Virus genome (UHGV): UHGV-0040636 | Direction: 5' to 3' (one strand) | DNA length: 46,671 nt | DNA from: a virus | Shown here: in pieces, positions 1 to 46,671 of the stretch | Position numbering within the stretch: position 1 is the stretch's first letter | How the letters are laid out: every line of letters begins with the position of its first letter | The notes under the pieces: model-generated | The model's input: the letters and a program-made list of their open reading frames with translations, nothing else | Told to the model about the DNA's origin: nothing | Databases searched by the model: none | Position numbers and translations under genes: made by a program

Positions 1-9
1 TTTTTTTTA

Positions 10-1080
10 TTACAGCGGAGTTTGCGTACCGTAGCCGTTGAATACTTTGGACTTGCCAGTGAAATCATTACGGATTTGCAAACCGAAAGCTGACCACACC
101 ATAAAGTTAAAGTTATCGTGCGGGTTGTCGCGAGCTGCCGCATAGGTGGAAACAGGCTGAGCAACACGCGGACGGATGTACATGTCGTTGCGAACGTAGC
201 CAACGAAATGGTTGCCAGTCAGCAGGAAGTTGGTGCCAATCTTGCCGATGCGACCGTTACCGAACTGCGTGATGTACTGCTCAACTGTGCCTCCTTTGAA
301 GCCAGCTGCATCAGAATACGGACGCATGAAGCTGCGACGTACTGCCGGCGAAACCCACAGAGTTACCTGCTCAAATACGTTCTGCGCATCAAGAATAGCC
401 TGGAAATCCTGATTGAAGAATTTCACGATTTCGTCTGGCGTTGCGGTTTGCAGGTCGATATTCAGGCCACCGGAAACGTTCAGGTTAACCTGAACAGTGT
501 TCGGGTGGTTAGTGATACCGTAGCCAGTGTAAACGCCGTTCACGTTCAGAGTCTGGTCGCCAGTCAGCAGATACTGCGCCATATCGGAACGCAGGTTGAA
601 GGTGACGTTAGCCTGATCGTCCAGCAGTGGGTCAAAACCTTCGGACTGCATACCCAGCAGTTCGCGCCATTCGCGGCTGTAGCCAGTTTTGAAGATTGGA
701 ATCACATCGCCAGTGTAATCGTAGCGAGTTTTATCCAAATCTTCCGGCTCCTGACCAGACAGGGTGCGGACAACCTTACCAGCATCGGAAGCGATGCGGC
801 TGATTGCCACAGTCTTACCGATATTGATGTTTGCCGCGATACCCATCAGGTCAGCCATCATGTCCTGACCAGCTTCGTTGCGGAAAACACGGGTGGTGAC
901 GTTGTCCACGTCGCGCCAGTAATCTTTCGTTACCAGTGCGGTGGCGTTTAGTGCGTATTTTTTCGCAAGAGCATTTTCCGCATTAACAAAAACCTTGCGG
1001 TCAATCTTTAGGTGATTCCACTGGTCAGCCACCACTGCGGAGTTGGCTACCAAGTCTTTGGTGAAAATAATCTTTTCCAT
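10..1080 (-). CDS. major capsid protein (HK97-fold class inferred)
   Basis: 356 aa. It is the last gene of the head operon, directly after the scaffold and decorator genes, as in other siphoviruses. Its stop at 10..12 is followed by the hairpin plus T-run formed by the window ends. No family motif was recognised with certainty. Confidence 0.6.
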   Translation of the reverse strand: MEKIIFTKDLVANSAVVADQWNHLKIDRKVFVNAENALAKKYALNATALVTKDYWRDVDNVTTRVFRNEAGQDMMADLMGIAANINIGKTVAISRIASDAGKVVRTLSGQEPEDLDKTRYDYTGDVIPIFKTGYSREWRELLGMQSEGFDPLLDDQANVTFNLRSDMAQYLLTGDQTLNVNGVYTGYGITNHPNTVQVNLNVSGGLNIDLQTATPDEIVKFFNQDFQAILDAQNVFEQVTLWVSPAVRRSFMRPYSDAAGFKGGTVEQYITQFGNGRIGKIGTNFLLTGNHFVGYVRNDMYIRPRVAQPVSTYAAARDNPHDNFNFMVWSAFGLQIRNDFTGKSKVFNGYGTQTPL

Positions 1081-1082
1081 TA

Positions 1083-2962
<1,880 letters not shown>

Positions 2963-2981
2963 GGTTAACTCTCCACGGTTA

Positions 2982-3101
2982 GTTTGTGGTCGAATTATAA
3001 CACAGGGAGATATAGCACCATGAGGCGGTAGCCAGTGCAAACAATGGCGAACTTGTGAGTGCGTATAGTGTGAGAAAGTAAGTGATAGGGATTATGTTCA
3101 T
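2982..3101 (-). CDS. small hydrophobic peptide (39 aa)
   Basis: ATG at 3101 with perfect AGGAGG 7 nt upstream. Predicted peptide MNIIPITYFLTLYALTSSPLFALATASWCYISLCYNSTTN. Below the 60-aa cutoff of the ORF track. Confidence 0.35.
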
Positions 3102-3156
3102 GGGCTACCTCCTGATTAAATGATAGCAGCCCATGATGAACAAAAGATATACGGAG

Positions 3157-3303
3157 TTAGTCTGAAATCACATCATCCATAAATGCAAGTGCAGCACCAG
3201 ATAGGCAGAACAGAGCACCATAGCAAATCATCTGGTACAGAGTATCAGCCTCAAATACCCTTGCGAATGCGTATGCTGATAATATCCACAGTAATGGAAT
3301 CAT
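3157..3303 (-). CDS. small membrane protein (48 aa)
   Basis: ATGA start/stop overlap with the ORF ending at 3300. Sequence MIPLLWILSAYAFARVFEADTLYQMICYGALFCLSGAALAFMDDVISD, two hydrophobic segments. Confidence 0.35.
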   Translation of the reverse strand: MIPLLWILSAYAFARVFEADTLYQMICYGALFCLSGAALAFMDDVISD

Positions 3304-3488
3304 ATTCTACCTCTGTTTTCTTTATATAGAGAATCGCAAATCTTACGGTACGCAATGCCAAAGAAGTCGTATTTCTCATTATATCGACCACCTACCGCGC
3401 TAATTTGATTTGCTGCAATGGTGCTTGCTGCATTAATCAATGCAACCTGAACCTCCACTGGCAATTCTGGAAATTTTGGTTCGCTCAT
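3300..3488 (-). CDS. hypothetical protein (62 aa)
   Basis: ORF with ATGA coupling to the upstream ORF (3485..3488). Part of a run of coupled minus-strand small genes. Confidence 0.4.
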   Translation of the reverse strand: MSEPKFPELPVEVQVALINAASTIAANQISAVGGRYNEKYDFFGIAYRKICDSLYKENRGRI

Positions 3489-3811
3489 AACCCAGCCTCC
3501 TGTTTTGCCCGGTGCACGTATGACATGAACTTACCAATAGGCATTTCCTTACGGATTTGCGCCAGTATCGCCCCATGAATCATTCTTTCTTCACCAAAAT
3601 ACAGCTTATCCAGGCGAGTTTTAATGAGTGCTCGCGTGCGCTTCATGTGGTCGCGCGCCTTAAGTGCTTTCTCATGCCAGACGCGGTCGTTCTTCTTATC
3701 CGCATATTGCAGTTGACGCTCAACGGTTTCGATTTCAAACGCCAGTTGCACGTCATAATCTTCAAGCTGAATGATGTCTGCTTTCATAATGTCGTTTAGT
3801 TGGATAATCAT
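3485..3811 (-). CDS. hypothetical protein (108 aa)
   Basis: Start/stop overlaps on both sides (3808..3811, 3485..3488). Basic, helical composition. Confidence 0.45.
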   Translation of the reverse strand: MIIQLNDIMKADIIQLEDYDVQLAFEIETVERQLQYADKKNDRVWHEKALKARDHMKRTRALIKTRLDKLYFGEERMIHGAILAQIRKEMPIGKFMSYVHRAKQEAGL

Positions 3812-4110
3812 TTTTTCACCTCTAATCCTGCTTGCTCAATTACCATTTCATATGCATCCATTGCGTCACCAAATCCATTGGAGTAATCAACCGTGTAGCC
3901 TTTATTTAATGCCGCTCTTGAATCAATGAAATCCGGAGACTTAATCTCAATTGCTGCGCGCGATGCTTGCCATGCCAACCATGCAAGGTTTGTTTGATGG
4001 CATTTGTACTGCTGGTTATCCCATTCTGTCATTGGGTATTCCGTGCGCCATAAATCAAAGCCTGTTTCTTCCCTGGCCCACTTCTCAAACTGCTCTCTAC
4101 TTGTCATCAT
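3808..4110 (-). CDS. hypothetical phage protein (100 aa)
   Basis: Coupled to neighbours. N-terminal EQFEKWA...LAWLAWQA motif resembles small lambdoid early-region proteins; recalled from memory only. Confidence 0.45.
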   Translation of the reverse strand: MMTSREQFEKWAREETGFDLWRTEYPMTEWDNQQYKCHQTNLAWLAWQASRAAIEIKSPDFIDSRAALNKGYTVDYSNGFGDAMDAYEMVIEQAGLEVKK

Positions 4111-4330
4111 CTAAATCCTCATCATCACCTTCTAGATTTACAGTCCATCCATGCTCGTCACACCACATGCAAGTATAATGAATGTAAGGCCACCCTCCGC
4201 TACTAACCCACTCATGGTCACATTCAATTTCCTCCACTATCCAGCCCATCTTTCTACGGTTATTGGCAATAAACTCATCAGATGTTACAAATAGAGTTCT
4301 GCCAGATTTATGCTTAATAGCCCATCTCAT
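4097..4330 (-). CDS. hypothetical Cys/His-rich protein (77 aa)
   Basis: CDHEW...YTCMWCDEHGW cluster suggests a Zn-binding fold. Acidic C-terminal tail DDEDLDDDK. Confidence 0.4.
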   Translation of the reverse strand: MRWAIKHKSGRTLFVTSDEFIANNRRKMGWIVEEIECDHEWVSSGGWPYIHYTCMWCDEHGWTVNLEGDDEDLDDDK

Positions 4331-4490
4331 TTAAAACATCCTCAGCAAGTTTTCGGAACATGATTTGCACTCTTGCCACCTTGCGCCACTCAGCTTCGGT
4401 AAGAATCACATCCTCATGCTGCGGCATTCCTGACATTTCGCATGGCGGTAGTGGCTCATACTCTTGCTTCTTGCGTTTCGCTTTTCCCAT
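4317..4490 (-). CDS. hypothetical basic protein (57 aa)
   Basis: ATG at 4490, translation MGKAKRKKQEYEPLPPCEM..., overlaps the start of the 77-aa ORF by 14 nt. It competes with the 3' end of the 4456..5007 ORF, so one of the two is mis-delimited. Confidence 0.3.
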
Positions 4491-4944
4491 GCTGACCTCT
4501 TGCGCTGAGAAGGAGTGAATTAAACAGTTTGCTCACGTTTACTTCCTGCTCCTGCCATGAGTAACGCCATAGCTTCTTGTGGTGGTCATAGCTTCGCGTT
4601 ACATCGCCGTTATGAAACATGATGCGGATGCGGCTTTTCACGATGCGATAATCAATGCTAGTGGTGGTACTGATTTCTTTCACCTCTGCGCCAGCATTAT
4701 CAAGCAAATGGCACTTAATCGCATCATCAATACCAGCTGAATCATCAGAGATGAAATACTTGTACTGCCACTTGCCGCCACGGATCACGGACTTCTCTCG
4801 ACGAATGAAGCCAAGCGCGAGCATCTCGTGAAGACGATGCGTAGTGGTGCTTGAATGCTTACCTCCGCAATGCTTTTCAATATATGCACGCGTTGCGCCG
4901 GGATGATTGACAATCACGCGCATGATTTGTGATTTATAGTCCAT
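4456..4944 (-). CDS. hypothetical protein, possible winged-helix DNA-binding N-terminus
   Basis: Internal ATG at 4944 preferred (MDYKSQIMRVIVNHPGATRAYIEKHCGGKHSSTTTHRLHEMLALGFIRRE resembles a wHTH). The 3' extent is uncertain because of overlap with 4317..4490. Confidence 0.35.
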   Translation of the reverse strand: MDYKSQIMRVIVNHPGATRAYIEKHCGGKHSSTTTHRLHEMLALGFIRREKSVIRGGKWQYKYFISDDSAGIDDAIKCHLLDNAGAEVKEISTTTSIDYRIVKSRIRIMFHNGDVTRSYDHHKKLWRYSWQEQEVNVSKLFNSLLLSARGQHGKSETQEARV

Positions 4945-5182
4945 AATCACGTTCCTCTGCTGCCTGATTGAAGTCGTCAGCGGTGTAGAGGTGTCTGTTG
5001 CGGGCATTCCATTTCTTCATTGCCGTGGATGCACAGCAATACGAGTCAGTGCGGCAAAAACAATCTCCACACTCAACGTGCAAACCTTCTCCGTCATCAA
5101 TAACCATTACGTCATCACAACCACAAAACGGGCATTGTAATAGCATCTCATCGTTCATCATCGGCATGTGCGGTGCGCTCAT
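4934..5182 (-). CDS. Lar-family restriction alleviation protein (zinc ribbon)
   Basis: LLQCPFCGCDDVMVIDDGEGLHVECGDCFCRTDSYCCASTAMKKWNAR matches the CPFCGG...V.C..CG...AI.AWNRR signature recalled for Lar (Rac prophage) proteins. GGGGAG RBS upstream of ATG at 5182. Confidence 0.6.
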   Translation of the reverse strand: MSAPHMPMMNDEMLLQCPFCGCDDVMVIDDGEGLHVECGDCFCRTDSYCCASTAMKKWNARNRHLYTADDFNQAAEERDYGL

Positions 5183-5373
5183 TTTATCCACTCCCCTAAG
5201 TTATTAAATTTTGGCGTATCACCAGACCAGTCGATAACATCTTTCTGTTGGCTGCGCTTACGTTGCAGGCGGTTTCGCACCTCACGCAGCTCGCATTCCA
5301 GCCATTCGCGAGTACGCTCAACTTCATTCAGTCGCCGGATTAGCGACTGTTCGTACAGTTCGTCATGCGCCAT
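5179..5373 (-). CDS. hypothetical coiled-coil protein (64 aa)
   Basis: ATGA overlap with the Lar-like gene. Charged helical sequence. Confidence 0.4.
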   Translation of the reverse strand: MAHDELYEQSLIRRLNEVERTREWLECELREVRNRLQRKRSQQKDVIDWSGDTPKFNNLGEWIK

Positions 5374-5433
5374 TTATAATTTCTCCCGTAGAATTTGATA
5401 ACAACGTGCTCAACGCACAGATAACCTTCATCC

Positions 5434-5631
5434 TCAACCGTTACTGGTTGAACTATAAACCAGCGCAGATATAAGTTCGTCAGCCTTTTCACGACCAGCA
5501 ACCTCCGACTCAAGCGCCAGTGAACACATGGCAGTTTCCACATACTTAATGGTATCCTCGCGAACTTTAAGGATTTCCATAACCTCGCGCACCTCTTTCT
5601 GATATCTCGCCGCTATTTCTTTGTATCGCAT
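5434..5631 (-). CDS. hypothetical protein (65 aa), first gene of leftward early unit
   Basis: ATG at 5631 with GGTGA upstream. Lies ~30 nt downstream of the minus-oriented promoter element at 5659..5672. Confidence 0.4.
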   Translation of the reverse strand: MRYKEIAARYQKEVREVMEILKVREDTIKYVETAMCSLALESEVAGREKADELISALVYSSTSNG

Positions 5632-5658
5632 TTCCACATCACCTTTTCCGTTGTGGTA

Positions 5659-5698
5659 CAATCTACGTCAACAAGTATTGACTAAGTGATGTAGAAAC
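5659..5698. promoter_or_regulatory. divergent promoter/operator region with two copies of the recurrent GTAGA element
   Basis: CAATCTACGTCAAC (minus-oriented TTGACGTAGATTG) at 5659..5672 and GTGATGTAGAAAC at 5686..5698 flank a nested inverted repeat GTCAAcaagtaTTGAC. It separates the leftward unit starting at 5631 from the rightward unit starting at 5731. Confidence 0.55.
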
Positions 5699-5730
5699 GT
5701 CAAGATGTTTTTCGAGAAGGAGTAGCAAAT

Positions 5731-5925
5731 ATGCCAAGACCACGACGCGAGCCGATGGACATTATCACCAGCATTGTGGAGAAGCGGCAGCCGCTGACAC
5801 TCCGTGATGTTCGCTACTTTGCCCGTTGCTATGTGGCGCTGGCTGATATGCCAAAGGATGAGATGTACCAGATGATTCGTGAGAATTTTAATGTTGATGA
5901 AAATAACCGGGTGACGACGAAATGA
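5731..5925 (+). CDS. hypothetical small protein (64 aa), possible DNA-binding
   Basis: First gene of the rightward unit, GGAG RBS, ATGA coupling to the next gene. Confidence 0.45.
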   Translation: MPRPRREPMDIITSIVEKRQPLTLRDVRYFARCYVALADMPKDEMYQMIRENFNVDENNRVTTK

Positions 5926-6413
5926 AAAAATGGAAATATCTGAAAGGTTATGAGGATGATTTTGCTGGCCATGACACGGCTTGTCTTGTAGTTAAGTCAG
6001 GAAGTACTGGTGAGATTTTCTATCTAAGCATAGATTACACTGGTCGCATTGAAGTGATTGAGGGTTGCGGGGATGTTGTTATTGCATACCGCGAGCCAAT
6101 TACCGACGAGCAAGACCTCAACGATTGCATTGGAGCGCCGGAGGCTGATGCAACAGAGCGGCTCATCACCGAGCGCGGTAGCCGATACGGCAAATTCAAA
6201 GATGGCGCTGAAATCATGCAGGAACTGAAAACCGTCATGCGCGAAGTGGATGGGTGGAACAATCTGACACCAAGCCAACGCGAGTCGCTAGACATGATTC
6301 AGCACAAGATTGGGCGCATTCTGAATGGCGACCCGACCTATGATGACAGCTGGAAAGACATTGCTGGCTATGCGACATTAATTGTTAATGAACTGAACGG
6401 AGAGATTAAATAA
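5922..6413 (+). CDS. hypothetical protein (163 aa)
   Basis: Coupled ORF. The C-terminal half (RESLDMIQHKIGRIL...DSWKDIAGYATL) resembles a conserved phage domain of unknown function, recalled weakly. Confidence 0.45.
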   Translation: MKKWKYLKGYEDDFAGHDTACLVVKSGSTGEIFYLSIDYTGRIEVIEGCGDVVIAYREPITDEQDLNDCIGAPEADATERLITERGSRYGKFKDGAEIMQELKTVMREVDGWNNLTPSQRESLDMIQHKIGRILNGDPTYDDSWKDIAGYATLIVNELNGEIK

Positions 6414-6721
6414 TGTCATTCTGCGACATCACCATCGCGCAACGAAACGCGAACTTTACCAATATCGCTGACACGTCAGCGCAACTGGTATCACTGAACA
6501 GCGACGGCAGCGCAGTGCTCAAGATCGGCACGGAAACAGCGCAATTCATCGTGCAGAATCTGTCACAGGAGAACGCAAAGCAGGTGCTGATTAGCACTGG
6601 TAGCGTGCTGTTTTTGGCTGGTAATTACAATGCACCGAATCTTGAGTGTTCACTGGTGCGCATCGTTGAAACTGCAGTTGAGGAATCTGTTAATGAGCCA
6701 GCAACACTGCCAGCAGAGTGA
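6413..6721 (+). CDS. hypothetical protein (102 aa)
   Basis: ATGT overlap with the upstream stop. No recognisable motif. Confidence 0.4.
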   Translation: MSFCDITIAQRNANFTNIADTSAQLVSLNSDGSAVLKIGTETAQFIVQNLSQENAKQVLISTGSVLFLAGNYNAPNLECSLVRIVETAVEESVNEPATLPAE

Positions 6722-6839
6722 TCAGTCCGCCTACATCGTTACGGATAATCGTGGTCGTCGCTATCTGGTGTTTTCTGGTAGCGTTGAGCATCAGAATACA
6801 ATTATGTTTGGATATCAAATCAAACCACTGTATGAGTGA
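6693..6839 (+). CDS. hypothetical protein (48 aa)
   Basis: ATG at 6693 with GAGGAA RBS. Overlaps the previous ORF in another frame. Confidence 0.3.
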   Translation: MSQQHCQQSDQSAYIVTDNRGRRYLVFSGSVEHQNTIMFGYQIKPLYE

Positions 6840-6933
6840 GGTATAAAATGGCGCTGAAAGAGTTCACCGACCCAGTCAAATCGCGCAAAGATATGGATGA
6901 GAGTGTGGACGAATACGAAGGTTGTTGAAGCAC

Positions 6934-6958
6934 AAGCCCCATTACGGGGCTTTTTTAT
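6934..6958. terminator. bidirectional rho-independent terminator
   Basis: AAGCCCC-ATTAC-GGGGCTT followed by TTTTTTATT. Convergent units meet here, and the last codons of Rz overlap the stem. Confidence 0.7.
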
Positions 6959-7433
6959 TGCGCAGTGAATTATATTGCGCCTCACATGCTAATCCCGCCT
7001 CTCTTGCCCTGTCAGCATAATCTGCCAGCTGCCGATTTCTTTCGACAGACTTGCTGAGCACGTCGGAGAGCAAAACTCCGGTTTCTGCGGCTGGATTGCC
7101 AATGGACTCAGCGGTGGAATATCCGACGAGCTGCTTGCGGATACTGGTGAGTTGTTGCTGCAACCTGCCAGACTTAGCAGCAGCATTGACAGCATCATTG
7201 CGCGCAGCGTCAATCCTTTGCTGTGCGTCGGCCTGAATCTTTTGCAGTTCTGCATTGCGTCGTTGCTCCTCTTGTTCGTCTGCGGCCTTTTGCTCTGCGA
7301 TTGCTTGAGCCTTGCCTTCTGCGTATCGCTGGTCGCCGTACTCTATAACCTCCCCGCGAATCCACAGCGCGCCAGCTGCAACAATTATAATAATTGCCAG
7401 CAGTCGCCAGTATTTAGCGAGAATCGACATCAT
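6942..7433 (-). CDS. Rz-like inner-membrane spanin (i-spanin)
   Basis: Start refined to ATGATG at 7433 (GGAGG RBS). N-terminal TM segment MMSILAKYWRLLAIIIIVAAGALWI, then a charged coiled coil rich in A/Q/E/R. Final gene of the lysis cassette. Confidence 0.7.
   Translation of the reverse strand: MMSILAKYWRLLAIIIIVAAGALWIRGEVIEYGDQRYAEGKAQAIAEQKAADEQEEQRRNAELQKIQADAQQRIDAARNDAVNAAAKSGRLQQQLTSIRKQLVGYSTAESIGNPAAETGVLLSDVLSKSVERNRQLADYADRAREAGLACEAQYNSLRNKKAP
6989..7198 (-). CDS. Rz1-like outer-membrane lipoprotein spanin (o-spanin), embedded in Rz +1 frame
   Basis: MMLSMLLLSLAGCS lipobox (LAGC) followed by a proline-rich periplasmic segment DIPPLSPLAIQPQKPE. Fully embedded in Rz, the classical arrangement. 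Confidence 0.65.
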   Translation of the reverse strand: MMLSMLLLSLAGCSNNSPVSASSSSDIPPLSPLAIQPQKPEFCSPTCSASLSKEIGSWQIMLTGQERRD

Positions 7434-7573
7434 CGCGCAGCCTCCATATAAAACACCGGCGAGTTGCAAACTGCACCAATTGTGAGCGGTTTTTAAGTGC
7501 GCGCCACGCCGACTCAATATTGCCTCCCCCGCTGGTTATGCGCACCCATTCCCGCACCAATACATCTCTCTGC

Positions 7574-7804
7574 TCACTCACCATCGCGCAGCCTCCGGTT
7601 TTCCTTCCTCATGCCATGCATCTTGCCGAGAATGCCAATCAGCATGATTGAATAACTCACCCCCTTAACCACAATTGGCGGTAGCGCTGCTTTCAGGTCG
7701 TCCGGCATCATTACCCATACATGCATCATTGCATCAGGCCATAACTGCAACAGTGAGCAGAATGAAATCCACGCGCCGAGCAGCCAGTTGCTTAGCTTTT
7801 TCAT
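7574..7804 (-). CDS. holin (class II-like, two TM segments)
   Basis: 76 aa, two hydrophobic helices and a charged C-terminus KMHGMRKENRRLRDGE. ATGA overlap with the lysozyme stop. Lies between the lysozyme and the spanins. Confidence 0.55.
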   Translation of the reverse strand: MKKLSNWLLGAWISFCSLLQLWPDAMMHVWVMMPDDLKAALPPIVVKGVSYSIMLIGILGKMHGMRKENRRLRDGE

Positions 7805-8265
7805 GCCACAACTCCGCCAGCATCCTTGTATACCTGAATCAGCTTATCCAGTTTCTGCTCATGCTGACCATAGCCAGCGCCCGGCAGTGAGGCCCAGCGG
7901 GAGCGGCATTTATGGATGGCATCAGCAATTCGACCAGCTTCAATGTCGGCAGTAGCCTTGCATTCATGGATTAGTTGCATTGCAATGGCGTCCTGCGATG
8001 CAGGAGAAAAGTCCGGCAAACGCAACTGCTTTTTGTACGCGTCATAAAACTTAGCCAGCACCTGATAGCGTCCGGCGGCAGTGGATTTGATGCCCAGCTT
8101 TGGCAGGCTAATCAGCTTGCGTGGGTGGTCGGAATAATCAGTAAACAGTGAGCCGCCAACAATCACATCATAACCATGATTATTGGTTTTCTGTCGCCCG
8201 TTATCCGTACCCTCGCTGTACGCCAGCATATCCAGAAACGCCTTCATGTTTTTGCTAATAGCCAT
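7801..8265 (-). CDS. R: phage lysozyme/transglycosylase, lambda R-like
   Basis: Start refined to ATG at 8265 (AAGAGG RBS). KAFLDMLAYSEGTDNGRQKTNNHGYDVIVGGSLFTDYSDHPR...ASLPGAGYGQ is near-collinear with the lambda R sequence recalled from memory (KAFLDMLAWSEGTDNGRQKTRNHGYDVIVGGELFTDYSDHPR...ASLPGAGYGQ). Confidence 0.85.
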   Translation of the reverse strand: MAISKNMKAFLDMLAYSEGTDNGRQKTNNHGYDVIVGGSLFTDYSDHPRKLISLPKLGIKSTAAGRYQVLAKFYDAYKKQLRLPDFSPASQDAIAMQLIHECKATADIEAGRIADAIHKCRSRWASLPGAGYGQHEQKLDKLIQVYKDAGGVVA

Positions 8266-8533
8266 ACCAGTAAACCTCTTTTTCAGTCTTGCGTTTTGCT
8301 TTGTCGCCAGTCTTCTCGCCCCATACGATGAAATGCGCAACAGCACATGAGAAGCAGCGAAGGTTGTGTTTCTTCAGTAACGTTGATTTGCGGAACTTGT
8401 CAATGCCAATGTCGGTAGCAAGACTCGTCAGCGCATCAAACTGATTCTGCGTTGTCTCAGTGGCGATGTAAGGCGATATATCCACGGCATCAGTGACTCC
8501 AAACGTATATTTGCCGCGTTGCGATAGTTCCAT
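8255..8533 (-). CDS. hypothetical protein (92 aa), first gene of leftward lysis unit
   Basis: Lies downstream of the minus-oriented element at 8605..8618. Overlaps the lysozyme start by 11 nt. Confidence 0.4.
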   Translation of the reverse strand: MELSQRGKYTFGVTDAVDISPYIATETTQNQFDALTSLATDIGIDKFRKSTLLKKHNLRCFSCAVAHFIVWGEKTGDKAKRKTEKEVYWYGY

Positions 8534-8577
8534 TCTGCCTCCTGTTCAAATAATGATTAATTCTATCACAACAGGTA

Positions 8578-8618
8578 TTGACGTAGATTGAGTGGTGGTG
8601 CATAGTATCTACATCAAA
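8578..8618. promoter_or_regulatory. overlapping divergent promoter elements (TTGACGTAGATTG plus-oriented; TTTGATGTAGATAC minus-oriented)
   Basis: Elements at 8578..8590 (+) and 8605..8618 (-) sit between the leftward lysis unit and a rightward small-gene unit. Confidence 0.5.
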
Positions 8619-8639
8619 CGATGATGTGAGGAAGAACTC

Positions 8640-8783
8640 ATGGTAATGGTCAAATTCAAAGAAAATGGACGCTGCGGAGTGTTCAATATTGAGCAAATTA
8701 AAATCCGTCCGTGCGGGAAAGTGGTTGCGCCATTTGGTCTGGTGCAGATGCGTGAAGTTGAGATTGTTGAATATATTAAGTGA
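8640..8783 (+). CDS. hypothetical small protein (47 aa)
   Basis: GAGGAAG RBS, ATG 8640. Its stop overlaps the start region of the next gene. Below the ORF-track cutoff. Confidence 0.35.
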   Translation: MVMVKFKENGRCGVFNIEQIKIRPCGKVVAPFGLVQMREVEIVEYIK

Positions 8784-8791
8784 GGTTGGTG

Positions 8792-9127
8792 ATGAAAGAA
8801 TTTAAGGGATACCCAGCACCATGGGATATGCGAATTGATAATGGCATGGCTATTTTTGATTGGCACCCATCATCCAAAGAGTCTGGCGCTCACTCTCATT
8901 TTGCTGAATGCGTAGTTTCAATGAGTTGCAGTCAAGAAGATGCTCAGGACTTCCTACTAGCTAATGCGGTATTGATGAGGGCATCACCAGACCTTCTTGC
9001 GGCACTCCAGCAGCTACTGGAAATCTACGACGACCACTCCGGAAAAGTCTGGACAACATCAAGCAAGCGTCGCGCTCTGGATAATGCGCGCGCGGCGGTT
9101 AATAAAGCGTTGGGAGAATCGAAATGA
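8792..9127 (+). CDS. hypothetical protein (111 aa)
   Basis: ATG 8792 with GAGG RBS. ATGA coupling to the next ORF. Confidence 0.45.
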   Translation: MKEFKGYPAPWDMRIDNGMAIFDWHPSSKESGAHSHFAECVVSMSCSQEDAQDFLLANAVLMRASPDLLAALQQLLEIYDDHSGKVWTTSSKRRALDNARAAVNKALGESK

Positions 9128-9303
9128 CATGGATTCTATTTATTATTGTTGCATCATATCAAGGGCCGGCGGTAACAACAGCTGAATTTTCTAATCATGA
9201 CGCATGTGAAAGGGCGGCTAAAAACATAAGTGCAATTTTCAATAAAAACTATAGCTGCTTCGATGCTATTTGCGTTCAAAAAGGTACTGGAGAAACAAAA
9301 TGA
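9124..9303 (+). CDS. small secreted/membrane protein (59 aa)
   Basis: MTWILFIIVASYQGPAVTTAEF: N-terminal hydrophobic segment with a possible signal peptidase site. Coupled on both sides (ATGA). Confidence 0.4.
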   Translation: MTWILFIIVASYQGPAVTTAEFSNHDACERAAKNISAIFNKNYSCFDAICVQKGTGETK

Positions 9304-9461
9304 CATCAGGAGAAGCATTTCAGAAGTGGTTTCAGCTATTTAATGCTGAACTCGAGAAGTTGGGAATGAACAAGATTGATGCGCAAAGTGCTGCTGTCGC
9401 ATGGAATGCAGCTAATTCATGGCGCGACGGTGACTTATTTGATGCTGAGGATGAAAAATGA
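9300..9461 (+). CDS. hypothetical protein (53 aa)
   Basis: ATGA overlaps at both ends. Confidence 0.4.
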   Translation: MTSGEAFQKWFQLFNAELEKLGMNKIDAQSAAVAWNAANSWRDGDLFDAEDEK

Positions 9462-10111
9462 AACTTATCGACCTGTTAGTTCAAGAATTGCCTAAGCGTG
9501 GCGGGTGGCCTGAGGGCGCTGAAATTGCCGTACAGGATGCCGACTCTCAGATTTGCTTCAGCTCTCACGGTGATGTATATGCAAACAAAAGCCAAACCGA
9601 CTGGTATGGCGGTGATTGGGGCGACGGAGACTGGAGTAACCCATTCATTGACACTATTGCTGATGACAGGCATGAGTGTATCGTAACTCGCGACCAATAC
9701 GAATCCGCACTCGCAGCATCGCAAAAGCCAGCATGGAACGGAGAAGGTCTGCCTCCGGTTGGTGCAAAAGTAGAATTCTTTATTAATCCAAAGTTTGGAT
9801 ACCGCAATAACTGGATTCCTGATGCTGGCACTGAAATGGAAGTGGTGGCACACAAAACAACAACGGACGGAAACGATGTGGCTGTTTGCTACTGGGATGA
9901 GGGTGGTGCTGGTCGGTCATGGTGCTTCGTACCTGAAAGCCTAAAGCCATTACGCACAGAAGCGGAAAGGAAGCGAGATGCTGCGGTTGAGGCGATTGAC
10001 CGGTTTATGCCTGAATGCGTCCCAGACACGCCAAATAAGTTTTACCATGCAAAGAAAATCTACGATGCCATTGCAGCAGGCAAAATTCCCGGAGTGAAAC
10101 TGGAGGATTAA
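9458..10111 (+). CDS. hypothetical protein (217 aa), W/G/D-rich
   Basis: WYGGDWGDGDWSNPF motif. Last gene of the unit before the terminator at 10189..10215. Confidence 0.5.
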   Translation: MKLIDLLVQELPKRGGWPEGAEIAVQDADSQICFSSHGDVYANKSQTDWYGGDWGDGDWSNPFIDTIADDRHECIVTRDQYESALAASQKPAWNGEGLPPVGAKVEFFINPKFGYRNNWIPDAGTEMEVVAHKTTTDGNDVAVCYWDEGGAGRSWCFVPESLKPLRTEAERKRDAAVEAIDRFMPECVPDTPNKFYHAKKIYDAIAAGKIPGVKLED

Positions 10112-10188
10112 AACAATATTCAGCGTCGTAGAGATATTGTGCTATGCGATAATAATATTTGTTCTGTGTATGCTGATAAGATAAAACC

Positions 10189-10215
10189 AAGCCCTCACTT
10201 AGAGGGCTTTTTGTT
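10189..10215. terminator. bidirectional rho-independent terminator
   Basis: GCCCTC-ACTTA-GAGGGC followed by TTTTTGTT. Overlaps the last codons of the head morphogenesis gene. Confidence 0.65.
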
Positions 10216-11151
10216 GGCTAATTGCCATGCCTCACGCTGTTTATCAAGTCGCTCCTGTGATGACTCAAGAATGACTGGCTTACCATCCATTAATAATGCT
10301 GGACTCTGAGAGCAGTGACAATTCCTGCGGTTCGCCACTTCGCTATAAAACGTGTCAATCTCCTCTGGCGTGTAAAACCGTCCGTGTCTCGCCGCGTGCG
10401 TCTGGCGAGTCGTGCTCATTAATGCTGATTGCCACAGCATCACCGTCTCAATGCCTAACTCTTCGCGCGCCTCAATGACCTCCCGCCTGTTTGCCTGACG
10501 CAGCGTTCCGGTGATTTCTGTCTGCGCCAACTGCTTCGCGTAACTATGTGACACGTCAACGCGCTTAACGATGTCAGACTCAACATCGCGAGGATTAGCA
10601 CCACGGGCAATACCTTCCATAATGACAGACGCCATTTGCTGCCGGGAATAATCACTCAATCCGCGCCAGTCTGAATATCCTTGTGTGTACGCCAGCTGGA
10701 GTCGATTCAGGTAAGGCTCACTGTAGAGTATCGCGGCAATCGGCCTCTGTTCGGCATAAACAGGAGACAGGCTTGATAGTTCTGAGTTAGCCTTCTGCGT
10801 TCCGGCCTGATAAGCATCACCGATGAACACGTTAGCCCACATCCTGCCGTGACCGAAATCATCACCTTCAAGCAGAATCTCGTCAATCAGTGCCTGTAAC
10901 TCATCCATGAATGTAGCGGCGCGCGCACTACTGAAATCGTAGAAATACAGACCGCTTGATTCTGCGTTAGCCTGACTGTTTGGAATAGTGCGAAACAACT
11001 CAAGCGAACGAGTCCTGAACTGTTTGTATTTGCGCGTTATCACCTTGTCCATCTTCGATAGGCGAGTCGCAGCGCCTAACGGGTCTGTCAGGCTATGCGA
11101 TATGCGCGGCTGTGGAAGTCTTGCATTAAACCGGAGTATCTTCATTTTCAT
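10195..11151 (-). CDS. head morphogenesis protein (Mu F / SPP1 gp7-like minor head protein)
   Basis: Lies directly downstream of the portal, as expected for this family, and is about the right size. The start is ambiguous: in-frame ATGs occur at 11184, 11151, 11145 and 11052, all inside or next to the portal 3' end. Confidence 0.55.
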
Positions 11152-12538
11152 CTTCCGGCGGCGTGTCTTCACGATAACTTTCATCAAGTTCAATCGGCTC
11201 CATGCCAACCATGCCGCGCGCTTCATCGACGGTCAGCAACGCAGATTGACCAGCATCAAAGAAAGACTTGTTCGCAGTGGCGAGTTTAGCCAGCAACTCC
11301 GCCTTATCCAGCTCTGATGGTGCCAGCAAGTCGTCCCACTTAACCTTGTAGCCATTTTCCGGGGCTTTATCGACAATGCCGAACTGAATCATGCGCTCAA
11401 CGAACATTGAAATGACATAATCAACCCATGTTTCGCGTCGTTGCTTGGCAGTCATCGCCTCCTGCATCTTGTCTTCATCGCTCGCAAGTCGTCCGGTTTG
11501 CTGACCAAAAATTACAGTGAAAGGAAGTGCCATAGATGCAGCGAACTGGTTGGCAGCCACTTCCCACGTGGGCTTCGGGTCCGCTGGAGTAACAGCAAGC
11601 ACCTTAGCATCCGCGCCCATCGTGAACATGGCGGCATCAATCCCGGAGTTCAGTGCCTCAATGTTCTCATTCATGATGTCGGTTAGCTCTTCGATATCGA
11701 CACCCATTGACTGCGCAAGGCTTGCTGGCGTTACGTTATCCTTCGTGTAGTTTACCGCCAGTTGACGACTGGCATTCTTCAGGAACCCTTCCGCTGAACT
11801 ACCGGAAACCTTAGCCATGTCGATAAGGCTATTGTAACCAGCGCGCAGCATTGGAATGCCACTGAACATGCTGCCGTCAAAACTTCCCTCAGCCAGAATG
11901 ATGATGCGGTCAGGATGAATCTGCACAGAACGCTCAGGCTTGCCGTTACTGTCGAAATCTTCCACAGCGCTTTCCTGATACTCGTACATCTCAGGCATTC
12001 CGTAGTCTTCGCTGGTTTCGTCGTTATTCCACGCGCTTACTCGTAGTTGCTCTTCCCATACAGGAATAAATCGAACAATGGATTTATCTTTAATGCGGCG
12101 TGTTTTGGTGATGTCTACCGGTTCGCTCCATTGCTTGCCGTCACGGATTTGCAGGATAACAGCGGAATAGCGGTTGATGGCGTTGCGCTTGTCGGCCTCT
12201 TTGATGAACGGGTATGCGCGCTTCATCATGCCGTTGATGGATAACTCCCACGGTGTTGAGTTCTTGTCGTCCTCACCATCTTCAACTACTTCTGGGTATT
12301 TCTGCCAGCATTTATTAATAATGCGGTTAATACCAGCGGCGGCAGCTGGATGTCGCTCATAGGCATAGCGGAACATCTCAGCAGTGATTTCCTGCGGGTA
12401 GCCCAGCTCCTTCCACATGAACTCACGCTTCTGGTCCAGATTCTTCCCGCCAGCGCAAAGCCGTTGCTGCTGAATTGCCCGGTTATTGTTCGCCACGCGG
12501 TCGCGTATATAGGCGTTTAGTGCATCAATTTTGGACAT
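11126..12538 (-). CDS. portal protein (DUF1073-type)
   Basis: 470 aa with an acidic C-terminus. Position between the terminase region and the head morphogenesis gene. Family assignment is from memory of DUF1073 portals. Confidence 0.65.
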
Positions 12539-12586
12539 ATGTCACCAATAAAAAATCCCATCACGTTGGATGGGATTATAGCATGC

Positions 12587-12838
12587 TCACTTGTTGCGAT
12601 TTCGGTTTCTGTAGGCCGGATAGAATTTTGACAGAGGACACACCCAGAATTTCCACAGCATTTCTTCGTAGCTCGGTAGCGCCTCATGAAATCGCTTTCC
12701 AGAGGTATATCCATCAGGGTCTTCTTCATAGAAGAACTTTATAAACCCAATTCTCGCGTCAGCAACTGCGTTGTTCCTAACAAGCATATAAGCAATGAAC
12801 ACCATAACGATAAGACCAAAAATCATAACTGCCATCAT
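12587..12838 (-). CDS. small membrane protein (84 aa)
   Basis: ATGATG at 12838 with GAGGTGA RBS. One TM helix MMAVMIFGLIVMVFIAYMLV. Last gene of the accessory operon, directly upstream of the portal. Confidence 0.45.
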   Translation of the reverse strand: MMAVMIFGLIVMVFIAYMLVRNNAVADARIGFIKFFYEEDPDGYTSGKRFHEALPSYEEMLWKFWVCPLSKFYPAYRNRNRNK

Positions 12839-13029
12839 TTCACCTCGCTTACAACGCCAGACTTCATCCACTGATGAAACGCGTAACACTCAATTCTGTC
12901 ACCACTTACAACTTGATGGCATTTTGCATACAACTTAGCTCTATTGCTGCGCAACCCATGATTCGTCCATACATCTTCGACGCGCCTCCTGGCTGCAATA
13001 GAATACTCGTGAACCTCTTTTCTTGTCAT
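12835..13029 (-). CDS. hypothetical protein (64 aa)
   Basis: ATGA coupling downstream. GGTGGAG RBS. Confidence 0.4.
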   Translation of the reverse strand: MTRKEVHEYSIAARRRVEDVWTNHGLRSNRAKLYAKCHQVVSGDRIECYAFHQWMKSGVVSEVK

Positions 13030-13217
13030 TACTCCACCTTTTCGAATTTATCAATAATAACTTCACGCCCGTTACTTTCGTATTTTTCTACCGTGACTGA
13101 TTCAAAAAACCAGTCAAATGCTTCTTGAGGGCTAGAGGCAGCGGCAATTGCGCATACCTTAGTAACAACACTGCCACCATTAAGCACTTCAGCATGAATA
13201 AAATAAACGCTCATCAC
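13029..13217 (-). CDS. hypothetical protein (62 aa)
   Basis: Coupled ORF in the accessory operon. Confidence 0.4.
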   Translation of the reverse strand: MMSVYFIHAEVLNGGSVVTKVCAIAAASSPQEAFDWFFESVTVEKYESNGREVIIDKFEKVE

Positions 13218-13241
13218 TCAATCTCCCCACCATTAATGTCA

Positions 13242-13523
13242 TCACCGGCAAATCTTGACCACATAGTCAATCTTGTTTGCGTTGAAATAGACGTCTTTAA
13301 ATGCAGCCTCTACACTTTGATAAGTGCCGTTATTTCTGCGAACGCCCAACTTCTTGATAATAACCATTGATTCACCAGTCTCTGGCACAGCAATCCAATT
13401 GCTACCATCAATTTGCACATCACAGCCAAATACCAAGCGGTGACGGGCTTTACGATGAACATACAATCCACCAATGCGCTTTGGTATAATCTGACCTTTT
13501 TTAAATATCTCACTACTCATCAC
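13242..13523 (-). CDS. hypothetical protein (93 aa)
   Basis: ORF in the accessory operon. Basic N-terminus. Confidence 0.4.
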   Translation of the reverse strand: MMSSEIFKKGQIIPKRIGGLYVHRKARHRLVFGCDVQIDGSNWIAVPETGESMVIIKKLGVRRNNGTYQSVEAAFKDVYFNANKIDYVVKICR

Positions 13524-13524
13524 A

Positions 13525-13731
13525 TCACCCTCTCAAAAAATCATTCTTGCAGCAGATTCCTTTATATCCGCGCTTCTCTTGCAGGTTAACGAAAACATCA
13601 TCCAGAACGCGCAGCAGAAAATCCTCATCAATATCATACCGACGGCAAATCACCTCATCAGGCACACCAGCCCGTGCTAGTGAATAAACCTGTTCTTTTT
13701 CCTCATGTGTGAATCCTGCATAGCTGCGCAT
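13525..13731 (-). CDS. hypothetical HTH-like small protein (68 aa)
   Basis: EEKEQVYSLARAGVPDEVICRRYDID resembles a helix-turn-helix. First gene downstream of a sigma70-like promoter TTGACC-N17-TAGTAT (13762..13790, minus). Confidence 0.4.
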   Translation of the reverse strand: MRSYAGFTHEEKEQVYSLARAGVPDEVICRRYDIDEDFLLRVLDDVFVNLQEKRGYKGICCKNDFLRG

Positions 13732-13750
13732 AGTGATATCTCCGATAAAC

Positions 13751-13858
13751 CTGATGTAGATATACTATGCGCTCGGTGTAGATTGGTCAAGTGTGGTGAT
13801 GCGTATTTATCAACAACAATAATGAATGTTGACGTGGATTCGTTGTTGATGTAGATTG
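13751..13858 (+). promoter_or_regulatory. four tandem copies of the recurrent element upstream of the 13904 moron, overlapping a leftward sigma70-like promoter
   Basis: CTGATGTAGATAT (13751..13763), CGGTGTAGATTGG (13775..13787), TTGACGTGGATTC (13829..13841), TTGATGTAGATTG (13846..13858). TTGACG(13829)-N17-TAGATT(13852). The reverse strand reads TTGACC-N17-TAGTAT for the leftward operon. Confidence 0.55.
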
Positions 13859-13903
13859 CAATCATTGATGCAGCAATGGTGCTGCTGAAAAAAAGAGGGC
13901 TGG

Positions 13904-14488
13904 ATGATGGGATGCGATATTCATTTATACAAAGAGAAAATGATTGATGGGAAATGGGTTTCCGCTGACACATGGGTTAAGGAAGATGACTGGGATGGCT
14001 CAGAATACTTTGAGGTGCCTTGGAGCGAAAGATTCACTGATCGCAACTACAATCTCTTTGGTCTTTTGTGTGGCGGGGTTAGGTCTGAGCATCCTTACTC
14101 ATTCACCGAGCGTGGAATACCGTTTGATGTATGCACAGAGATTGCAGAAAATATTAATCGCTGGGGTTGTGATGGCCATTCTCATAGCTATCTTTATCTG
14201 CATGAGTTGAAATGCATGTTGGAATTTCTTGAAACTGTCACGGTGAATGTTTCAGGAATGAAAGATAAAGACCAACTGGAAGAGCTGCGTAAGTCAATCG
14301 CAAGCGGCAACCCTGACTGGAACCTATTATGGCCATACTGTGGATGGGCAAGCAGTGATAAATACGAAGAGTTCGACATTGATGTTCCAGCAAATGTAAT
14401 GCTTGGAGATGGCCTGAAAAAAATCATCTCTGGATTTGATGGCATTGATGGCGAAAATCATCGAATCGTGTTCTGGTTCGATAACTAA
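13904..14488 (+). CDS. stand-alone moron protein of unknown function (194 aa), Trp/Cys/His-rich
   Basis: Own promoter elements (x4), GAGGG RBS, own terminator. Opposite strand to the flanking structural genes. Motifs GCDIHLY, WGCDGHSHSYLYLHEL, WPYCGW; no family recognised. Confidence 0.6.
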   Translation: MMGCDIHLYKEKMIDGKWVSADTWVKEDDWDGSEYFEVPWSERFTDRNYNLFGLLCGGVRSEHPYSFTERGIPFDVCTEIAENINRWGCDGHSHSYLYLHELKCMLEFLETVTVNVSGMKDKDQLEELRKSIASGNPDWNLLWPYCGWASSDKYEEFDIDVPANVMLGDGLKKIISGFDGIDGENHRIVFWFDN

Positions 14489-14494
14489 AAGATA

Positions 14495-14520
14495 AAGCCC
14501 TCCAATGAGGGCTTTTCTTA
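14495..14520. terminator. bidirectional rho-independent terminator
   Basis: AAGCCCTC-CAAT-GAGGGCTT with T-rich flanks on both strands. Ends both the plus-strand moron and the leftward TerL transcript. Confidence 0.65.
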
Positions 14521-15942
14521 TCTCCTGCGACGGATTAGCATTCCGCTACCGCGCTGAACGATGTGGTCATTGAGTGCATAACGAACCGCATCCCAGAAGT
14601 GGTTGAATGCATCAACAATATCAGTCAGTACATTCCCTGTCAGCTTATCGACTTTGTAGCTGTACATCGCCGCTTCATTCTGCACTTCCTTGCATCGTTC
14701 GTGAATAATGATGCTGTCGCAGCCACGAAGCCACGTTACGCCATCCTCAACACTACCGGGCCATTTCGTGCATGGATGAATGTCAAATCCGGAGCGCTTG
14801 ATGTGGCTGATAGTTTCAGGGCGAGCGCAGTCTGCATACCATCGCGCACGCTTAGCCATCGGGAATGATTGCTCCATCGCCGCTGGCGTATCGGTAATCT
14901 CAAGTCCAACCTTACCATACTCGCGATAAATATAAATGTTGCGTCGCCCGCCCGGTAATTCTTCTATATAAACCTCAACCATTGCGGTTGGATCGGTGGA
15001 GAATCCGAAGTCCATCCCGAAATATGGGCCATGCCATTCAGGTTTGACTTCAAAGTTATCAATGCGCCACTTGCCACCAAATACCTGTTCGTCGCTGCGC
15101 TTGTTAAATTTCCCTTCCCATATCCACATGTAGCGGTCGAAGTCGACGCGCTTCATTTGCTCCATAGCGGATGGCAACGGCGTATCCCAGAACCACGGGT
15201 TATCTGAATAGTTACATTCGATAATCAGTATTTCATCATTTTCGAATATGCCGTCAACCATCTGTGAGTGATAGGGAGCAATCCAGTTTTTCCATGTTGG
15301 GTCTGTTTCCTTGTTTGGGTTAAATGAGCACCACAGCTCGGAATTGGCAGCGCGGATGGTAGGCACAAGAATATCCCAGCTTGTCTGGCTGACGTTCTCT
15401 GCTTCCTCTACCCAGCCAACAGTAATGCCAGCAAAACCCTTAACCGTAGTCTGGTTGCGATACAGCCCTTTGAAGCGGAATTTAGCTTTGGTCTTCTTGT
15501 GCGTTATTTCGTTGTTGATAACGCGAAACTCTGCCGATTCACCCTTGCGCGCTATTTCGTCGCACAATTCCTGATAGCTTGAATCCTCAATGGATTGCTG
15601 AATCTCACGAAAACAGGCAAAGCGGTCAGGTCGAAACCTTGCTCGCTCAGTAAGAATAGTGATAATCGTTCTTGTCTTCCCTGACCCACGGCCACCATAG
15701 ACAAACTTAAATCGTTTGGGGTAAAGCAGGCGCTCCAGCTTTGCCGGGATCAGGTGGTCTGCGTGGGTGGTTGCATTGGTTACGTCATCAACGCCAGTAG
15801 CGGTCATCCTTAACCGCTTAATGACGTTCTTCTGCATGTCGCAGATGCCGAAGATTGCAGACTCTGCCACATCTGTCATCGCATCATCAATCTGCGCTTC
15901 CAGCTTTTCTATTGCCAGTGCAGATAGGCGTTTACGAGCCAT
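14518..15942 (-). CDS. terminase large subunit
   Basis: 474 aa. Walker A YGGRGSGKT near the N-terminus, acidic nuclease-type C-terminal half. Sits between TerS and the portal region. Confidence 0.8.
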   Translation of the reverse strand: MARKRLSALAIEKLEAQIDDAMTDVAESAIFGICDMQKNVIKRLRMTATGVDDVTNATTHADHLIPAKLERLLYPKRFKFVYGGRGSGKTRTIITILTERARFRPDRFACFREIQQSIEDSSYQELCDEIARKGESAEFRVINNEITHKKTKAKFRFKGLYRNQTTVKGFAGITVGWVEEAENVSQTSWDILVPTIRAANSELWCSFNPNKETDPTWKNWIAPYHSQMVDGIFENDEILIIECNYSDNPWFWDTPLPSAMEQMKRVDFDRYMWIWEGKFNKRSDEQVFGGKWRIDNFEVKPEWHGPYFGMDFGFSTDPTAMVEVYIEELPGGRRNIYIYREYGKVGLEITDTPAAMEQSFPMAKRARWYADCARPETISHIKRSGFDIHPCTKWPGSVEDGVTWLRGCDSIIIHERCKEVQNEAAMYSYKVDKLTGNVLTDIVDAFNHFWDAVRYALNDHIVQRGSGMLIRRRR

Positions 15943-16075
15943 TGACTAGCTCCTGAAGGATAGCTACTACCTCTTCATCGCTCATTGATTCATCAAATAC
16001 AACGCCGCTCTCGCCACCACTACGCGGAATGATAACCTCGTCACATCTTTGTTTATAATAAACTGAATCATCCAT
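15935..16075 (-). CDS. possible small coupled ORF between TerS and TerL (46 aa)
   Basis: ATG 16075 overlaps the TerS 3' end and its stop overlaps the TerL start (AATGGCTCGTAA). Acidic. Low confidence. Confidence 0.2.
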
Positions 16076-16514
16076 TCTGCTGCTCCAGCAATTTCTCCAG
16101 TCGCTCAAGTCGCGCTGCGAGTTCTGTTAATTCTTTCACGTCAAGACCAACCTTAATCATAGACACAACCTGAGACGCAACATCAATTGGAAGTTCCCCA
16201 CTGGAGACAGATTGAATGACGTCCTCTATCTGCTCAACTGGAGTGGCATCCTTGCGGTATTTAAAATTAACCGGAGGTGCCATGCTTTTTTGCACTGGGC
16301 TGATGCGCAGGAATATTTCCCTCAGCATTTGCACACCCTGAGTCGGGTTTTCCTCAGTCATCCTGATTGATGTCCTGATGAATGCGTCAAGGAACTCCTC
16401 CTCCCCAAGCCCGCATCGCTTTAATGCTTCAATAAGCCTGTTTCTGTAGCTTAATCCTCTACCAGCAGGCTGGTATTCAGAGGAAAATTTCATGACAGGG
16501 TTTGGATTAGCCAT
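16068..16514 (-). CDS. terminase small subunit (putative)
   Basis: 148 aa, directly upstream of TerL, with a coiled-coil C-terminus. First gene after a strong leftward terminator at 16555..16588. Confidence 0.5.
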   Translation of the reverse strand: MANPNPVMKFSSEYQPAGRGLSYRNRLIEALKRCGLGEEEFLDAFIRTSIRMTEENPTQGVQMLREIFLRISPVQKSMAPPVNFKYRKDATPVEQIEDVIQSVSSGELPIDVASQVVSMIKVGLDVKELTELAARLERLEKLLEQQNG

Positions 16515-16554
16515 TCTGTTTTCGTCTTTTCGTATTTCGATATCGCTAGTTTAA

Positions 16555-16588
16555 CACAGATAAAAAAGAACCCGCACAAGGCGGGTTA
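16555..16588 (-). terminator. rho-independent terminator (minus strand) separating the early small-gene region from the packaging/late operon
   Basis: On the minus strand AACCCGCC-TTGT-GCGGGTT followed by CTTTTTTATCTG. Confidence 0.65.
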
Positions 16589-16635
16589 AAGGTTGGGTGA
16601 TGATATGAGTGAAGCAATGGTGTTATGTGCTTATT

Positions 16636-16806
16636 GTACACTATGATTATCACGCTTGCCAGCATAGCACCATGCGTTTTCATTTCGCGTCTGCACGTGA
16701 ACGATTTCAAGCGCATCAGGGAATGTTTTGGCAACCTTCGCGATGAAGTCATCCAGTTCATGCTGCTTTGCGAGGTGCCAGACTTTAGCTTTAGTGGTTT
16801 GCATTA
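16636..16806 (-). CDS. hypothetical small protein (57 aa)
   Basis: MQTTKAKVWHLAKQHELDDFIAKVAKTFPDALEIVHVQTRNENAWCYAGKRDNHSVQ. Below the ORF-track cutoff. Confidence 0.3.
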
Positions 16807-17052
16807 CAGAATCCTGTTTGCTTCATTGGAATTAACAATTCTCTGTATTAAGCCAATACTTCCATCGACCAGAATCGGCATTCCAACTTCAATGAAATTA
16901 AGGTTGTCAACTAAAACCGGTTTAAATCTGCACTTAATATAAACAAGCCACATAGTCATCCTCCAAACATAAAATCAAGAGCAATTGCATCATGTCCGCC
17001 AAATGATTCACACATAGGCATAGAGCAACTTGATTCATCAGTCACAATATTC

Positions 17053-17157
17053 ACAGGGTCTTCAGCTTAACGCCAATGTATCCGTTTATTACTGGAGGAA
17101 ACAGAATAAGAAACACATAAGCAGCAAAGGCGATAAGGCAGATATAGAATTTATTCA
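17053..17157 (-). CDS. tiny hydrophobic peptide (34 aa)
   Basis: MNKFYICLIAFAAYVFLILFPPVINGYIGVKLKTL. ATGA coupling to the upstream ORF. Confidence 0.3.
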
Positions 17158-17326
17158 TGATGCATAATCCCTCGTAGAGCACATGTATTTAATATCATGC
17201 ACGCCGTTATCTGGTACAACTTCAATGCGGTTGCTGAGCTGCACCATCATATAATGACAGGTCATCATTCCGTCCCAGTATCGTTTCCACATGAATTCCA
17301 TTGCGGCGTTGATGTCGTTAAACATA
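17156..17326 (-). CDS. small Cys/His/Met-rich protein (56 aa)
   Basis: GGAG RBS. Overlaps both neighbours. Confidence 0.3.
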
Positions 17327-17425
17327 ATGCACAACTCCTGCGATAGCCACTACCAGTGCCAGCACATAAACAGCAAGGAATATTTTAGCGCCAGTGGTGT
17401 ATCGGCGTCGTTGGTGTCTGGTCAT
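17318..17425 (-). CDS. tiny membrane peptide (35 aa)
   Basis: GGAGG RBS. MTRHQRRRYTTGAKIFLAVYVLALVVAIAGVVHYV (basic N-terminus plus one TM). Confidence 0.3.
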   Translation of the reverse strand: MTRHQRRRYTTGAKIFLAVYVLALVVAIAGVVHYV

Positions 17426-17488
17426 AGATATGCCTCCACTAAAGCGTGCGCCACATAGAGCGCACTGATAATTAATATGAACTGGTAG

Positions 17489-17791
17489 CTATTCACTTTT
17501 AGCCAGGCTTTCAAATTGCTGAGCCGTGGTGTCAAACTGTACCAGACTGACAACATCATCGAACATGACAAATTCGCCATCATGGTCTTCAGTCATATCA
17601 GCGCCACAATCCTGACCGCATGAGTCACAACCACTCATATCAAGTTCGTATCGCTTTAGTTTTGCGATATTTGATAAATTCAGCGCCAGTACAGCAAGGT
17701 CATAAACCTCTTCGGCGGTATAGCCTGCACCATGCCCGTACATTTCAATGCGCGATATGATTTCTTCTGCTCGTTGTTTTGTGATTGTCAT
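17489..17791 (-). CDS. hypothetical acidic protein (100 aa)
   Basis: Coupled ORF. CDSCGQDCG cysteine cluster. Confidence 0.45.
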   Translation of the reverse strand: MTITKQRAEEIISRIEMYGHGAGYTAEEVYDLAVLALNLSNIAKLKRYELDMSGCDSCGQDCGADMTEDHDGEFVMFDDVVSLVQFDTTAQQFESLAKSE

Positions 17792-18252
17792 TTTTGATCA
17801 ACTCCTTTGCGAAGCTGTTCAGCAATACTTACGCATATCTCTGCGCCTCTAATCAGCCCCGGGACGTTCTTGTTTGGCCCAACTTCACCATCGACAAAAT
17901 CAATCATCGCGTTACGAGCCATATCCACCCCCTGCGCCCGCACTTCAGCCAGGAAAGCATCGGTGGATGGGGTGTCTGATTGCATAGACTTTGCGCGATA
18001 GTCATTCCACCCTCTTGCATACATGGGATTAACTTGCACTCCATCTTTTACGCAATATGCCTGCCCTCCACGGTTGATAACCTTGATTTCATCCATAGCA
18101 CCAGACTTCAGCCCCGCATTCTCCGCAGCCAGAGAAGCGCATTTAGCTTCGAGTGCTGCGTAGTCTTCGTAGTCAACATAAGCACCATCTGTACACTCAT
18201 CCATAGACATCCCACCAAAAGCAGAAATGTCATAACGCTTAACTTCACTCAT
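17788..18252 (-). CDS. hypothetical protein (154 aa)
   Basis: ATGA coupling on both sides. Confidence 0.45.
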   Translation of the reverse strand: MSEVKRYDISAFGGMSMDECTDGAYVDYEDYAALEAKCASLAAENAGLKSGAMDEIKVINRGGQAYCVKDGVQVNPMYARGWNDYRAKSMQSDTPSTDAFLAEVRAQGVDMARNAMIDFVDGEVGPNKNVPGLIRGAEICVSIAEQLRKGVDQK

Positions 18253-18482
18253 ACCCTAACCCCCATAATTTCTTCGTAATAGCCATCTTCTTCAAACTCA
18301 ATCTTTGCTATTTTGAGCGCATCCTCATCAGTGATGTCAATAGCTTTGAATTTGCACTTTGCCAGCATGATGCGTCCGGAAATTATTAACCACTTATTCC
18401 ACCAGCGCACTCGCTTGATTGTCTTGATCGCATACATCTTGTTCTGAACAAACCAGAACTCGTATGTTTTTACTTTTGCCAT
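18249..18482 (-). CDS. hypothetical protein (77 aa)
   Basis: Coupled ORF. Trp-rich basic segment. Confidence 0.4.
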   Translation of the reverse strand: MAKVKTYEFWFVQNKMYAIKTIKRVRWWNKWLIISGRIMLAKCKFKAIDITDEDALKIAKIEFEEDGYYEEIMGVRV

Positions 18483-18515
18483 GTCATCACCATTAAAAAT
18501 AATAGCGCTGAATCG

Positions 18516-18701
18516 TTACCAGAAAACGACAATCAGCTCATCCATTACTCTTCGCTTTCCTTCACCATTAAACACGCGCACAACGCGATTTACGCGGATA
18601 GATTCCATTGCATGGCGTGCCTGCTTGCTCATAAAGTTTTGCGCGCCAACATGACCAAGTTCTAGTTCCAGTTTCTCGCGGCGATAGATAGTCTTTGCCA
18701 T
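18516..18701 (-). CDS. hypothetical protein (61 aa)
   Basis: ORF with RBS-like purine tract upstream. Confidence 0.35.
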   Translation of the reverse strand: MAKTIYRREKLELELGHVGAQNFMSKQARHAMESIRVNRVVRVFNGEGKRRVMDELIVVFW

Positions 18702-18704
18702 TTG

Positions 18705-18800
18705 TTACCCCTTATACCCTGATTTAGAAACTGCCACTGCGATAATGATGAATGCCACGATAACCATACTGGCGATAAGTTCGAATGCTGCGCCTGTCAT
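18705..18800 (-). CDS. tiny membrane peptide (about 31 aa)
   Basis: ATGA overlap with the stop of the 18797..18991 ORF. MTGAAFELIASMVIVAFIIIAVAVSKSGYKG. The 3' end is approximate. Confidence 0.25.
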   Translation of the reverse strand: MTGAAFELIASMVIVAFIIIAVAVSKSGYKG

Positions 18801-18991
18801 TTCTTCACCAACTCCCATTTAACTCCATGTGCGTCTTTTTCACTTGAAATAACCCCGATTACCTCATTTCCCCGGTCTCCGGTCAGAAATACTATACCGA
18901 GTTCAGGTAAGTAATCGTGGCAATCATATTCTTTACCAACCGTCACATAACTACATGACTCTTCTACATCGACGGCTTTCACTTTCATCAT
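18797..18991 (-). CDS. hypothetical protein (64 aa)
   Basis: ORF in the early leftward unit. Confidence 0.4.
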   Translation of the reverse strand: MMKVKAVDVEESCSYVTVGKEYDCHDYLPELGIVFLTGDRGNEVIGVISSEKDAHGVKWELVKK

Positions 18992-19019
18992 TTCTTTGAA
19001 TCCTTACATTTATCCCTAG

Positions 19020-19166
19020 TTATTTGCTTAATCCATACGCTGAGATTAATGCCTGCATTGCTGCGCTCCAGAATGCTTCGGCAGGAATGCTGTTGTTTGT
19101 GCGCTCAACTGCAATGCGTGCCATGGCCTGTGCATCTTCAAATTCTTCACGGTCTTTGATTTTCAT
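19020..19166 (-). CDS. hypothetical protein (48 aa)
   Basis: GAGGAA RBS, ATG 19166. MKIKDREEFEDAQAMARIAVERTNNSIPAEAFWSAAMQALISAYGLSK. Confidence 0.3.
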   Translation of the reverse strand: MKIKDREEFEDAQAMARIAVERTNNSIPAEAFWSAAMQALISAYGLSK

Positions 19167-19180
19167 CGCTGATTCCTCAT

Positions 19181-19396
19181 TTAGTTTTTTTGTTGCTGCG
19201 CTAATCCTAACTGCTCATTGGCTACTTCGGCAGCTGATACAAGGATTCCTGCAAGTTCGATTGCCTGTTCTGGTGTCATAAACATGAAGGCATGCTCAGT
19301 CTCCAGCTCGACACGGTTAAACCTGGCTGAAATGATGATGTCATCACCACTTTTGTTTTTCATTGATGCACTGAACTCAGCATTTTCATTACTCAT
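19181..19396 (-). CDS. hypothetical protein (71 aa), first gene of leftward early unit
   Basis: About 30 nt downstream of the minus-oriented tandem elements at 19427..19456 (TTGACG-N17-TAGATT). Confidence 0.45.
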   Translation of the reverse strand: MSNENAEFSASMKNKSGDDIIISARFNRVELETEHAFMFMTPEQAIELAGILVSAAEVANEQLGLAQQQKN

Positions 19397-19426
19397 CTCT
19401 TCACCCTCGTTTGTTTCGATGAGTTC

Positions 19427-19456
19427 AATCTACATCAGTTGTGATTCTACGTCAAC
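19427..19456 (-). promoter_or_regulatory. leftward promoter with two tandem copies of the recurrent element
   Basis: On the minus strand TTGACGTAGAAT-cacaa-CTGATGTAGATTG. The -35 TTGACG and -10 TAGATT are separated by 17 nt. Confidence 0.55.
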
Positions 19457-19478
19457 ATAAATGCGTTAAAAACGTGCT

Positions 19479-19776
19479 CGTGGGGTAAATTTTTGCCCGT
19501 GGGGCAGGTCGTGGGGAAGGGGGCATTCCCCACGGCAAATCCTTGTGCCATGCGGGTTTTAACATGTTTGGGTAAGTGGGGCAGATTTCATACCCATCCC
19601 CTTATAAATATATTCAAATAATCCGTTTGTTAATATTATGTTAATTACTATCTATAATATGAATAATAATATTACCCATTAACCCAAATAATAATAATTA
19701 TATTATATTACATATACTTAGAGTGAAACTTCGTGGGGAAGGTTGGTTGCCCCACGGCTGCCCCACGTTACCCACG
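19479..19776. repeat. putative replication origin: CGTGGGG iterons in direct and inverted orientation flanking a ~120 bp >85% AT core
   Basis: Direct CGTGGGG at 19479, 19498, 19510. Inverted CCCCACG at 19528. AT-rich core 19600..19720. Direct at 19732. Inverted at 19750, 19761 and (CCCACG) 19771. Immediately upstream of the replication genes. Confidence 0.55.
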
Positions 19777-19852
19777 AGAGTCGTATTTGATGTTGCATGA
19801 TTCAATAGTTATGATATGATTCAATAATAATTTGTTGCTGTTGGAGGATTTT

Positions 19853-20071
19853 GTGAAACTTGATAAGTACGGCAAAAAGAATGCGGCTCTTTCTGGGTTA
19901 TCTGTTGTTTCAGTAGGGGAGACTGTGATGATTAACTCGAAGATGTTTGGAGGTATTGCAAGCCTGAGGAACGCATTAAACTATTTCATGCGCAGGAATG
20001 AAGGCATGAAATTCTCAACAAAGGTTGGATTCCCTGACAAAGATATGGTTTACGTAAAAAGGATTTCATGA
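19853..20071 (+). CDS. hypothetical small protein (72 aa) upstream of replication protein
   Basis: GTG start with GGAGG RBS 6 nt upstream. ATGA coupling into the 518-aa gene. Confidence 0.4.
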   Translation: MKLDKYGKKNAALSGLSVVSVGETVMINSKMFGGIASLRNALNYFMRRNEGMKFSTKVGFPDKDMVYVKRIS

Positions 20072-21624
20072 TGATCACAGCGCAAGACATCTTCAATGAA
20101 GCAAGGGAGTTAAAAGTATCTCCGGCTCGCGTTGCCTTCCATCATGGCATGACACCAAGTTCTAACATGTGGCTTGATATCAAGGAAGGTAAGGAGCGTG
20201 ATGTAACTTACTCAGAAACAGAACTCACCAGTGAGCACCGGACTGATTTACTGTCTCGTTATGCAATCGCTGCAGCTCGCGCCGTTCAGTTCCCAATAAA
20301 TACATCATTCATGCATTTACTTGGTTGCGTTGCCAGCGCAATGACGAGAAACTTTAGCGTTGAGTATTACCATTCAGAGCTTCCAGTTTCTCTTTACGTG
20401 GTTACTTCTCAGCCCCCATCAGCAGGGAAAACCGCTATCAACTCAATGCACATGAATCCTGTGAAGATTGAATATGACAACCTTTCCAAAAAGATGGAAA
20501 AGCAGATCATAAAAATAAATCTTCGCATTGAAGAATTGATGAAGGCATACAAAGAGGCCAGCAATCAAAATGCAAAGGCACTAATCGGAGATGATATTGC
20601 TCGCGAAAAGGAGAAGCTGGAGGAGCTTTATACGATCACATATCCACTGACGGACGCAACGCCGGAGGCTGTTCAGCATCAAGCCATTCATGAAGGTGGT
20701 TTTTTTAATCTGATAAGTGACGAGGCAAGCGTTCTTAACACATGCCTTGGCCTTTCTTACGGAAAAGAAGGTGGAAAGGCAAACGCCGAAGTCATCCTTA
20801 AGGGATGGGATGGCGGATTCATTGGTTCTGCTCGTGTTGGTCGTGGCGTTTCATCTGGTTACGTGCTTGGAAACATAAGTGTGATTGCGCAGGATGAAAG
20901 TATTGATGCCATTCTTGCCGCTGGCGACAGGGGGAACGGTCTTTCTGAACGTTTCCTGATGTTGCGCGAGCAATCAATGCTTGGCTATCGCGAACACTGG
21001 GACATGGTTAATGACTGCCCTGTAAGCAAGCCAATGCCAGACAGCTTGAGGTCGGAATATGCAAGATTTATACATAATGTTGTGTCAGCAGAAAAAACAA
21101 GACTTACGCTTCACAACGATTCAGCAAGAATGATTGGCCTGTTACGAAATCAGTGGGAGAAAAACTTCCTTCCAGGCGGTAAGTGGGATCACGTCCTTCT
21201 TCGTGGTGCGATGGGTAAAGCTGATAAGCAAATAATCCGTCTGGCAGCAATATTTCACGCTGCTGAAAATTGGTGCGATGGAGGGAAGCGTTCAAAGATT
21301 ATCGGTGAAAATGAAATTAGTCGCGCCATCAGTGTTTATGACGCACTGACAAAAACTTTCACTGATGCTGTTGAATCAAATGGATATGCTGGTGAACGAT
21401 CGGAGTTTGATGTTGTTGCCGAAAAGCTACGCTCTGCCGCTCAGAAAGGAAAAACAAACGTAACGGTGAAGTGGCTTTATGATTCACTTAAAAATGTCAG
21501 GCCATTCAAAGGAATACCTAAAATTTACGACCGCCTTAGGTCAAGTGTTTTGCCATCTCTGGAAGAGGATGGTTACTGCGTATTTATCGGAAATACTGTT
21601 CACATAAATCCGAGGTTGAAATGA
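20068..21624 (+). CDS. putative replication initiation/P-loop protein (DUF3987-like?)
   Basis: 518 aa, first large gene after the iteron region. P-loop-like SQPPSAGKTAI. Family call is tentative and from memory. Confidence 0.45.
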   Translation: MMITAQDIFNEARELKVSPARVAFHHGMTPSSNMWLDIKEGKERDVTYSETELTSEHRTDLLSRYAIAAARAVQFPINTSFMHLLGCVASAMTRNFSVEYYHSELPVSLYVVTSQPPSAGKTAINSMHMNPVKIEYDNLSKKMEKQIIKINLRIEELMKAYKEASNQNAKALIGDDIAREKEKLEELYTITYPLTDATPEAVQHQAIHEGGFFNLISDEASVLNTCLGLSYGKEGGKANAEVILKGWDGGFIGSARVGRGVSSGYVLGNISVIAQDESIDAILAAGDRGNGLSERFLMLREQSMLGYREHWDMVNDCPVSKPMPDSLRSEYARFIHNVVSAEKTRLTLHNDSARMIGLLRNQWEKNFLPGGKWDHVLLRGAMGKADKQIIRLAAIFHAAENWCDGGKRSKIIGENEISRAISVYDALTKTFTDAVESNGYAGERSEFDVVAEKLRSAAQKGKTNVTVKWLYDSLKNVRPFKGIPKIYDRLRSSVLPSLEEDGYCVFIGNTVHINPRLK

Positions 21625-21812
21625 GAACAATATCAGGCGAACTTTGCCGCTCAGAAGGTTCATGGCATTTCAGGCCGCATGGTTATTCGACGTGGTTTTT
21701 CTGGAGTGGGATTAACAAAGTATGGATTCGATCTAATTACCACGTGCTTGATGATTACTGGCATAGATTTTGTGTTGGTTATGTTGACATTTCAAAATTG
21801 ATGATTAAGTGA
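21621..21812 (+). CDS. hypothetical Trp-rich protein (63 aa)
   Basis: ATGA coupling to the replication gene. Confidence 0.35.
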   Translation: MRTISGELCRSEGSWHFRPHGYSTWFFWSGINKVWIRSNYHVLDDYWHRFCVGYVDISKLMIK

Positions 21813-21822
21813 GGACAAGAGA

Positions 21823-22074
21823 ATGGATGTGAAGGATAAAGTTTTATACGTGATGAGAAAGAGAAAATCTATTGAGGAGGAACTTGGGATTTGTCGCAAG
21901 TTCTCCGTTGCTACTTGGAGTTTACGCCTATCAATGGTGAATGAATTTCCTGATGATGAATGGACTGCTGCAAAGTTACGGAAGGTTCTGATTTCTCTTT
22001 GTAAGGATGGCCTTGTATCAAAGGATTTAAATAATAGTCGCATTGGCAATTCAGTTTGGATATTAGAGGATTGA
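21823..22074 (+). CDS. hypothetical protein (83 aa), possible winged-helix
   Basis: GAGAATGG context. Basic N-terminus KRKSIEEELGICRKFSV. Confidence 0.4.
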   Translation: MDVKDKVLYVMRKRKSIEEELGICRKFSVATWSLRLSMVNEFPDDEWTAAKLRKVLISLCKDGLVSKDLNNSRIGNSVWILED

Positions 22075-22075
22075 A

Positions 22076-22492
22076 ATGAGCAAAACACATGAACTTAAAA
22101 TTTTACCTGAGCACTTCTGGCCTGTAGTCACCGGACACAAGAAGGCGGAACTAAGAAAGAATGACCGTGATTTTAGGGTTGGAGACACGATTATTCTTTA
22201 CGAGTGGAATGGAGACTACACAGGAGAGAGAACGGAGCGAACAATAGTTCACATTGCTGATGTAGGCGTTTATCTTCCCGGTTATGTCCTTCTTTCCCTT
22301 AATGAGATTGCTAACTGGAAAGATGCGCGTCTTTTCGACCCTAAAGATGGACAGGAGGTTGTTATTATTGACTCTGATCGCGTCAAGGTTACTGCCAAGT
22401 ATGATGACTCAGGAATATACTGGTGCAATCACACGGGTAAGTCTCTGCGAAATGTAACCTTCTGGACTGAAGCACCAGAGTTCAAGGAATAA
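22076..22492 (+). CDS. DUF3850 (ASCH/PUA-like) domain protein
   Basis: HELKILPEHFWPVVTGHKKAELRKNDRDFRVGD matches the HELKxxPEYF...GxKTFEIRKNDRDFxVGD signature recalled for DUF3850. Confidence 0.6.
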   Translation: MSKTHELKILPEHFWPVVTGHKKAELRKNDRDFRVGDTIILYEWNGDYTGERTERTIVHIADVGVYLPGYVLLSLNEIANWKDARLFDPKDGQEVVIIDSDRVKVTAKYDDSGIYWCNHTGKSLRNVTFWTEAPEFKE

Positions 22493-22526
22493 CAAAAAAC
22501 CCTCCAGTCGGAGGGTTTCTTTTATA
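22492..22526. terminator. bidirectional rho-independent terminator
   Basis: AAAAAACCCTCC-AGTC-GGAGGGTTTCTTTTAT between the convergent DUF3850 and primase genes. Confidence 0.7.
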
Positions 22527-23475
22527 TTCTTACTGACATTTTCTCTATCAACTCACCAGCGTCATAAATTTTTCTCCTGATTCGGTTCGCCATCCTGATT
22601 GTGTCTGAATCATCAGGAAGCATCACCGGAAGCCCTGCATTTTCCGCAGCACAAAGTTCGTCAAATTTATAATTAACTATGCAGCGTAACCGTGCTTTCG
22701 TCTCATCGCTAACAGAACGCATCACTTCCCACATGTTTTCCGGCGACCAGCAGCACCAGACATGCGCACCGGTGAAGTAATGACATCTCCAAGCATCGGC
22801 ATAATCAGATACCAGATAAATGAACTTTCCGTTATCTTCTCCGATTGGGCTTATCGCGCCGCGCGTGAGTTTGCCGTTTATGGCTGAGTCTTTGTTGTAT
22901 CCTGCTTTGTAGAATGTTCTGAATGCATCACCATCCACAACAATGAATGCCACGTTGCACAGCCTCATTGTGTCAGCACGCATCATCTCAACCGCAATAA
23001 GCTCTCCAGATTTGCCTATGACGACGTTAACATCGCAACCAATACCATTTATCAAAGTCCACTCATTCATCGCGACACGCGTCGTTTTAGCCATGATTGC
23101 GGCGACTTCCTGCTCGGTGATGAAGTCATCATTGTAATTTATCTTCGGTAACTCCTTCCTGATTGCCTCCAGCTTTTCGCGTGGGTGCATATTCAGGAAT
23201 CCTCCCAGTGCCTCCAGTGCTTCAGGGAAATTCATGCCTGAAAGTTTCATCAGCCAGTTCATGCCGCTGCCGGAACCGCACTGATTGCATATTGCGCCGC
23301 CATCGCCTTTTGTTTCGAAGTTATCATCAAAACGATACCTGTCTTTGCCAAGGCATGACGGGCATGGCTGGTGCTTGCCATTGAAAACTCTGCTATCCAC
23401 ATTGACGATAGACATGATGGCAGCCTGCCAGTTATTTCTCATTAGACGCTCTATTTCCTTCCAGTCGTATCTCAT
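22522..23475 (-). CDS. DNA primase (zinc-ribbon + TOPRIM)
   Basis: Start refined to ATG 23475 (AAGGG RBS). CPSCLGKDRYRFDD...CNQCGSGSGM resembles the T7 gp4 / P4 alpha primase zinc ribbon (CPxCGGxDRFRF). TOPRIM acidic motifs E...VVDGDAF...DYAD follow. Confidence 0.65.
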   Translation of the reverse strand: MRYDWKEIERLMRNNWQAAIMSIVNVDSRVFNGKHQPCPSCLGKDRYRFDDNFETKGDGGAICNQCGSGSGMNWLMKLSGMNFPEALEALGGFLNMHPREKLEAIRKELPKINYNDDFITEQEVAAIMAKTTRVAMNEWTLINGIGCDVNVVIGKSGELIAVEMMRADTMRLCNVAFIVVDGDAFRTFYKAGYNKDSAINGKLTRGAISPIGEDNGKFIYLVSDYADAWRCHYFTGAHVWCCWSPENMWEVMRSVSDETKARLRCIVNYKFDELCAAENAGLPVMLPDDSDTIRMANRIRRKIYDAGELIEKMSVRI

Positions 23476-23492
23476 AAATTGACCCTTGATTG

Positions 23493-23530
23493 TTGGTGTA
23501 GATTGAGTATAAGCTAACTGACGTAGAAAC
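23493..23530 (+). promoter_or_regulatory. rightward promoter elements for helicase (TTGGTGTAGATTG and CTGACGTAGAAAC); reverse strand carries a sigma70-like primase promoter
   Basis: Elements at 23493..23505 and 23518..23530 (plus). On the minus strand TTGATG-N18-TATACT overlaps the complement of the second element. Confidence 0.5.
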
Positions 23531-23550
23531 ATCAACAAAGGTTAGTTGCT

Positions 23551-25479
23551 ATGACACATAAAATAGACAAGATGATTTCAGAGATTGATATTAATCTGCT
23601 GAAATCTTATCTGGATACTGGTGATATCGAGCCAAGACCATATCAGTGGTTGATATACAAGTTAACTGGTGATGTTATTCGTCATTATGTTGGCCCTAGC
23701 TATGTAACAGCAAGCGTCGGTAGTGGAAAGTCACTGATGATTGCCATGATAGCAAAGCGTTTTCAGGAGATGGGCTATTCAGGGATGATTTTATCAAGAC
23801 AGGGCGAAATAGTGGAGCAAGATGCGGAAGAGCTTTGGTCACTTGGTGTTAGGAACTCGCTATTCAGTGCTTCGTTGGGTAGGAAAAGTTCTACGTATCC
23901 AATAATCTGTGGTTCTGAGGGGACTGTTATAAATGCTTTGTTTGATAAAAAGGATGAGTCGGGGAATGTTATTGCAAAAGGTGCGCTCTCTGACTTTTGC
24001 CCAAGATTCCTGCTTATCGATGAAAATCATATGGTTAATGACATTGATGTTGTTAATAATGGTGATACGCAGTATGCAGTGATAATTAATGAGCTAATGA
24101 AAAGGTGCAAAGATAAGCACGGCCATGAGTTGAGAATAATAGGTTATACAGGATCACCGTTTCGCGGAACTACATCAATAAAAGGCGCTTTCTGGAAGAA
24201 AGAGATTATCAACATAGACACCAAGTACATGGTTGAAAACGGTTTTCTTGTGCCAACAATTTTTGGTCTTCATGATGTTGATAGTCTGCATTATGATCTT
24301 TCAGATTTTCATGGTTCAGATGTTGATGGTACTCAGGACTTTACCGCCGAGCAGCTCAAGCAGATGCAGAAAGAAATTCTTGAGCAAGGTACGTTGACGC
24401 AGAAAATCATGCTCAAGGTTATGGAGTTGACTAAAAACAGGAACGGAGTGCTAATTACATGTGCTGGTAAAAAGCATTGTCAGGAGGCAGCAAAATATTT
24501 GCCTGAAGGAAGTTATTCAATAGTTACAGAAGATATGGGGTCAAAAGCAAGAAGGAAGGCTCTAAAAGATGCATACACCGGGCGCAAAAAATTCACATTC
24601 CAGATAGCCGCCCTTACCACTGGCGTAAATATACCGTTATGGGATACGAGCTGCATATTACGAAAAATAATGTCACTCACCCTTCTTGTGCAGTTGCTTG
24701 GTCGCGGGATGCGCTTGCTGAAGAAAGAACAAATTGATGCCGGGTATCATAAAGAAGACCATCTTGTTCTTGATTTCTCAGGCACGATGTTTGAGCTTGG
24801 TCAGCTGTATGAAGACCCAATACTGGAAGAGGCTGAAGCACAACGTTCAAAACGCAGTGGCGAACAAGTTCCGTGTCCTAAGTGCGGAACAATGAACAGC
24901 CCATATGCGCGTCGCTGCATTGGCAAAGATGCATTGTCGCCAGATGGTAGATGCGAGGAGTTTTTCAGCTACATCCGTTGCGGTTTTGACAAGCACGGAA
25001 TCCGTATTTTTGATGATGGCTGCGGAACTAAAAACGACCCTACTGCTCGCTATTGCCGACATTGCGATCATGTTTTGCGCGACCCGAATGCGGCACTGAA
25101 TGAGCGTGCGTATACGGATAATGAATGGACTGAAGTTAAAGACTTCAAGATTGAATTAACGAAAGATGAAAAAGGTGTTGTTTATCGTTATTTCATTATG
25201 AAGGAAAACGGGAAGGAAGGATGGGCTAATGAGGTCTTTTATCCTTTTGGCCGGCAGGAGAAGTATCTTAAAAATCAGTTTAAGATTAAAGGGTTGCTAA
25301 ACCATGTATCTGACAGGAAGTTGATTGATAACCTTATGAATTGCCACAGCGCAAAAGCATTCATGGCGTTTACTGGCCTTATCCGTGCCCCAAAGCGAAT
25401 CACGCACCGGTTTAACGATAAAGGTCGTGACATAATCCACAGAAAAGATTTTACAGGAGAACAAAGTGAAGCAGCTTGA
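23551..25479 (+). CDS. SF2 DEAD/DEAH-box helicase with C-terminal zinc ribbons
   Basis: Walker A SVGSGKS, motif II LLIDENH. C-terminal CPKCG...RRCIG...RCEEF...CGFD...GCGTKND...YCRHCDH forms several Cys4 ribbons. Confidence 0.75.
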   Translation: MTHKIDKMISEIDINLLKSYLDTGDIEPRPYQWLIYKLTGDVIRHYVGPSYVTASVGSGKSLMIAMIAKRFQEMGYSGMILSRQGEIVEQDAEELWSLGVRNSLFSASLGRKSSTYPIICGSEGTVINALFDKKDESGNVIAKGALSDFCPRFLLIDENHMVNDIDVVNNGDTQYAVIINELMKRCKDKHGHELRIIGYTGSPFRGTTSIKGAFWKKEIINIDTKYMVENGFLVPTIFGLHDVDSLHYDLSDFHGSDVDGTQDFTAEQLKQMQKEILEQGTLTQKIMLKVMELTKNRNGVLITCAGKKHCQEAAKYLPEGSYSIVTEDMGSKARRKALKDAYTGRKKFTFQIAALTTGVNIPLWDTSCILRKIMSLTLLVQLLGRGMRLLKKEQIDAGYHKEDHLVLDFSGTMFELGQLYEDPILEEAEAQRSKRSGEQVPCPKCGTMNSPYARRCIGKDALSPDGRCEEFFSYIRCGFDKHGIRIFDDGCGTKNDPTARYCRHCDHVLRDPNAALNERAYTDNEWTEVKDFKIELTKDEKGVVYRYFIMKENGKEGWANEVFYPFGRQEKYLKNQFKIKGLLNHVSDRKLIDNLMNCHSAKAFMAFTGLIRAPKRITHRFNDKGRDIIHRKDFTGEQSEAA

Positions 25480-25891
25480 TAGCGGTATATGGGTATTTGA
25501 TAGCGGTTATCGCGGAGAATGTCCGAAAGAGGAGACTGAACAGATTGGTTACGGCACATGGATGCAAAGCCAATTCCCTGACGTGCTCTGGTTTCATGTA
25601 CCTAACGAAACTGGCACATCAAGCATGGTGCAGTTTGTACTGAAGCGCCAGAAGATGGGGGTTAAGACTGGAATAGGCGACAATGTGATAATGACGCCGG
25701 GAGTGAAGCACAGTTGCGGAATGATTGAGGCAAAGCGCCGAGATAAAAGCAAAAGCAGGGTTAGCAAGGAGCAATCTACTGTGTTAACTGAGATGTGCAG
25801 GCTTGGTCATTATGCCGCCATCGCTTACGGTCTTGATGAACTAAAAAAAGCCACGCTTTTCTATTTTGGCTTGCCTTTTGATGTGGATTGA
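25466..25891 (+). CDS. VRR-NUC domain nuclease
   Basis: GTG start with AGGAG RBS. GIGDNVIMTPGVKHSCGMIEAKRRDKSKSRVSKEQ matches the PD..E.K...Q core of VRR-NUC. Lies next to a helicase, a common pairing in phages. Confidence 0.55.
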   Translation: MKQLDSGIWVFDSGYRGECPKEETEQIGYGTWMQSQFPDVLWFHVPNETGTSSMVQFVLKRQKMGVKTGIGDNVIMTPGVKHSCGMIEAKRRDKSKSRVSKEQSTVLTEMCRLGHYAAIAYGLDELKKATLFYFGLPFDVD

Positions 25892-25900
25892 TGTAGATTC
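25878..25900 (+). promoter_or_regulatory. two overlapping copies of the recurrent element (TTGATGTGGATTG / TTGATGTAGATTC)
   Basis: Overlaps the VRR-NUC stop and precedes the recombination operon. TTGCCT-N17-TAGATT. Confidence 0.45.
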
Positions 25901-25923
25901 AACTAACAATAACGAGAGAGGTG

Positions 25924-26118
25924 ATGAAGATGAAATTATTCTGTGCAAGTTCAACGAGTGGCAGATTTACAGAGGGTGAACTGTATGATGCAGAGTTTAA
26001 CGGAATGCAGTTTCACATTAATGATAATGCAGGAAATGTTTGTAGTGGGGTGTACGAAGATGAATCTGGTTTTATTGTGGTAAGCATGGTTGGTGGTGAT
26101 TTTGTGGAGTTTGAGTGA
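25924..26118 (+). CDS. hypothetical protein (64 aa)
   Basis: GAGG RBS. ATGA coupling to the exonuclease gene. Confidence 0.4.
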   Translation: MKMKLFCASSTSGRFTEGELYDAEFNGMQFHINDNAGNVCSGVYEDESGFIVVSMVGGDFVEFE

Positions 26119-27056
26119 TGAAAGTATATTTCAACAACGAACTCACAAATGAGCAGTATCACGCTGACACAGAGCATATCAACGGCTCTGGCCTGTGGAA
26201 CATATATGACAGATGCCCAGCAGCATGGCGCTACAAAGACGAAGAAGATGATCAGTCAAAAGCACTTATCTTCGGAACTGGAAGCCATACAGCTCTACTT
26301 GAACCAGAGCGCTTCGAGGCGGAATATGCACGTATGCCAACCAAAGAAGATTTTGGTGATGACCTGCTTGTTACTGTCAGTGACATGAACTCATGGGCGA
26401 AAGAGCGCGGCATTAAAGGACTATCAGGGAAGTCGAAATCTGAGGTGATCAAAATCATTCGTGCAACTGGTGAACCAGTGAAGATTTACGATGAAGAGCG
26501 TCTTATTGCAGAAATTAATGCAAAAGGCAGAACACTGCTCGAAGGTGGTGATTATGACGCCATTCAGCAAATGCGTGCTGTAATCCACGCAAACAGCTAT
26601 TACAGCAGCCTTCTTTCTGGTGCTTATACGGAAGTGTCAATATTGGGTGAGATTTACGGAGAGAAGGCAAAAGTTCGCTTTGACTGCCTTACCAGAGGTG
26701 GTGACATCATTGACTATAAGACAGCAGTAAGCGCCAAGCCTGAAGAGTTTTTCCGCCATGCCGCGAGACTTGGATACTTTATGAAAATGGCGATGCAGCA
26801 TGACATGTTTGTTGCGGCATATGGTCATGCGCCACGCTCTGTGAATCTTCTCGTGCAGGAAAAGAAAGCGCCGTATATAGCTGTTCTGGTCAGACTAACA
26901 GAAGAACAATTGCATATTGGTAGGATTCAGTTAAATGGCGCAATGGCTATATATAAGGCATGCAAGGAAAATAATTCATGGAGCGATTATTCCATGGGTA
27001 CTCACGTTATTGAAATGCAAACCCCTGAGTGGTTTAAAAAGCAGTTTAATTTATAA
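26115..27056 (+). CDS. PD-(D/E)XK exonuclease (RecB/Cas4-like, recombination partner of ERF)
   Basis: RFDCLTRGGDIIDYKTAVS carries the GxxD...DYKT nuclease motif. Lies immediately upstream of the ERF and SSB genes. Confidence 0.65.
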   Translation: MMKVYFNNELTNEQYHADTEHINGSGLWNIYDRCPAAWRYKDEEDDQSKALIFGTGSHTALLEPERFEAEYARMPTKEDFGDDLLVTVSDMNSWAKERGIKGLSGKSKSEVIKIIRATGEPVKIYDEERLIAEINAKGRTLLEGGDYDAIQQMRAVIHANSYYSSLLSGAYTEVSILGEIYGEKAKVRFDCLTRGGDIIDYKTAVSAKPEEFFRHAARLGYFMKMAMQHDMFVAAYGHAPRSVNLLVQEKKAPYIAVLVRLTEEQLHIGRIQLNGAMAIYKACKENNSWSDYSMGTHVIEMQTPEWFKKQFNL

Positions 27057-27067
27057 TTAATGAGGTG

Positions 27068-27736
27068 ATGCAAATGATTTTCTCGGAACAGAAAGCAAAT
27101 CTGATTAAGGCTCTGGTTGAGGCTCGCAAGGTGATGAGTAGTGGTGCAAAGAAAAACGCCAAAAACCCACACCTGAAAAGCAATTACGCAAACCTTGAGT
27201 CATTCCTTGATGCAATACGTCCAGCGCTTGAGGCAAACGGACTTATAATCATCCAGAATGCCATTGATGGCGATTCAATGGATGTGCTTAAACTTGAAAC
27301 AACGATAATGCATGAGTCTGGCGAATACATGTCATCCGTGATGCCAATGCCAGTGGCTAAGAAGGATGCTCAGGGGTACGGTTCCGCAATGACATATGCA
27401 CGCAGATATTCAATCGCGGCAATGTTTGGCATTGCGCAAGCTGATGATGATGGCAATGCAGCTCGCAAATCGCCAAAGGATGCTGTCGCACTGATTCGCA
27501 ATGCATCCAGCATGGAAGAATTAGCTTCAATCTATGGCGAAGAATACAAGGCTTTCCGTGGTGATGATGCGGCAACTCGCGTTATTGTTGGTGCGTACCA
27601 AGAGATGAAAGCTAAATTCATGGTATCAGGCGAATCATTCAACCCTGCAAAACTGGCCAAGCAGCAACCACATCAGCCAGAACAGCAGGAAGAAACAAAA
27701 ACCGAACATAAACCAACTCCAATCGAAGGATTTTAA
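27068..27736 (+). CDS. erf: ERF-family single-strand annealing protein
   Basis: Start ATG 27068 or 27074 after GAGG. N-terminal LIKALVEARKVMSS..KKNAKNPHLKSNYANLESFLDAIRPALEANGL and the GYGSAMTYARRYSIAAMFGI core match ERF proteins as recalled. Gln-rich C-terminus. Confidence 0.75.
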   Translation: MQMIFSEQKANLIKALVEARKVMSSGAKKNAKNPHLKSNYANLESFLDAIRPALEANGLIIIQNAIDGDSMDVLKLETTIMHESGEYMSSVMPMPVAKKDAQGYGSAMTYARRYSIAAMFGIAQADDDGNAARKSPKDAVALIRNASSMEELASIYGEEYKAFRGDDAATRVIVGAYQEMKAKFMVSGESFNPAKLAKQQPHQPEQQEETKTEHKPTPIEGF

Positions 27737-27739
27737 TAA

Positions 27740-28231
27740 ATGGCACGCGGCGTAAATAAAGTAATTATCGTTGGCACTCTAGGTAACGACCCTGAAGTAA
27801 AATATTCAGCATCAGGCTCTGCAATTGCCAATCTTTCCGTTGCAACATCTGAGCAGTGGAAAGATAAGCAGACAGGAGAGAAGAAAGAACAGACCGAGTG
27901 GCATCGCGTGGTCATCTTCGGGAAACTTGCTGAGGTTGCAGGAGAATACCTTAGCAAAGGTTCTCAGGTTTATATCGAAGGCCAGCTACGCACTCGTAAG
28001 TGGACTGACAGCAACGGCGTAGACAGATACACCACGGAGATTGTCATTCCGCAGATTGGTGGCGTTATGCAGATGCTAGGTGGTAAGCGCGATGATTCTG
28101 GTCAGCAACCACGCCAGCAATCAGGACAACAATCGCAACAACCGCAACGACAACAGCAGCCACAAAAACAACAAAGCCAACAAGGAGGTAATGAGCCACC
28201 GATGGACTTCAATGACGACATTCCCTTCTGA
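27740..28231 (+). CDS. ssb: single-stranded DNA-binding protein
   Basis: [22 protein letters not shown]...[39 protein letters not shown] fold, Gln/Pro-rich linker, C-terminal DFNDDIPF tail. Confidence 0.9.
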
Positions 28232-28239
28232 TGATAAAA

Positions 28240-28270
28240 CTAGCCCCGCCAAAGCGGGGTTTTAGTTTAT
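28240..28270. terminator. bidirectional rho-independent terminator
   Basis: CCCCGC-CAAA-GCGGGG followed by TTTTAGTTTAT between the convergent ssb and tailspike genes. Confidence 0.7.
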
Positions 28271-28272
28271 AG

Positions 28273-30186
28273 TTAATTATCTAAAGATACAGACAAGTGA
28301 GAGCCTGGCAAAATACGCAGTTGGTTACCAGCCCTGTTATCGATGCTGAATGACTGATTTTTGAAGTCTAGCGTTGTTCTTGCATCAATGCTCATAGTTA
28401 ATGTTCCAGCAGTTGCTGGTAATGTGAACAGCATCGAGTTTGTACCATTTGGAAGAACCACTCCAGTAGGAACTGTTATTCCAATAGCTTGAGCATTGCT
28501 TGCTGCCCCACCTGAATATGCGAGGTTAATATTAATCTTAATCTTGCTATATCTTGCAATAGTCATTTGCAGTTGATTTATGTAAGACCCAACTGCAACA
28601 TCTTTTGATGCAGATACATAGTCGTACTTTATTGACCAATTCAAAGTTTGGTCACCAACTGTAGGAACGTTGGAAAGCTTAACTGGCCTAGCAAGTGATA
28701 ATGCCTCTCCAGAACCAGAATATGAAAAATCAGAAATCGAGCAGTTACTGCCTGACTCCCCATTAAATACAATCCCTGCCCCAAGAGTTGCATCTGTACT
28801 AATCCCACGGATATTAATATTGGCACTCCCGTTCGCTACAGAGATGGCAGTGTTACCTGGAGTTGCAGATACAATCTTTAAGTCGCTGATATCAATTGCC
28901 GCTATGTTTGCCCCAATAGCAAGACACGTTCCTGCCTTAGTGAACAGGAGTTCCCCTGTTATCCTGGCATGCATAGTTACAGGACCAGAAGTTTGGTCAA
29001 GGAAGCGAACTTTACCGCCAAACATGCCGTTAAAATAAAGATCTCGACAGTGAGTTGTTGTAGTCGGTCCGCGCACGGTAATAGCATATCCGGTATCAGA
29101 ATTACATGCCGTGTAGCCACCATTTAAGGTGAATACAAATATATCGGATAGATCAATTGTATTTTCGAAATTATCTATTGTGCAGTCTGAAATATGCCAC
29201 CCCTCACTGTACTTGCTTGCACCACCTGAACTTGTTATTTTTATACCAGAAGTATCAGTATCACTCGTGGCACCGTATATAACTGATTTTTGAATGGTAA
29301 TCTCTACAGACTTACCATTGCTAATTATTCCGTTTCTGCAAAATAACACACAACTATCAATGAATATTGTTCGTACTGCCTTATCGAAAATAAGAGCGGC
29401 ATCTATAGTTGCCGAGGAGATATGGACACCACTAAGTTTTAATAATTTAGCATATTGATTGCTTGCTGTAGGCGCATCTGTCTGGCCTTCCAACTTCATG
29501 AATGCACCAGCAGTCCCTCTCACTAATGAGCCTGTGAAATGCATACCAAGATTATTACCCTTAAAAAGGAAGATAGGTGCAGAGCCTGTGTCCGCAACTA
29601 TTTCTGACGACCTTGCATCAACAGCATATCCATCAGGAAATTCTATGGTAGATGTTATTAGCCACTTTTTACCTACTAAAGAAATTGGTTTCCCAGTTGC
29701 TATAACAGCTTTTATTGCATTTGTATCATCCGTCACTCCATCACCTACACCACCGAAATTTTCTGGCCTTACAAAAGGAATAGCGTTTGTGATTTCAAGT
29801 TCATGCCTCAATGACGCATCGCCAACACTAACCCACGCGCCAATCCCAATACCGCCAGCAGTTTCAGGGGTAGAACCTACAGAAACGGTTTTAGGAAATT
29901 CGCCATCCCAGCGGTAATATTCGCCAGTTGCTTCGTAACGCAATGTCTGATTAGGTAACGTCAGTGTCGCACCTTCTTCAAAACTGTCCATCGTGATATA
30001 GCCATAGTTGCGCATGGCTTCTTCTGCTGTGTATTGGAACCCGGCGATAGTAAACCGGCGAACGCCGAAACGATCGGTGTAGTAATGCGTATCAGAGTTA
30101 ACAACTTCGTCGATTTTCCCTGCATTAAATTTCAGATCGCGCGGGTCTTCTGACGGAATTGGTTTATTGGTTGGTGTGGTAGCCAT
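28273..30186 (-). CDS. tailspike / tail fibre with pectate-lyase-like right-handed beta-helix (putative polysaccharide depolymerase)
   Basis: FVRPENFGGVGDGVTDDTNAIKAVIATGKPISLVGKKWLITSTIEF is the typical N-terminal rung signature of pectate-lyase-3-type phage depolymerases. 637 aa, last gene of the tail operon. Confidence 0.65.
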   Translation of the reverse strand: MATTPTNKPIPSEDPRDLKFNAGKIDEVVNSDTHYYTDRFGVRRFTIAGFQYTAEEAMRNYGYITMDSFEEGATLTLPNQTLRYEATGEYYRWDGEFPKTVSVGSTPETAGGIGIGAWVSVGDASLRHELEITNAIPFVRPENFGGVGDGVTDDTNAIKAVIATGKPISLVGKKWLITSTIEFPDGYAVDARSSEIVADTGSAPIFLFKGNNLGMHFTGSLVRGTAGAFMKLEGQTDAPTASNQYAKLLKLSGVHISSATIDAALIFDKAVRTIFIDSCVLFCRNGIISNGKSVEITIQKSVIYGATSDTDTSGIKITSSGGASKYSEGWHISDCTIDNFENTIDLSDIFVFTLNGGYTACNSDTGYAITVRGPTTTTHCRDLYFNGMFGGKVRFLDQTSGPVTMHARITGELLFTKAGTCLAIGANIAAIDISDLKIVSATPGNTAISVANGSANINIRGISTDATLGAGIVFNGESGSNCSISDFSYSGSGEALSLARPVKLSNVPTVGDQTLNWSIKYDYVSASKDVAVGSYINQLQMTIARYSKIKININLAYSGGAASNAQAIGITVPTGVVLPNGTNSMLFTLPATAGTLTMSIDARTTLDFKNQSFSIDNRAGNQLRILPGSHLSVSLDN

Positions 30187-32629
30187 TATAATAAATGCTC
30201 CTTTGTGAATTTGATGTATATTGTATCACGATGATGGGATGGTATATTCGTACATGTCATCGCTGTATTCACTCATGGTCAGAGTGGTAGTCCCATCACT
30301 TCCCGGATTCTTTTGACTGACAACCCATAGCGTGGTGTCCAGTTCTTTCTCTGTGCTCAGGACATAACGAGATTCGGATTGTACGTTTGTACCGTCCCAG
30401 ATATTTAGCTGAAAATCAGACGGCAGGTTGCATGTGAATGTATGCAATCCGGTTACTGTAGATGGCAATCTGCCTGATGTGCTTCCATCCGAACTGGTAA
30501 TCACAACATAAAGATTATCATCAGCCGTTAGCTGCTCGCTGGTTGTGAATACGTTTCCGTTGCGCGCTTCAATAACGCCAGTCTGTTGTACGTCATCATA
30601 CATGTCGACGACCTGAATCATATCCCCTACATTAACCCATTCTCCATCCGCCAGTGCCTTAATTTCCATGCTGCGGCGGGAATAGATAAGGCGGCGGCAT
30701 TCAAGTATTGCCCGGTCAACAGCCTGATAGCGATTGCGAACATAAAGCATGTCGAATTTCTTCGCTTTGGTTGGTTCACCCTCGACAATTCCGCTGTCGG
30801 TAATTCGATAATAAACATTGGCCTGCTTATTTGTTGTTGGGTCGCGATACTCGATGTTAACGCCATCAAAAGTGCCGGGAAGACTGATATCGTAACTCAG
30901 TTTGTAGCCATCGCTCTGTGTGTTTCTGGTATTAAATACAGTTGCCGGATATTCTCGTTTCTCATCGCGCGAGAAACTTATTACGCCATCATCCCAGAAT
31001 GCAGTGACACGCGCCGCATCACAAATGGTTTGCAGACGCTCACCGATGCTCTTATCCTCATCATCAAACGTGTAATCAAAATAACCAAGACGCTCATCAG
31101 GCAGGCTGTCGGAAATTTCATACAGCTTCACAATATCAATCGTGTTTTCTGGATTGCCAGCGGTAATCAGCCAGTTGTGTAGTACGGCATCAGCAAAGCT
31201 ACGGGATGGCGCAAGTGTGTAGCGTACAGTGCCAGTATCACGGTTGTATCCGATGGTATGGCGCGTTATTAAGGCATTGTATTTCCTGTCACGGCTGCCT
31301 GTGGCGTTCTCGGTGGCGCGGACAATGACTTTAACTACCGTGTCATCTGGATACGAAACATTGTTACGGGTGACGATTGAATGGACTTCATCAAGCTGAA
31401 TGATCGATTGCTGTGTGCTGTTGTTAGTCCTTGTAAACTGAACAGCGTATCTGGCATTCCCATATGATGGAATTATTTTCCTTGTGTAATAGTAGGTATC
31501 CGCCCCGCCAGCCACAAAGGTATATGTGGTTGATTGGTATGAGCCTGCAATCTGCACGTTATCATCATCCACCGCCCACCACTCAGCTTTGACAATAGCA
31601 CCCTGATCTTCACCAAATTGAGCAACAAAGTGGAACCACAGCTGATCACCTTCTATCGGTGAGAAATACGGTCCTGAAACAAGAGGTTGGTTGTCAGTAA
31701 GGTTGAAGTAAGTGTTATTGATGGTTACGCCATTTAAGGATGATATCGGCGCGCCTGAGTAGTTAATGTTATTAATTATAAATGTGTACCAGTAATCAAC
31801 AGGTGGAATATTTCCATCATCTGTTTCTGATGCTGACACAAGACTACCTGACAAGGTGACGTTTTCAGTGACCGACGCGCCGCCTCCAAGCGCGTAAGTG
31901 ATGTTTAGTTTGAAAACCACATCATGAGGCATAACCAGATCAATGAAGTAATCGAAAGCGGAATTTTTTGGTATTTTTACAGCTATTTGTCCGCCAGCAA
32001 AGTCAGTGCTGGTCACCGATGTTGTTGTGGCTGACTCAATGACAACAGAGTTAGTGTCGTTTGGCCCATACAGTTCCTGACCGTCAACATCATCAAATGC
32101 GTAAGGTTCAAGAACAACCGGAATAACTTCTCCAGGCTGATAAATTGTATAGCTCGCACCAGCCAGTGAACCTAGGTTTGACTCGGAGTAACGCACGGAA
32201 GAAACATCATATTTGCCGAGGCCAAAGTTCATGAACTCGGTGACATATTTAATATTGTTGATGTATTCGAACAATGATTCTTGAAGCAAATCAGGAAACG
32301 CACGAATCTGCCCGAAGTTATCAGGACGCGCCTCGCCGTTGCGCGCAATATTCGTTTGCGCTTTAAGGCTAGTGTTTGGTGATGTTTTTGAGCCGGTATC
32401 CGTTTTTGGCGTGGATACTTTCGGCGTAAGAAATGAGAAAATCTTCGTTACTGGTTTCAGTATCGCACCGATCAGGTCGCCAATTGCGCCGGATGGTTGG
32501 CAATAAACGTTGACCACATCGCCATCACGCAAGCAGAAGGAAAGCTCATCATCTTCACCAAGCACTCTGCCATTTACCGCAATTGAAATGCTGGCTGGAA
32601 GATTTGATTTATTAAGCCACTTCCACAGG

Positions 32630-34014
<1,385 letters not shown>

Positions 34015-34015
<1 letters not shown>

Positions 34016-36351
34016 TATTCGGTTGCTCTCCGGTTTGCTGAGTAGTTGCGGCTAATGCTTTGCCCTATTGGGCCGTTGTTTTCTATGTCACTAACGATAG
34101 TTTCAATCGTCACGCTGCCGTCACCGTTATCTCTGGCGCTGCTGCTAACCTGCGCTGAGCTGTTATTTATCACGTTATTATAAACCACAACGCCACTGCC
34201 ACTTCCGGTAATGTCTTTGTTGCTGATAACACGACCACTATCGCCCGGTATCATGTACTGATGACCGTTGGATGCCTGGAATATCTCAGGTAGGTTGTTC
34301 TCGCCCACCCTGTACATTGAACCTTCCTGAACTGGCCCGCCGTTTTTCAGCGCGCCAGCAATAGATAGCGTTTTTGCAAGACCAACTGTTGCAGATATTC
34401 CAGCCATAGCGGGCGCTGAGTTTGTGCCAGCTGTGGCGAGGGATGTCATTGCGGCAGCTGGAGCCATCGCGGCTGATATTGCCGCAGCTTGAGCTATTGT
34501 CGCCGCAGAAGCTGCACTCATTCCTGCAGCACCCATGATGGCTGATTTGGCCCAGTCTATACCCATTTGCACAAACGCATTGATAACGCTGGACAGGATG
34601 TTTGAGCCAATTGATCGCAGTGCATCTGATACAGACATTGAGCCAGTGAGAATGCCGGTTAACGCGTTTCCAGCGGTCTGTCCGAAAGCATCAAAAGCCG
34701 CCGCCGCTGCTTGTGTTGCTGCGTTTTGCTGACTCCACTCCTGCCACATTGCTTCAATTCTTTGTTGTCTGTACTGTTCTTCAATGGTAGCTCTGGTTTG
34801 CTGTATCTCTGCCATCTTTTGCGGATACGCTTTGGCATACGCATCCAAATCAGCCATATCCTTCTGATAGGATGTTTCTACAGCAAACATTGGTGAGGTT
34901 TGCGATTTTAGCGCACTGTATCCTTTTACAGCATCTATTCTTTCCTTCTCCGCTGCCGCCTGTTCCTTCAATGCGTTCTTCTGGTCCCAAATCTTCGCAG
35001 CGTACTCGCCAGCAAGTTTTATTTGCTCCTGAGTTGCCGCCTTGCCAAGCGATTGCTGCGCATTGAGGATGGCTTGCTCGCGTGAGAGTTCGCTGGTAGA
35101 TGTGGCGTTGAGCATGGTTTGCTGGCGTAACTTCTCCAGCTTTTCAGCTACTGACTCAGCTTGTCGTTCTTCTGCGCTTTTACCCTTCCCTTTTCCGTCT
35201 TTTGGTGGTGTTTGCGGCACTGTCAAATGCGACTGAGCTTCTGCTGCTTCTCCTGTTGACTTCGTTACGGCATTCATGTCTGAGACCAAAGTTGCAGCCT
35301 GATTTGCTACCGCCGCTATTGCCTGATTTTGTGCCGCCCATCCGTCAATGCCAACCCATGACCAAGTTCTCGCTCTGCGACTGAACATTTCTGCAGTTGA
35401 CGTCAAATCAGAAATAACCTCTGCTGCACTTGCAGATTGACCAGTAAGTCTGTTTATTGCTGAAGTGATGGAATCAATAACGGAAACAAAAGTGGAACTG
35501 GCTCCAGTTGCTTCGTTTATGCTTGCTATCATTTTTGCAAATGATGTTTCAAGACTGCCAGTGGCCTGAGATATAGAGCGCGGCAGTTTTGCGAACTCGG
35601 CATTGACGACGCTTGTTCTGTCCTGAATGGCGTTCAGTGCATCTTCTGCTGTCAGTTTGCCATCGAGCATTCTGGCGCGAAGTTCACCCATTGAAATGCC
35701 AAGACCTGCCGCTATCTGGCGTGCAAGTTCAGGCATCTGCTCAAGGATGGAGTTAAACTCTTCCGCACGTATTGTGCCAGATGCTATTGACTGACCGAAC
35801 TGGCGCAGTGCGTTAGCCATTTCTTCAGTTGATGACCCGCCGATTCGACCTATCTTTTGCAGGGTATCTGTAAGGTTAAGAACCTGCGCATTTGTCGCTC
35901 CAGCCTCTTTCAGTGATGATGTCAATGTTTCCCACAGCTTCGTAGTGTCACTGAGGCTTGCACCAGTGGTAGAGGCGATATTTGCCAGTGAACTGAATGT
36001 TTCGTTCGCGGTTTTCGCATCAGTTGACAGGCGAGCAATCCTTGCCTGAAGCTGCGTCATGTTATCAGCAACCTCAAGGAATCGCTTGCCCCATTCGATA
36101 ATCAGTGACACCGATATTGCGCCAGCCAGCATCGACATGCTGGTCTTGAGTCCTGAAGCCGCGCCGCCAGCGTTCTTCATCCCACTGCCAGCATTTCTGG
36201 CGTTTTTGTCCAGCTTACCAAGAGCGCTTGTGGTTTTGTTGGTTGATGATTCAAGGTCACCTAAAGTCTTATTGGCTGTTGTCGCGCCAGCTTTCAGGCC
36301 TTTAACATCCATCCCGACTTCATAGACAATTCCGCCGACTTCTTCAGCCAT
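34015..36351 (-). CDS. tail tape measure protein
   Basis: 778 aa, Ala/Gln/Ser-rich, helical, low complexity. Gly-rich C-terminal segment. Standard position after the chaperone gene. Confidence 0.8.
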
Positions 36352-37067
36352 TATGTATTCCTCGCTTTTTTCGCTTTGCGTTCAGCCAGTGCCTTCATGC
36401 GCTCACGGTCTGCTTTGGCCTGATCGTACTCTGCCGCGCGCTCTTCTTTCGTCAACCCTTTCGGCTCTGGATATTTATTCTTAATCATCATCTGAAATTC
36501 TGTCATAGACAGGTTTTCTGCCTCATCGCGCGTCATGTCGAAATGCGTGCGTGCTGAGATGATGTATTGAGACGCATGAAATTCGTTTGTGGTCTTCTTG
36601 CCTTGTTCTTCCAGACGCTCAGGAACTTTTAGTGGTGACTTGCCAATGATTCCGTGCTGCATCAGGTTGCGCGCAATAATAATAATGTCGTTCACTGGCA
36701 TGATGCCGGGAACATATCGCACACCGCGCGGTGTTGGCTTCCATCCACCAATCAACACGGAAACATCATCTTCACAGCATGATTGCATGACAATATAGGC
36801 CGCGCTCAGTACATGGCGACCATACACTGGCTTGCTGATGGTCTTCATGATCTGCATCTGCGCACCAAATGGCAGGTATTCGATATGCTGCAATGGCGTA
36901 ACATAATCAATGCCATTGAGTCTGGCGTACACCTCAACAATTTCCTTTGGTGTGCCGATTTCATTCATGGCGCGAAATGATGGCTTAAAGAAAAAACTCC
37001 TGTCAGAAAGCGAGATGCGCATCTCTCCGATTTCTGTTAGTGGCGTGCGATTGCTCATGTTTTGCAT
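36351..37067 (-). CDS. tail assembly chaperone (G/GT-like, putative)
   Basis: Directly upstream of the tape measure gene (TAATG junction) with a basic C-terminus. No frameshift site could be placed. Confidence 0.45.
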   Translation of the reverse strand: MQNMSNRTPLTEIGEMRISLSDRSFFFKPSFRAMNEIGTPKEIVEVYARLNGIDYVTPLQHIEYLPFGAQMQIMKTISKPVYGRHVLSAAYIVMQSCCEDDVSVLIGGWKPTPRGVRYVPGIMPVNDIIIIARNLMQHGIIGKSPLKVPERLEEQGKKTTNEFHASQYIISARTHFDMTRDEAENLSMTEFQMMIKNKYPEPKGLTKEERAAEYDQAKADRERMKALAERKAKKARNT

Positions 37068-37107
37068 CCTGAATTTGACTGATGTTGATTATATCATCTC
37101 AGTGGTG

Positions 37108-37137
37108 TTGACACCTGCTAGGTGGTGATGTAGATTC
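37108..37137 (+). promoter_or_regulatory. sigma70-like promoter TTGACA-N17-TAGATT containing the recurrent element
   Basis: TTGACA 37108..37113, TAGATT 37131..37136. GTGATGTAGATTC at 37125..37137. Drives the plus-strand moron embedded in the tail module. Confidence 0.6.
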
Positions 37138-37171
37138 AAGTCATCGAAACGAGATATGAATGAGGTGAGTT

Positions 37172-37366
37172 ATGGATGTTGTTATTTTGTTGCTTTTTGC
37201 TGGATTGGTTATATTTGTTTATCTTCTCCCATCATTTGTGGCATTGCAAAGAAAGCACGCAAATACGACCGCAATCTGTGTACTGAATATTCTTGTCGGA
37301 TGGAGTTTTATTGGGTGGGTTGCAGCACTTGTATGGGCATTAGTTAACAGTGGCGACAAGAAATGA
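37172..37366 (+). CDS. superinfection immunity protein (Imm-like small membrane protein)
   Basis: LLPSFVALQRKHANTTAICVLNILVGWSFIGWVAALVWAL matches the ARKH.N..AIF.LNLLLGWTGIGWI.AL.WAL signature of the Imm_superinfect family as recalled. Two TM helices. Confidence 0.6.
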   Translation: MDVVILLLFAGLVIFVYLLPSFVALQRKHANTTAICVLNILVGWSFIGWVAALVWALVNSGDKK

Positions 37367-37506
37367 ACGAACAGACAAAAGCGGACCTGATTTTCTACAC
37401 TGAGCTGTATGTTGATGCAGGTTACGACTACGAAGAAGCTGAACGAATGGCGAAAGACTTACTCCGCGTGATTGGTGTGATTTTTGATGAGGATAAGGTG
37501 ATATGA
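37363..37506 (+). CDS. hypothetical small acidic protein (47 aa)
   Basis: ATGA coupling on both sides. Below the ORF-track cutoff. Confidence 0.35.
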   Translation: MNEQTKADLIFYTELYVDAGYDYEEAERMAKDLLRVIGVIFDEDKVI

Positions 37507-37859
37507 AAAATTATGAAGATATGAGTGATTCACAAATAGCGCAAAAGGTTTTCTTTTTTGTGAGTAGCAATCTTTGCCCAAACGGAGGGTTAGCTCACAT
37601 CAGTTCAGATGGATTCTTCTTTTTTGATGACAAAAATATTAAGAGGAAGTTTGACCCATGCAATAATCCAGAAGATGCTGAGCCTATTATTATTGAAAAC
37701 AGAATTGGCACTATTCCAGCACCAGATAATGGATTGTGGAAAGCTGCGCACAGAAAGATTGGCAATGATGATACGCCATACTATTTTACTCAAGACAAAA
37801 ACCCACTACGCGCTGCCATGATTGTATTTCTAAAAATGAATGAGGATAAGGTGATATGA
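37503..37859 (+). CDS. DUF2591 (lambdoid NinX-like) protein
   Basis: C-terminal NPLRAAMIVFLKMNE and the central CNNPEDAEPIIIENRI match the NinX/DUF2591 signature (NPLRAAMICFL) as recalled. Confidence 0.55.
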   Translation: MKNYEDMSDSQIAQKVFFFVSSNLCPNGGLAHISSDGFFFFDDKNIKRKFDPCNNPEDAEPIIIENRIGTIPAPDNGLWKAAHRKIGNDDTPYYFTQDKNPLRAAMIVFLKMNEDKVI

Positions 37860-38056
37860 GTAAGTGGATTAAGTGTAGTGAGATGCTGCCTGGAAATGGG
37901 TGTACTGATAAGGAGTTCCTGGTGTATGAAACGTTGAATAACGCAGTTCAGCATGATTATTACATTGTCCCTGACGACGAGAGAAAGCCATTCTGGAATC
38001 ACTATAGTAAGTACGTGACTCACTGGATGCCACTACCTGAGCCACCACAAGAATAA
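37856..38056 (+). CDS. DUF551 phage protein
   Basis: MSKWIKCSEMLP...VTHWMPLPEPPQE matches the DUF551 pattern (WI.CSERLP...THWMPLPEPP). Confidence 0.6.
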   Translation: MSKWIKCSEMLPGNGCTDKEFLVYETLNNAVQHDYYIVPDDERKPFWNHYSKYVTHWMPLPEPPQE

Positions 38057-38057
38057 A

Positions 38058-38088
38058 ACAAAGCCCCTTTCGGGGCTTTTTCTTTATC
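38058..38088. terminator. bidirectional rho-independent terminator
   Basis: AAGCCCC-TTTC-GGGGCTT followed by TTTCTTTAT. Ends the moron and the leftward major-tail transcript. Confidence 0.7.
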
Positions 38089-38803
38089 AGGATACGGTGC
38101 ACGCCGTGCTGATAATAATCTCCGGGTCAGTAGATGAGTCAGTTACCGTGACGGTATATACGCCAGCGGTTGGACTTGCCAGAGACGCGCCAGATTCACC
38201 ACTAACTACCGCGCCGTCTTTGCGCCATACATAAGTGTAAGGAGCAACGCCACCTTCAACAGCAACAGTTAACGGACTGCCAGCACTGCCAGTTGATTGC
38301 AGGTCGGTAGTGAATGCCAGAGGTTCAAGGCTTTCGACGGTAACGCTGTCAGAATCGTAAACCTTAAACTCAAGGCTGCCAGTCACGATGTCGTTCGTGC
38401 CACCTTCGTAGCTGATGCTGGTAATGTTGCAATACGCGGTAACGATAGTTGCACCAGTAACCTGACGCACCCACAAAGAAGGCTGGCGACGTGCTTTCAG
38501 TTCAGTGGCGTAAATCTCAACCAGACGATGGAAGCCAAACTCATCGCTTGGGTCATTTTTGCGGATTTCCACTTCTGCACTGATGGTCATATCAGAGCTG
38601 GTAACGAGAGTGGAAACAAAGCCGCCAGCGGTATCAGCTTCCGACGTGGTGGTCTGCGGTGAGTAGTCAACGCCTTTACTGGTGGTTGAGCCTAAATACT
38701 TCCAGTCTTCTGCATCCGGAACTGCGTCACCGCACCCTTCAGCAAGGAACAGTCGGGTCATACGACCGACCAGAACGCCTTTATCATTTGCACAAATAGC
38801 CAT
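38087..38803 (-). CDS. major tail protein with C-terminal Ig-like (Big_2-type) domain
   Basis: 238 aa. The C-terminal 80 aa (GSPLTVAVEGGVAPYTYVWRKDGAVV...GVYTVTVTDSS) is a typical bacterial Ig-like domain, as on lambda V-type tube proteins. Followed by a strong terminator. Confidence 0.65.
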   Translation of the reverse strand: MAICANDKGVLVGRMTRLFLAEGCGDAVPDAEDWKYLGSTTSKGVDYSPQTTTSEADTAGGFVSTLVTSSDMTISAEVEIRKNDPSDEFGFHRLVEIYATELKARRQPSLWVRQVTGATIVTAYCNITSISYEGGTNDIVTGSLEFKVYDSDSVTVESLEPLAFTTDLQSTGSAGSPLTVAVEGGVAPYTYVWRKDGAVVSGESGASLASPTAGVYTVTVTDSSTDPEIIISTACTVS

Positions 38804-38854
38804 TTCGATCTCCGAATTGTGTTAGCTGCTAACGTGGTGATTATACCACAGGTG

Positions 38855-38884
38855 TTGACAGTGATTATTTTGTGGTGTAGATTG
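38855..38884 (+). promoter_or_regulatory. sigma70-like promoter TTGACA-N17-TAGATT facing a non-coding stretch
   Basis: TTGACA 38855..38860, TAGATT 38878..38883. TGGTGTAGATTG copy at 38873..38884. Confidence 0.55.
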
Positions 38885-38889
38885 TATTT

Positions 38890-39364
38890 CAGATGGTTTT
38901 CGCGAGCGACTTTGCGGACTTTTTAGAAACTGACCACAAAGATAAATGCAAACGATGATGTTGTTCTGATGGCGGCGTAACAGCCTGTAAGTCAGCAAGG
39001 TCTTCCGATTCCTTGTAAACAAATTCGGCGCACTGCGTCCCTGAGGTGTGATTAATAAGTCAGGGAACATAACAGGTAAGAGCATTGGCGCATATCAGCG
39101 GAACTCGAACCCATTGCGCAGGCGACACAGACGTGTGTTTCAGTGCTCTTGCCGTTGTGGTTCTTAATAGTTCGCCTGTGTAAATAGCGTCCGTAGTTGG
39201 AATAACGGAAGTGGCAAGCAACATCGGCAACCACAACACTTAATATCCAGCGTTATCGCAATCATATGTAGGGGTATGTATGGGTTACGGGGCTGGATAT
39301 TAAGAAAGCACGCTGGCAATGCTTAAACCAGTAATAAGGCCGCCAAGTGCGGCTTTATTTATTT
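38890..39364 (+). ncRNA. candidate non-coding transcript (~460 nt) between promoter 38855..38884 and terminator 39336..39364
   Basis: No plus-strand ORF longer than 21 codons. Contains a 13-bp perfect inverted repeat CTTAATATCCAGC/GCTGGATATTAAG (39239..39304) and ends in GCCGC-CAAGT-GCGGC plus TTTATTTATTT. Confidence 0.35.
39336..39364. terminator. rho-independent terminator (strong on plus strand; possible attenuator for the leftward tail operon)
   Basis: GCCGC-CAAGT-GCGGC followed by TTTATTTATTT. Overlaps the stop codon of the 39359..39775 gene. Confidence 0.55.
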
Positions 39365-39775
39365 CACAACCCGCAAAAGCAGCTCATGCACAGGTCTCTT
39401 CTCTTCCGTTAACATCGGCCTACCAAGTGGCGCTTGCAACTGGATGTAGTTCACGCATGAATCAATCGGATGTGTCTTGATGTATTCGATAATCTCATTG
39501 GCCTTCGCATCAACATCAGCCACGTTATACTGCCCATGTTTGCCAACAACATACAGAGAGAAATAGAAATCACCGCCGAGTCCATCCATAACCTGCGTAC
39601 CGCCATTGGATTGCAGGACAATAAATTGCTCATTGCCGTCTCCGGTGTCATTCCAGAACTGCAACTGCGAAGTCCATCCATCATACAATCCAGCATCCTG
39701 AAGATATGCATCAACCAGCTCAAGCATGTTCATATTAAACCCCAATATTGCAATATCGATGCACATATCATACAC
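39359..39775 (-). CDS. tail terminator / tail completion protein (putative)
   Basis: 138 aa. Position between the HK97 gp10-like gene and the major tail protein, interrupted by the HNH insertion. Confidence 0.4.
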   Translation of the reverse strand: MYDMCIDIAILGFNMNMLELVDAYLQDAGLYDGWTSQLQFWNDTGDGNEQFIVLQSNGGTQVMDGLGGDFYFSLYVVGKHGQYNVADVDAKANEIIEYIKTHPIDSCVNYIQLQAPLGRPMLTEEKRPVHELLLRVVK

Positions 39776-39902
39776 TACCTATGTCACGTAGGCGTGGAAC
39801 CCGAAACGACACACAGGCAACAATGAATTTAACGCCCTTGTCAGTATGGTTTGTTGCAACCATGTTCCACCTGACAGGGGCGTTCCCTTTTGGAGTGAGT
39901 AA

Positions 39903-40394
39903 ATGATTTCAGAGCGGGATTACATAGCAATCGCGTCAAGAGTTAAATACGACCCGATTACCGGATTGTTCATCTGGGCTGTAAGTTGCGGGAAAATATC
40001 AAAAGGTGATATTGCAAATTATCACAACGACGCAGGATACATAACACTTGGGAAGAAAAGATTAAGGGCGCACCGAGTGGCTTGGTTTATCCATTATGGA
40101 TATGTCCCTGAGCATGAAATTGATCACATAAACAATATTCGTGATGATAATAGAATTTCAAATCTGAGGGAGGCCAGTGACTGCGAGAACGCAAGGAACA
40201 CAAAGATATCTAAATCAAACACGTCTGGATATAAAGGAGTTCATTTTTGCAAGTACACGGGGAAATGGAGAGCCACGGTAAAGATGCATGGGAAAAGCTA
40301 TCATCTTGGTAGGTTTTCAGACAAAGAAGCCGCCCATAAAGCCTATTGCAAAAAAGTAGATGAACTGTTTTTGGAGTTCGCAAACCACGGCTAA
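39903..40394 (+). CDS. HNH homing endonuclease with C-terminal AP2 domain
   Basis: YITLGKKRLRAHRVAWFIHYGYVPEHEIDHINNIRDDNRISNLR is an HNH_3-type core (H...N...N). SGYKGVHFCKYTGKWRATVKMHGKSYHLGRFSDKEAAHKAY is a typical AP2 domain. Lies on the opposite strand to the flanking structural genes. Confidence 0.75.
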   Translation: MISERDYIAIASRVKYDPITGLFIWAVSCGKISKGDIANYHNDAGYITLGKKRLRAHRVAWFIHYGYVPEHEIDHINNIRDDNRISNLREASDCENARNTKISKSNTSGYKGVHFCKYTGKWRATVKMHGKSYHLGRFSDKEAAHKAYCKKVDELFLEFANHG

Positions 40395-40789
40395 ATCTTC
40401 ATTTCTTTTTTTATCACTGAATCAATGAGGCTGCGAGTTTTATCGGCAGCCTTTGTTAAGAATCTAGGTTCAGCATTCGGCGACCAGTATGTGCTATTGC
40501 CGTTGCTGCGCGGTTTCCCTGCAAGTTTTCCGCTGGCATTGTGGACGTACAGCGCATATTTCGCAGAGTAGCCAACCTTGCCAGTGATTCGAGTTCCGCT
40601 AACTTCCACAGTATCAAACTGACTGTTAATCAGCGTCGATGTATCAATCGGCGTCAACGTGGCTGATTCGGTGCGGATGATGTATGTCGCTGACTTCATA
40701 GCGCGCACCGCTTTCGTGGCGATTATCTCATCCACAATTTGCGAAGTTCTCTCTACGGCCTGCCTGACGCCTCTTAATTTCGCTGGCAT
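40391..40789 (-). CDS. HK97 gp10-like head-tail joining protein
   Basis: TLTPIDTSTLINSQF...YALYVHNA resembles the PVDTGALR...YA.YVEFG signature of the HK97 gp10 family. Confidence 0.5.
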   Translation of the reverse strand: MPAKLRGVRQAVERTSQIVDEIIATKAVRAMKSATYIIRTESATLTPIDTSTLINSQFDTVEVSGTRITGKVGYSAKYALYVHNASGKLAGKPRSNGNSTYWSPNAEPRFLTKAADKTRSLIDSVIKKEMKI

Positions 40790-41130
40790 TATGTCACCAG
40801 TGCGAAATCAGGCGGCTCAGCACGATTGAACGTGTTGCCATAATTAATCACATTCAGAATCTGGTTTGCGCCAGCCGCCAGCGGGTCAGCTTCTGTCACC
40901 GTTCCAGTCATGATGTAATCACCAACCTTCGCGCCAGTGTATTCTGTCCAGAAAGTATTCTTCTGCACAATCTCATTGCCTTTCGCATCAGTCGATACAT
41001 CATCGTTAAAGCCGTAATCACACATGATGCTTACTGGTGCATCAAAAGTCGGCTTTCCGTACTTGTCAGTGCCGCTTTTGTGCCAGATTGTGCATGGTTG
41101 CGTGTAGCTCCAGTTAGCCAGCGAAGTCAT
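40789..41130 (-). CDS. head-tail adaptor / head closure protein (putative)
   Basis: 113 aa. ATGA coupling on both sides, within the connector gene block. Confidence 0.4.
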   Translation of the reverse strand: MTSLANWSYTQPCTIWHKSGTDKYGKPTFDAPVSIMCDYGFNDDVSTDAKGNEIVQKNTFWTEYTGAKVGDYIMTGTVTEADPLAAGANQILNVINYGNTFNRAEPPDFALVT

Positions 41131-41519
41131 TTACATTTACCCCCTCGTACAACCGCAAACCACGGCTTACCGCTTCCGTCAGGGTCTTCCACTAAATCGC
41201 CAGTGCATCCCGCTGTATCCAGTAGTTTCATCTGATTGTACAGCGCCACCCACGGCTTGCTGCCATACGCGAATGATTGTGATGCGCCAGATGGTGCGCT
41301 TTGACTGGTAACGTAGCGACCAGCGGTATTTGCGCTAATCAGGATGGAAGCCCACAGCATGATCGCATTTTGTCGGCATTCATCGTTTGGATAGTTAAGT
41401 TCAAGGCATTCACTGATTGATGCCACAAGGCACAGAATACCGGACGCATCCGTTGTGGTAATAGTCATTCCACGGGATGCCATCTGGCTTACTAATTCTT
41501 CAGGTGTTGGTGCTGCCAT
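41127..41519 (-). CDS. head-tail connector protein (gp6-like, putative)
   Basis: Start refined to ATG 41519 (MAAPTPEEL). Position in the connector block. Confidence 0.4.
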   Translation of the reverse strand: MAAPTPEELVSQMASRGMTITTTDASGILCLVASISECLELNYPNDECRQNAIMLWASILISANTAGRYVTSQSAPSGASQSFAYGSKPWVALYNQMKLLDTAGCTGDLVEDPDGSGKPWFAVVRGGKCK

Positions 41520-41784
41520 TTTTTTTCGACTCCCGTACCTTCCACCACATTTCAAAGAGGTTTTTTATTACCAGAGACAGAGCGCCGAGAATTGACGCTA
41601 CTGCCGCCCACTCTGTCAGGCTGTGTGGAATCATAGCCTCAAAATAAGATTGCGTGACAGGTGTTTGCTCTGCGACTTTCAGGCCGATGCCAGTGCCAAT
41701 AGAAGCATATCCAGCCTTATCAATCACCTGCCCTGCCGTTCCGCTTATAATCTGCTCTGCGACTTGCCTTAGTGCTCCGTTCAT
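41500..41784 (-). CDS. hypothetical protein with C-terminal TM segment (94 aa)
   Basis: WAAVASILGALSLVIKNLFEMWW hydrophobic helix. Overlaps the connector gene start. Confidence 0.4.
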   Translation of the reverse strand: MNGALRQVAEQIISGTAGQVIDKAGYASIGTGIGLKVAEQTPVTQSYFEAMIPHSLTEWAAVASILGALSLVIKNLFEMWWKVRESKKNGSTNT

Positions 41785-41816
41785 TGCGTGTCTCGCTGAT
41801 GATATGTTTCCAGCAC

Positions 41817-42257
41817 TTATAGATTTGAATCAGCGAAAAAACAATGGCGACCACGCCAAGAATAATGTCCAATTTCGCCGCCCCATTTAAAAGTGATGGA
41901 AAGGATGAACAGATGGATGCCGATAATAATAAATGCGTACTGCGCATGAAGCGGCGTTTCTACAGGCGTGATAAATTCCCATACGAATGACTCTATCGCA
42001 ACCAGCCATTCGTAAAGGCTCATCGTCAGCACGCAGAGCGCCATCTTTGTACTTTTGCGCAGTGCAATAGCCGGAAACAACCAGACCATAGACTGCGCAA
42101 GGTAATACAGATATTCGGCGGGAAATGAATCAACAAGCACCCATCCAAGATACACAGACATCACCATTGCCGGAATGAACACCAGAAACGCGACCATGCC
42201 AGTGCAGGCGAAACCCAGCACATACATGATCATGATGGCAACGTCTGCGCCGAACAT
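41817..42257 (-). CDS. polytopic inner-membrane protein (146 aa, 4-5 TM)
   Basis: Very hydrophobic throughout. TAATG junction with the upstream basic peptide gene. Confidence 0.45.
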   Translation of the reverse strand: MFGADVAIMIMYVLGFACTGMVAFLVFIPAMVMSVYLGWVLVDSFPAEYLYYLAQSMVWLFPAIALRKSTKMALCVLTMSLYEWLVAIESFVWEFITPVETPLHAQYAFIIIGIHLFILSITFKWGGEIGHYSWRGRHCFFADSNL

Positions 42258-42258
42258 T

Positions 42259-42377
42259 ATTTCTTACCGCGCGATGGTGAGCGGGTGGAACCGTTTGGCT
42301 TCACTGCGCCGGTTTTGCCGCCAGTTTTGGTGTTGCCAGTGGCGCGCGAACGAGAAGGCGAATTGGTTGAACCCATG
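42259..42377 (-). CDS. highly basic S/T/G/K/R-rich peptide (39 aa)
   Basis: AGGAG RBS 8 nt upstream of ATG 42377. MGSTNSPSRSRATGNTKTGGKTGAVKPNGSTRSPSRGKK. Below the ORF-track cutoff. Confidence 0.4.
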
Positions 42378-42423
42378 TTTAAATCTCCTGTTGTTTGATT
42401 AGCATGATTTTAGCATATTCCTG

Positions 42424-42467
42424 TTGACGTAGATTGGTGCGGCGTTTATAGTTAGTGACGTAGAAAC
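42424..42467 (+). promoter_or_regulatory. rightward promoter: TTGACGTAGATTG ... TATAGT ... GTGACGTAGAAAC
   Basis: TTGACG 42424..42429, N17, TATAGT 42447..42452. Second element copy at 42455..42467. Precedes the plus-strand unit starting at 42494. Confidence 0.55.
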
Positions 42468-42493
42468 AACAATAAATGTTAGAGGTGATGAGA

Positions 42494-42754
42494 ATGTTTG
42501 ATGTTGATAACCCAAGTGATGACAAAGCCAAGTTGATTGATGCGGTCGCTTGCAGCTTTGCTTCTTGCCAGACTGAAGGTGAATATCAGGTTGTGAAAAT
42601 GTGCATTGTTGAGTTCTTCTCGGCAATCAACATTCCTGATGATGAGGCGGTTTATATTCTGCTTTGTGCTGCTGGGAGTTGCACTGAGGCTGACGAGTGC
42701 ATTGATGAACTGGTTGAGGAGTTTGGCGGAATTTTTCAGGGTGGTGAGGAATAA
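42494..42754 (+). CDS. hypothetical acidic Cys-rich protein (86 aa)
   Basis: GAGGTG RBS 8 nt upstream. Confidence 0.45.
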   Translation: MFDVDNPSDDKAKLIDAVACSFASCQTEGEYQVVKMCIVEFFSAINIPDDEAVYILLCAAGSCTEADECIDELVEEFGGIFQGGEE

Positions 42755-42756
42755 TT

Positions 42757-42948
42757 ATGGCAAACATGTACTACTGCATGTTCCGCAATACCGTGATTGA
42801 TTTCCGTGATTGTGTTGATGCAATCAGCAATGCTGGCTCTATTGATGACTTCAGTGACCCAGAACGCCACGCTGCTGAATTAATGTATCATCTGGCCAAT
42901 GCATACATTGCAAACTATGAACTTTTATTAGAAGAAAGCGGCGAATGA
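42757..42948 (+). CDS. hypothetical protein (63 aa)
   Basis: Tightly packed. GGTGAGGAATAATTATGG context. Confidence 0.4.
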   Translation: MANMYYCMFRNTVIDFRDCVDAISNAGSIDDFSDPERHAAELMYHLANAYIANYELLLEESGE

Positions 42949-42949
42949 T

Positions 42950-43138
42950 ATGAAAGATGAATTTATTGATTATGACGTTAAGCGCCAAGAAATGGCTTCT
43001 GATGCAACGCTGCGTGATTACTTTGCCGCAAAAGCAATGCAATCTCTATTAATTACATCACCAAATATGGGTTATGGCGAGAAGGCTGAGCATGCTTACC
43101 TTATCGCAGAAAGAATGATGGAGGCGAGAATCAAATGA
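42950..43138 (+). CDS. hypothetical protein (62 aa)
   Basis: 2-nt spacing from the previous stop. ATGA coupling downstream. Confidence 0.4.
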   Translation: MKDEFIDYDVKRQEMASDATLRDYFAAKAMQSLLITSPNMGYGEKAEHAYLIAERMMEARIK

Positions 43139-43443
43139 AAGAAGAATTTAAAGGCACGAAAGGTCAGTGGACCAATCATTCTTTATTTACTGGTGAAGCG
43201 CGTACATCAATTTGGTCTGGTGATATTTATGTAGCAGAAGTAATGAGTGTTAGGGAGTCTGAATCGGTGAAGAAGGCTAACTCAAATATTATCGCATCGG
43301 CACCAGAACTTCTTGAGGCACTTCGCCAGCTTCGCGATTACGTTGAGGATGTTTGCGCAGTATCGCCTGATGATTGCCATGAAGACCATCCATTAAATCT
43401 GGCAAACAAAGCAATCAAGAAAGCATTAGGGAAGAAACAATGA
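43135..43443 (+). CDS. hypothetical protein (102 aa)
   Basis: ATGA coupling on both sides. Confidence 0.45.
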   Translation: MKEEFKGTKGQWTNHSLFTGEARTSIWSGDIYVAEVMSVRESESVKKANSNIIASAPELLEALRQLRDYVEDVCAVSPDDCHEDHPLNLANKAIKKALGKKQ

Positions 43444-44249
43444 AAACACTAAGCAAAATCTATTCAGACAAAGAAACGCGCAATGGCATCGCTGTTAATA
43501 AAACATATCTCGTGCCAGTTGAGCAAATCTATCTTGAGCCGGGATACAACATCCGTGAAGCAGATGAGCAGCATGTTGAGTATTTCGCGCAGTGCTGGGA
43601 ATCAGGTCAGCCATTACCAGCATTAACAGTTATTCCAGACGAGAAGGGGATCCGCATTCTTGATGGTCAGCATCGCTATCTCGGTGCATTGCGTGCCATT
43701 GAGCGTGGTGCGCCAATCGTTCGCATTGAGTGCAAGGACTTCACTGGCGACGAGGCTGATAAAATCGCCTTCATGGTGTCATCCAGTCAGGGTAAGCAGC
43801 TTGACCCGTTTGAGCGCGCGAAGGCTTACACGCGGCTGAAAGGATTTGGCTGGACCAACGAGGAAATAGCCAAGAAGGTCGGTCGTTCAGTATCTGACGT
43901 GCAGATGCACCTGTCGTTGGGTGATGTTCCAGCGGAAGTAAAAGCACGCATCAGTGCCGGGCAAATCAGCTATGCAAACGCCGTAGCAGTAACCCGTGAG
44001 CATGGTGACGATGCGGTTAAAGTTATCGACGAGGCAGTGAAAGAAGCCAAAGCTCAAGGCAAGGATAAGGTCACGGCGAAGGTGCTGAAGTCGAAAAAGG
44101 TTAAGCCAGTAGACCGCCTGATTGAGTTACTGAAGCAGGCCGATCATGTGATTCTTCCAGCTGGTCATGAGTTGAAGGAGGATGAGGAATTTATCCAGAT
44201 TCCTGTCGCTGATATTCATGAGGTTATGGCAATTCTGGAGAAGATGTGA
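43440..44249 (+). CDS. ParB-like nuclease-domain protein with HTH (ParB/KorB/Srx superfamily)
   Basis: IRILDGQHRYLGAL carries the GxxR box of the ParB N-terminal domain. NEEIAKKVGRSVSDVQMHLSL is an HTH-like segment. Lys-rich C-terminus. Confidence 0.6.
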   Translation: MKTLSKIYSDKETRNGIAVNKTYLVPVEQIYLEPGYNIREADEQHVEYFAQCWESGQPLPALTVIPDEKGIRILDGQHRYLGALRAIERGAPIVRIECKDFTGDEADKIAFMVSSSQGKQLDPFERAKAYTRLKGFGWTNEEIAKKVGRSVSDVQMHLSLGDVPAEVKARISAGQISYANAVAVTREHGDDAVKVIDEAVKEAKAQGKDKVTAKVLKSKKVKPVDRLIELLKQADHVILPAGHELKEDEEFIQIPVADIHEVMAILEKM

Positions 44250-44440
44250 TGAGTAAGTATGAAGAGTTGGACTTGAAGATATTGCAAATGCTTTCTGTTA
44301 AGCCAACTCCTGTTTTTGATATATGGCTTAAGTTTCGTGATGATGTTAGAAACATTACGGTTATTGATCGGAGGATGCAGGTACTGAAAAAGAAAGGTTT
44401 TGTGTGCAACGTTCGAGGATGTGGCTGGATTAAGCTATGA
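44246..44440 (+). CDS. hypothetical protein (64 aa), possible winged-helix
   Basis: ATGA coupling on both sides. Confidence 0.4.
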   Translation: MMSKYEELDLKILQMLSVKPTPVFDIWLKFRDDVRNITVIDRRMQVLKKKGFVCNVRGCGWIKL

Positions 44441-44610
44441 CACCAGAACAATTCATCGAAAAACAACTACGCACCAAGTTACCTGAAATCGACCAGATGG
44501 CAATTGATGCGGCGATTCAGTATTACAAGCGCAATCAGAGCGCAAAGAAGGGTGGCATTTTTGAAGATTGCCTGAAGGTTGCAAAACAACACATGATTAA
44601 GGTGAAGTGA
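44437..44610 (+). CDS. hypothetical protein (57 aa)
   Basis: MTPEQFIEKQLRTKLPEIDQMAIDAAIQYYKRNQSAKKGGIFEDCLKVAKQHMIKVK. Coupled at both ends. Below the ORF-track cutoff. Confidence 0.35.
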   Translation: MTPEQFIEKQLRTKLPEIDQMAIDAAIQYYKRNQSAKKGGIFEDCLKVAKQHMIKVK

Positions 44611-45146
44611 TGAAACTAAAAATCAGCAAATTATTACTTGAATCAGCGTTAATCTTTCAGGCACGCAATGATGTGCGATATTACCTGAACGGTATCTGCT
44701 TTATGCCTGATGGTCGTATTGCCTCAACTGACGGTCATCGTGCATTTATTGGCGGCAGCCATGACAACGAACTTGCTGAAAATGTGATTGTAAAGGTCAG
44801 CAAGTCTCCGACAAAACGCTATGACTACGCCATCATTGATACCAAGTCGAAAATTGCAACGTATCATGATGAAGCTGGAGCGATGGTTGGCGCTGGTATC
44901 TGCGAAAAGATTGATGTTCGATTCCCTGATATTGATCGCGTGATACCAAAGGAAACGAAAGCAGCAGAGGAAATTGGCTTCAATGCTGGCTACCTTGTTG
45001 ATATCGAGAAAGCTGCGAAGCTGTTTAATCCTAAATTCCGTGGTGTCAAATTTGAACTGAATGGAAATACAAATGCCGCAGTTTGCTGTCTTAGTGCGCC
45101 AACTGGAGAGACTGCGAAGATTGTTGTTATGCCGATGCGCCTGTAG
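44610..45146 (+). CDS. sliding-clamp-like (DnaN-domain-like) protein, short form (178 aa)
   Basis: LNGICFMPDGRIASTDGHRAFI resembles the L.G..........ATDGHRLA strand at a beta-clamp domain start, as recalled. Roughly one and a half domains long. Tentative. Confidence 0.35.
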   Translation: MKLKISKLLLESALIFQARNDVRYYLNGICFMPDGRIASTDGHRAFIGGSHDNELAENVIVKVSKSPTKRYDYAIIDTKSKIATYHDEAGAMVGAGICEKIDVRFPDIDRVIPKETKAAEEIGFNAGYLVDIEKAAKLFNPKFRGVKFELNGNTNAAVCCLSAPTGETAKIVVMPMRL

Positions 45147-45151
45147 CAATA

Positions 45152-45180
45152 AAAAGCCCCGCGAAGGGGCTTTTCTTTTA
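45152..45180. terminator. bidirectional rho-independent terminator
   Basis: AAGCCCC-GCGAA-GGGGCTT followed by TTTCTTTTA, between convergent units. Confidence 0.7.
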
Positions 45181-46029
45181 TCACGCCAGATAAGTATCAT
45201 CCTCAAACCACGAGACATACGCATTTATATTCTGCACCGCAGTATCCAGTGATGTTATGCGAAGCAAATACGTCGTATTTGGTGCCATGATAATCTGCTC
45301 GCCGAGTTTCGCCTGCGAGTTACCCTGACCCTGATTCGATGCGTTGCCCTCACTGTACGTCGCCGCCACCGTCAGCTGCCCGATGTTTGTCACGGTAGCG
45401 CCAGTAAGTAACTGCGCAGTAGCTGCCTGCGGCGTTATGTCGTTGGGATTATTAATCTCCGCAGCAGTGCCGCCAGTGGCTACAGCTCCACGGTAGATTG
45501 ACGCAATGACACCTTTCCCCGTGTAACCAATAATGCGCTGGTTGAATATCACCTGCTTTGTCCCGGTGATAAAGATGCTGTCAAGGTTTGAGCTGCCAGC
45601 AACATCAGTTACTCTACGCGACGCGGTGAACAGCTTGCCTTGCTTATTGGCGCGTTCAATATATGACTGTGTGGTAATGTCGCTTAATGCCACATCAGGC
45701 TGAAGGTTTACTACCGGTTGCGGAGACACGCCAGCGCGCCACACCGAAACGCGCAGCGAACTTGCCGCTTCTGGCAATTCCGTTTTTATTATCTTCAGGC
45801 GCAGCGCTACGCCGTAATAATTATTATTGTTGACGTCAATCCAGTAGTTGCCAGATTCAAATGGCGACACCTTCACGGACACGGTTCCGCTCACCAACGG
45901 AGTGTACGCACCAGATGAATCAAGCGGCATCACGTTAACCTGTAGCGCCGTCCAGTCAGCAGACATCAGCTCATCAAGCATCACCTCGCCATCTTCGCGC
46001 GAGGTGAATATGTCGTATCTTACAGCCAT
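45181..46029 (-). CDS. putative virion structural protein (beta-rich, S/T/G/N-rich; fibre or decoration candidate)
   Basis: Start ATG 46029 (MAVRYDIF). If the window is circular it ends the leftward head operon after the capsid gene. No family recognised. Confidence 0.4.
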   Translation of the reverse strand: MAVRYDIFTSREDGEVMLDELMSADWTALQVNVMPLDSSGAYTPLVSGTVSVKVSPFESGNYWIDVNNNNYYGVALRLKIIKTELPEAASSLRVSVWRAGVSPQPVVNLQPDVALSDITTQSYIERANKQGKLFTASRRVTDVAGSSNLDSIFITGTKQVIFNQRIIGYTGKGVIASIYRGAVATGGTAAEINNPNDITPQAATAQLLTGATVTNIGQLTVAATYSEGNASNQGQGNSQAKLGEQIIMAPNTTYLLRITSLDTAVQNINAYVSWFEDDTYLA

Positions 46030-46044
46030 AGAAACCCCCAATAA

Positions 46045-46075
46045 AGAACCCGCATAAATGCGGGTTCAGTTTACT
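46045..46075. terminator. intra-operon hairpin (attenuator / RNA stability element)
   Basis: GAACCCGC-ATAAAT-GCGGGTTC with modest U-tracts on both strands. Confidence 0.4.
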
Positions 46076-46268
46076 CTGCTTTCTTTTTCTTTGCCGTCTT
46101 TTGTTGTGGGGTTGCGACTTCGAAAGACTTTTCCAGTTCTGGCATAACGCGCAGCTTTGACATCAGATGCTCAGCAGGTTCCGTGATAACCTCGCCAAGC
46201 TGCAATTCACGAATCTTGCCTTTCTCTTTAACAAAGATTCCACGAGCGATCACTTCGTACTTAGCCAT
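46071..46268 (-). CDS. hypothetical protein (65 aa), Lys-rich C-terminus
   Basis: Coupled to the upstream gene with an 8-nt overlap. Confidence 0.4.
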   Translation of the reverse strand: MAKYEVIARGIFVKEKGKIRELQLGEVITEPAEHLMSKLRVMPELEKSFEVATPQQKTAKKKKAE

Positions 46269-46635
46269 TATTCACCTCCGAAAGACGCTGTTTAAGTAGG
46301 TATCCTTCCAGCATCCAAATTTTGTTAACCGCATTTTCGCGCGCAATCTTGCGACCAATTTCAGCATCGAAATTCTCAGGGCTGGCACATGCGCTTTCAC
46401 CTGTGACGGTGAAGCCATTTTTCAACACCAAAACACAAAAGGTAAGAAATTCAATTTCTCTATGGGGGCCAACGAGTCTGGTTATCTCATCCTGCTTGTG
46501 CATCGACTGCTGTACGCCGTCTGCCGCCGTAAAATAATACTCACCAGCAATGAGTGACTGAATATGCTGTGGAGTGATGCGTGGCGCTGTTAATCCTTTA
46601 TCTTGGATTTCCTGCTCAATGTCTTTATTGCTCAT
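46261..46635 (-). CDS. Gp49-like (Phage_gp49_66 family) protein
   Basis: ITPQHIQSLIAGEYYFTAADG near the N-terminus matches the family signature as recalled (N15 gp49 type). 124 aa. Confidence 0.45.
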   Translation of the reverse strand: MSNKDIEQEIQDKGLTAPRITPQHIQSLIAGEYYFTAADGVQQSMHKQDEITRLVGPHREIEFLTFCVLVLKNGFTVTGESACASPENFDAEIGRKIARENAVNKIWMLEGYLLKQRLSEVNNG

Positions 46636-46671
46636 GGGGGCCTCTAATGGTTATAAAGGGGCTTTCGCCCC

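Follow-up and report, generated by a model that had tools for sequence, protein, structure and literature searches.

Short asymmetric operators scattered over a single phage genome have been described before. The repressor of the Cluster A mycobacteriophages (L5, Bxb1) recognises 20-30 asymmetric sites of 13 bp, made up of operators and 'stoperators', and some true operators lie inside the early promoter (PMC6550527). In phage P1, 22 asymmetric 17-bp operators of C1 (ATTGCTCTAATAAATTT) are dispersed over the genome and oriented with transcription (PMC8546580). In the window that we analysed, the whole 46,671-nucleotide stretch of phage genome UHGV-0040636, TTGAYGTAGATTG (variant TGAYGTAGAAAC) really is a 13-base word repeated 18 times. 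Most L5 sites are remote from promoters and act by blocking elongation, whereas every copy here is inside a promoter core; L5 is also temperate, with the immunity repressor as binder, whereas the present lineage looks virulent, and the two consensus sequences are unrelated. The P1 site differs from this motif in both sequence and length, C1 is a lysogeny repressor, and no C1-like protein was recognised in this phage. C1 operators reportedly control many sigma70 promoters in P1, which is said to have a separate late-promoter class. The P1 late promoters need the Lpa activator, whereas the structural units of this phage have plain extended -10 sites.

Three further systems share features with the one described here. 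KorB of plasmid RK2, a global transcriptional repressor, is a ParB-family HTH protein regulating many promoters of one replicon, its own operon included, and our candidate binder matches both Pfam KorB and the KorB structure 8qa8, although it is closer to chromosomal Spo0J/ParB. The OB operators of KorB are 13-bp palindromes located next to or far from promoters, whereas the asymmetric motif of this phage is only ever found inside the promoter core. The C operator of phage P2 consists of directly repeated, non-palindromic half-sites flanking the -10 of the early promoter; here, copies 23493/23518 flank TATAAG and copies 42424/42455 flank TATAGT, but P2 has one operator region with a fixed 22-bp spacing, against ten regions with spacings of 10-31 bp. 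T4 AsiA and gp39/gp76 of Thermus phage P23-45 shut off -35/-10 promoters and spare extended -10 promoters, and two such classes exist here, early -35/-10 and structural TGn-extended -10 without a -35. However, those factors target sigma or polymerase and do not depend on a DNA word at the early promoters, whereas the early class here carries a conserved 13-mer, and no AsiA- or gp39-like protein was identified in this phage.

All 18 copies listed in a preliminary description of this DNA were recovered on the strands given, with coordinates within ±1-2 nt. The exact core TGAYGTAGA is present 13 times, where 0.63 occurrences are expected, and 0 of 100 shuffles reached this count. In an unbiased 8-mer scan GACGTAGA, GTAGATTG and GATGTAGA were among the most over-represented words of the genome, just behind a terminator word. 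These exact-core counts and de novo word scans are independent of our position weight matrix (PWM), which was derived from the sites of the preliminary description. That description had placed all copies in intergenic DNA; they do fall within the non-coding 7.8% of the genome (by a heuristic gene map, used also for the unit counts below), except for the pair at 25878-25900, the only one to overlap a gene, which covers the last codons of ORF 25466-25891. Copies were absent from convergent and terminator-containing gaps, and none was found between the genes of an operon. Tandem pairs, described as 17-25 bp apart, measured 10, 17, 17, 22, 25 and 31 bp, and two pairs were inverted. An A copy followed by a TGACGTAGAAAC copy, proposed for three sites, was seen at 23493/23518 (25 bp) and 42424/42455 (31 bp), while copies 5659 and 5686 lie on opposite strands.

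The copies occupy four registers of σ70-type promoters with conserved hexamers 16-18 bp apart: over the -35, filling the spacer, over the -10 (as TAGATT) and at about +1. In the first register, a copy supplies the -35 through its own TTGACG. This is the case for TTGACGTAGATTG at 8578..8590 (+), in TTGACG-N17-CATAGT (8601-8606), the promoter of the 8640(+) operon, and for the same word at 42424..42436 (+), in TTGACG-N17-TATAGT (42447-42452). It also applies to TTGACGTAGAATC at 19443..19455 (-), with its hexamer at 19455-19450, and to TTGACGTGGATTC at 13829..13841 (+), whose own TGGATT is unusable as a -10 and whose TTGACG serves the TAGATT of copy 13846. That copy, TTGATGTAGATTG at 13846..13858 (+), provides the -10 (13852-13857) of TTGACG-N17-TAGATT upstream of gene 13904-14488(+). 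The -10 is likewise provided by CTGATGTAGATTG at 19426..19438 (-; TAGATT 19432-19427, 30 nt upstream of ATG 19396) and by TTGATGTAGATTC at 25888..25900 (+; TAGATT 25894-25899, 24 nt upstream of gene 25924). Two more -10 copies are GTGATGTAGATTC at 37125..37137 (+; TAGATT 37131-37136), paired with TTGACA (37108-37113) over N17 in the promoter of the superinfection-immunity unit 37172(+), and GTGGTGTAGATTG at 38872..38884 (+; TAGATT 38878-38883), paired with TTGACA (38855-38860) over N17 in the promoter of a non-coding tmRNA-like unit. The four exact TTGAC[AG]-N17-TAGATT arrangements noted earlier were thus located at 13829, 19455(-), 37108 and 38855.

Spacers are filled by the B-type copy GTGATGTAGAAAC at 5686..5698 (+), within TTGACT (5678-5683)-N17-CAAGAT (5701-5706) and 33 nt upstream of ATG 5731, and by TTGGTGTAGATTG at 23493..23505 (+), within TTGATT (23486-23491)-N16-TATAAG (23508-23513). 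Read inverted, the latter falls near +1 of the promoter that drives the primase leftward, TTGATG (23535-23530)-N18-TATACT (23511-23506). TTGATGTGGATTG at 25878..25890 (+) is in the spacer of TTGCCT (25871-25876)-N17-TAGATT, and a weak copy, TCGGTGTAGATTG at 13773..13785 (+), in that of the leftward TTGACC (13790-13785)-N17-TAGTAT. A second weak copy, CTGATGTAGATAT at 13751..13763 (+), is just downstream of the -10 of this leftward promoter, P13790(-) (TAGTAT, 13767-13762). Around +1, the TGACG core of the B-type copy CTGACGTAGAAAC at 23518..23530 (+) starts 5 nt past TATAAG, the copy ending 21 nt before ATG 23551, and that of the B-type copy GTGACGTAGAAAC at 42455..42467 (+) starts 3 nt past TATAGT, the copy ending 27 nt before ATG 42494. 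TTGACGTAGATTG at 5659..5671 (-) starts 2 nt (its TGACG core 3 nt) past the -10 of the leftward TTGACG (5703-5698)-N18-AATACT (5679-5674), whose -35 adjoins the 3' end of copy 5686; its TAGATT is 28 nt upstream of ATG 5631, and it overlaps a + strand extended -10, TGGTACAAT (5654-5662). TTGATGTAGATAC at 8605..8617 (-) is inverted over the -10/+1 of P8578(+), 72 nt from the lysis ATG 8533, and the lysis gene has its own extended -10, TGATAGAAT, at 8560-8568 (-). Every copy lies within the region that RNA polymerase would cover, usually with two copies per promoter region, and a divergent junction has a single pair of copies that spans both of its back-to-back promoters.

This placement was also seen across relatives. 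In 104 ortholog-collapsed contexts, a -35 was located 16-18 bp upstream in 30 (4.9 expected), a -10 was located 16-18 bp downstream in 22 (9.4 expected), and a -10 ended 2-6 nt upstream in 54 (17.8 expected). In addition, 12 of 15 intergenic TTGAC words have a motif copy within -35 to +15. The motif-bearing promoters can be explained by host RNA polymerase with sigma70. Since the copies lie inside good sigma70 -35/-10 promoters whose partner hexamers are themselves conserved, they do not form a separate promoter class. The preliminary description had proposed a phage promoter class or a global operator rather than a host sigma70 consensus; the element is indeed more than the host consensus and specific to the lineage, but no separate class replaces sigma70.

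It is conceivable, though in our judgement rather unlikely, that no phage factor is involved and the 13-mer is a lineage-specific fusion of pieces readable by sigma70, TTGAC (region 4) and TAGATT (region 2), serving as a -35, a -10 or a -10-like sequence near +1 that causes sigma70-dependent promoter-proximal pausing. The additional conserved bases would then tune promoter strength or pausing, and copies would have multiplied by duplication of a promoter-UTR cassette, as the similar 5' UTRs after different copies (ATCGAAAC, AACAATAA) suggest. The four perfect promoters, the strong enrichment of partner hexamers and the strict co-orientation fit such an origin, and in the annotation of the relative ASO78B the orthologous sites are labelled simply TTGACA-N-TATAAT-like promoters. 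However, the location of TGAYG, -17 to -13, differs from that of a canonical extended -10, in which TG is at -15/-14. Conservation also extends to the G in position 3 of the hexamer and to the G that follows the hexamer, positions that sigma70 reads only weakly. The spacer-filling copies (23493, 5686, 25878) and GTAGATTG beside the -35 have no known sigma70 contact, and the extended -10s of the same genomes drift among TATAAT, TACAAT, TAGAAT and TAAAAT, whereas TAGATT does not. Two copies have TGGATT (A-11 to G) and three have TAGAAA (no T-7), so several copies cannot be sigma70 elements themselves. The multi-register placement favours an operator over a promoter element.

In related phages, the motif is the top over-represented word down to ~74% identity, and in KP591P3 it is the top de novo word. 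C1, ASO78B, KP591P3 and Tbat1_6 have 13-19 matches each (PWM score at least 13), ~90% of them intergenic, and 84 motif loci were found in IMG/VR, nearly all on 45-49 kb contigs. Bases that σ70 does not need are fixed between diverged phages while the remaining spacer drifts; the fixed bases are TGAYG ahead of the -10, GTAGATTG after the -35 and the G within TAGATT. Between the E. coli-type and Klebsiella-type phages the footprints reveal more constraint than sigma70 would impose, for example TTGACA, 11 free nt and a fixed TGAYGTAGATT, or a fixed TTGACGTAGATTG, 9 free nt and a fixed TATAGT; in another example the -10 alternates between TAGATT and TATAGT, with the -35-register copy left intact. 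In Klebsiella-type relatives copy 19443 is partnered by TATAGT, not by a second motif copy, and an A-type copy, GTAGATTGAG, replaces copy 23518. All relatives retain the TATAGT that goes with copy 42424, although the 9-nt spacer varies. Throughout the lineage copy 42455 is near-invariant, varying only at the Y position, and is followed by an invariant 5' UTR, though the first ORF varies.

Salmonella phage Jersey, which has hosts in common with these phages, has 0 motif copies. Since the motif is lineage-wide yet missing from a phage of the same hosts, it is not a host-generic signal or a generic host promoter, and the same absence speaks against a sigma70 element without a phage factor. It also counts against a site for a host protein common to Escherichia, Salmonella and Klebsiella (for instance a weak DnaA-, FNR- or IHF-like site) that the phage exploits, a reading that we regard as most improbable. 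The GTGGATT variant of two copies resembles the complement of a DnaA box (TGTGGATAA), and TTGATnnnnAT half an FNR site, both judged by eye. However, the most invariant bases (G.GTAGA) mismatch the DnaA and FNR consensus, the DnaA box match is 6/9, and a search for a known enterobacterial factor with the motif consensus found none.

Lineage specificity would also be expected if RNA polymerase were redirected, with a phage activator, sigma appropriation (as by T4 MotA/AsiA, with a box at ~-30) or a sigma-like factor reading the 13-mer and the copies defining a phage-specific promoter class. The motif is asymmetric and co-oriented, proximal copies lie a narrow 19-33 nt from start codons, and -35-register copies span -35 to -23, similar to the MotA box position. 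We consider this improbable, as four registers are combined with conserved sigma70 hexamers, an activator at -10 and +1 would clash with polymerase, and such systems do not need a canonical TTGACA at exactly 17 bp. No RNA polymerase, sigma, MotA-like or AsiA-like protein was recognised among ~60 proteins screened, many of them of unknown function.

The motif had been said to mark essentially every transcription-unit start. On our heuristic gene map a co-oriented copy is present at only ~11 of ~22 units, which are early, DNA-metabolism and immunity units and the tmRNA-like RNA, the early and late labels being assigned from gene content only. The capsid, portal, tailspike, two tail, major tail, connector and lysis units have TGnTAnAAT extended -10 sites instead, and this second promoter class, which serves the structural and lysis operons, is kept in all six genomes. 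The helicase unit 19853(+) and the HNH gene 39903(+) have neither. Copies generally do point toward the adjacent operon, with exceptions: copy 38872, which has no ORF downstream on its own strand and heads the tmRNA-like unit, and copies 13751 and 13773, which overlap the leftward promoter, the + strand gene being 119-141 nt away. In phage C1 the orthologs of these two persist over the leftward promoter without any + strand gene. The RNA driven from copy 38872 is an unannotated tmRNA-like RNA with the tag ANDDVVLMAA; it is widely distributed among prophages and plasmids of E. coli, and in relatives of this phage tRNAs lie downstream of it.

Among the ~60 small proteins screened, DNA-binding domains were recognisable only in a ParB-like protein, a MarR-like protein and an HNH-AP2 homing nuclease. 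The ParB/KorB-like HTH protein (269 aa, 43440..44249, +) belongs to the operon fronted by copies 42424 and 42455. It matches Pfam HTH_ParB (2.4e-11) and KorB (1e-5), has an N-terminal ParB domain, and its closest solved structures are Spo0J/ParB, Noc and KorB (8qa8). The MarR-like winged-helix protein (162 aa, 4456..4944, -; PHROG 1687 5e-55, Pfam MarR_2 0.011), in the operon fronted by copy 5659, is a weaker candidate: it shares 34% identity with its Klebsiella-type ortholog and is divergent in the putative recognition-helix region, assigned from the alignment, whereas the ParB-like protein keeps 80% identity and an identical HTH from E. coli-type to Klebsiella-type phages. The earlier suggestion of the ParB-like protein is reasonable, and judged from its domains and conservation it is the strongest candidate for the binder. 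In two Jilinviruses whose ParB homolog is 43-50% identical, the exact TGATGTAGA is kept in a ~90-nt region just upstream of the ParB operon, a site that may have travelled with other shared DNA; Kp4862-1, with a 48% homolog, has no motif, which counts against the operator reading.

A genuine, highly conserved ParB-family protein could also use the copies as loading, centromere-like or nucleoid-organising sites without a direct transcriptional role; sites tolerated only in intergenic DNA would then coincide with promoters. A genome scan found no recurring palindromic parS-like site, and the only other repeat, CCCCACG (x7), goes with the helicase module and not with ParB; the genome offers no other candidate parS. 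Even so, we regard such a role as very improbable, because the copies are in register with promoter hexamers and missing from gaps that are convergent or contain terminators, the motif is not a palindrome, and this is a virulent-type phage with no plasmid or lysogeny module recognised in the proteins examined.

We give about even chances to the reading that, on the sequence comparisons above, the 13-mer is an asymmetric, lineage-specific operator for a phage regulator, laid over early σ70-type promoters. It has to contend with a motif that is not palindromic, unlike the known characterised sites of ParB, KorB and Noc, with copy spacings of 10-31 bp that imply no fixed dimer geometry, and with the co-orientation of the -35, -10 and +1 register copies with transcription, which a purely sigma70-based origin also predicts. 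The P1 C1 and Cluster A mycobacteriophage operators provide precedents for dispersed asymmetric sites oriented with transcription. As the phage DNA-binding protein accumulates, most likely the ParB/KorB-like protein, it would occupy these sites and turn down the whole early regulon, its own operon included. The structural and lysis operons, with extended -10 sites and no motif in their own orientation, would escape this control.

The window represents an essentially complete genome (46.7-kb) of a siphophage of the Vi II-E1 / DS8 / C1 / IME207 group, and shares a mosaic identity of ~90% with E. coli phage C1 (genus Deseoctovirus in GenBank), Shigella phage DS8 and related phages. A working gene map, generated using a simple caller based on codon usage and ribosome-binding sites, gave 93 genes and 7.8% non-coding DNA, and agreed with the annotation of C1 and ASO78B in collinear stretches. 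On this map a homing endonuclease gene with HNH_3 and AP2 domains (39903-40394(+)) is inserted between two minus-strand head-tail genes, and is absent at that position in C1.

The 13-nt repeat is genuine. Its exact core, TGAYGTAGA, occurs 13 times as against 0.63 expected from dinucleotide-preserving shuffles, none of which reached 13, and with up to two mismatches the 13-mer was found 18 times where 4.6 occurrences were expected. An 8-mer scan made independently of the preliminary description placed GACGTAGA, GTAGATTG, TGACGTAG and GATGTAGA among the most over-represented words of the window, only the terminator word AAAGCCCC outranking the motif 8-mers. All 18 copies were recovered at the positions first reported, within 1-2 nt. 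The copies had also been described as wholly intergenic; they do lie in non-coding DNA, but 25878-25900 overlaps the last codons of one ORF. By our own arithmetic the chance of ten separate regions all being non-coding is ~0.078^10, roughly 1e-11. Every copy is in a promoter-bearing gap heading a unit and none between the genes of an operon. Co-orientation with the next gene, claimed for all copies, was observed for 16 of the 18, and one further copy heads a non-coding unit.

The best intergenic sigma70-like matches of the window coincide with these copies. Promoters with TTGACA-like and TATAAT-like hexamers 16-18 bp apart, in which the second base of the -10 is A and the sixth T, were identified at 37108, 38855, 42424, 13829, 19455(-), 8578, 25871, 23486, 5678, 5703(-), 13790(-) and 23535(-); this holds for the promoters and not for each copy, as about half of the copies are neither hexamer. 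The motif was seen in four registers. It lies over the -10 in TTGACA-N17-TAGATT (37108, 38855), TTGACG-N17-TAGATT (13829, 19455(-)) and TTGCCT-N17-TAGATT (25871), the first two forms being the four TTGAC[AG]-N17-TAGATT arrangements already recognised in the preliminary description. It lies over the -35 in TTGACG-N17-TATAGT (42424) and TTGACG-N17-CATAGT (8578), and fills the spacer in TTGATT-g-[13-mer]-ag-TATAAG (23486) and TTGACT-aa-[13-mer]-gt-CAAGAT (5678). In the copies around +1, the TGACG core starts 3 nt (42455, after TATAGT), 5 nt (23518, after TATAAG) or, on the minus strand, 3 nt (5659, after AATACT) beyond the -10.

At the divergent junctions 5632-5730, 8534-8639, 13732-13903 and 23476-23550, one and the same pair of copies overlaps promoter elements in both directions. 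The segment 13732-14517 is itself an insertion relative to phage C1, and carries a 194-aa plus-strand gene without a Pfam match together with four motif copies; its equivalent in C1 is a 76-nt gap between two minus-strand genes with three motif-like sites, namely the orthologs of the two upstream copies and a third. Conversely counted, 12 of the 15 intergenic TTGAC words of the window have a copy within -35 to +15.

Partner hexamers were then scored in 104 ortholog-collapsed contexts, drawn from all lineage sequences, against flank shuffles. A -35 was present 16-18 bp upstream of the copy in 30 contexts (4.9 expected), a -10 16-18 bp downstream in 22 (9.4 expected) and a -10 ending 2-6 nt upstream in 54 (17.8 expected), an enrichment of 2-6 fold. 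These partner hexamers, like the co-orientation, would be accounted for if sigma70 polymerase were the only reader, the motif serving as -35, -10 and promoter-proximal pause element. We regard this explanation as possible but doubtful, since it leaves unexplained the copies in the spacer register, the retention of GTAGATTG beside the -35, and fixed bases outside the positions strongly read by sigma70. Nor do the copies form extended -10 elements: the TG of TGAYG falls at -17/-16 and the YG at -14/-13, as against the required TG at -15/-14, and among the promoter-scan rows for motif promoters none has TG one base before the -10. A redirected polymerase or an activator box reading the 13-mer appears improbable, being hard to reconcile with four registers and with canonical TTGACA at 17 bp.

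Constraint on the motif was assessed in alignments comparing E. coli-type with Klebsiella-type phages. The immunity promoter has a fixed TTGACA, 11 free spacer bases and a fixed TGAYGTAGATT. At the ParB-operon promoter TTGACGTAGATTG is fixed, followed by 9 free bases and a fixed TATAGT; 3' of this, TGAYGTAGAAAC and the whole 5' UTR are conserved with only Y varying, and the first ORF differs between phages. The cassette at 42447-42493, running from TATAGT to TGAYGTAGAAACAACAATAAATGTTAGAGGTGATGA, is nearly invariant across the lineage (orthologs in ~40 IMG/VR loci) and resembles a constant expression site behind which accessory genes can be exchanged. The -10 of promoter 19455 is TAGATT within a motif copy in one group and TATAGT without a copy in the other, with the -35-register copy kept in both. 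Likewise, the -10 of the helicase promoter is TATAAG in one group and TACTAT in the other, the flanking copies are kept, and the proximal copy changes between B-type and A-type. Among the copies, the hexamer reads TGGATT in two and TAGAAA in three. A sigma70 -10 needs A-11 and T-7, and as one or the other is missing, these copies cannot be -10 elements themselves.

Taken together, placement and constraint fit a sequence-specific protein binding an asymmetric 13-bp site in early promoters. From these alignments and positions, we put at about even the chance that the 13-mer is the asymmetric operator of such a protein, sited anywhere within the polymerase footprint of early promoters. The predicted binder would repress these promoters by occlusion.

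The motif had been said to mark essentially every transcription unit. This did not hold, as a co-oriented copy heads only ~11 of ~22 units by our gene map: 5631(-), 5731(+), 8640(+), 13904(+), 19396(-), 23551(+), 25924(+), 37172(+), the non-coding unit at ~38890(+), 42494(+) and arguably 8533(-). Judged by gene content, the motif-headed units comprise small early genes, helicase, nuclease and recombination functions, the ParB operon and superinfection immunity. Ahead of the structural and lysis operons there is instead an extended -10, TGnTAnAAT, with no good -35. This sequence has 13 matches genome-wide, nine of them in the 7.8% intergenic DNA and all nine co-oriented. Seven of the nine lie 26-36 nt before the start codon, on the minus strand: capsid (2994-3002), lysis (8560-8568), portal (12575-12583), tailspike (30220-30228), tail/tape-measure (37088-37096), major tail (38840-38848) and connector (42407-42415). 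The other two are a tail site 86 nt upstream (32787-32795(-)) and a plus-strand site 68 nt upstream (5654-5662). All six genomes examined share this class, each having 8-10 intergenic sites before the same genes, and its hexamers vary freely (TATAAT, TACAAT, TAGAAT, TAAAAT) in these same genomes. Promoters of this class would be expected to escape the proposed repression. At 12554-12583(-), the portal extended -10 (TGCTATAAT) overlaps the 5' arm of the terminator hairpin closing the upstream operon, so that transcripts starting there would lack the full hairpin and read through.

The distribution of the motif was followed in relatives. C1, ASO78B, Klebsiella phage KP591P3 and Tbat1_6 have 13-19 matches each at a position weight matrix (PWM) score of at least 13, ~90% of them intergenic and most co-oriented with the next gene, even though the shared genes of KP591P3 and Tbat1_6 have only ~74% identity to the window; a de novo 8-mer scan of KP591P3 again placed the same words at the top. 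An IMG/VR scan for paired copies returned 84 loci, nearly all on 45-49 kb contigs of the window's lineage. Two outliers, L085 (688-800, on a 57.6 kb contig) and L068 (3000-3100, on a 12.3 kb contig), carry a 26-bp tandem iteron array, GATTCCACTGATATATGACGTAGATT in three to four copies, in an unrelated context. These arrays grade into DnaA-box-like repeats (TTATGTGGA, ATCCACA, GATC), and the 12 nt they share with the motif are probably a chance overlap. Blastn-anchored alignments of many loci reached close relatives only and were shallow. Salmonella phage Jersey, taken up as a relative, turned out to belong to a different lineage and served as a negative control: it uses the same hosts and the same host polymerase, and has no copies. 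The motif is thus specific to the phage lineage and is not a generic enterobacterial promoter feature. The same result makes it scarcely credible that the copies are binding sites for a host factor.

Among known recognition sequences, the DnaA box TTATNCACA (complement TGTGNATAA) was compared by eye; the consensus YGTAGATTG matches it at six of nine positions, and GTGGATT is found in two copies only. By-eye resemblances to DnaA, FNR, IHF, MetJ and ECF-sigma consensus sequences all fail at invariant bases. A promoter for a T7-like single-subunit RNA polymerase was rejected, no such polymerase being annotated in six related genomes or recognised in the window, and the motif taking several registers relative to the sigma70 hexamers. 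A T4 MotA-type middle promoter, in which a box at ~-30 replaces the -35, was also discarded: copies in the -35 register retain canonical TTGAC, and others lie over the -10 or at +1. The L5-type stoperator is similar in being ~13 bp long, asymmetric, present in tens of copies (18 here) and oriented with transcription; however, most L5 sites lie away from promoters, within units, and block elongation, whereas all copies here are in promoter gaps. Dispersed asymmetric operators oriented with transcription do have precedent, since P1 C1 has 22 asymmetric 17-bp operators (PMC8546580) and the repressors of Cluster A mycobacteriophages use 20-30 asymmetric sites of 13 bp that follow the direction of transcription, some in the early promoter (PMC6550527). 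A phage-wide operator or promoter word is therefore known in kind. What is unusual is the fusion of a -35-like and a -10-like half, the four registers, the separate extended -10 late class and, for a phage of virulent type, a candidate regulator from the ParB family. Literature searches on Jerseyvirinae promoters, the string GTAGATTG, Deseoctovirus, Vi-typing phage E1 and the KlebP_265 paper turned up no account of the motif, and only generic promoters have been marked by annotators of the relatives.

Pfam and PHROG screens of ~60 small proteins recognised sequence-specific DNA-binding domains in only three: the ParB-like protein (43440-44249(+); HTH_ParB 2.4e-11, KorB 1e-5), the MarR-like protein (4456-4944(-)) and the HNH-AP2 homing endonuclease, a ranking to be read with the caveat that many small proteins are without an assigned function. 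As the two phage groups have one motif consensus in common, the reading head of its binder should be conserved. Between the groups the ParB-like protein is 80% identical overall with an identical HTH, and the MarR-like protein is 34% identical and differs in its putative recognition-helix region. In both of its domains the ParB-like protein can be aligned to genuine Spo0J/ParB, Noc and KorB structures. A ParB-family protein is encoded on the same replicon as the motif, as for parS, KorB OB and Noc NBS sites. Homologs of the ParB-like protein in the Jilinviruses ECO1230-10 and ep3 are 43-50% identical, and in both phages the short intergenic gap directly upstream of the ParB operon retains an exact TGATGTAGA, ECO1230-10 having a second one downstream of that operon (3855-3863(+) and 1389-1397(-) of locus L007, ECO1230-10; 2877-2885(-) of locus L096, ep3). 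We calculate the chance of this placement to be roughly 1e-3. The earlier proposal of the ParB-like protein as a binder is thus supported to the extent that its HTH is conserved across groups and it is the one strong candidate, but Kp4862-1, whose ParB homolog is 48% identical, has no motif.

To our knowledge, the characterised sites of ParB-family proteins are palindromes. Inspection of the present site as a 13-16 bp palindrome found that, beyond a central ACGT which exists only when Y is C, its halves match at four of eight positions; the genome has no recurring perfect palindrome or separate parS. A single inserted base separates the B-type copy GTAGAAAC from the GTGAAAC half of chromosomal parS, a possible resemblance. 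The only other repeat, CCCCACG, was rejected as a ParB target because it follows the helicase module and not ParB. All seven genomic CCCCACG/CGTGGGG copies (19479-19767) flank a ~150-nt AT-rich stretch just upstream of the helicase operon at 19853(+), and the cluster, a probable replication origin, is present only in genomes sharing the window's helicase module (the window and C1). That the 13-mers are ParB sites without a transcriptional role seems highly improbable, as their register with promoter hexamers would go unexplained. A more speculative and rather unlikely extension of the operator reading is that a ParB/KorB-type (possibly CTP-dependent) protein acts as the global early-to-late switch of a virulent enterobacterial siphophage. 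Its loading sites would be asymmetric and half-parS-like, and each sigma70 early promoter, the protein's own among them, would contain them at the -35, the spacer, the -10 or +1. The protein would silence that regulon, while the structural and lysis operons, with extended -10 promoters and no co-oriented word, would keep firing.

Promoter 38855 heads a conserved, unannotated non-coding unit of ~200 nt (38886-39092(+)). It contains AAAGAUAAAUGCAAACGAUGAUGUUGUUCUGAUGGCGGCGUAA, a tmRNA-type resume context, followed by a tag frame ANDDVVLMAA-stop (38948-38980); the corresponding frame of Klebsiella-type phages reads ANEEMYLAVA-stop, its stop codon at an identical position, and an IncY (P1-like) plasmid has ANDDLMMVAA-stop. 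Further copies were found in loci L093 (2478-2860), L094 and L095 (both ~1480-1700). Rfam had no match anywhere in the window at gathering thresholds; its tmRNA models match this unit below threshold, in the mRNA-like domain, and ARAGORN returned nothing for it, even with relaxed thresholds. RNAalifold showed compensated base pairs both in the helix around the stop codon and in the hairpin following this helix. Unannotated copies of ~91% identity are present in 591 of 5,426 complete E. coli genomes. One of these copies belongs to a lambdoid prophage; it lies between the genes for Q and holin and is followed by a T-arm and an acceptor-like 3' end. Copies also occur on 76 plasmids, 74 of which are non-mobilizable and hence probably phage-plasmids. 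Where checked (two plasmids, two related phages), the unit lies upstream of tRNA genes; tRNAs were rejected as the target of the promoter with copy 38872, as the window has none, though relatives do. A 101-nt non-coding block at 39139-39239 (1076-1176 in the ECO1230-10 locus), whose ends pair as a 9-bp stem (GTTGTGGTT/AACCACAAC), is 96-97% identical across eight phages of the window's lineage and the unrelated ECO1230-10, where it lies ~200 nt downstream of a TATAGCG-TGATGTAGA site; neither of its strands has a significantly stable fold, and it matches no Rfam family and no tRNA. Our literature search found no paper on the tmRNA-like RNA. This RNA is common to lytic phages, lambdoid prophages and phage-plasmid-type plasmids; it may matter more than the motif and merits separate study.

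The phages concerned (relatives of Vi II-E1, DS8, C1 and IME207, and several Klebsiella phages) are widely isolated and used for typing and biocontrol, and their gene regulation is unstudied. The present analysis provides a testable regulatory map, with about ten early promoter regions sharing a 13-base word, about nine extended -10 late promoters and a single strong candidate for the regulator. Annotation of several hundred related genomes can be improved with the motif and the two promoter classes, which can also aid the design of engineered phages. If the ParB-like protein is the binder, ParB-family transcriptional control, known from plasmid KorB, would also operate the timing switch in a virulent phage, and would do so by way of asymmetric sites.

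What the first reader, a model, noticed from the sequence alone, without database searches (positions are those of the whole stretch)
12587..14520. Accessory island inserted between the large terminase and portal genes, with a stand-alone 194-aa moron of unknown function
TerL and portal are normally adjacent. Here they are separated by ~2 kb, and a bidirectional terminator (14495..14520) ends TerL before the portal. The island has two parts. The first is a leftward five-gene operon of 62-93-aa proteins, including an HTH-like protein and a membrane protein, with its own sigma70-like promoter (TTGACC-N17-TAGTAT). The portal appears to be co-transcribed with it. The second is a rightward gene 13904..14488 with four tandem promoter-element copies, a strong RBS and its own terminator. 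The 194-aa product is Trp/Cys/His-rich (GCDIHLY, WGCDGHSHSYLYLHEL, WPYCGW), suggestive of a metal site, and matches no family I recognise. Independently transcribed morons in structural modules often encode defence, anti-defence or host-modifying functions.
Basis: partly seen in the sequence, partly recalled or inferred. Interest (0 to 1): 0.72.

Follow-up and report, generated by a model that had tools for sequence, protein, structure and literature searches.

The report
Swappable accessory-gene slot between terminase and portal
The gap between the DNA-packaging (terminase) and portal genes of this Skate-like phage is a lineage-wide slot for optional genes, here carrying a 193-residue acidic protein from a very large, uncharacterised, almost phage-only family with no recognisable fold; the layout is ordinary and only the protein is of interest.

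Summary
TerL (14518..15942, -) and portal (11126..12538, -) are 1,979 bp apart. The gap holds five coupled leftward small genes and one rightward gene with a promoter-like site and a bidirectional terminator.

The interpretation needs four corrections.
1. All nine relatives examined have a gap (937-2,290 bp).
2. The first leftward gene (68 aa, three predicted helices) is core: 9/9 relatives at 90-99% identity, above TerL or portal. The other four genes are patchy.
3. A conserved terminator hairpin overlapped by a conserved TGnTATAAT element lies just upstream of the portal, which argues against simple co-transcription.
4. The rightward unit is a textbook moron slot. Promoter and terminator are conserved in 8/10 genomes, and the cargo is none, 50 aa, 51+70 aa, or this family as two alleles (93% and 33% identity).

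In other phages the family lies in early operons, once directly after N. I infer an early-made cytoplasmic enzyme or binder used for host takeover or counter-defence. Function is unproven.

The parts
14518..15942 (-). Large terminase subunit (TerL), right border of the gap
   Evidence: Pfam Terminase_3 E 5.8e-35 and Terminase_3C E 5.7e-11. PHROG terminase large subunit.
14494..15515 (.). COORDINATE NOTE: the true feature is 14494..14515 and the end value entered here is a typing slip. Bidirectional intrinsic terminator shared by TerL (-) and the 193-aa gene (+).
   Evidence: Nine-pair stem AAAGCCCTC/GAGGGCTTT with T-runs on both strands. RNA fold z = -4.06 (+) and -4.12 (-). The same hairpin is conserved in all 8 cargo-carrying genomes and absent from DS8 and IME207, which lack the cassette.
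13907..14488 (+). Moron cargo: 193-aa acidic protein (net charge -18). Member of PHROG 10141 and of a very large uncharacterised phage family with conserved ends MGCDIH... and ...RIVFWFDN.
   Evidence: PHROG 10141 E 1e-57. 264 homologues in the first search; 4,763 clusters at 50% identity. No Pfam, NCBIfam or PADLOC hit. AF2 pLDDT 93.4. No fold match. Acidic across the family.
13829..13857 (+). Promoter-like site of the moron (TTGACG-N17-TAGATT), one of four near-identical GTTGAC-N16-TGATGTAGATT sites in the genome
   Evidence: Conserved in 8/10 genomes whatever the cargo. Four genome-wide copies against 0.58 expected from 200 simple (mononucleotide) shuffles, maximum 3. A sister copy precedes an Imm_superinfect gene.
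13762..13790 (-). Promoter-like site of the leftward small-gene operon (TTGACC-N17-TAGTAT), flanked by two TGTAGAT repeats
   Evidence: Both hexamers are invariant in all 10 genomes, including DS8 and IME207, where it lies within the 76-bp spacer between TerL and the 68-aa gene. Repeats.
13525..13731 (-). Core 68-aa gene, possibly a helix-turn-helix regulator; first gene of the leftward operon
   Evidence: Present in 9/9 relatives at 90-99% identity. Restricted to this lineage: 16 clusters, no Pfam. AF2 pLDDT 82 with three helices, 9-20, 25-31 and 36-53. Retained in all listed genome-reduced seszw mutants.
13242..13523 (-). 93-aa accessory gene (PHROG 29107, unknown function)
   Evidence: Present in 3/9 relatives.
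13029..13217 (-). 62-aa accessory gene (PHROG 26739, unknown function)
   Evidence: Present in 6/9 relatives at 43-87% identity.
12835..13029 (-). 64-aa accessory gene (PHROG 17303, unknown function)
   Evidence: Present in 3/9 relatives. One weak sub-threshold Pfam hit only.
12587..12835 (-). 82-aa protein with an N-terminal transmembrane-like helix (PHROG 25285, unknown function); last gene of the operon
   Evidence: The PHROG match covers residues 19-100 of the 100-aa maximal ORF. Sequence shown. Present in 6/9 relatives.
12554..12588 (-). Terminator hairpin (12577..12554) overlapped at its 5' side by a TGCTATAAT extended -10 element, directly upstream of the portal ATG
   Evidence: fold -15 kcal/mol. 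All 10 genomes keep TGnTATAAT followed by hairpin and U-run; the stem changes on both arms together (CCCATC/GATGGG, CCCTC/GAGGG, CCCC/GGGG). Annotated as a terminator in the Skate record.
11126..12538 (-). Portal protein, left border of the gap
   Evidence: Pfam Phage_portal_3 E 1.4e-20. PHROG 146 E 2e-107.

Best explanation
The TerL-portal gap is this lineage's standing accessory-gene platform. The lineage is the Skate / Vi II-E1 / Sf11 group of small siphoviruses.

Shown by sequence comparison:
- A nearly invariant ~150-bp divergent promoter region and a core 68-aa three-helix protein anchor the platform.
- To the left runs a translationally coupled operon. Its later genes (93, 62, 64 and 82 aa) come and go between relatives.
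- That operon ends at a conserved terminator. The 5' arm of the terminator overlaps a conserved TGnTATAAT element in front of the portal gene.
- To the right lies a promoter-cargo-terminator slot, a textbook moron. Its flanks are conserved and its cargo is exchanged. Here the cargo is a 193-aa protein.

Inferred:
- Upstream transcripts stop at the portal-proximal hairpin. Portal transcripts start inside the hairpin and escape it.
- The 193-aa protein is made early by host RNA polymerase. Its promoter belongs to a four-member class of near-consensus sigma70-type sites, one of which drives a superinfection-immunity gene. In temperate phages its homologues sit in the immediate-early (pL-type) operon.
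- It acts in the cytoplasm. The most likely form is a small enzyme whose active or metal site is built from the conserved N-terminal C-D-x-H and central D-G-H-x-H motifs, with conserved Arg, Tyr and Glu residues. An acidic binding inhibitor is less likely.
- Its purpose would be host takeover or counter-defence.
- The 68-aa protein probably regulates the two promoters through the TGTAGAT repeats.
For: Architecture:
- ORFs and family matches.
- Presence/absence table across nine relatives, and gap sizes of 937-2,290 bp.
- Promoter region alignment: the - strand promoter hexamers are invariant in 10/10 genomes, and the + strand promoter is conserved in 8/10 whatever the cargo.
- DS8 and IME207 have only 76 bp between TerL and the 68-aa gene, with no cassette.
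- Terminator conserved in all eight cargo carriers and stable on both strands.
- Portal-proximal TGnTATAAT plus hairpin in 10/10 genomes, with both-arm changes in the stem. The Skate record annotates both terminators.

Cargo exchange:
- Four cargo states.
- Two alleles of the same family, 93% and 33% identical, in the same slot.
- TerL and portal allele types partition differently among relatives, so recombination joints fall inside the gap.
- Island G+C is 42.6%, against 46.2% for the genome and 49-51% for TerL and portal.

Early timing and role:
- Four copies of GTTGAC-N16-TGATGTAGATT against 0.58 expected from simple (mononucleotide) shuffles.
- The sister copy precedes an Imm_superinfect gene, E 1.5e-18.
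- Homologues lie directly after N in a Yersinia prophage.
- Homologues open or sit in early operons next to CI/Cro in Serratia, Bordetella and Burkholderia prophages, alongside RecT/ERF, Lar, ParB-like and methylase genes.
- The same holds for early regions of Paenibacillus phage Vegas and the N4-like phage EcP1.
- The family is almost absent from plasmids: 2 of 72,556.

Enzyme-like conservation:
- About 60% identity between enterobacterial and Burkholderia homologues.
- Near-invariant C3, D4, H6, E10, R46, Y48, R59, D89, H91, S94, E100, R186 and D192 across a family of about 4,760 clusters.
- Confident model, pLDDT 93.4.
Against: - There are no transcript data. Promoter-like hits in the region are not more frequent than chance, so timing and transcript ends are inferred from conservation only.
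- No homologue of the 193-aa protein has a known function, name or Pfam domain.
- No fold match exists.
- The family is acidic throughout. That fits a DNA-mimic or binder as well as it fits an enzyme.
- The sister promoter drives a superinfection-exclusion gene. That points towards excluding rival phages as much as towards counter-defence.
- The 68-aa protein has no HTH family hit.
- Its retention in reduced seszw genomes could reflect a shortage of CRISPR spacers in short genes rather than essentiality.
Confidence: 0.6

Rival explanations
1. The 193-aa protein excludes rival phages. It would be a superinfection-exclusion or phage-encoded defence function that protects the infected cell from competitors, not a counter-defence against the host.
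For: - The same promoter class drives an Imm_superinfect gene elsewhere in the genome.
- Distribution among close relatives is patchy, and two very divergent alleles occupy one slot, as expected in an arms race.
- In Serratia and Bordetella prophages the gene lies next to the immunity region, where prophage exclusion genes often sit.
Against: - No PADLOC defence model matches.
- The protein has no membrane segment, unlike Imm/Sie-type proteins.
- In the Yersinia prophage it lies downstream of N in the lytic early operon, not in a lysogenically expressed position.
- It also occurs in strictly lytic N4-like and T4-like cyanophages.
Confidence: 0.2
2. The 193-aa protein is a non-catalytic acidic decoy (a DNA or nucleotide mimic, or a sponge). 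It would block a host DNA-binding enzyme such as a restriction enzyme or RecBCD, or sequester a signalling nucleotide.
For: - Net charge is -18. All 104 family sequences examined carry a negative charge, with medians of -13 to -15.
- It lies in early operons alongside Lar, methylases and recombination genes.
- Conserved Trp, Tyr, Phe and Arg residues could form a ligand pocket.
Against: - There is no structural similarity to Ocr, ArdA or any other solved protein.
- The near-invariant Cys/Asp/His/Glu pattern and ~60% identity across distant hosts look more like a catalytic or metal site than the loosely conserved charge pattern of known mimics.
Confidence: 0.15
3. The island genes, including the 193-aa protein, are packaging or head-assembly accessory factors that belong functionally with TerL and portal.
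For: - They lie between TerL and portal.
- The 68-aa gene is conserved in every relative and was kept in all listed reduced seszw genomes. For that one gene, a packaging or assembly role cannot be excluded.
Against: - The 193-aa gene is absent from 7/9 relatives. It is on the opposite strand with its own promoter and terminator.
- In other phages it lies in early, non-structural regions.
- The 93-, 62-, 64- and 82-aa genes are each missing from several relatives that have near-identical portals.
- The only portal-like Foldseek rows have TM-scores below 0.15 and E-values of 0.16 or worse, which is noise.
Confidence: 0.04
4. The 193-aa gene is a free-standing homing endonuclease of a new type. 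The variability of the gap would then come from endonuclease-driven gene conversion.
For: - Gaps between essential genes are typical homing sites.
- Relatives carry HNH endonucleases in this very gap or next to TerL.
- The protein has conserved His, Asp and Arg residues.
Against: - The protein is strongly acidic, unlike DNA-binding endonucleases.
- There is no HNH, GIY-YIG, LAGLIDADG or PD-(D/E)XK signal in Pfam or in the fold searches.
- In most phages it lies inside early operons, not between conserved essential genes.
Confidence: 0.04

Closest known systems
Morons of lambdoid phages HK97/HK022 (promoter-gene-terminator units inserted between late genes; Hendrix/Juhala concept, from my own knowledge)
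   Same: - A single gene sits between genes that are adjacent in some relatives (DS8, IME207).
- It has its own sigma70-like promoter and its own intrinsic terminator.
- G+C is lower than in the flanking genes.
- Distribution among close relatives is patchy.
   Different: - The slot itself (promoter and terminator) is conserved, and the cargo is swapped within it.
- The unit is antisense to the late operon.
- It shares a divergent promoter hub with a core gene.
- The phage group appears to be lytic, so expression from a prophage is not the point.
The accessory stretch downstream of N in the pL operon of lambda and P22 (ral, sieB, gene 17 and others; from my own knowledge)
   Same: Homologues of the 193-aa protein occupy this kind of position: directly after N in a Yersinia prophage, and near the start of early-left operons in Serratia, Bordetella and Burkholderia prophages.
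   Different: - No sequence or fold relation to Ral, SieB or any named product was found.
- In the window the gene has been moved out of any early operon into the packaging/head module.
Anti-CRISPR operons with a conserved Aca helix-turn-helix regulator (acr-aca loci; from my own knowledge)
   Same: The leftward operon pairs a highly conserved small helical, possibly DNA-binding protein with a changing set of very small genes. It sits behind a strong-looking promoter that carries short repeats.
   Different: - The conserved gene comes first, not last.
- It has no HTH family hit.
- No Acr/Aca library was available to test membership.
- The repeats are direct, not inverted.
T4 Imm-type superinfection immunity protein (Pfam PF14373)
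   Same: A gene of this family at 37172..37366 is driven by a promoter nearly identical to the one before the 193-aa gene. The two are probably co-regulated accessory cassettes.
   Different: The 193-aa protein itself is soluble, acidic and unrelated in sequence.

Membership tests
Moron (promoter-gene-terminator cassette in a phage late region) | Sits between genes that are adjacent in related phages | tested here: met
   DS8 and IME207 have only 76 bp between TerL and the 68-aa gene, and lack the + promoter, cargo and terminator.
Moron (promoter-gene-terminator cassette in a phage late region) | Own promoter | tested here: inconclusive
   TTGACG-N17-TAGATT lies at 13829..13857. It is conserved in 8/10 genomes and belongs to a four-member promoter class. 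There are no transcript data, and the scan count in the region equals chance.
Moron (promoter-gene-terminator cassette in a phage late region) | Own intrinsic terminator | tested here: met
   The hairpin at 14494..14515 with T-runs folds at z = -4.1 on both strands and is conserved in all cargo carriers. Function in vivo was not tested.
Moron (promoter-gene-terminator cassette in a phage late region) | Base composition differs from neighbours | tested here: met
   The gene has 42.8% G+C, against 49.1% for TerL, 50.9% for portal and 46.2% for the genome.
PHROG 10141 (phage protein family of unknown function) | Significant match to the family profile over most of its length | tested here: met
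   E 1e-57, covering residues 1-168 of the protein and positions 1-161 of the 212-position profile. All 54 diverse relatives also match.
Known metal-dependent hydrolases (calcineurin-like metallophosphoesterase, HIT, JAMM, LAS peptidases and others) | Family profile match or shared fold | tested here: not met
Known metal-dependent hydrolases (calcineurin-like metallophosphoesterase, HIT, JAMM, LAS peptidases and others) | Metal ligands clustered in space | not testable with these tools
Only the secondary structure was returned: D4/H6 lie at the start of strand 1 and D89/H91/H93 at the start of strand 5.
DNA-mimic anti-restriction proteins (Ocr, ArdA) | Strong net negative charge | tested here: met
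   Net charge -18. All 104 relatives examined are negative.
DNA-mimic anti-restriction proteins (Ocr, ArdA) | Sequence or fold relation to a known mimic | tested here: not met
Known anti-phage defence proteins (PADLOC models) | Match to a defence-system protein model | tested here: not met
   No hit at E up to 1 for any of the six island proteins.
Helix-turn-helix transcription regulators (for the 68-aa protein) | HTH family profile match | tested here: not met
   No Pfam or NCBIfam hit, and none precomputed for its 16 homologue clusters.
Helix-turn-helix transcription regulators (for the 68-aa protein) | Three-helix bundle compatible with HTH | tested here: inconclusive
   The AF2 model (pLDDT 82) has helices 9-20, 25-31 and 36-53.
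acr-aca anti-CRISPR operon | Homology of any gene to a known Acr or Aca family | not tested
   No Acr/Aca library was among the tools. Only the layout resemblance was seen.

The most novel reading that the evidence does not exclude
The 193-aa protein represents a new-fold, metal-dependent enzyme family that thousands of unrelated phages (siphoviruses, N4-like podoviruses, cyanomyoviruses, and temperate phages of Proteobacteria and Firmicutes) make early in infection. Its role would be to disable a widespread host function or immune signal. On this reading, the two very divergent alleles in the same slot in sister phages reflect an arms race. In addition, the 68-aa core protein would be a lineage-specific regulator that runs both accessory arrays from one hub.
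Probability: 0.25. Interest if true: 0.75.

Novelty: new member of a known kind. Interest (0 to 1): 0.42.

Why it matters
The layout is a clear, well-bounded example of how small lytic siphoviruses carry optional genes inside their packaging/head module. It has a conserved promoter hub, a conserved terminator, swappable cargo, and a terminator-promoter overlap that insulates the portal gene from the accessory operon. This helps annotation and phage engineering, because the slot is a natural place to insert payloads.

The cargo matters more. It belongs to one of the larger phage protein families that still has no name, no Pfam entry and no structural relative. The family nonetheless has enzyme-like invariant residues and a consistent early-operon position. 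Finding its target would assign a function to several thousand protein clusters.

Tried and rejected
- Pfam, NCBIfam and PADLOC scans of all six island proteins gave nothing significant.
- Pfam on 54 diverse relatives gave nothing.
- PHROGs gave only families of unknown function.
- Profile searches against PDB sequences with both alignments returned only chance-level rows.
- Foldseek against PDB gave no real match (best E 0.16). Its top rows are portal proteins, which could mislead, but their TM-scores are below 0.15.
- BFVD returned only uncharacterised viral proteins.
- The AlphaFold-database library was not available.
- Cluster names for ten distant relatives were all 'hypothetical' or absent.
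- A search for domain fusions found none. All top hits in both large searches are 77-271 aa with no Pfam domain.
- Full-text literature searches for 'phrog_10141' and 'MGCDIH' found no papers.
- A search on genus names produced the BASEL and CiPGr papers, but nothing on this gap or this protein.
- I first took the CiPGr paper's 'genes 3-10' deletion in seszw for this island. The seszw record shows the island at genes 56-59 (62-65 in the mutant records' numbering), so I dropped that reading.
- Rfam found nothing in 12000..15000.
- There is no DNA-level homologue in 5,426 E. coli genomes, and only 2 of 72,556 plasmids carry a homologue.
- I considered metallophosphoesterase, HIT, JAMM, 2H-phosphoesterase, ADP-ribosyltransferase and LAS-peptidase readings of the His/Asp motifs. 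All were rejected for lack of any profile or fold support.
Full report
**What is there**

The window appears to be a whole ~46.7-kb genome of a small siphovirus. It is related at about 85-90% nucleotide identity to Shigella phages DS8 and Sf11, Escherichia phage swi2, and Salmonella phages SeSz-2, Skate, STGO-35-1, IME207 and Vi II-E1.

The borders of the gap are clear. TerL (14518..15942) and portal (11126..12538) are both on the - strand and match their Pfam and PHROG families. A Mu-F-like head morphogenesis gene follows the portal. A 148-aa gene, probably the small terminase, precedes TerL.

TerL and portal are 1,979 bp apart. The gap holds five abutting or overlapping - strand ORFs:
- 68 aa at 13525..13731
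- 93 aa at 13242..13523
- 62 aa at 13029..13217
- 64 aa at 12835..13029
- 82 aa at 12587..12835

It also holds one + strand ORF ending at 14488. Each of the six matches a PHROG of unknown function. None matches Pfam, NCBIfam or PADLOC.

Three details needed correction:
- The + gene starts at the second ATG (13907, 193 aa), because homologues begin MGCDIH.
- The last leftward gene is 82 aa, not 100 aa.
- The 'four tandem promoter elements' are two 14-nt tandem copies plus three TGTAGAT copies.

**The gap is a lineage feature, not an insertion**

I compared nine relatives by tblastn. All have a TerL-portal gap, ranging from 937 to 2,290 bp.

| Gene | Relatives carrying it | Identity to the window |
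|---|---|---|
| 68 aa | 9/9 | 90-99% |
| 82 aa | 6/9 | 65-95% |
| 62 aa | 6/9 | 43-87% |
| 64 aa | 3/9 | 90-95% |
| 93 aa | 3/9 | 90-91% |
| 193 aa | 2/9 | 93% (Sf11), 33% (STGO-35-1) |
| TerL | 9/9 | 60-98% |
| Portal | 9/9 | 67-97% |

The 68-aa gene is better conserved than either TerL or portal, so it is core. The rest of the gap is mosaic.

TerL and portal each come in two allele types, and the two partitions differ between relatives. IME207, for example, has a portal at 97% identity and a TerL at 61%. Recombination joints must therefore fall inside the gap. Island G+C is 42.6%, against 46.2% for the genome and 49-51% for the flanking genes.

**The regulatory anatomy**

I aligned the DNA between the 68-aa gene and the + strand cargo in ten genomes.
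- The - strand promoter-like site (TTGACC-N17-TAGTAT, 13790..13762) is conserved in all ten, with both hexamers invariant.
- The + strand site (TTGACG-N17-TAGATT, 13829..13857) is conserved in the eight genomes that carry any + strand cargo.
- DS8 and IME207 have just 76 bp between the TerL stop and the 68-aa start. They keep the - promoter but lack the + promoter, the cargo and the terminator.
- The terminator AAGCCCTC-loop-GAGGGCTTT is conserved in all eight carriers. In the window it folds well on both strands, z about -4.1.

The slot holds four kinds of cargo:
- nothing, in DS8 and IME207
- a 50-aa ORF, in Skate, Seszw_1 and Vi II-E1
- 51-aa plus 70-aa ORFs, in swi2 and SeSz-2
- the 193-aa family, in the window, Sf11 and STGO-35-1

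The STGO-35-1 protein is only 33% identical but keeps both MGCDIH and VFFFDN. This is a textbook moron. The one added point is that the slot is conserved and the cargo is exchanged within it.

**The portal is probably not simply co-transcribed**

Directly upstream of the portal ATG, all ten genomes carry TGnTATAAT followed at once by a hairpin and a U-run. In the window the hairpin is at 12577..12554 and folds at -15 kcal/mol.

The TG and TATAAT are constant while the middle base varies (C, A or T). The stem changes on both arms together: CCCATC/GATGGG, CCCTC/GAGGG, CCCC/GGGG, and a different stem in Seszw_1. The Skate record annotates this hairpin as a terminator.

The last three bases of the TATAAT are part of the 5' arm. 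A transcript that starts the usual ~7 nt downstream would therefore lack that arm and would not terminate.

My reading, by inference and not shown, is that the hairpin ends the accessory operon and the overlapping extended -10 element restarts transcription for the portal.

**Evidence on dispensability from the literature**

A CRISPR-based genome-reduction study targeted hypothetical genes of the Skatevirus seszw, leaving out known essential and structural genes. It produced mutants that lost up to ~22% of the genome (PMC9825161).

In seszw the gap holds a 50-aa + strand cargo, the 68-aa homologue, a 63-aa gene and an HNH endonuclease. In the 58 seszw-derived records listed, down to 35,993 bp, the HNH gene is often gone. 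The three small genes are always kept.

This suggests these genes, or the signals among them, are needed. It is not proof, because the paper notes that short genes had fewer spacers. The window's own cargo was not tested there.

**The 193-aa protein**

It is conserved at about 55-69% identity in prophages and phage contigs of Serratia, Yersinia, Bordetella, Burkholderia and Caballeronia. More distant relatives occur in Paenibacillus larvae phages, an N4-like Enterobacter phage, cyanomyoviruses, and Erwinia and Caulobacter phages.

A profile search of 1.84 billion representatives found 4,763 clusters at E up to 0.001, and 1,747 at E up to 1e-10.

Family members share these features:
- Nearly all start at residue 1 with MGCDIH and end with RIVFWFDN.
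- Residues 1-105 and the last strand form the conserved core.
- The middle (about 105-175) is a variable insert.
- Near-invariant residues across the wide family are C3, D4, H6, E10, W17, W23, R46, Y48, F51, R59, G70, P72, D89, H91, S94, E100, R186 and D192.

No member examined has a Pfam domain, a fused domain or a name. The family is acidic throughout: the window protein has a net charge of -18, and all 104 sequences examined are negative.

The AlphaFold model is confident (pLDDT 93.4, pTM 0.87), yet it matches nothing solved:
- Foldseek best E 0.16 with TM below 0.2
- Only unnamed viral proteins in BFVD

By the tests available, it looks like a new fold. The family is nearly absent from plasmids (2 of 72,556).

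**Context and timing**

In a Yersinia lambdoid prophage the homologue lies directly after the N gene, upstream of cIII, ERF, SSB and Lar. In Serratia, Bordetella and Burkholderia prophages it opens or sits near the start of the early operon beside CI/Cro. ParB-like, HNH, Lar, RecT and methylase genes lie downstream. In Paenibacillus phage Vegas it follows Cro and antirepressor genes. In the N4-like phage EcP1 it lies among small genes upstream of the replication genes.

In the window, its promoter is one of four near-identical GTTGAC-N16-(T/G)G(A/G)TGTAGATT sites, against 0.58 expected from 200 simple (mononucleotide) shuffles. Three of the four also share a similar leader sequence.

One sister copy (37108, +) precedes an Imm_superinfect gene (E 1.5e-18) and a NinX-like gene that lie antisense within the tail module. 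Another (19455, -) heads a run of small genes.

From this I infer that the protein is made by host RNA polymerase, probably early, as part of a set of co-regulated accessory cassettes.

**Mechanism, with confidence**

- Platform and slot architecture: about 0.85.
- The 193-aa protein is an early, cytoplasmic accessory factor rather than a packaging or head component: about 0.8.
- It is an enzyme with a metal or acid-base site formed by C-D-x-H and D-G-H-x-H: about 0.5.
- It is an acidic binder or mimic: about 0.15-0.2.
- Its role is counter-defence or host takeover: about 0.4. Its role is exclusion of rival phages: about 0.2.
- The 68-aa protein is a regulator acting on the TGTAGAT repeats: about 0.35. 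The support is three predicted helices, extreme conservation together with its promoter DNA, and three of the ten genome-wide TGTAGAT copies lying within about 100 bp. At least one of those copies is simply the -10 region of the + promoter.

**Verdict**

The island as such is ordinary: a variable accessory region with a classic moron, of a kind long known in tailed phages.

What remains worth attention is the cargo. It belongs to a very large, almost phage-only, unnamed family with enzyme-like invariant residues, no structural relative and a consistent early-operon position. The compact terminator/promoter overlap in front of the portal is also of note.

Noticed in passing
window 13829-13857 (+), 37108-37136 (+), 38855-38883 (+), 19455-19427 (-): Four near-identical promoter-like sites, GTTGAC-N16-(T/G)G(A/G)TGTAGATT, against 0.58 expected from simple shuffles. 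Three of the four also share a similar leader sequence. They look like one co-regulated promoter class for genes set against or apart from the late operon.
   Followed up: partly
window 37172-37366 (+), 37363-37506 (+), 37503-37859 (+): A second antisense accessory cluster lies inside the tail module. It holds an Imm_superinfect protein (PF14373, E 1.5e-18), a 47-aa ORF and a P22 NinX-like protein (E 2e-11), all behind one of the promoter copies.
   Followed up: partly
window 39903-40394 (+): An HNH_3 + AP2 domain protein, probably a free-standing homing endonuclease, on the + strand among - strand structural genes.
   Followed up: no
window 9458-10111 (+): A 217-aa + strand ORF with no Pfam hit lies opposite the head genes, just beyond the Mu-F-like gene. 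The relatives annotate a + strand hypothetical gene at the same position: Sf11 (noted there as gp61), SeSz-2 (gp34) and swi2 (gp46).
   Followed up: no
window 11126-12538 and 14518-15942, compared with L001-L015: TerL and portal each occur as two allele types among relatives (~60% against ~97% identity to the window). The two partitions do not coincide. Recombination joints therefore lie in the gap, where the 68-aa gene and promoter DNA stay 90-99% identical.
   Followed up: partly
L015 and L016 (Salmonella phage Seszw_1 and its genome-reduced mutants): In the 58 listed seszw-derived records (genomes down to 36 kb), the HNH gene in the TerL-portal gap is often deleted. The 50-aa cargo, the 68-aa gene and a 63-aa gene are always kept.
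   Followed up: partly
window 10195-11226 (-): The maximal ORF of the Mu-F-like head morphogenesis gene overlaps the end of the portal gene by about 100 nt. The PHROG match starts at residue 26, and relatives annotate a shorter gene, so the true start is probably downstream.
   Followed up: no
window 22076-22492 (+): A DUF3850/ASCH-domain protein (E 8e-20) lies in the + strand replication-side block.
   Followed up: no
window 13870-13886 (+): A small hairpin (GCAGCA/UGCUGC) sits in the 5' leader of the 193-aa gene and is also present in Sf11 and STGO-35-1. Its folding energy is not better than that of shuffles (z = -0.67).
   Followed up: partly

Follow-up and report, generated by a model that had tools for sequence, protein, structure and literature searches.

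What is encoded between positions 38855 and 39364 of the viral genome UHGV-0040636, where a promoter and a terminator enclose a stretch with little coding capacity inside a cluster of tail genes? The stretch of DNA analysed here, 46,671 nucleotides in length and referred to below as the window, had been given a preliminary description in which this interval was considered a regulatory or antisense RNA, a DNA site for a binding protein, or a degraded protein gene. The first of these options has stood, and the other two have not. That description also proposed looking for co-variation among related copies and searching Rfam; the former revealed compensatory changes in the stems, and the latter returned sub-threshold tmRNA models as its only near matches.

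tmRNA is among the most conserved of bacterial RNAs and is a current antibiotic target. Full tmRNA genes are carried by some mycobacteriophages and by Bacillus phage G, and some phages depend on the tmRNA of their host, yet to our knowledge the links between phages and tmRNA are few. In this study, in which all evidence on the RNA and its mechanism is computational, we analyse the structure, distribution and complementarity of the unit. We propose, as a single explanation whose chances we put somewhat short of even, that the unit is a gene, transcribed on its own, whose product is a structured non-coding plus-strand RNA of ~470 nt, that its 5' domain belongs to a family derived from tmRNA but lacking the tRNA-like domain, and that this RNA would pair with host tmRNA, mask the host tag template and supply its own.

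Results

A promoter-to-terminator unit opposed to the tail genes

The unit is oriented opposite to the tail genes that flank it (Table 1), and its own promoter and terminator surround an insert foreign to the neighbouring operon, as in a moron. The promoter recognised in the preliminary description is present and is kept in relatives, five of which have invariant hexamers and a variable spacer; the RNA is predicted to start at about 38890. A twin of this promoter, sharing its flanks, lies at 37108-37136, so that the promoter type with shared flanks has two matches, against 0.01 expected from shuffles. The terminator, too, is where it had been placed and is conserved in relatives, with changes confined to its loop and with tRNA genes preceding it; in the MFE fold its stem is extended to 11 bp. 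The hairpin was listed by the terminator scan on the minus strand only, where its tail reads CTTATTACTG, and the plus-strand assignment comes from the T-run seen directly in the sequence. Since it is flanked by an A-tract, this terminator may act in both directions.

Table 1. Coordinates of the features of the unit and of the flanking genes in the window
Feature	Position	Strand	Description
Major tail protein gene	38087-38803	-	
Sigma-70 promoter	38855-38883	+	TTGACA-N17-TAGATT; 10/12 consensus matches
Arm antisense to host tmRNA	38893-38938	+	46 nt; RNAduplex, Watson-Crick alignment
tmRNA-type resume context	38941-38947	+	GAUAAAU, directly 5' of resume codon
Tag-like frame	38948-38980	+	ANDDVVLMAA + stop (GCA AAC GAT GAT GTT GTT CTG ATG GCG GCG TAA)
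Hairpin, tmRNA helix 5 analogue	38966-38995	+	Stop codon in loop; compensatory changes
H-type pseudoknot, PK2 analogue	38996-39028	+	CAAGG/CCTTG crossed by CCGA/TCGG
H-type pseudoknot, PK3 analogue	39029-39066	+	CGCACU/GGUGUG crossed by UCCCUGA/UCAGGGA; conserved loop AUUAAUAA
Module A	39068-39159	+	Long helix CAUAAC-A-GGUAAGAGCAUUG / CAGUGCUCUUGCC-GUUGUG closing hypervariable interior
Module B	39154-39237	+	Helix GUUGUGGU / ACCACAAC closing variable interior; 42 versions
Perfect 13-bp stem	39239-39304	+	Arms 39239-39251 / 39292-39304, 100% complementary; 40-nt loop
Small hairpin	39306-39331	+	AAGCA/UGCUU; read from sequence, conserved in alignment A1
Intrinsic terminator	39339-39364	+	Hairpin GCCGC-CAAGU-GCGGC at 39339-39353, then U-run TTTATTTATTT
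Tail terminator protein gene	39359-39775	-	

The plus strand is poor in open reading frames, as had been stated, but the limit of 21 codons given for it does not hold: the longest frame starting within the predicted transcript (38890-39318) encodes 39 aa (39048-39167), and one of 53 aa (39319-39480) begins at the unit's 3' end, leaving it through the terminator. The minus-strand frames, which had been described as looking like noise, are not conserved, and the one of 87 aa is interrupted in about one third of family members. This 87-aa frame has no Pfam family, and its sole match is a 46-aa PHROG of unknown function that runs antisense to the conserved RNA. With no conserved frame and only this one family match, protein coding was rejected for both strands; phage records list ORFs across the region, which, like PHROG 26260, are probably artefacts.

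The 5' domain is a covarying RNA structure found in unrelated phages

The most widely conserved and most informative part of the unit is its 5' domain (38893-39066), which the preliminary description had not singled out. Three structures follow one another here, in the arrangement of a tmRNA: a hairpin around the stop codon, resembling helix 5 of tmRNA, and two H-type pseudoknots, all supported by covariation in alignment A2. Compensatory changes affect all four outer pairs of the helix 5 analogue (at one pair, for example, G:C in 19 and A:U in 17), and both-side changes affect seven of the nine pairs of the PK2 analogue, whose two helices are paired in 97% and 100% of cells. The PK3 analogue is supported by RNAalifold and by covariation counts, and its layout matches that of a genuine two-piece tmRNA on the viral contig L076. 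Overall, 89.9% of cells are paired, compared with at most 45% when the partners are slid, and 135 cells carry both-side changes, compared with at most 29; none of 500 shuffles reached these values. The two pseudoknots covary, and the covariation is at the level of RNA. The G.U pairs, one of which is invariant in the PK3 analogue and fixes the strand, work on the plus strand only. This strong covariation, together with the conserved promoter and terminator, supports the non-coding RNA option.

The 5' 180 nt constitute an RNA family in unrelated enterobacterial phages and prophages, among them P1, HK620, Vi01-like, N4-like and FelixO1-like phages and many siphophages. Matches occur in 595 phage records and in 650 of 5426 E. 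coli genomes, and the domain is kept at 75-89% identity among phage families that share nothing else; all carrier phages have hosts in the Enterobacterales. Among 185,579 species representatives the true matches numbered seven, all of them prophage-like and in Enterobacterales, and a further 19 were chance matches that fell within genes; the possibility that the tag domain is some bacterium's own tmRNA was therefore rejected. The family carries no annotation in phage records, in RefSeq E. coli genomes, or in Rfam above threshold, and a literature search that left the P1 genome paper outside its range found no description of a tmRNA-like, anti-tmRNA or message-only phage RNA. The recently described lambdoid prophage sRNA svsR was considered and set aside, since it maps elsewhere, to the 3' end of cI.

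The contexts in which the domain recurs bear on whether the unit is a local element that regulates the tail genes in cis or as antisense RNA, serves as a DNA site for packaging or partition, or is a degraded protein gene. The unit does lie antisense within the tail cluster, so that its transcription would collide with late transcription, its terminator hairpin could work both ways, and hypothetical proteins are annotated here in some GenBank records. However, the same domain is found in settings as different as the lambdoid late leader, the P1 ban operon and the tRNA arrays of large myoviruses, the covariation is specific to one strand of an RNA, and relatives have no intact protein gene at this position; what they do have is plus-strand tRNA genes inside the same promoter-to-terminator unit. 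We consider a local role of any of these kinds extremely improbable.

A tag-like frame follows a tmRNA-type resume context

The sequence UAAAU|GCA is invariant in alignment A2, and the resume context lies 12 nt after the arm in every family member. It opens a frame without a start codon that comprises 10 codons in every copy (33 distinct ORFs in 126 copies), always ends in GCN, with all four third bases seen, and is closed by TAA, TGA or TAG. Single-step neighbours differ by 15 synonymous and 9 non-synonymous changes, third-position changes being dominant; conservation of the tag codons partly overlaps the helix 5 analogue, including the GC of the last codon, so that RNA structure could explain that part of it. 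The pattern of substitution suggests that the frame is under constraint, and it would be translated as a tag.

Two marks of tmRNA are present here, the resume codon behind its conserved context and the short tag frame with a degron-like C-terminus; no PK1 precedes the resume codon in cis, and there is no P2 link to a tRNA-like domain. The sole Rfam near-matches are tmRNA models, aligned exactly at the resume and tag region, with E-values of 0.0024 and 0.0034 for the window and of 0.0023 and 0.0031 for a related locus (L050). In the window tmRNA_permuted scored 28.2 bits and beta_tmRNA 18.4 bits, below their gathering thresholds of 47 and 84. With the same tool, E. coli ssrA scored 295.8 bits and the tmRNA of L076 117.7 bits. 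Assignment to a known Rfam family was rejected, as only tRNAs, Sib, STnc100 and int-alpA reach threshold in 20 related loci and leave the tag domain uncovered. A covariance-model test of homology to genuine tmRNAs would be circular, given that the comparator loci were gathered with the same sequence pattern. ARAGORN called no tRNA or tmRNA gene in the window, at default settings or at the 85% threshold, and neither it nor the Rfam tRNA model detected a cloverleaf tRNA there; in relatives, tRNAs occupy the 3' end of the equivalent unit. Lacking a tRNA-like domain, the copy in the window does not qualify as a tmRNA.

The 5' arm is complementary to host tmRNA

The arm is complementary to nucleotides ~57-106 of E. 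coli SsrA, which span the 3' half of PK1, the linker, the resume codon at G90 and tag codons 1-6. RNAduplex computes 38 bp and -44.1 kcal/mol for the arm with tmRNA, only modestly separated from the best energy among 546 natural E. coli windows (-42.0 kcal/mol). In Watson-Crick local alignment with the reverse complement of ssrA the arm scores 32 (z 6.7; 0 of 200 shuffles), compared with a best score of 25 in the 546 natural windows (100 kb), and RNAcofold keeps the intermolecular helix. The complementary bases are those specific to the host (GUC|GC and GAC GAA AAC), and the phage's own tag region is not matched.

Alignment of 38 distinct leader types with the reverse complement of the same E. 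coli nucleotides gave mostly z 5 to 10, in tests that are not fully independent since the leaders share descent. Three types (L018, L077 and L051) align more weakly, at z 2.5-3.4, and duplex energies are weak, -23 to -29 kcal/mol, for the FelixO1-like, L018/L077, L051 and L116 leaders; the divergent leaders of FelixO1-like phages and of a Rosenbergiella prophage retain different blocks of the same ssrA target. No cis partner for the conserved leader, with its invariant GCGACUUUGCGG, was found within -1.5 to +2 kb. By eye the leader had at first seemed homologous to the 5' region of tmRNA (D-loop analogue, P2 and PK1); this was rejected for want of sense similarity, sense alignments to the 5' parts of the E. 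coli, L076 and L093 tmRNAs being at chance level (z about 0).

The arm has the extended, beyond-chance complementarity to a defined target that is expected of a trans-acting antisense RNA, and it may pair with host tmRNA in vivo. The antisense option of the preliminary description is thereby retained in part: the RNA does appear to be antisense, but its complement is host tmRNA and not the neighbouring tail genes.

Pairing of this kind would equally suit a pure inhibitor or decoy, which we regard as unlikely but as deserving serious weight. In that case the arm would block the host template or direct cleavage by RNase III, the tmRNA-like part would be a decoy for SmpB, ribosomal protein S1 or RNase R, or an evolutionary leftover, and trans-translation would be shut off in infection with no phage tag made. 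The complementarity is shared evidence for this and for our preferred explanation; an inhibitor needs no odd ribosome geometry, and synthetic oligonucleotides complementary to the tag-template region, the same part of tmRNA, suppress trans-translation in vitro, blocking it in cell-free systems and halting the release of stalled chains (PMC3384345). An inhibitor would, however, leave unexplained the fixed 10-codon frame with its mostly synonymous or conservative changes and its maintained stop in three forms, as well as the intact resume context at a constant distance from the arm. Furthermore, a blocked template without a substitute would trap ribosomes on tmRNA and should hurt phage translation as well.

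The 3' modules are shared with phage tRNA loci

The 3' 290 nt consist of modules A and B, the 13-bp hairpin and a pseudoknot-like small hairpin, are common to phage tRNA loci, and are probably accessory structured modules for folding, processing or stability. The 72 distinct versions of module A have a common closing helix, G.U variants included, around unrelated interiors of 20-180 nt that are hypervariable among close relatives; the helix is present in the MFE fold. The interior of module B in the window is 96% identical to one in an unrelated phage, ECO1230-10, in which modules A and B occur without the tag domain. Module B is tRNA-like in some relatives, with T-arm-like hairpins abutting its 3' strand; in the window's module B there is no T-arm, and no T-loop hairpin was found anywhere in the window's unit. 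A consistent CCA end and alanine identity were sought in modules A and B and neither was found, their acceptor-like stems having G3:C70 and U3:A70.

The 13-bp inverted repeat to which the preliminary description drew attention is real and perfect, and the 46.7-kb window contains no other perfect non-palindromic one with arms of 13 nt or more lying within 120 nt, but it is part of a lineage-specific 3' block restricted to ~140 close relatives. The stem is predicted in the MFE fold, and every change among 12 distinct copies from relatives keeps plus-strand RNA pairing (three copies have C:G in place of U:A, and another three have U.G or G.U wobbles). In the small hairpin, which one relative disrupts at a pair, the loop sequence CUGG could pair with a downstream CCAG to form a possible pseudoknot, and the tRNA genes of relatives begin 5-10 nt after it.

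These modules raise the question of whether the tag domain and an aminoacylated, tRNA-like module B of the same transcript could make up an autonomous phage tmRNA that works without host tmRNA. In relatives, module B can have a D-arm-like hairpin, an anticodon-like arm, a true T-arm (GCCGG-UUCGAUU-CCGGC) and an acceptor-like stem; ARAGORN at the 85% threshold calls two loci (L088 and L092) tmRNA with the tag ANDDVVLMAA, and genuine two-piece tmRNAs exist on the viral contigs L076 and L093. Where tRNA-like B modules with true T-arms stand beside the tag domain, a self-contained mechanism is therefore possible. As an explanation of the unit it is very unlikely: the window's module B has no T-arm, even relaxed settings find nothing in the window, the G3:U70 alanine identity pair occurs in no family member examined, a 3' CCA after module B is inconsistent among members, and the tag domain lies outside the tRNA-like module and not within it. 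The short forms in N4-like phages end at a terminator with no tRNA-like part past the tag domain, and the antisense arm would have no explanation.

A related possibility, which we judge quite unlikely, is that the unit has no function of its own: it could be decayed tmRNA and tRNA debris that travels with a mobile tRNA cassette slot, or could serve only the tRNAs encoded in relatives, as their leader or processing scaffold. The unit is indeed a tRNA slot in relatives, its tRNAs having been lost in the window, and the hypervariable interiors of modules that can exist apart from the tag domain fit such an origin. Debris would not, however, keep strong compensatory changes, a constrained tag frame and high identity across otherwise unrelated phage families; moreover, tRNAs are absent from the unit in the window and in phage Sa179lw, yet promoter, complete RNA and terminator have all been retained there.

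Discussion

A proposed replacement of the host tag template

In the explanation that we prefer, the arm would anneal to host tmRNA and thereby mask the host tag template, with the intermolecular helix replacing PK1 and the phage resume codon landing at the position of the host's. The outcome would be a hybrid two-piece tmRNA, in which the message is the phage's and the tRNA-like domain, charged with alanine and accompanied by SmpB, is the host's; rescued ribosomes would add the phage-specified tag and then stop on the phage RNA. The analysis shows the RNA structure, the family with its distribution, the conserved tag frame and the complementarity to tmRNA, and from these we infer transcription, pairing in the cell, translation of the tag and a benefit to the phage. 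The claim that enterobacterial phages at large (P1, HK620, Vi01-like, N4-like and FelixO1-like phages and the siphophage studied here) carry a "tag-swap" RNA that makes host tmRNA such a hybrid appears to us doubtful, if well worth entertaining. On that claim, rescue would persist in infection, and stalled proteins would gain a phage tag (such as ANDDVVLMAA or ANEEMYLAVA) and not the host's ANDENYALAA.

Two aspects of the proposed hybrid deserve mention. A 38-bp helix on tmRNA may be incompatible with the passage of ribosomes, or may be a substrate for RNase III. The gain to the phage from exchanging one degron-like tag for another is not evident.

The RNA may allow many enterobacterial phages to disturb or re-programme ribosome rescue, and it is unannotated in P1 and HK620, both textbook phages. 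It may also help to account for the SmpB-like domains, with predicted tmRNA binding, that are found in some defence systems (PMC11090510). If the proposal is true, hundreds of enterobacterial phages and 12% of complete E. coli genomes carry a message-only, tmRNA-directed RNA that would add a new layer to the control of host translation quality by phages. This would be the first case in nature of trans-translation re-programmed in trans, and a natural precedent for a tmRNA split into a host acceptor and a foreign template.

Comparison with known systems

GOLLD and ROOL are, like the RNA described here, large ornate non-coding RNAs of phage genomes, but they have no tag frame, and the window gives no Rfam match to either, even at an E-value of 10. 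tRNA genes often lie beside or inside them, and the modules inserted in them vary; we know of no complementarity to tmRNA in them.

The anti-ssrA oligonucleotides of cell-free translation and ribosome display resemble the phage arm in being complementary to the E. coli tmRNA tag template, and we take the common one to cover the same stretch of tmRNA. They differ in being man-made DNA with no replacement template, whereas the phage arm has small loops and reaches into PK1. Another phage-encoded tmRNA fragment is the mini-tmRNA of mycobacteriophage DS6A, which consists of the TLD only and is thought to disturb host trans-translation (PMC4131195, PMC11915505). The DS6A RNA is a tRNA-like domain without a tag frame, whereas the present one is the complementary half, a message-like domain that lacks the tRNA-like part, with an antisense arm.

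With the one-piece tmRNA (SsrA, RF00023) the phage RNA shares the resume context AUAAAU|GCA, a 10-codon tag that starts with AND and ends with a hydrophobic residue, Ala or Val, and Ala, and a stop codon in the loop of helix 5 followed by two H-type pseudoknots. Unlike SsrA, which is the cell's own rescue RNA, it is encoded by a phage, is far below the Rfam thresholds, lacks the acceptor stem, G3:U70, T-arm, CCA and P2 helix, and has, in place of a cis PK1, the segment antisense to host tmRNA.

The two-piece, or permuted, tmRNAs of Betaproteobacteria and some phages such as that of L076 (RF04321 / RF01850) are the best-scoring Rfam models. Both pieces of these tmRNAs come from one gene, and the coding piece bears a 5' acceptor strand GGGG...; the phage unit lacks that strand and the acceptor piece. 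The T-arm, 3' strand and CCA found upstream of the tag domain in L076 and L093 are absent upstream of it in the window, where the promoter lies instead, and the proposed partner is the complete tmRNA of the host, reached through the antisense arm. There is nevertheless identity at the resume codon and tag start (UAAAUGCAAACGAU), PK2 and PK3 are laid out alike, down to the GAUUAAUAA loop, and the principle would be shared as well: a coding RNA base-paired to a separate acceptor RNA.

Organization of the promoter-to-terminator unit

The promoter, ORF-poor stretch, inverted repeat, and terminator recognized in the preliminary description are all present in this siphophage genome, whose kin include Escherichia phage Sa179lw (Buchananvirus), Salmonella phage STGO-35-1 (Caminolopintovirus), and many phages of Salmonella, Escherichia, and Shigella. 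The unit occupies a gap flanked on both sides by minus-strand genes (Table). Its sigma-70 promoter, TTGACA-N17-TAGATT, is confirmed, with hexamers that are invariant and a spacer that is variable in relatives. The terminator hairpin is conserved in relatives, with changes only in the loop, and its U-run on the plus strand can be read directly from the sequence. The inverted repeat is, as claimed, perfect over 13 bp, and we found no other like it in the window; where relatives differ in it, the substitutions are compensatory or give wobble pairs on the plus strand only. Plus-strand ORFs are indeed scarce, but the reported maximum of 21 codons did not hold, the longest ORF in the transcribed part being 39 aa. 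The minus-strand ORFs, previously regarded as noise, are broken in about one-third of family members. PHROG 26260 (46 aa, function unknown) matches an ORF antisense to the tag and pseudoknot region described below, and this PHROG and the "hypothetical proteins" of several GenBank records at the unit are probably ORF-calling artefacts on a conserved RNA gene.

Alignment of the unit reveals three zones, the signature of a structured RNA: the 5' block is highly conserved, the 3' block is conserved, and between them two hypervariable stretches are each closed by conserved helices. The full-length RNA is more stable than shuffled sequence (z -2.87), and its predicted fold includes the conserved helices. 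In relatives, plus-strand tRNA genes (tRNA-Ile or tRNA-Met, or tRNA-Ser and tRNA-Arg), oriented opposite to the tail genes, lie between the 3' block and the terminator within one promoter-to-terminator unit; Sa179lw and the window possess the complete unit with no tRNA. The unit is of the tRNA-type, non-coding kind.

Upstream lies another promoter of this type (2 matches in the window vs. 0.01 expected). The twins have flanks in common, with GATTATAxCA upstream and GGTG before the -10, and the second faces small plus-strand genes, including NinX-like and DUF551 genes. These twin promoters suggest that a phage-specific promoter class drives rightward "moron" units. Additionally, a weaker promoter-like site on the minus strand (CTGAAA-17-AATAAT, 9/12 matches) overlaps the promoter of the unit and faces the major tail gene, and these sites may form a divergent, overlapping promoter pair. 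The stretch separating the small genes from the convergent major tail gene holds a symmetric hairpin, AAAGCCCC-TTTC-GGGGCTTT, flanked on either side by T-runs, that looks like a bidirectional terminator. A homing-endonuclease ORF (HNH_3 and AP2) sits within the minus-strand head-tail gene block and has no counterpart listed there in annotated relatives.

Table. Coordinates of features in and around the unit
Feature	Coordinates	Strand	Remark
Second promoter	37108-37136	+	TTGACA-N17-TAGATT
NinX-like gene	37503-37859	+
DUF551 gene	37856-38056	+
Symmetric hairpin	38060-38079	both
Major tail protein gene	38087-38803	-	PHROG 853
Gap	38804-39358
Promoter of the unit	38855-38883	+
Promoter-like site	38864-38892	-
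Leader	38893-38938	+
PHROG 26260 match	38939-39064	-
Tag frame with preceding GAUAAAU	38941-38980	+
Module A	39068-39159	+	one of a large set of helix-closed cassettes with unrelated interiors
Module B	39154-39237	+	one of a second large set of helix-closed cassettes with unrelated interiors
Tail terminator protein gene	39359-39775	-	PF23842
Homing-endonuclease ORF	39903-40394	+

The 5' domain of the RNA resembles the message part of tmRNA

The 5' domain of the unit, which we call the tag domain, contains GAUAAAU followed by GCA AAC GAU GAU GUU GUU CUG AUG GCG GCG UAA, a frame for the peptide ANDDVVLMAA; the tag of E. coli SsrA (tmRNA, the host ribosome-rescue RNA) is ANDENYALAA, and the frame, like that of tmRNA, has no start codon. 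Of the Rfam models, only tmRNA_permuted and beta_tmRNA come near a match; the alignment of each falls exactly on this segment and recurs in locus L050, every score being below threshold. The frame is 10 codons long throughout the family, the commonest tags being ANDDVVLMAA, ANEEMYLAVA, ANDEQFLAVA, ANDNVFLAVA, and ANDDLMLMAA. Among 33 distinct tag ORFs, each of the four third bases is seen in the final GCN codon, TAA, TGA, and TAG all serve as stop codon, and variation is mostly at third codon positions, with single-step neighbours showing 15 synonymous vs. 9 mostly conservative non-synonymous changes; part of this codon conservation overlaps a helix and is not wholly independent of RNA structure. 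Translation of the tag frame is nevertheless favoured by two features, the kept stop codon and the synonymous changes in codons 4-6, which are unpaired.

Next come a hairpin whose loop contains the stop codon and two H-type pseudoknots, all with compensatory changes in 39 diverse sequences. In these sequences 89.9% of alignment cells are paired (at most 45% with slid partners), and there are 135 double changes vs. at most 29 for slid partners; 0 of 500 shuffles reached the observed values. The same post-tag layout is found in the two-piece tmRNA of viral contig L076. By these comparisons, the RNA family is a descendant of tmRNA. The window RNA is not itself a tmRNA, as it has no G3:U70 acceptor stem, T-arm, CCA, P2, or PK1. 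In the short forms of N4-like phages no tRNA-like part follows the tag domain, the terminator coming after the pseudoknots and one further helix.

Genuine two-piece (permuted) tmRNA genes occur in the viral metagenome contigs L076 (9121-9453; 117.7 bits with tmRNA_permuted) and L093, in the order T-arm and CCA, GGGG... strand, and tag; their tags are ANDTAWALQA and ANDNFAPSDYALAA, respectively.

The tag domain is present in otherwise unrelated phages

In blastn searches, the 5' 75-200 nt are matched at 75-89% identity in 595 phage records, almost all within unannotated DNA. Many of the carriers are otherwise unrelated, among them HK620, P1, Vi01-like Ackermannviridae, N4/G7C-like and FelixO1-like phages, and Klebsiella and other siphophages. 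In IMG/VR, a pattern scan yielded at least 120 loci. Of 5426 complete E. coli genomes, 650 carry the tag domain as well (548 plasmid and 150 chromosomal places), and none has it annotated. Scanning of 185,579 bacterial species representatives gave seven real matches, all prophage-like and in Enterobacterales, and none of these is the cell's own tmRNA. The possibility that the RNA is a relic does not fit, being at odds with both the covariation and the conservation across phage families.

Genomic contexts of the tag domain vary, but it is invariably encoded on the strand that carries the neighbouring tRNAs. In HK620 and lambdoid prophages it is bounded on one side by pR'/qut (or the Q gene) and on the other by the late terminator or holin gene; in HK620 (L005, 938-1645) it occupies most of the ~600 nt from qut to the late terminator tQ and therefore would belong to the short constitutive pR' transcript. 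In P1 (L006, 1090-1275) it follows the C1-repressed ban promoters, begins right after the terminator-like hairpin of the annotated "dicF-like region", and is upstream of tRNA-Asn and tRNA-Thr. In SUSP2 it resides within a tRNA array and has its own TTGACA promoter. In a Vi01-like phage (L089), a match to Rfam STnc100 (1118-1331, minus strand; 48.7 bits, threshold 47) is found among tRNA genes ~0.8 kb downstream of the tag domain and shares its strand.

The leader is complementary to host tmRNA

The leader preceding the tag frame is nearly invariant; we found no cis partner for it, and in the sense orientation it shows no resemblance to the 5' parts of E. coli or phage tmRNAs. With gaps, it reads as the reverse complement of E. 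coli SsrA nt ~57-106 (leader, GTTTTCG-CG--AGCGAC-----TTTGCGGACTTTTTA; reverse complement of SsrA nt 68-106, TAGTTTTCGTCGTTTGCGACTATTTTTTGCGGCTTTTTA), a target comprising the 3' strands of PK1, the linker, the resume codon, and tag codons 1-6. RNAduplex predicts a duplex of 38 bp (-44.1 kcal/mol), and Watson-Crick local alignment to SsrA scores 32 (z 6.7). Most of 38 distinct leader types have z of 5 to 10 with one common target site, three reaching only 2.5-3.4, and the divergent FelixO1-like and Rosenbergiella leaders retain different blocks of that site. In 100 kb of E. coli DNA no background window exceeds 28, compared with family scores of 31-43; an energy-based statistic is weaker, the best background value being -42.0 vs. 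-44.1 kcal/mol for the leader. RNAcofold, which ignores pseudoknot energies, retains the intermolecular helix (ddG -12.6 kcal/mol). Furthermore, paired leader positions are somewhat more conserved than unpaired ones (0.81 vs. 0.67, p = 0.02), and the insertion-tolerant site coincides with an interior loop of the duplex. The complementary bases are host-specific (GUC followed by GC; GAC GAA AAC) and have no match in the tag region of the phage itself. From its sequence, the leader is a predicted antisense to host tmRNA.

An arm covering the host template is followed, 12 nt on, by a complete replacement template, so that a hybrid two-piece tmRNA is the simplest reading. We infer that the tag domain and host tmRNA would form this hybrid, with the host contributing the Ala-charged tRNA-like domain and SmpB, the phage RNA providing the resume codon, tag, and stop, and the intermolecular helix taking the place of PK1. 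The main rival is that the RNA is purely an inhibitor of, or decoy against, host tmRNA. Oligonucleotides complementary to tmRNA block trans-translation in vitro (PMC3384345), and therefore pairing in this tmRNA region is at least effective.

Modules A and B are mobile cassettes

In relatives, the interiors of the cassettes to which modules A and B belong include T-arm-like hairpins, cloverleaf-like tRNA mimics, and a hammerhead-like motif. The last (CUGACGAG...CGAAAC...GUC; L050 7921-7967, minus strand; Hammerhead_1 24.7 bits, E 0.0014, below threshold) sits in the variable interior of a module-A cassette adjoining the tag domain, and the same module is found in L082, L105, and L123. The tRNA-like parts, in module B of L088, L111, L092, L019, and L068 and module A of L018, L029, L053, L066, and L087, include a D-arm-like hairpin and true T-arms that adjoin the closing helix; a further arm, of 5-bp stem and 7-nt loop, covaries from AUCGG/CCGAU to AUCAG/CUGAU. 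At an 85% threshold, ARAGORN calls L088 and L092 tmRNA with the tag ANDDVVLMAA. An autonomous tmRNA using a tRNA-like module B is conceivable in some relatives and not for the window.

Both modules also occur without any tag domain. In Escherichia phage ECO1230-10 (L010, 1090-1300), an unrelated myovirus, they lie between two terminators with no tag domain, and the module B interior is 96% identical to that of the window (39139-39239). Movement of the cassettes from phage to phage is therefore independent of the tag domain. The 13-bp hairpin block is found only in ~140 close relatives, and we treat it and modules A and B as accessory modules.

Comparison with known tmRNAs

Of the possibilities raised initially for the unit, a non-coding RNA was the right one, its identity being a tmRNA-derived RNA without a tRNA-like domain. 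In the literature searched, which was covered in part so that an earlier description may exist elsewhere, no account was found of a phage RNA that is message-only or anti-tmRNA. An RNA of this descent and lacking that domain, directed against host tmRNA, appears to be new. Censuses of tmRNA place phage tmRNAs only in mycobacteriophages and Bacillus phage G, and also list the form in DS6A, which consists of the tRNA-like domain only (PMC4131195, PMC11915505).
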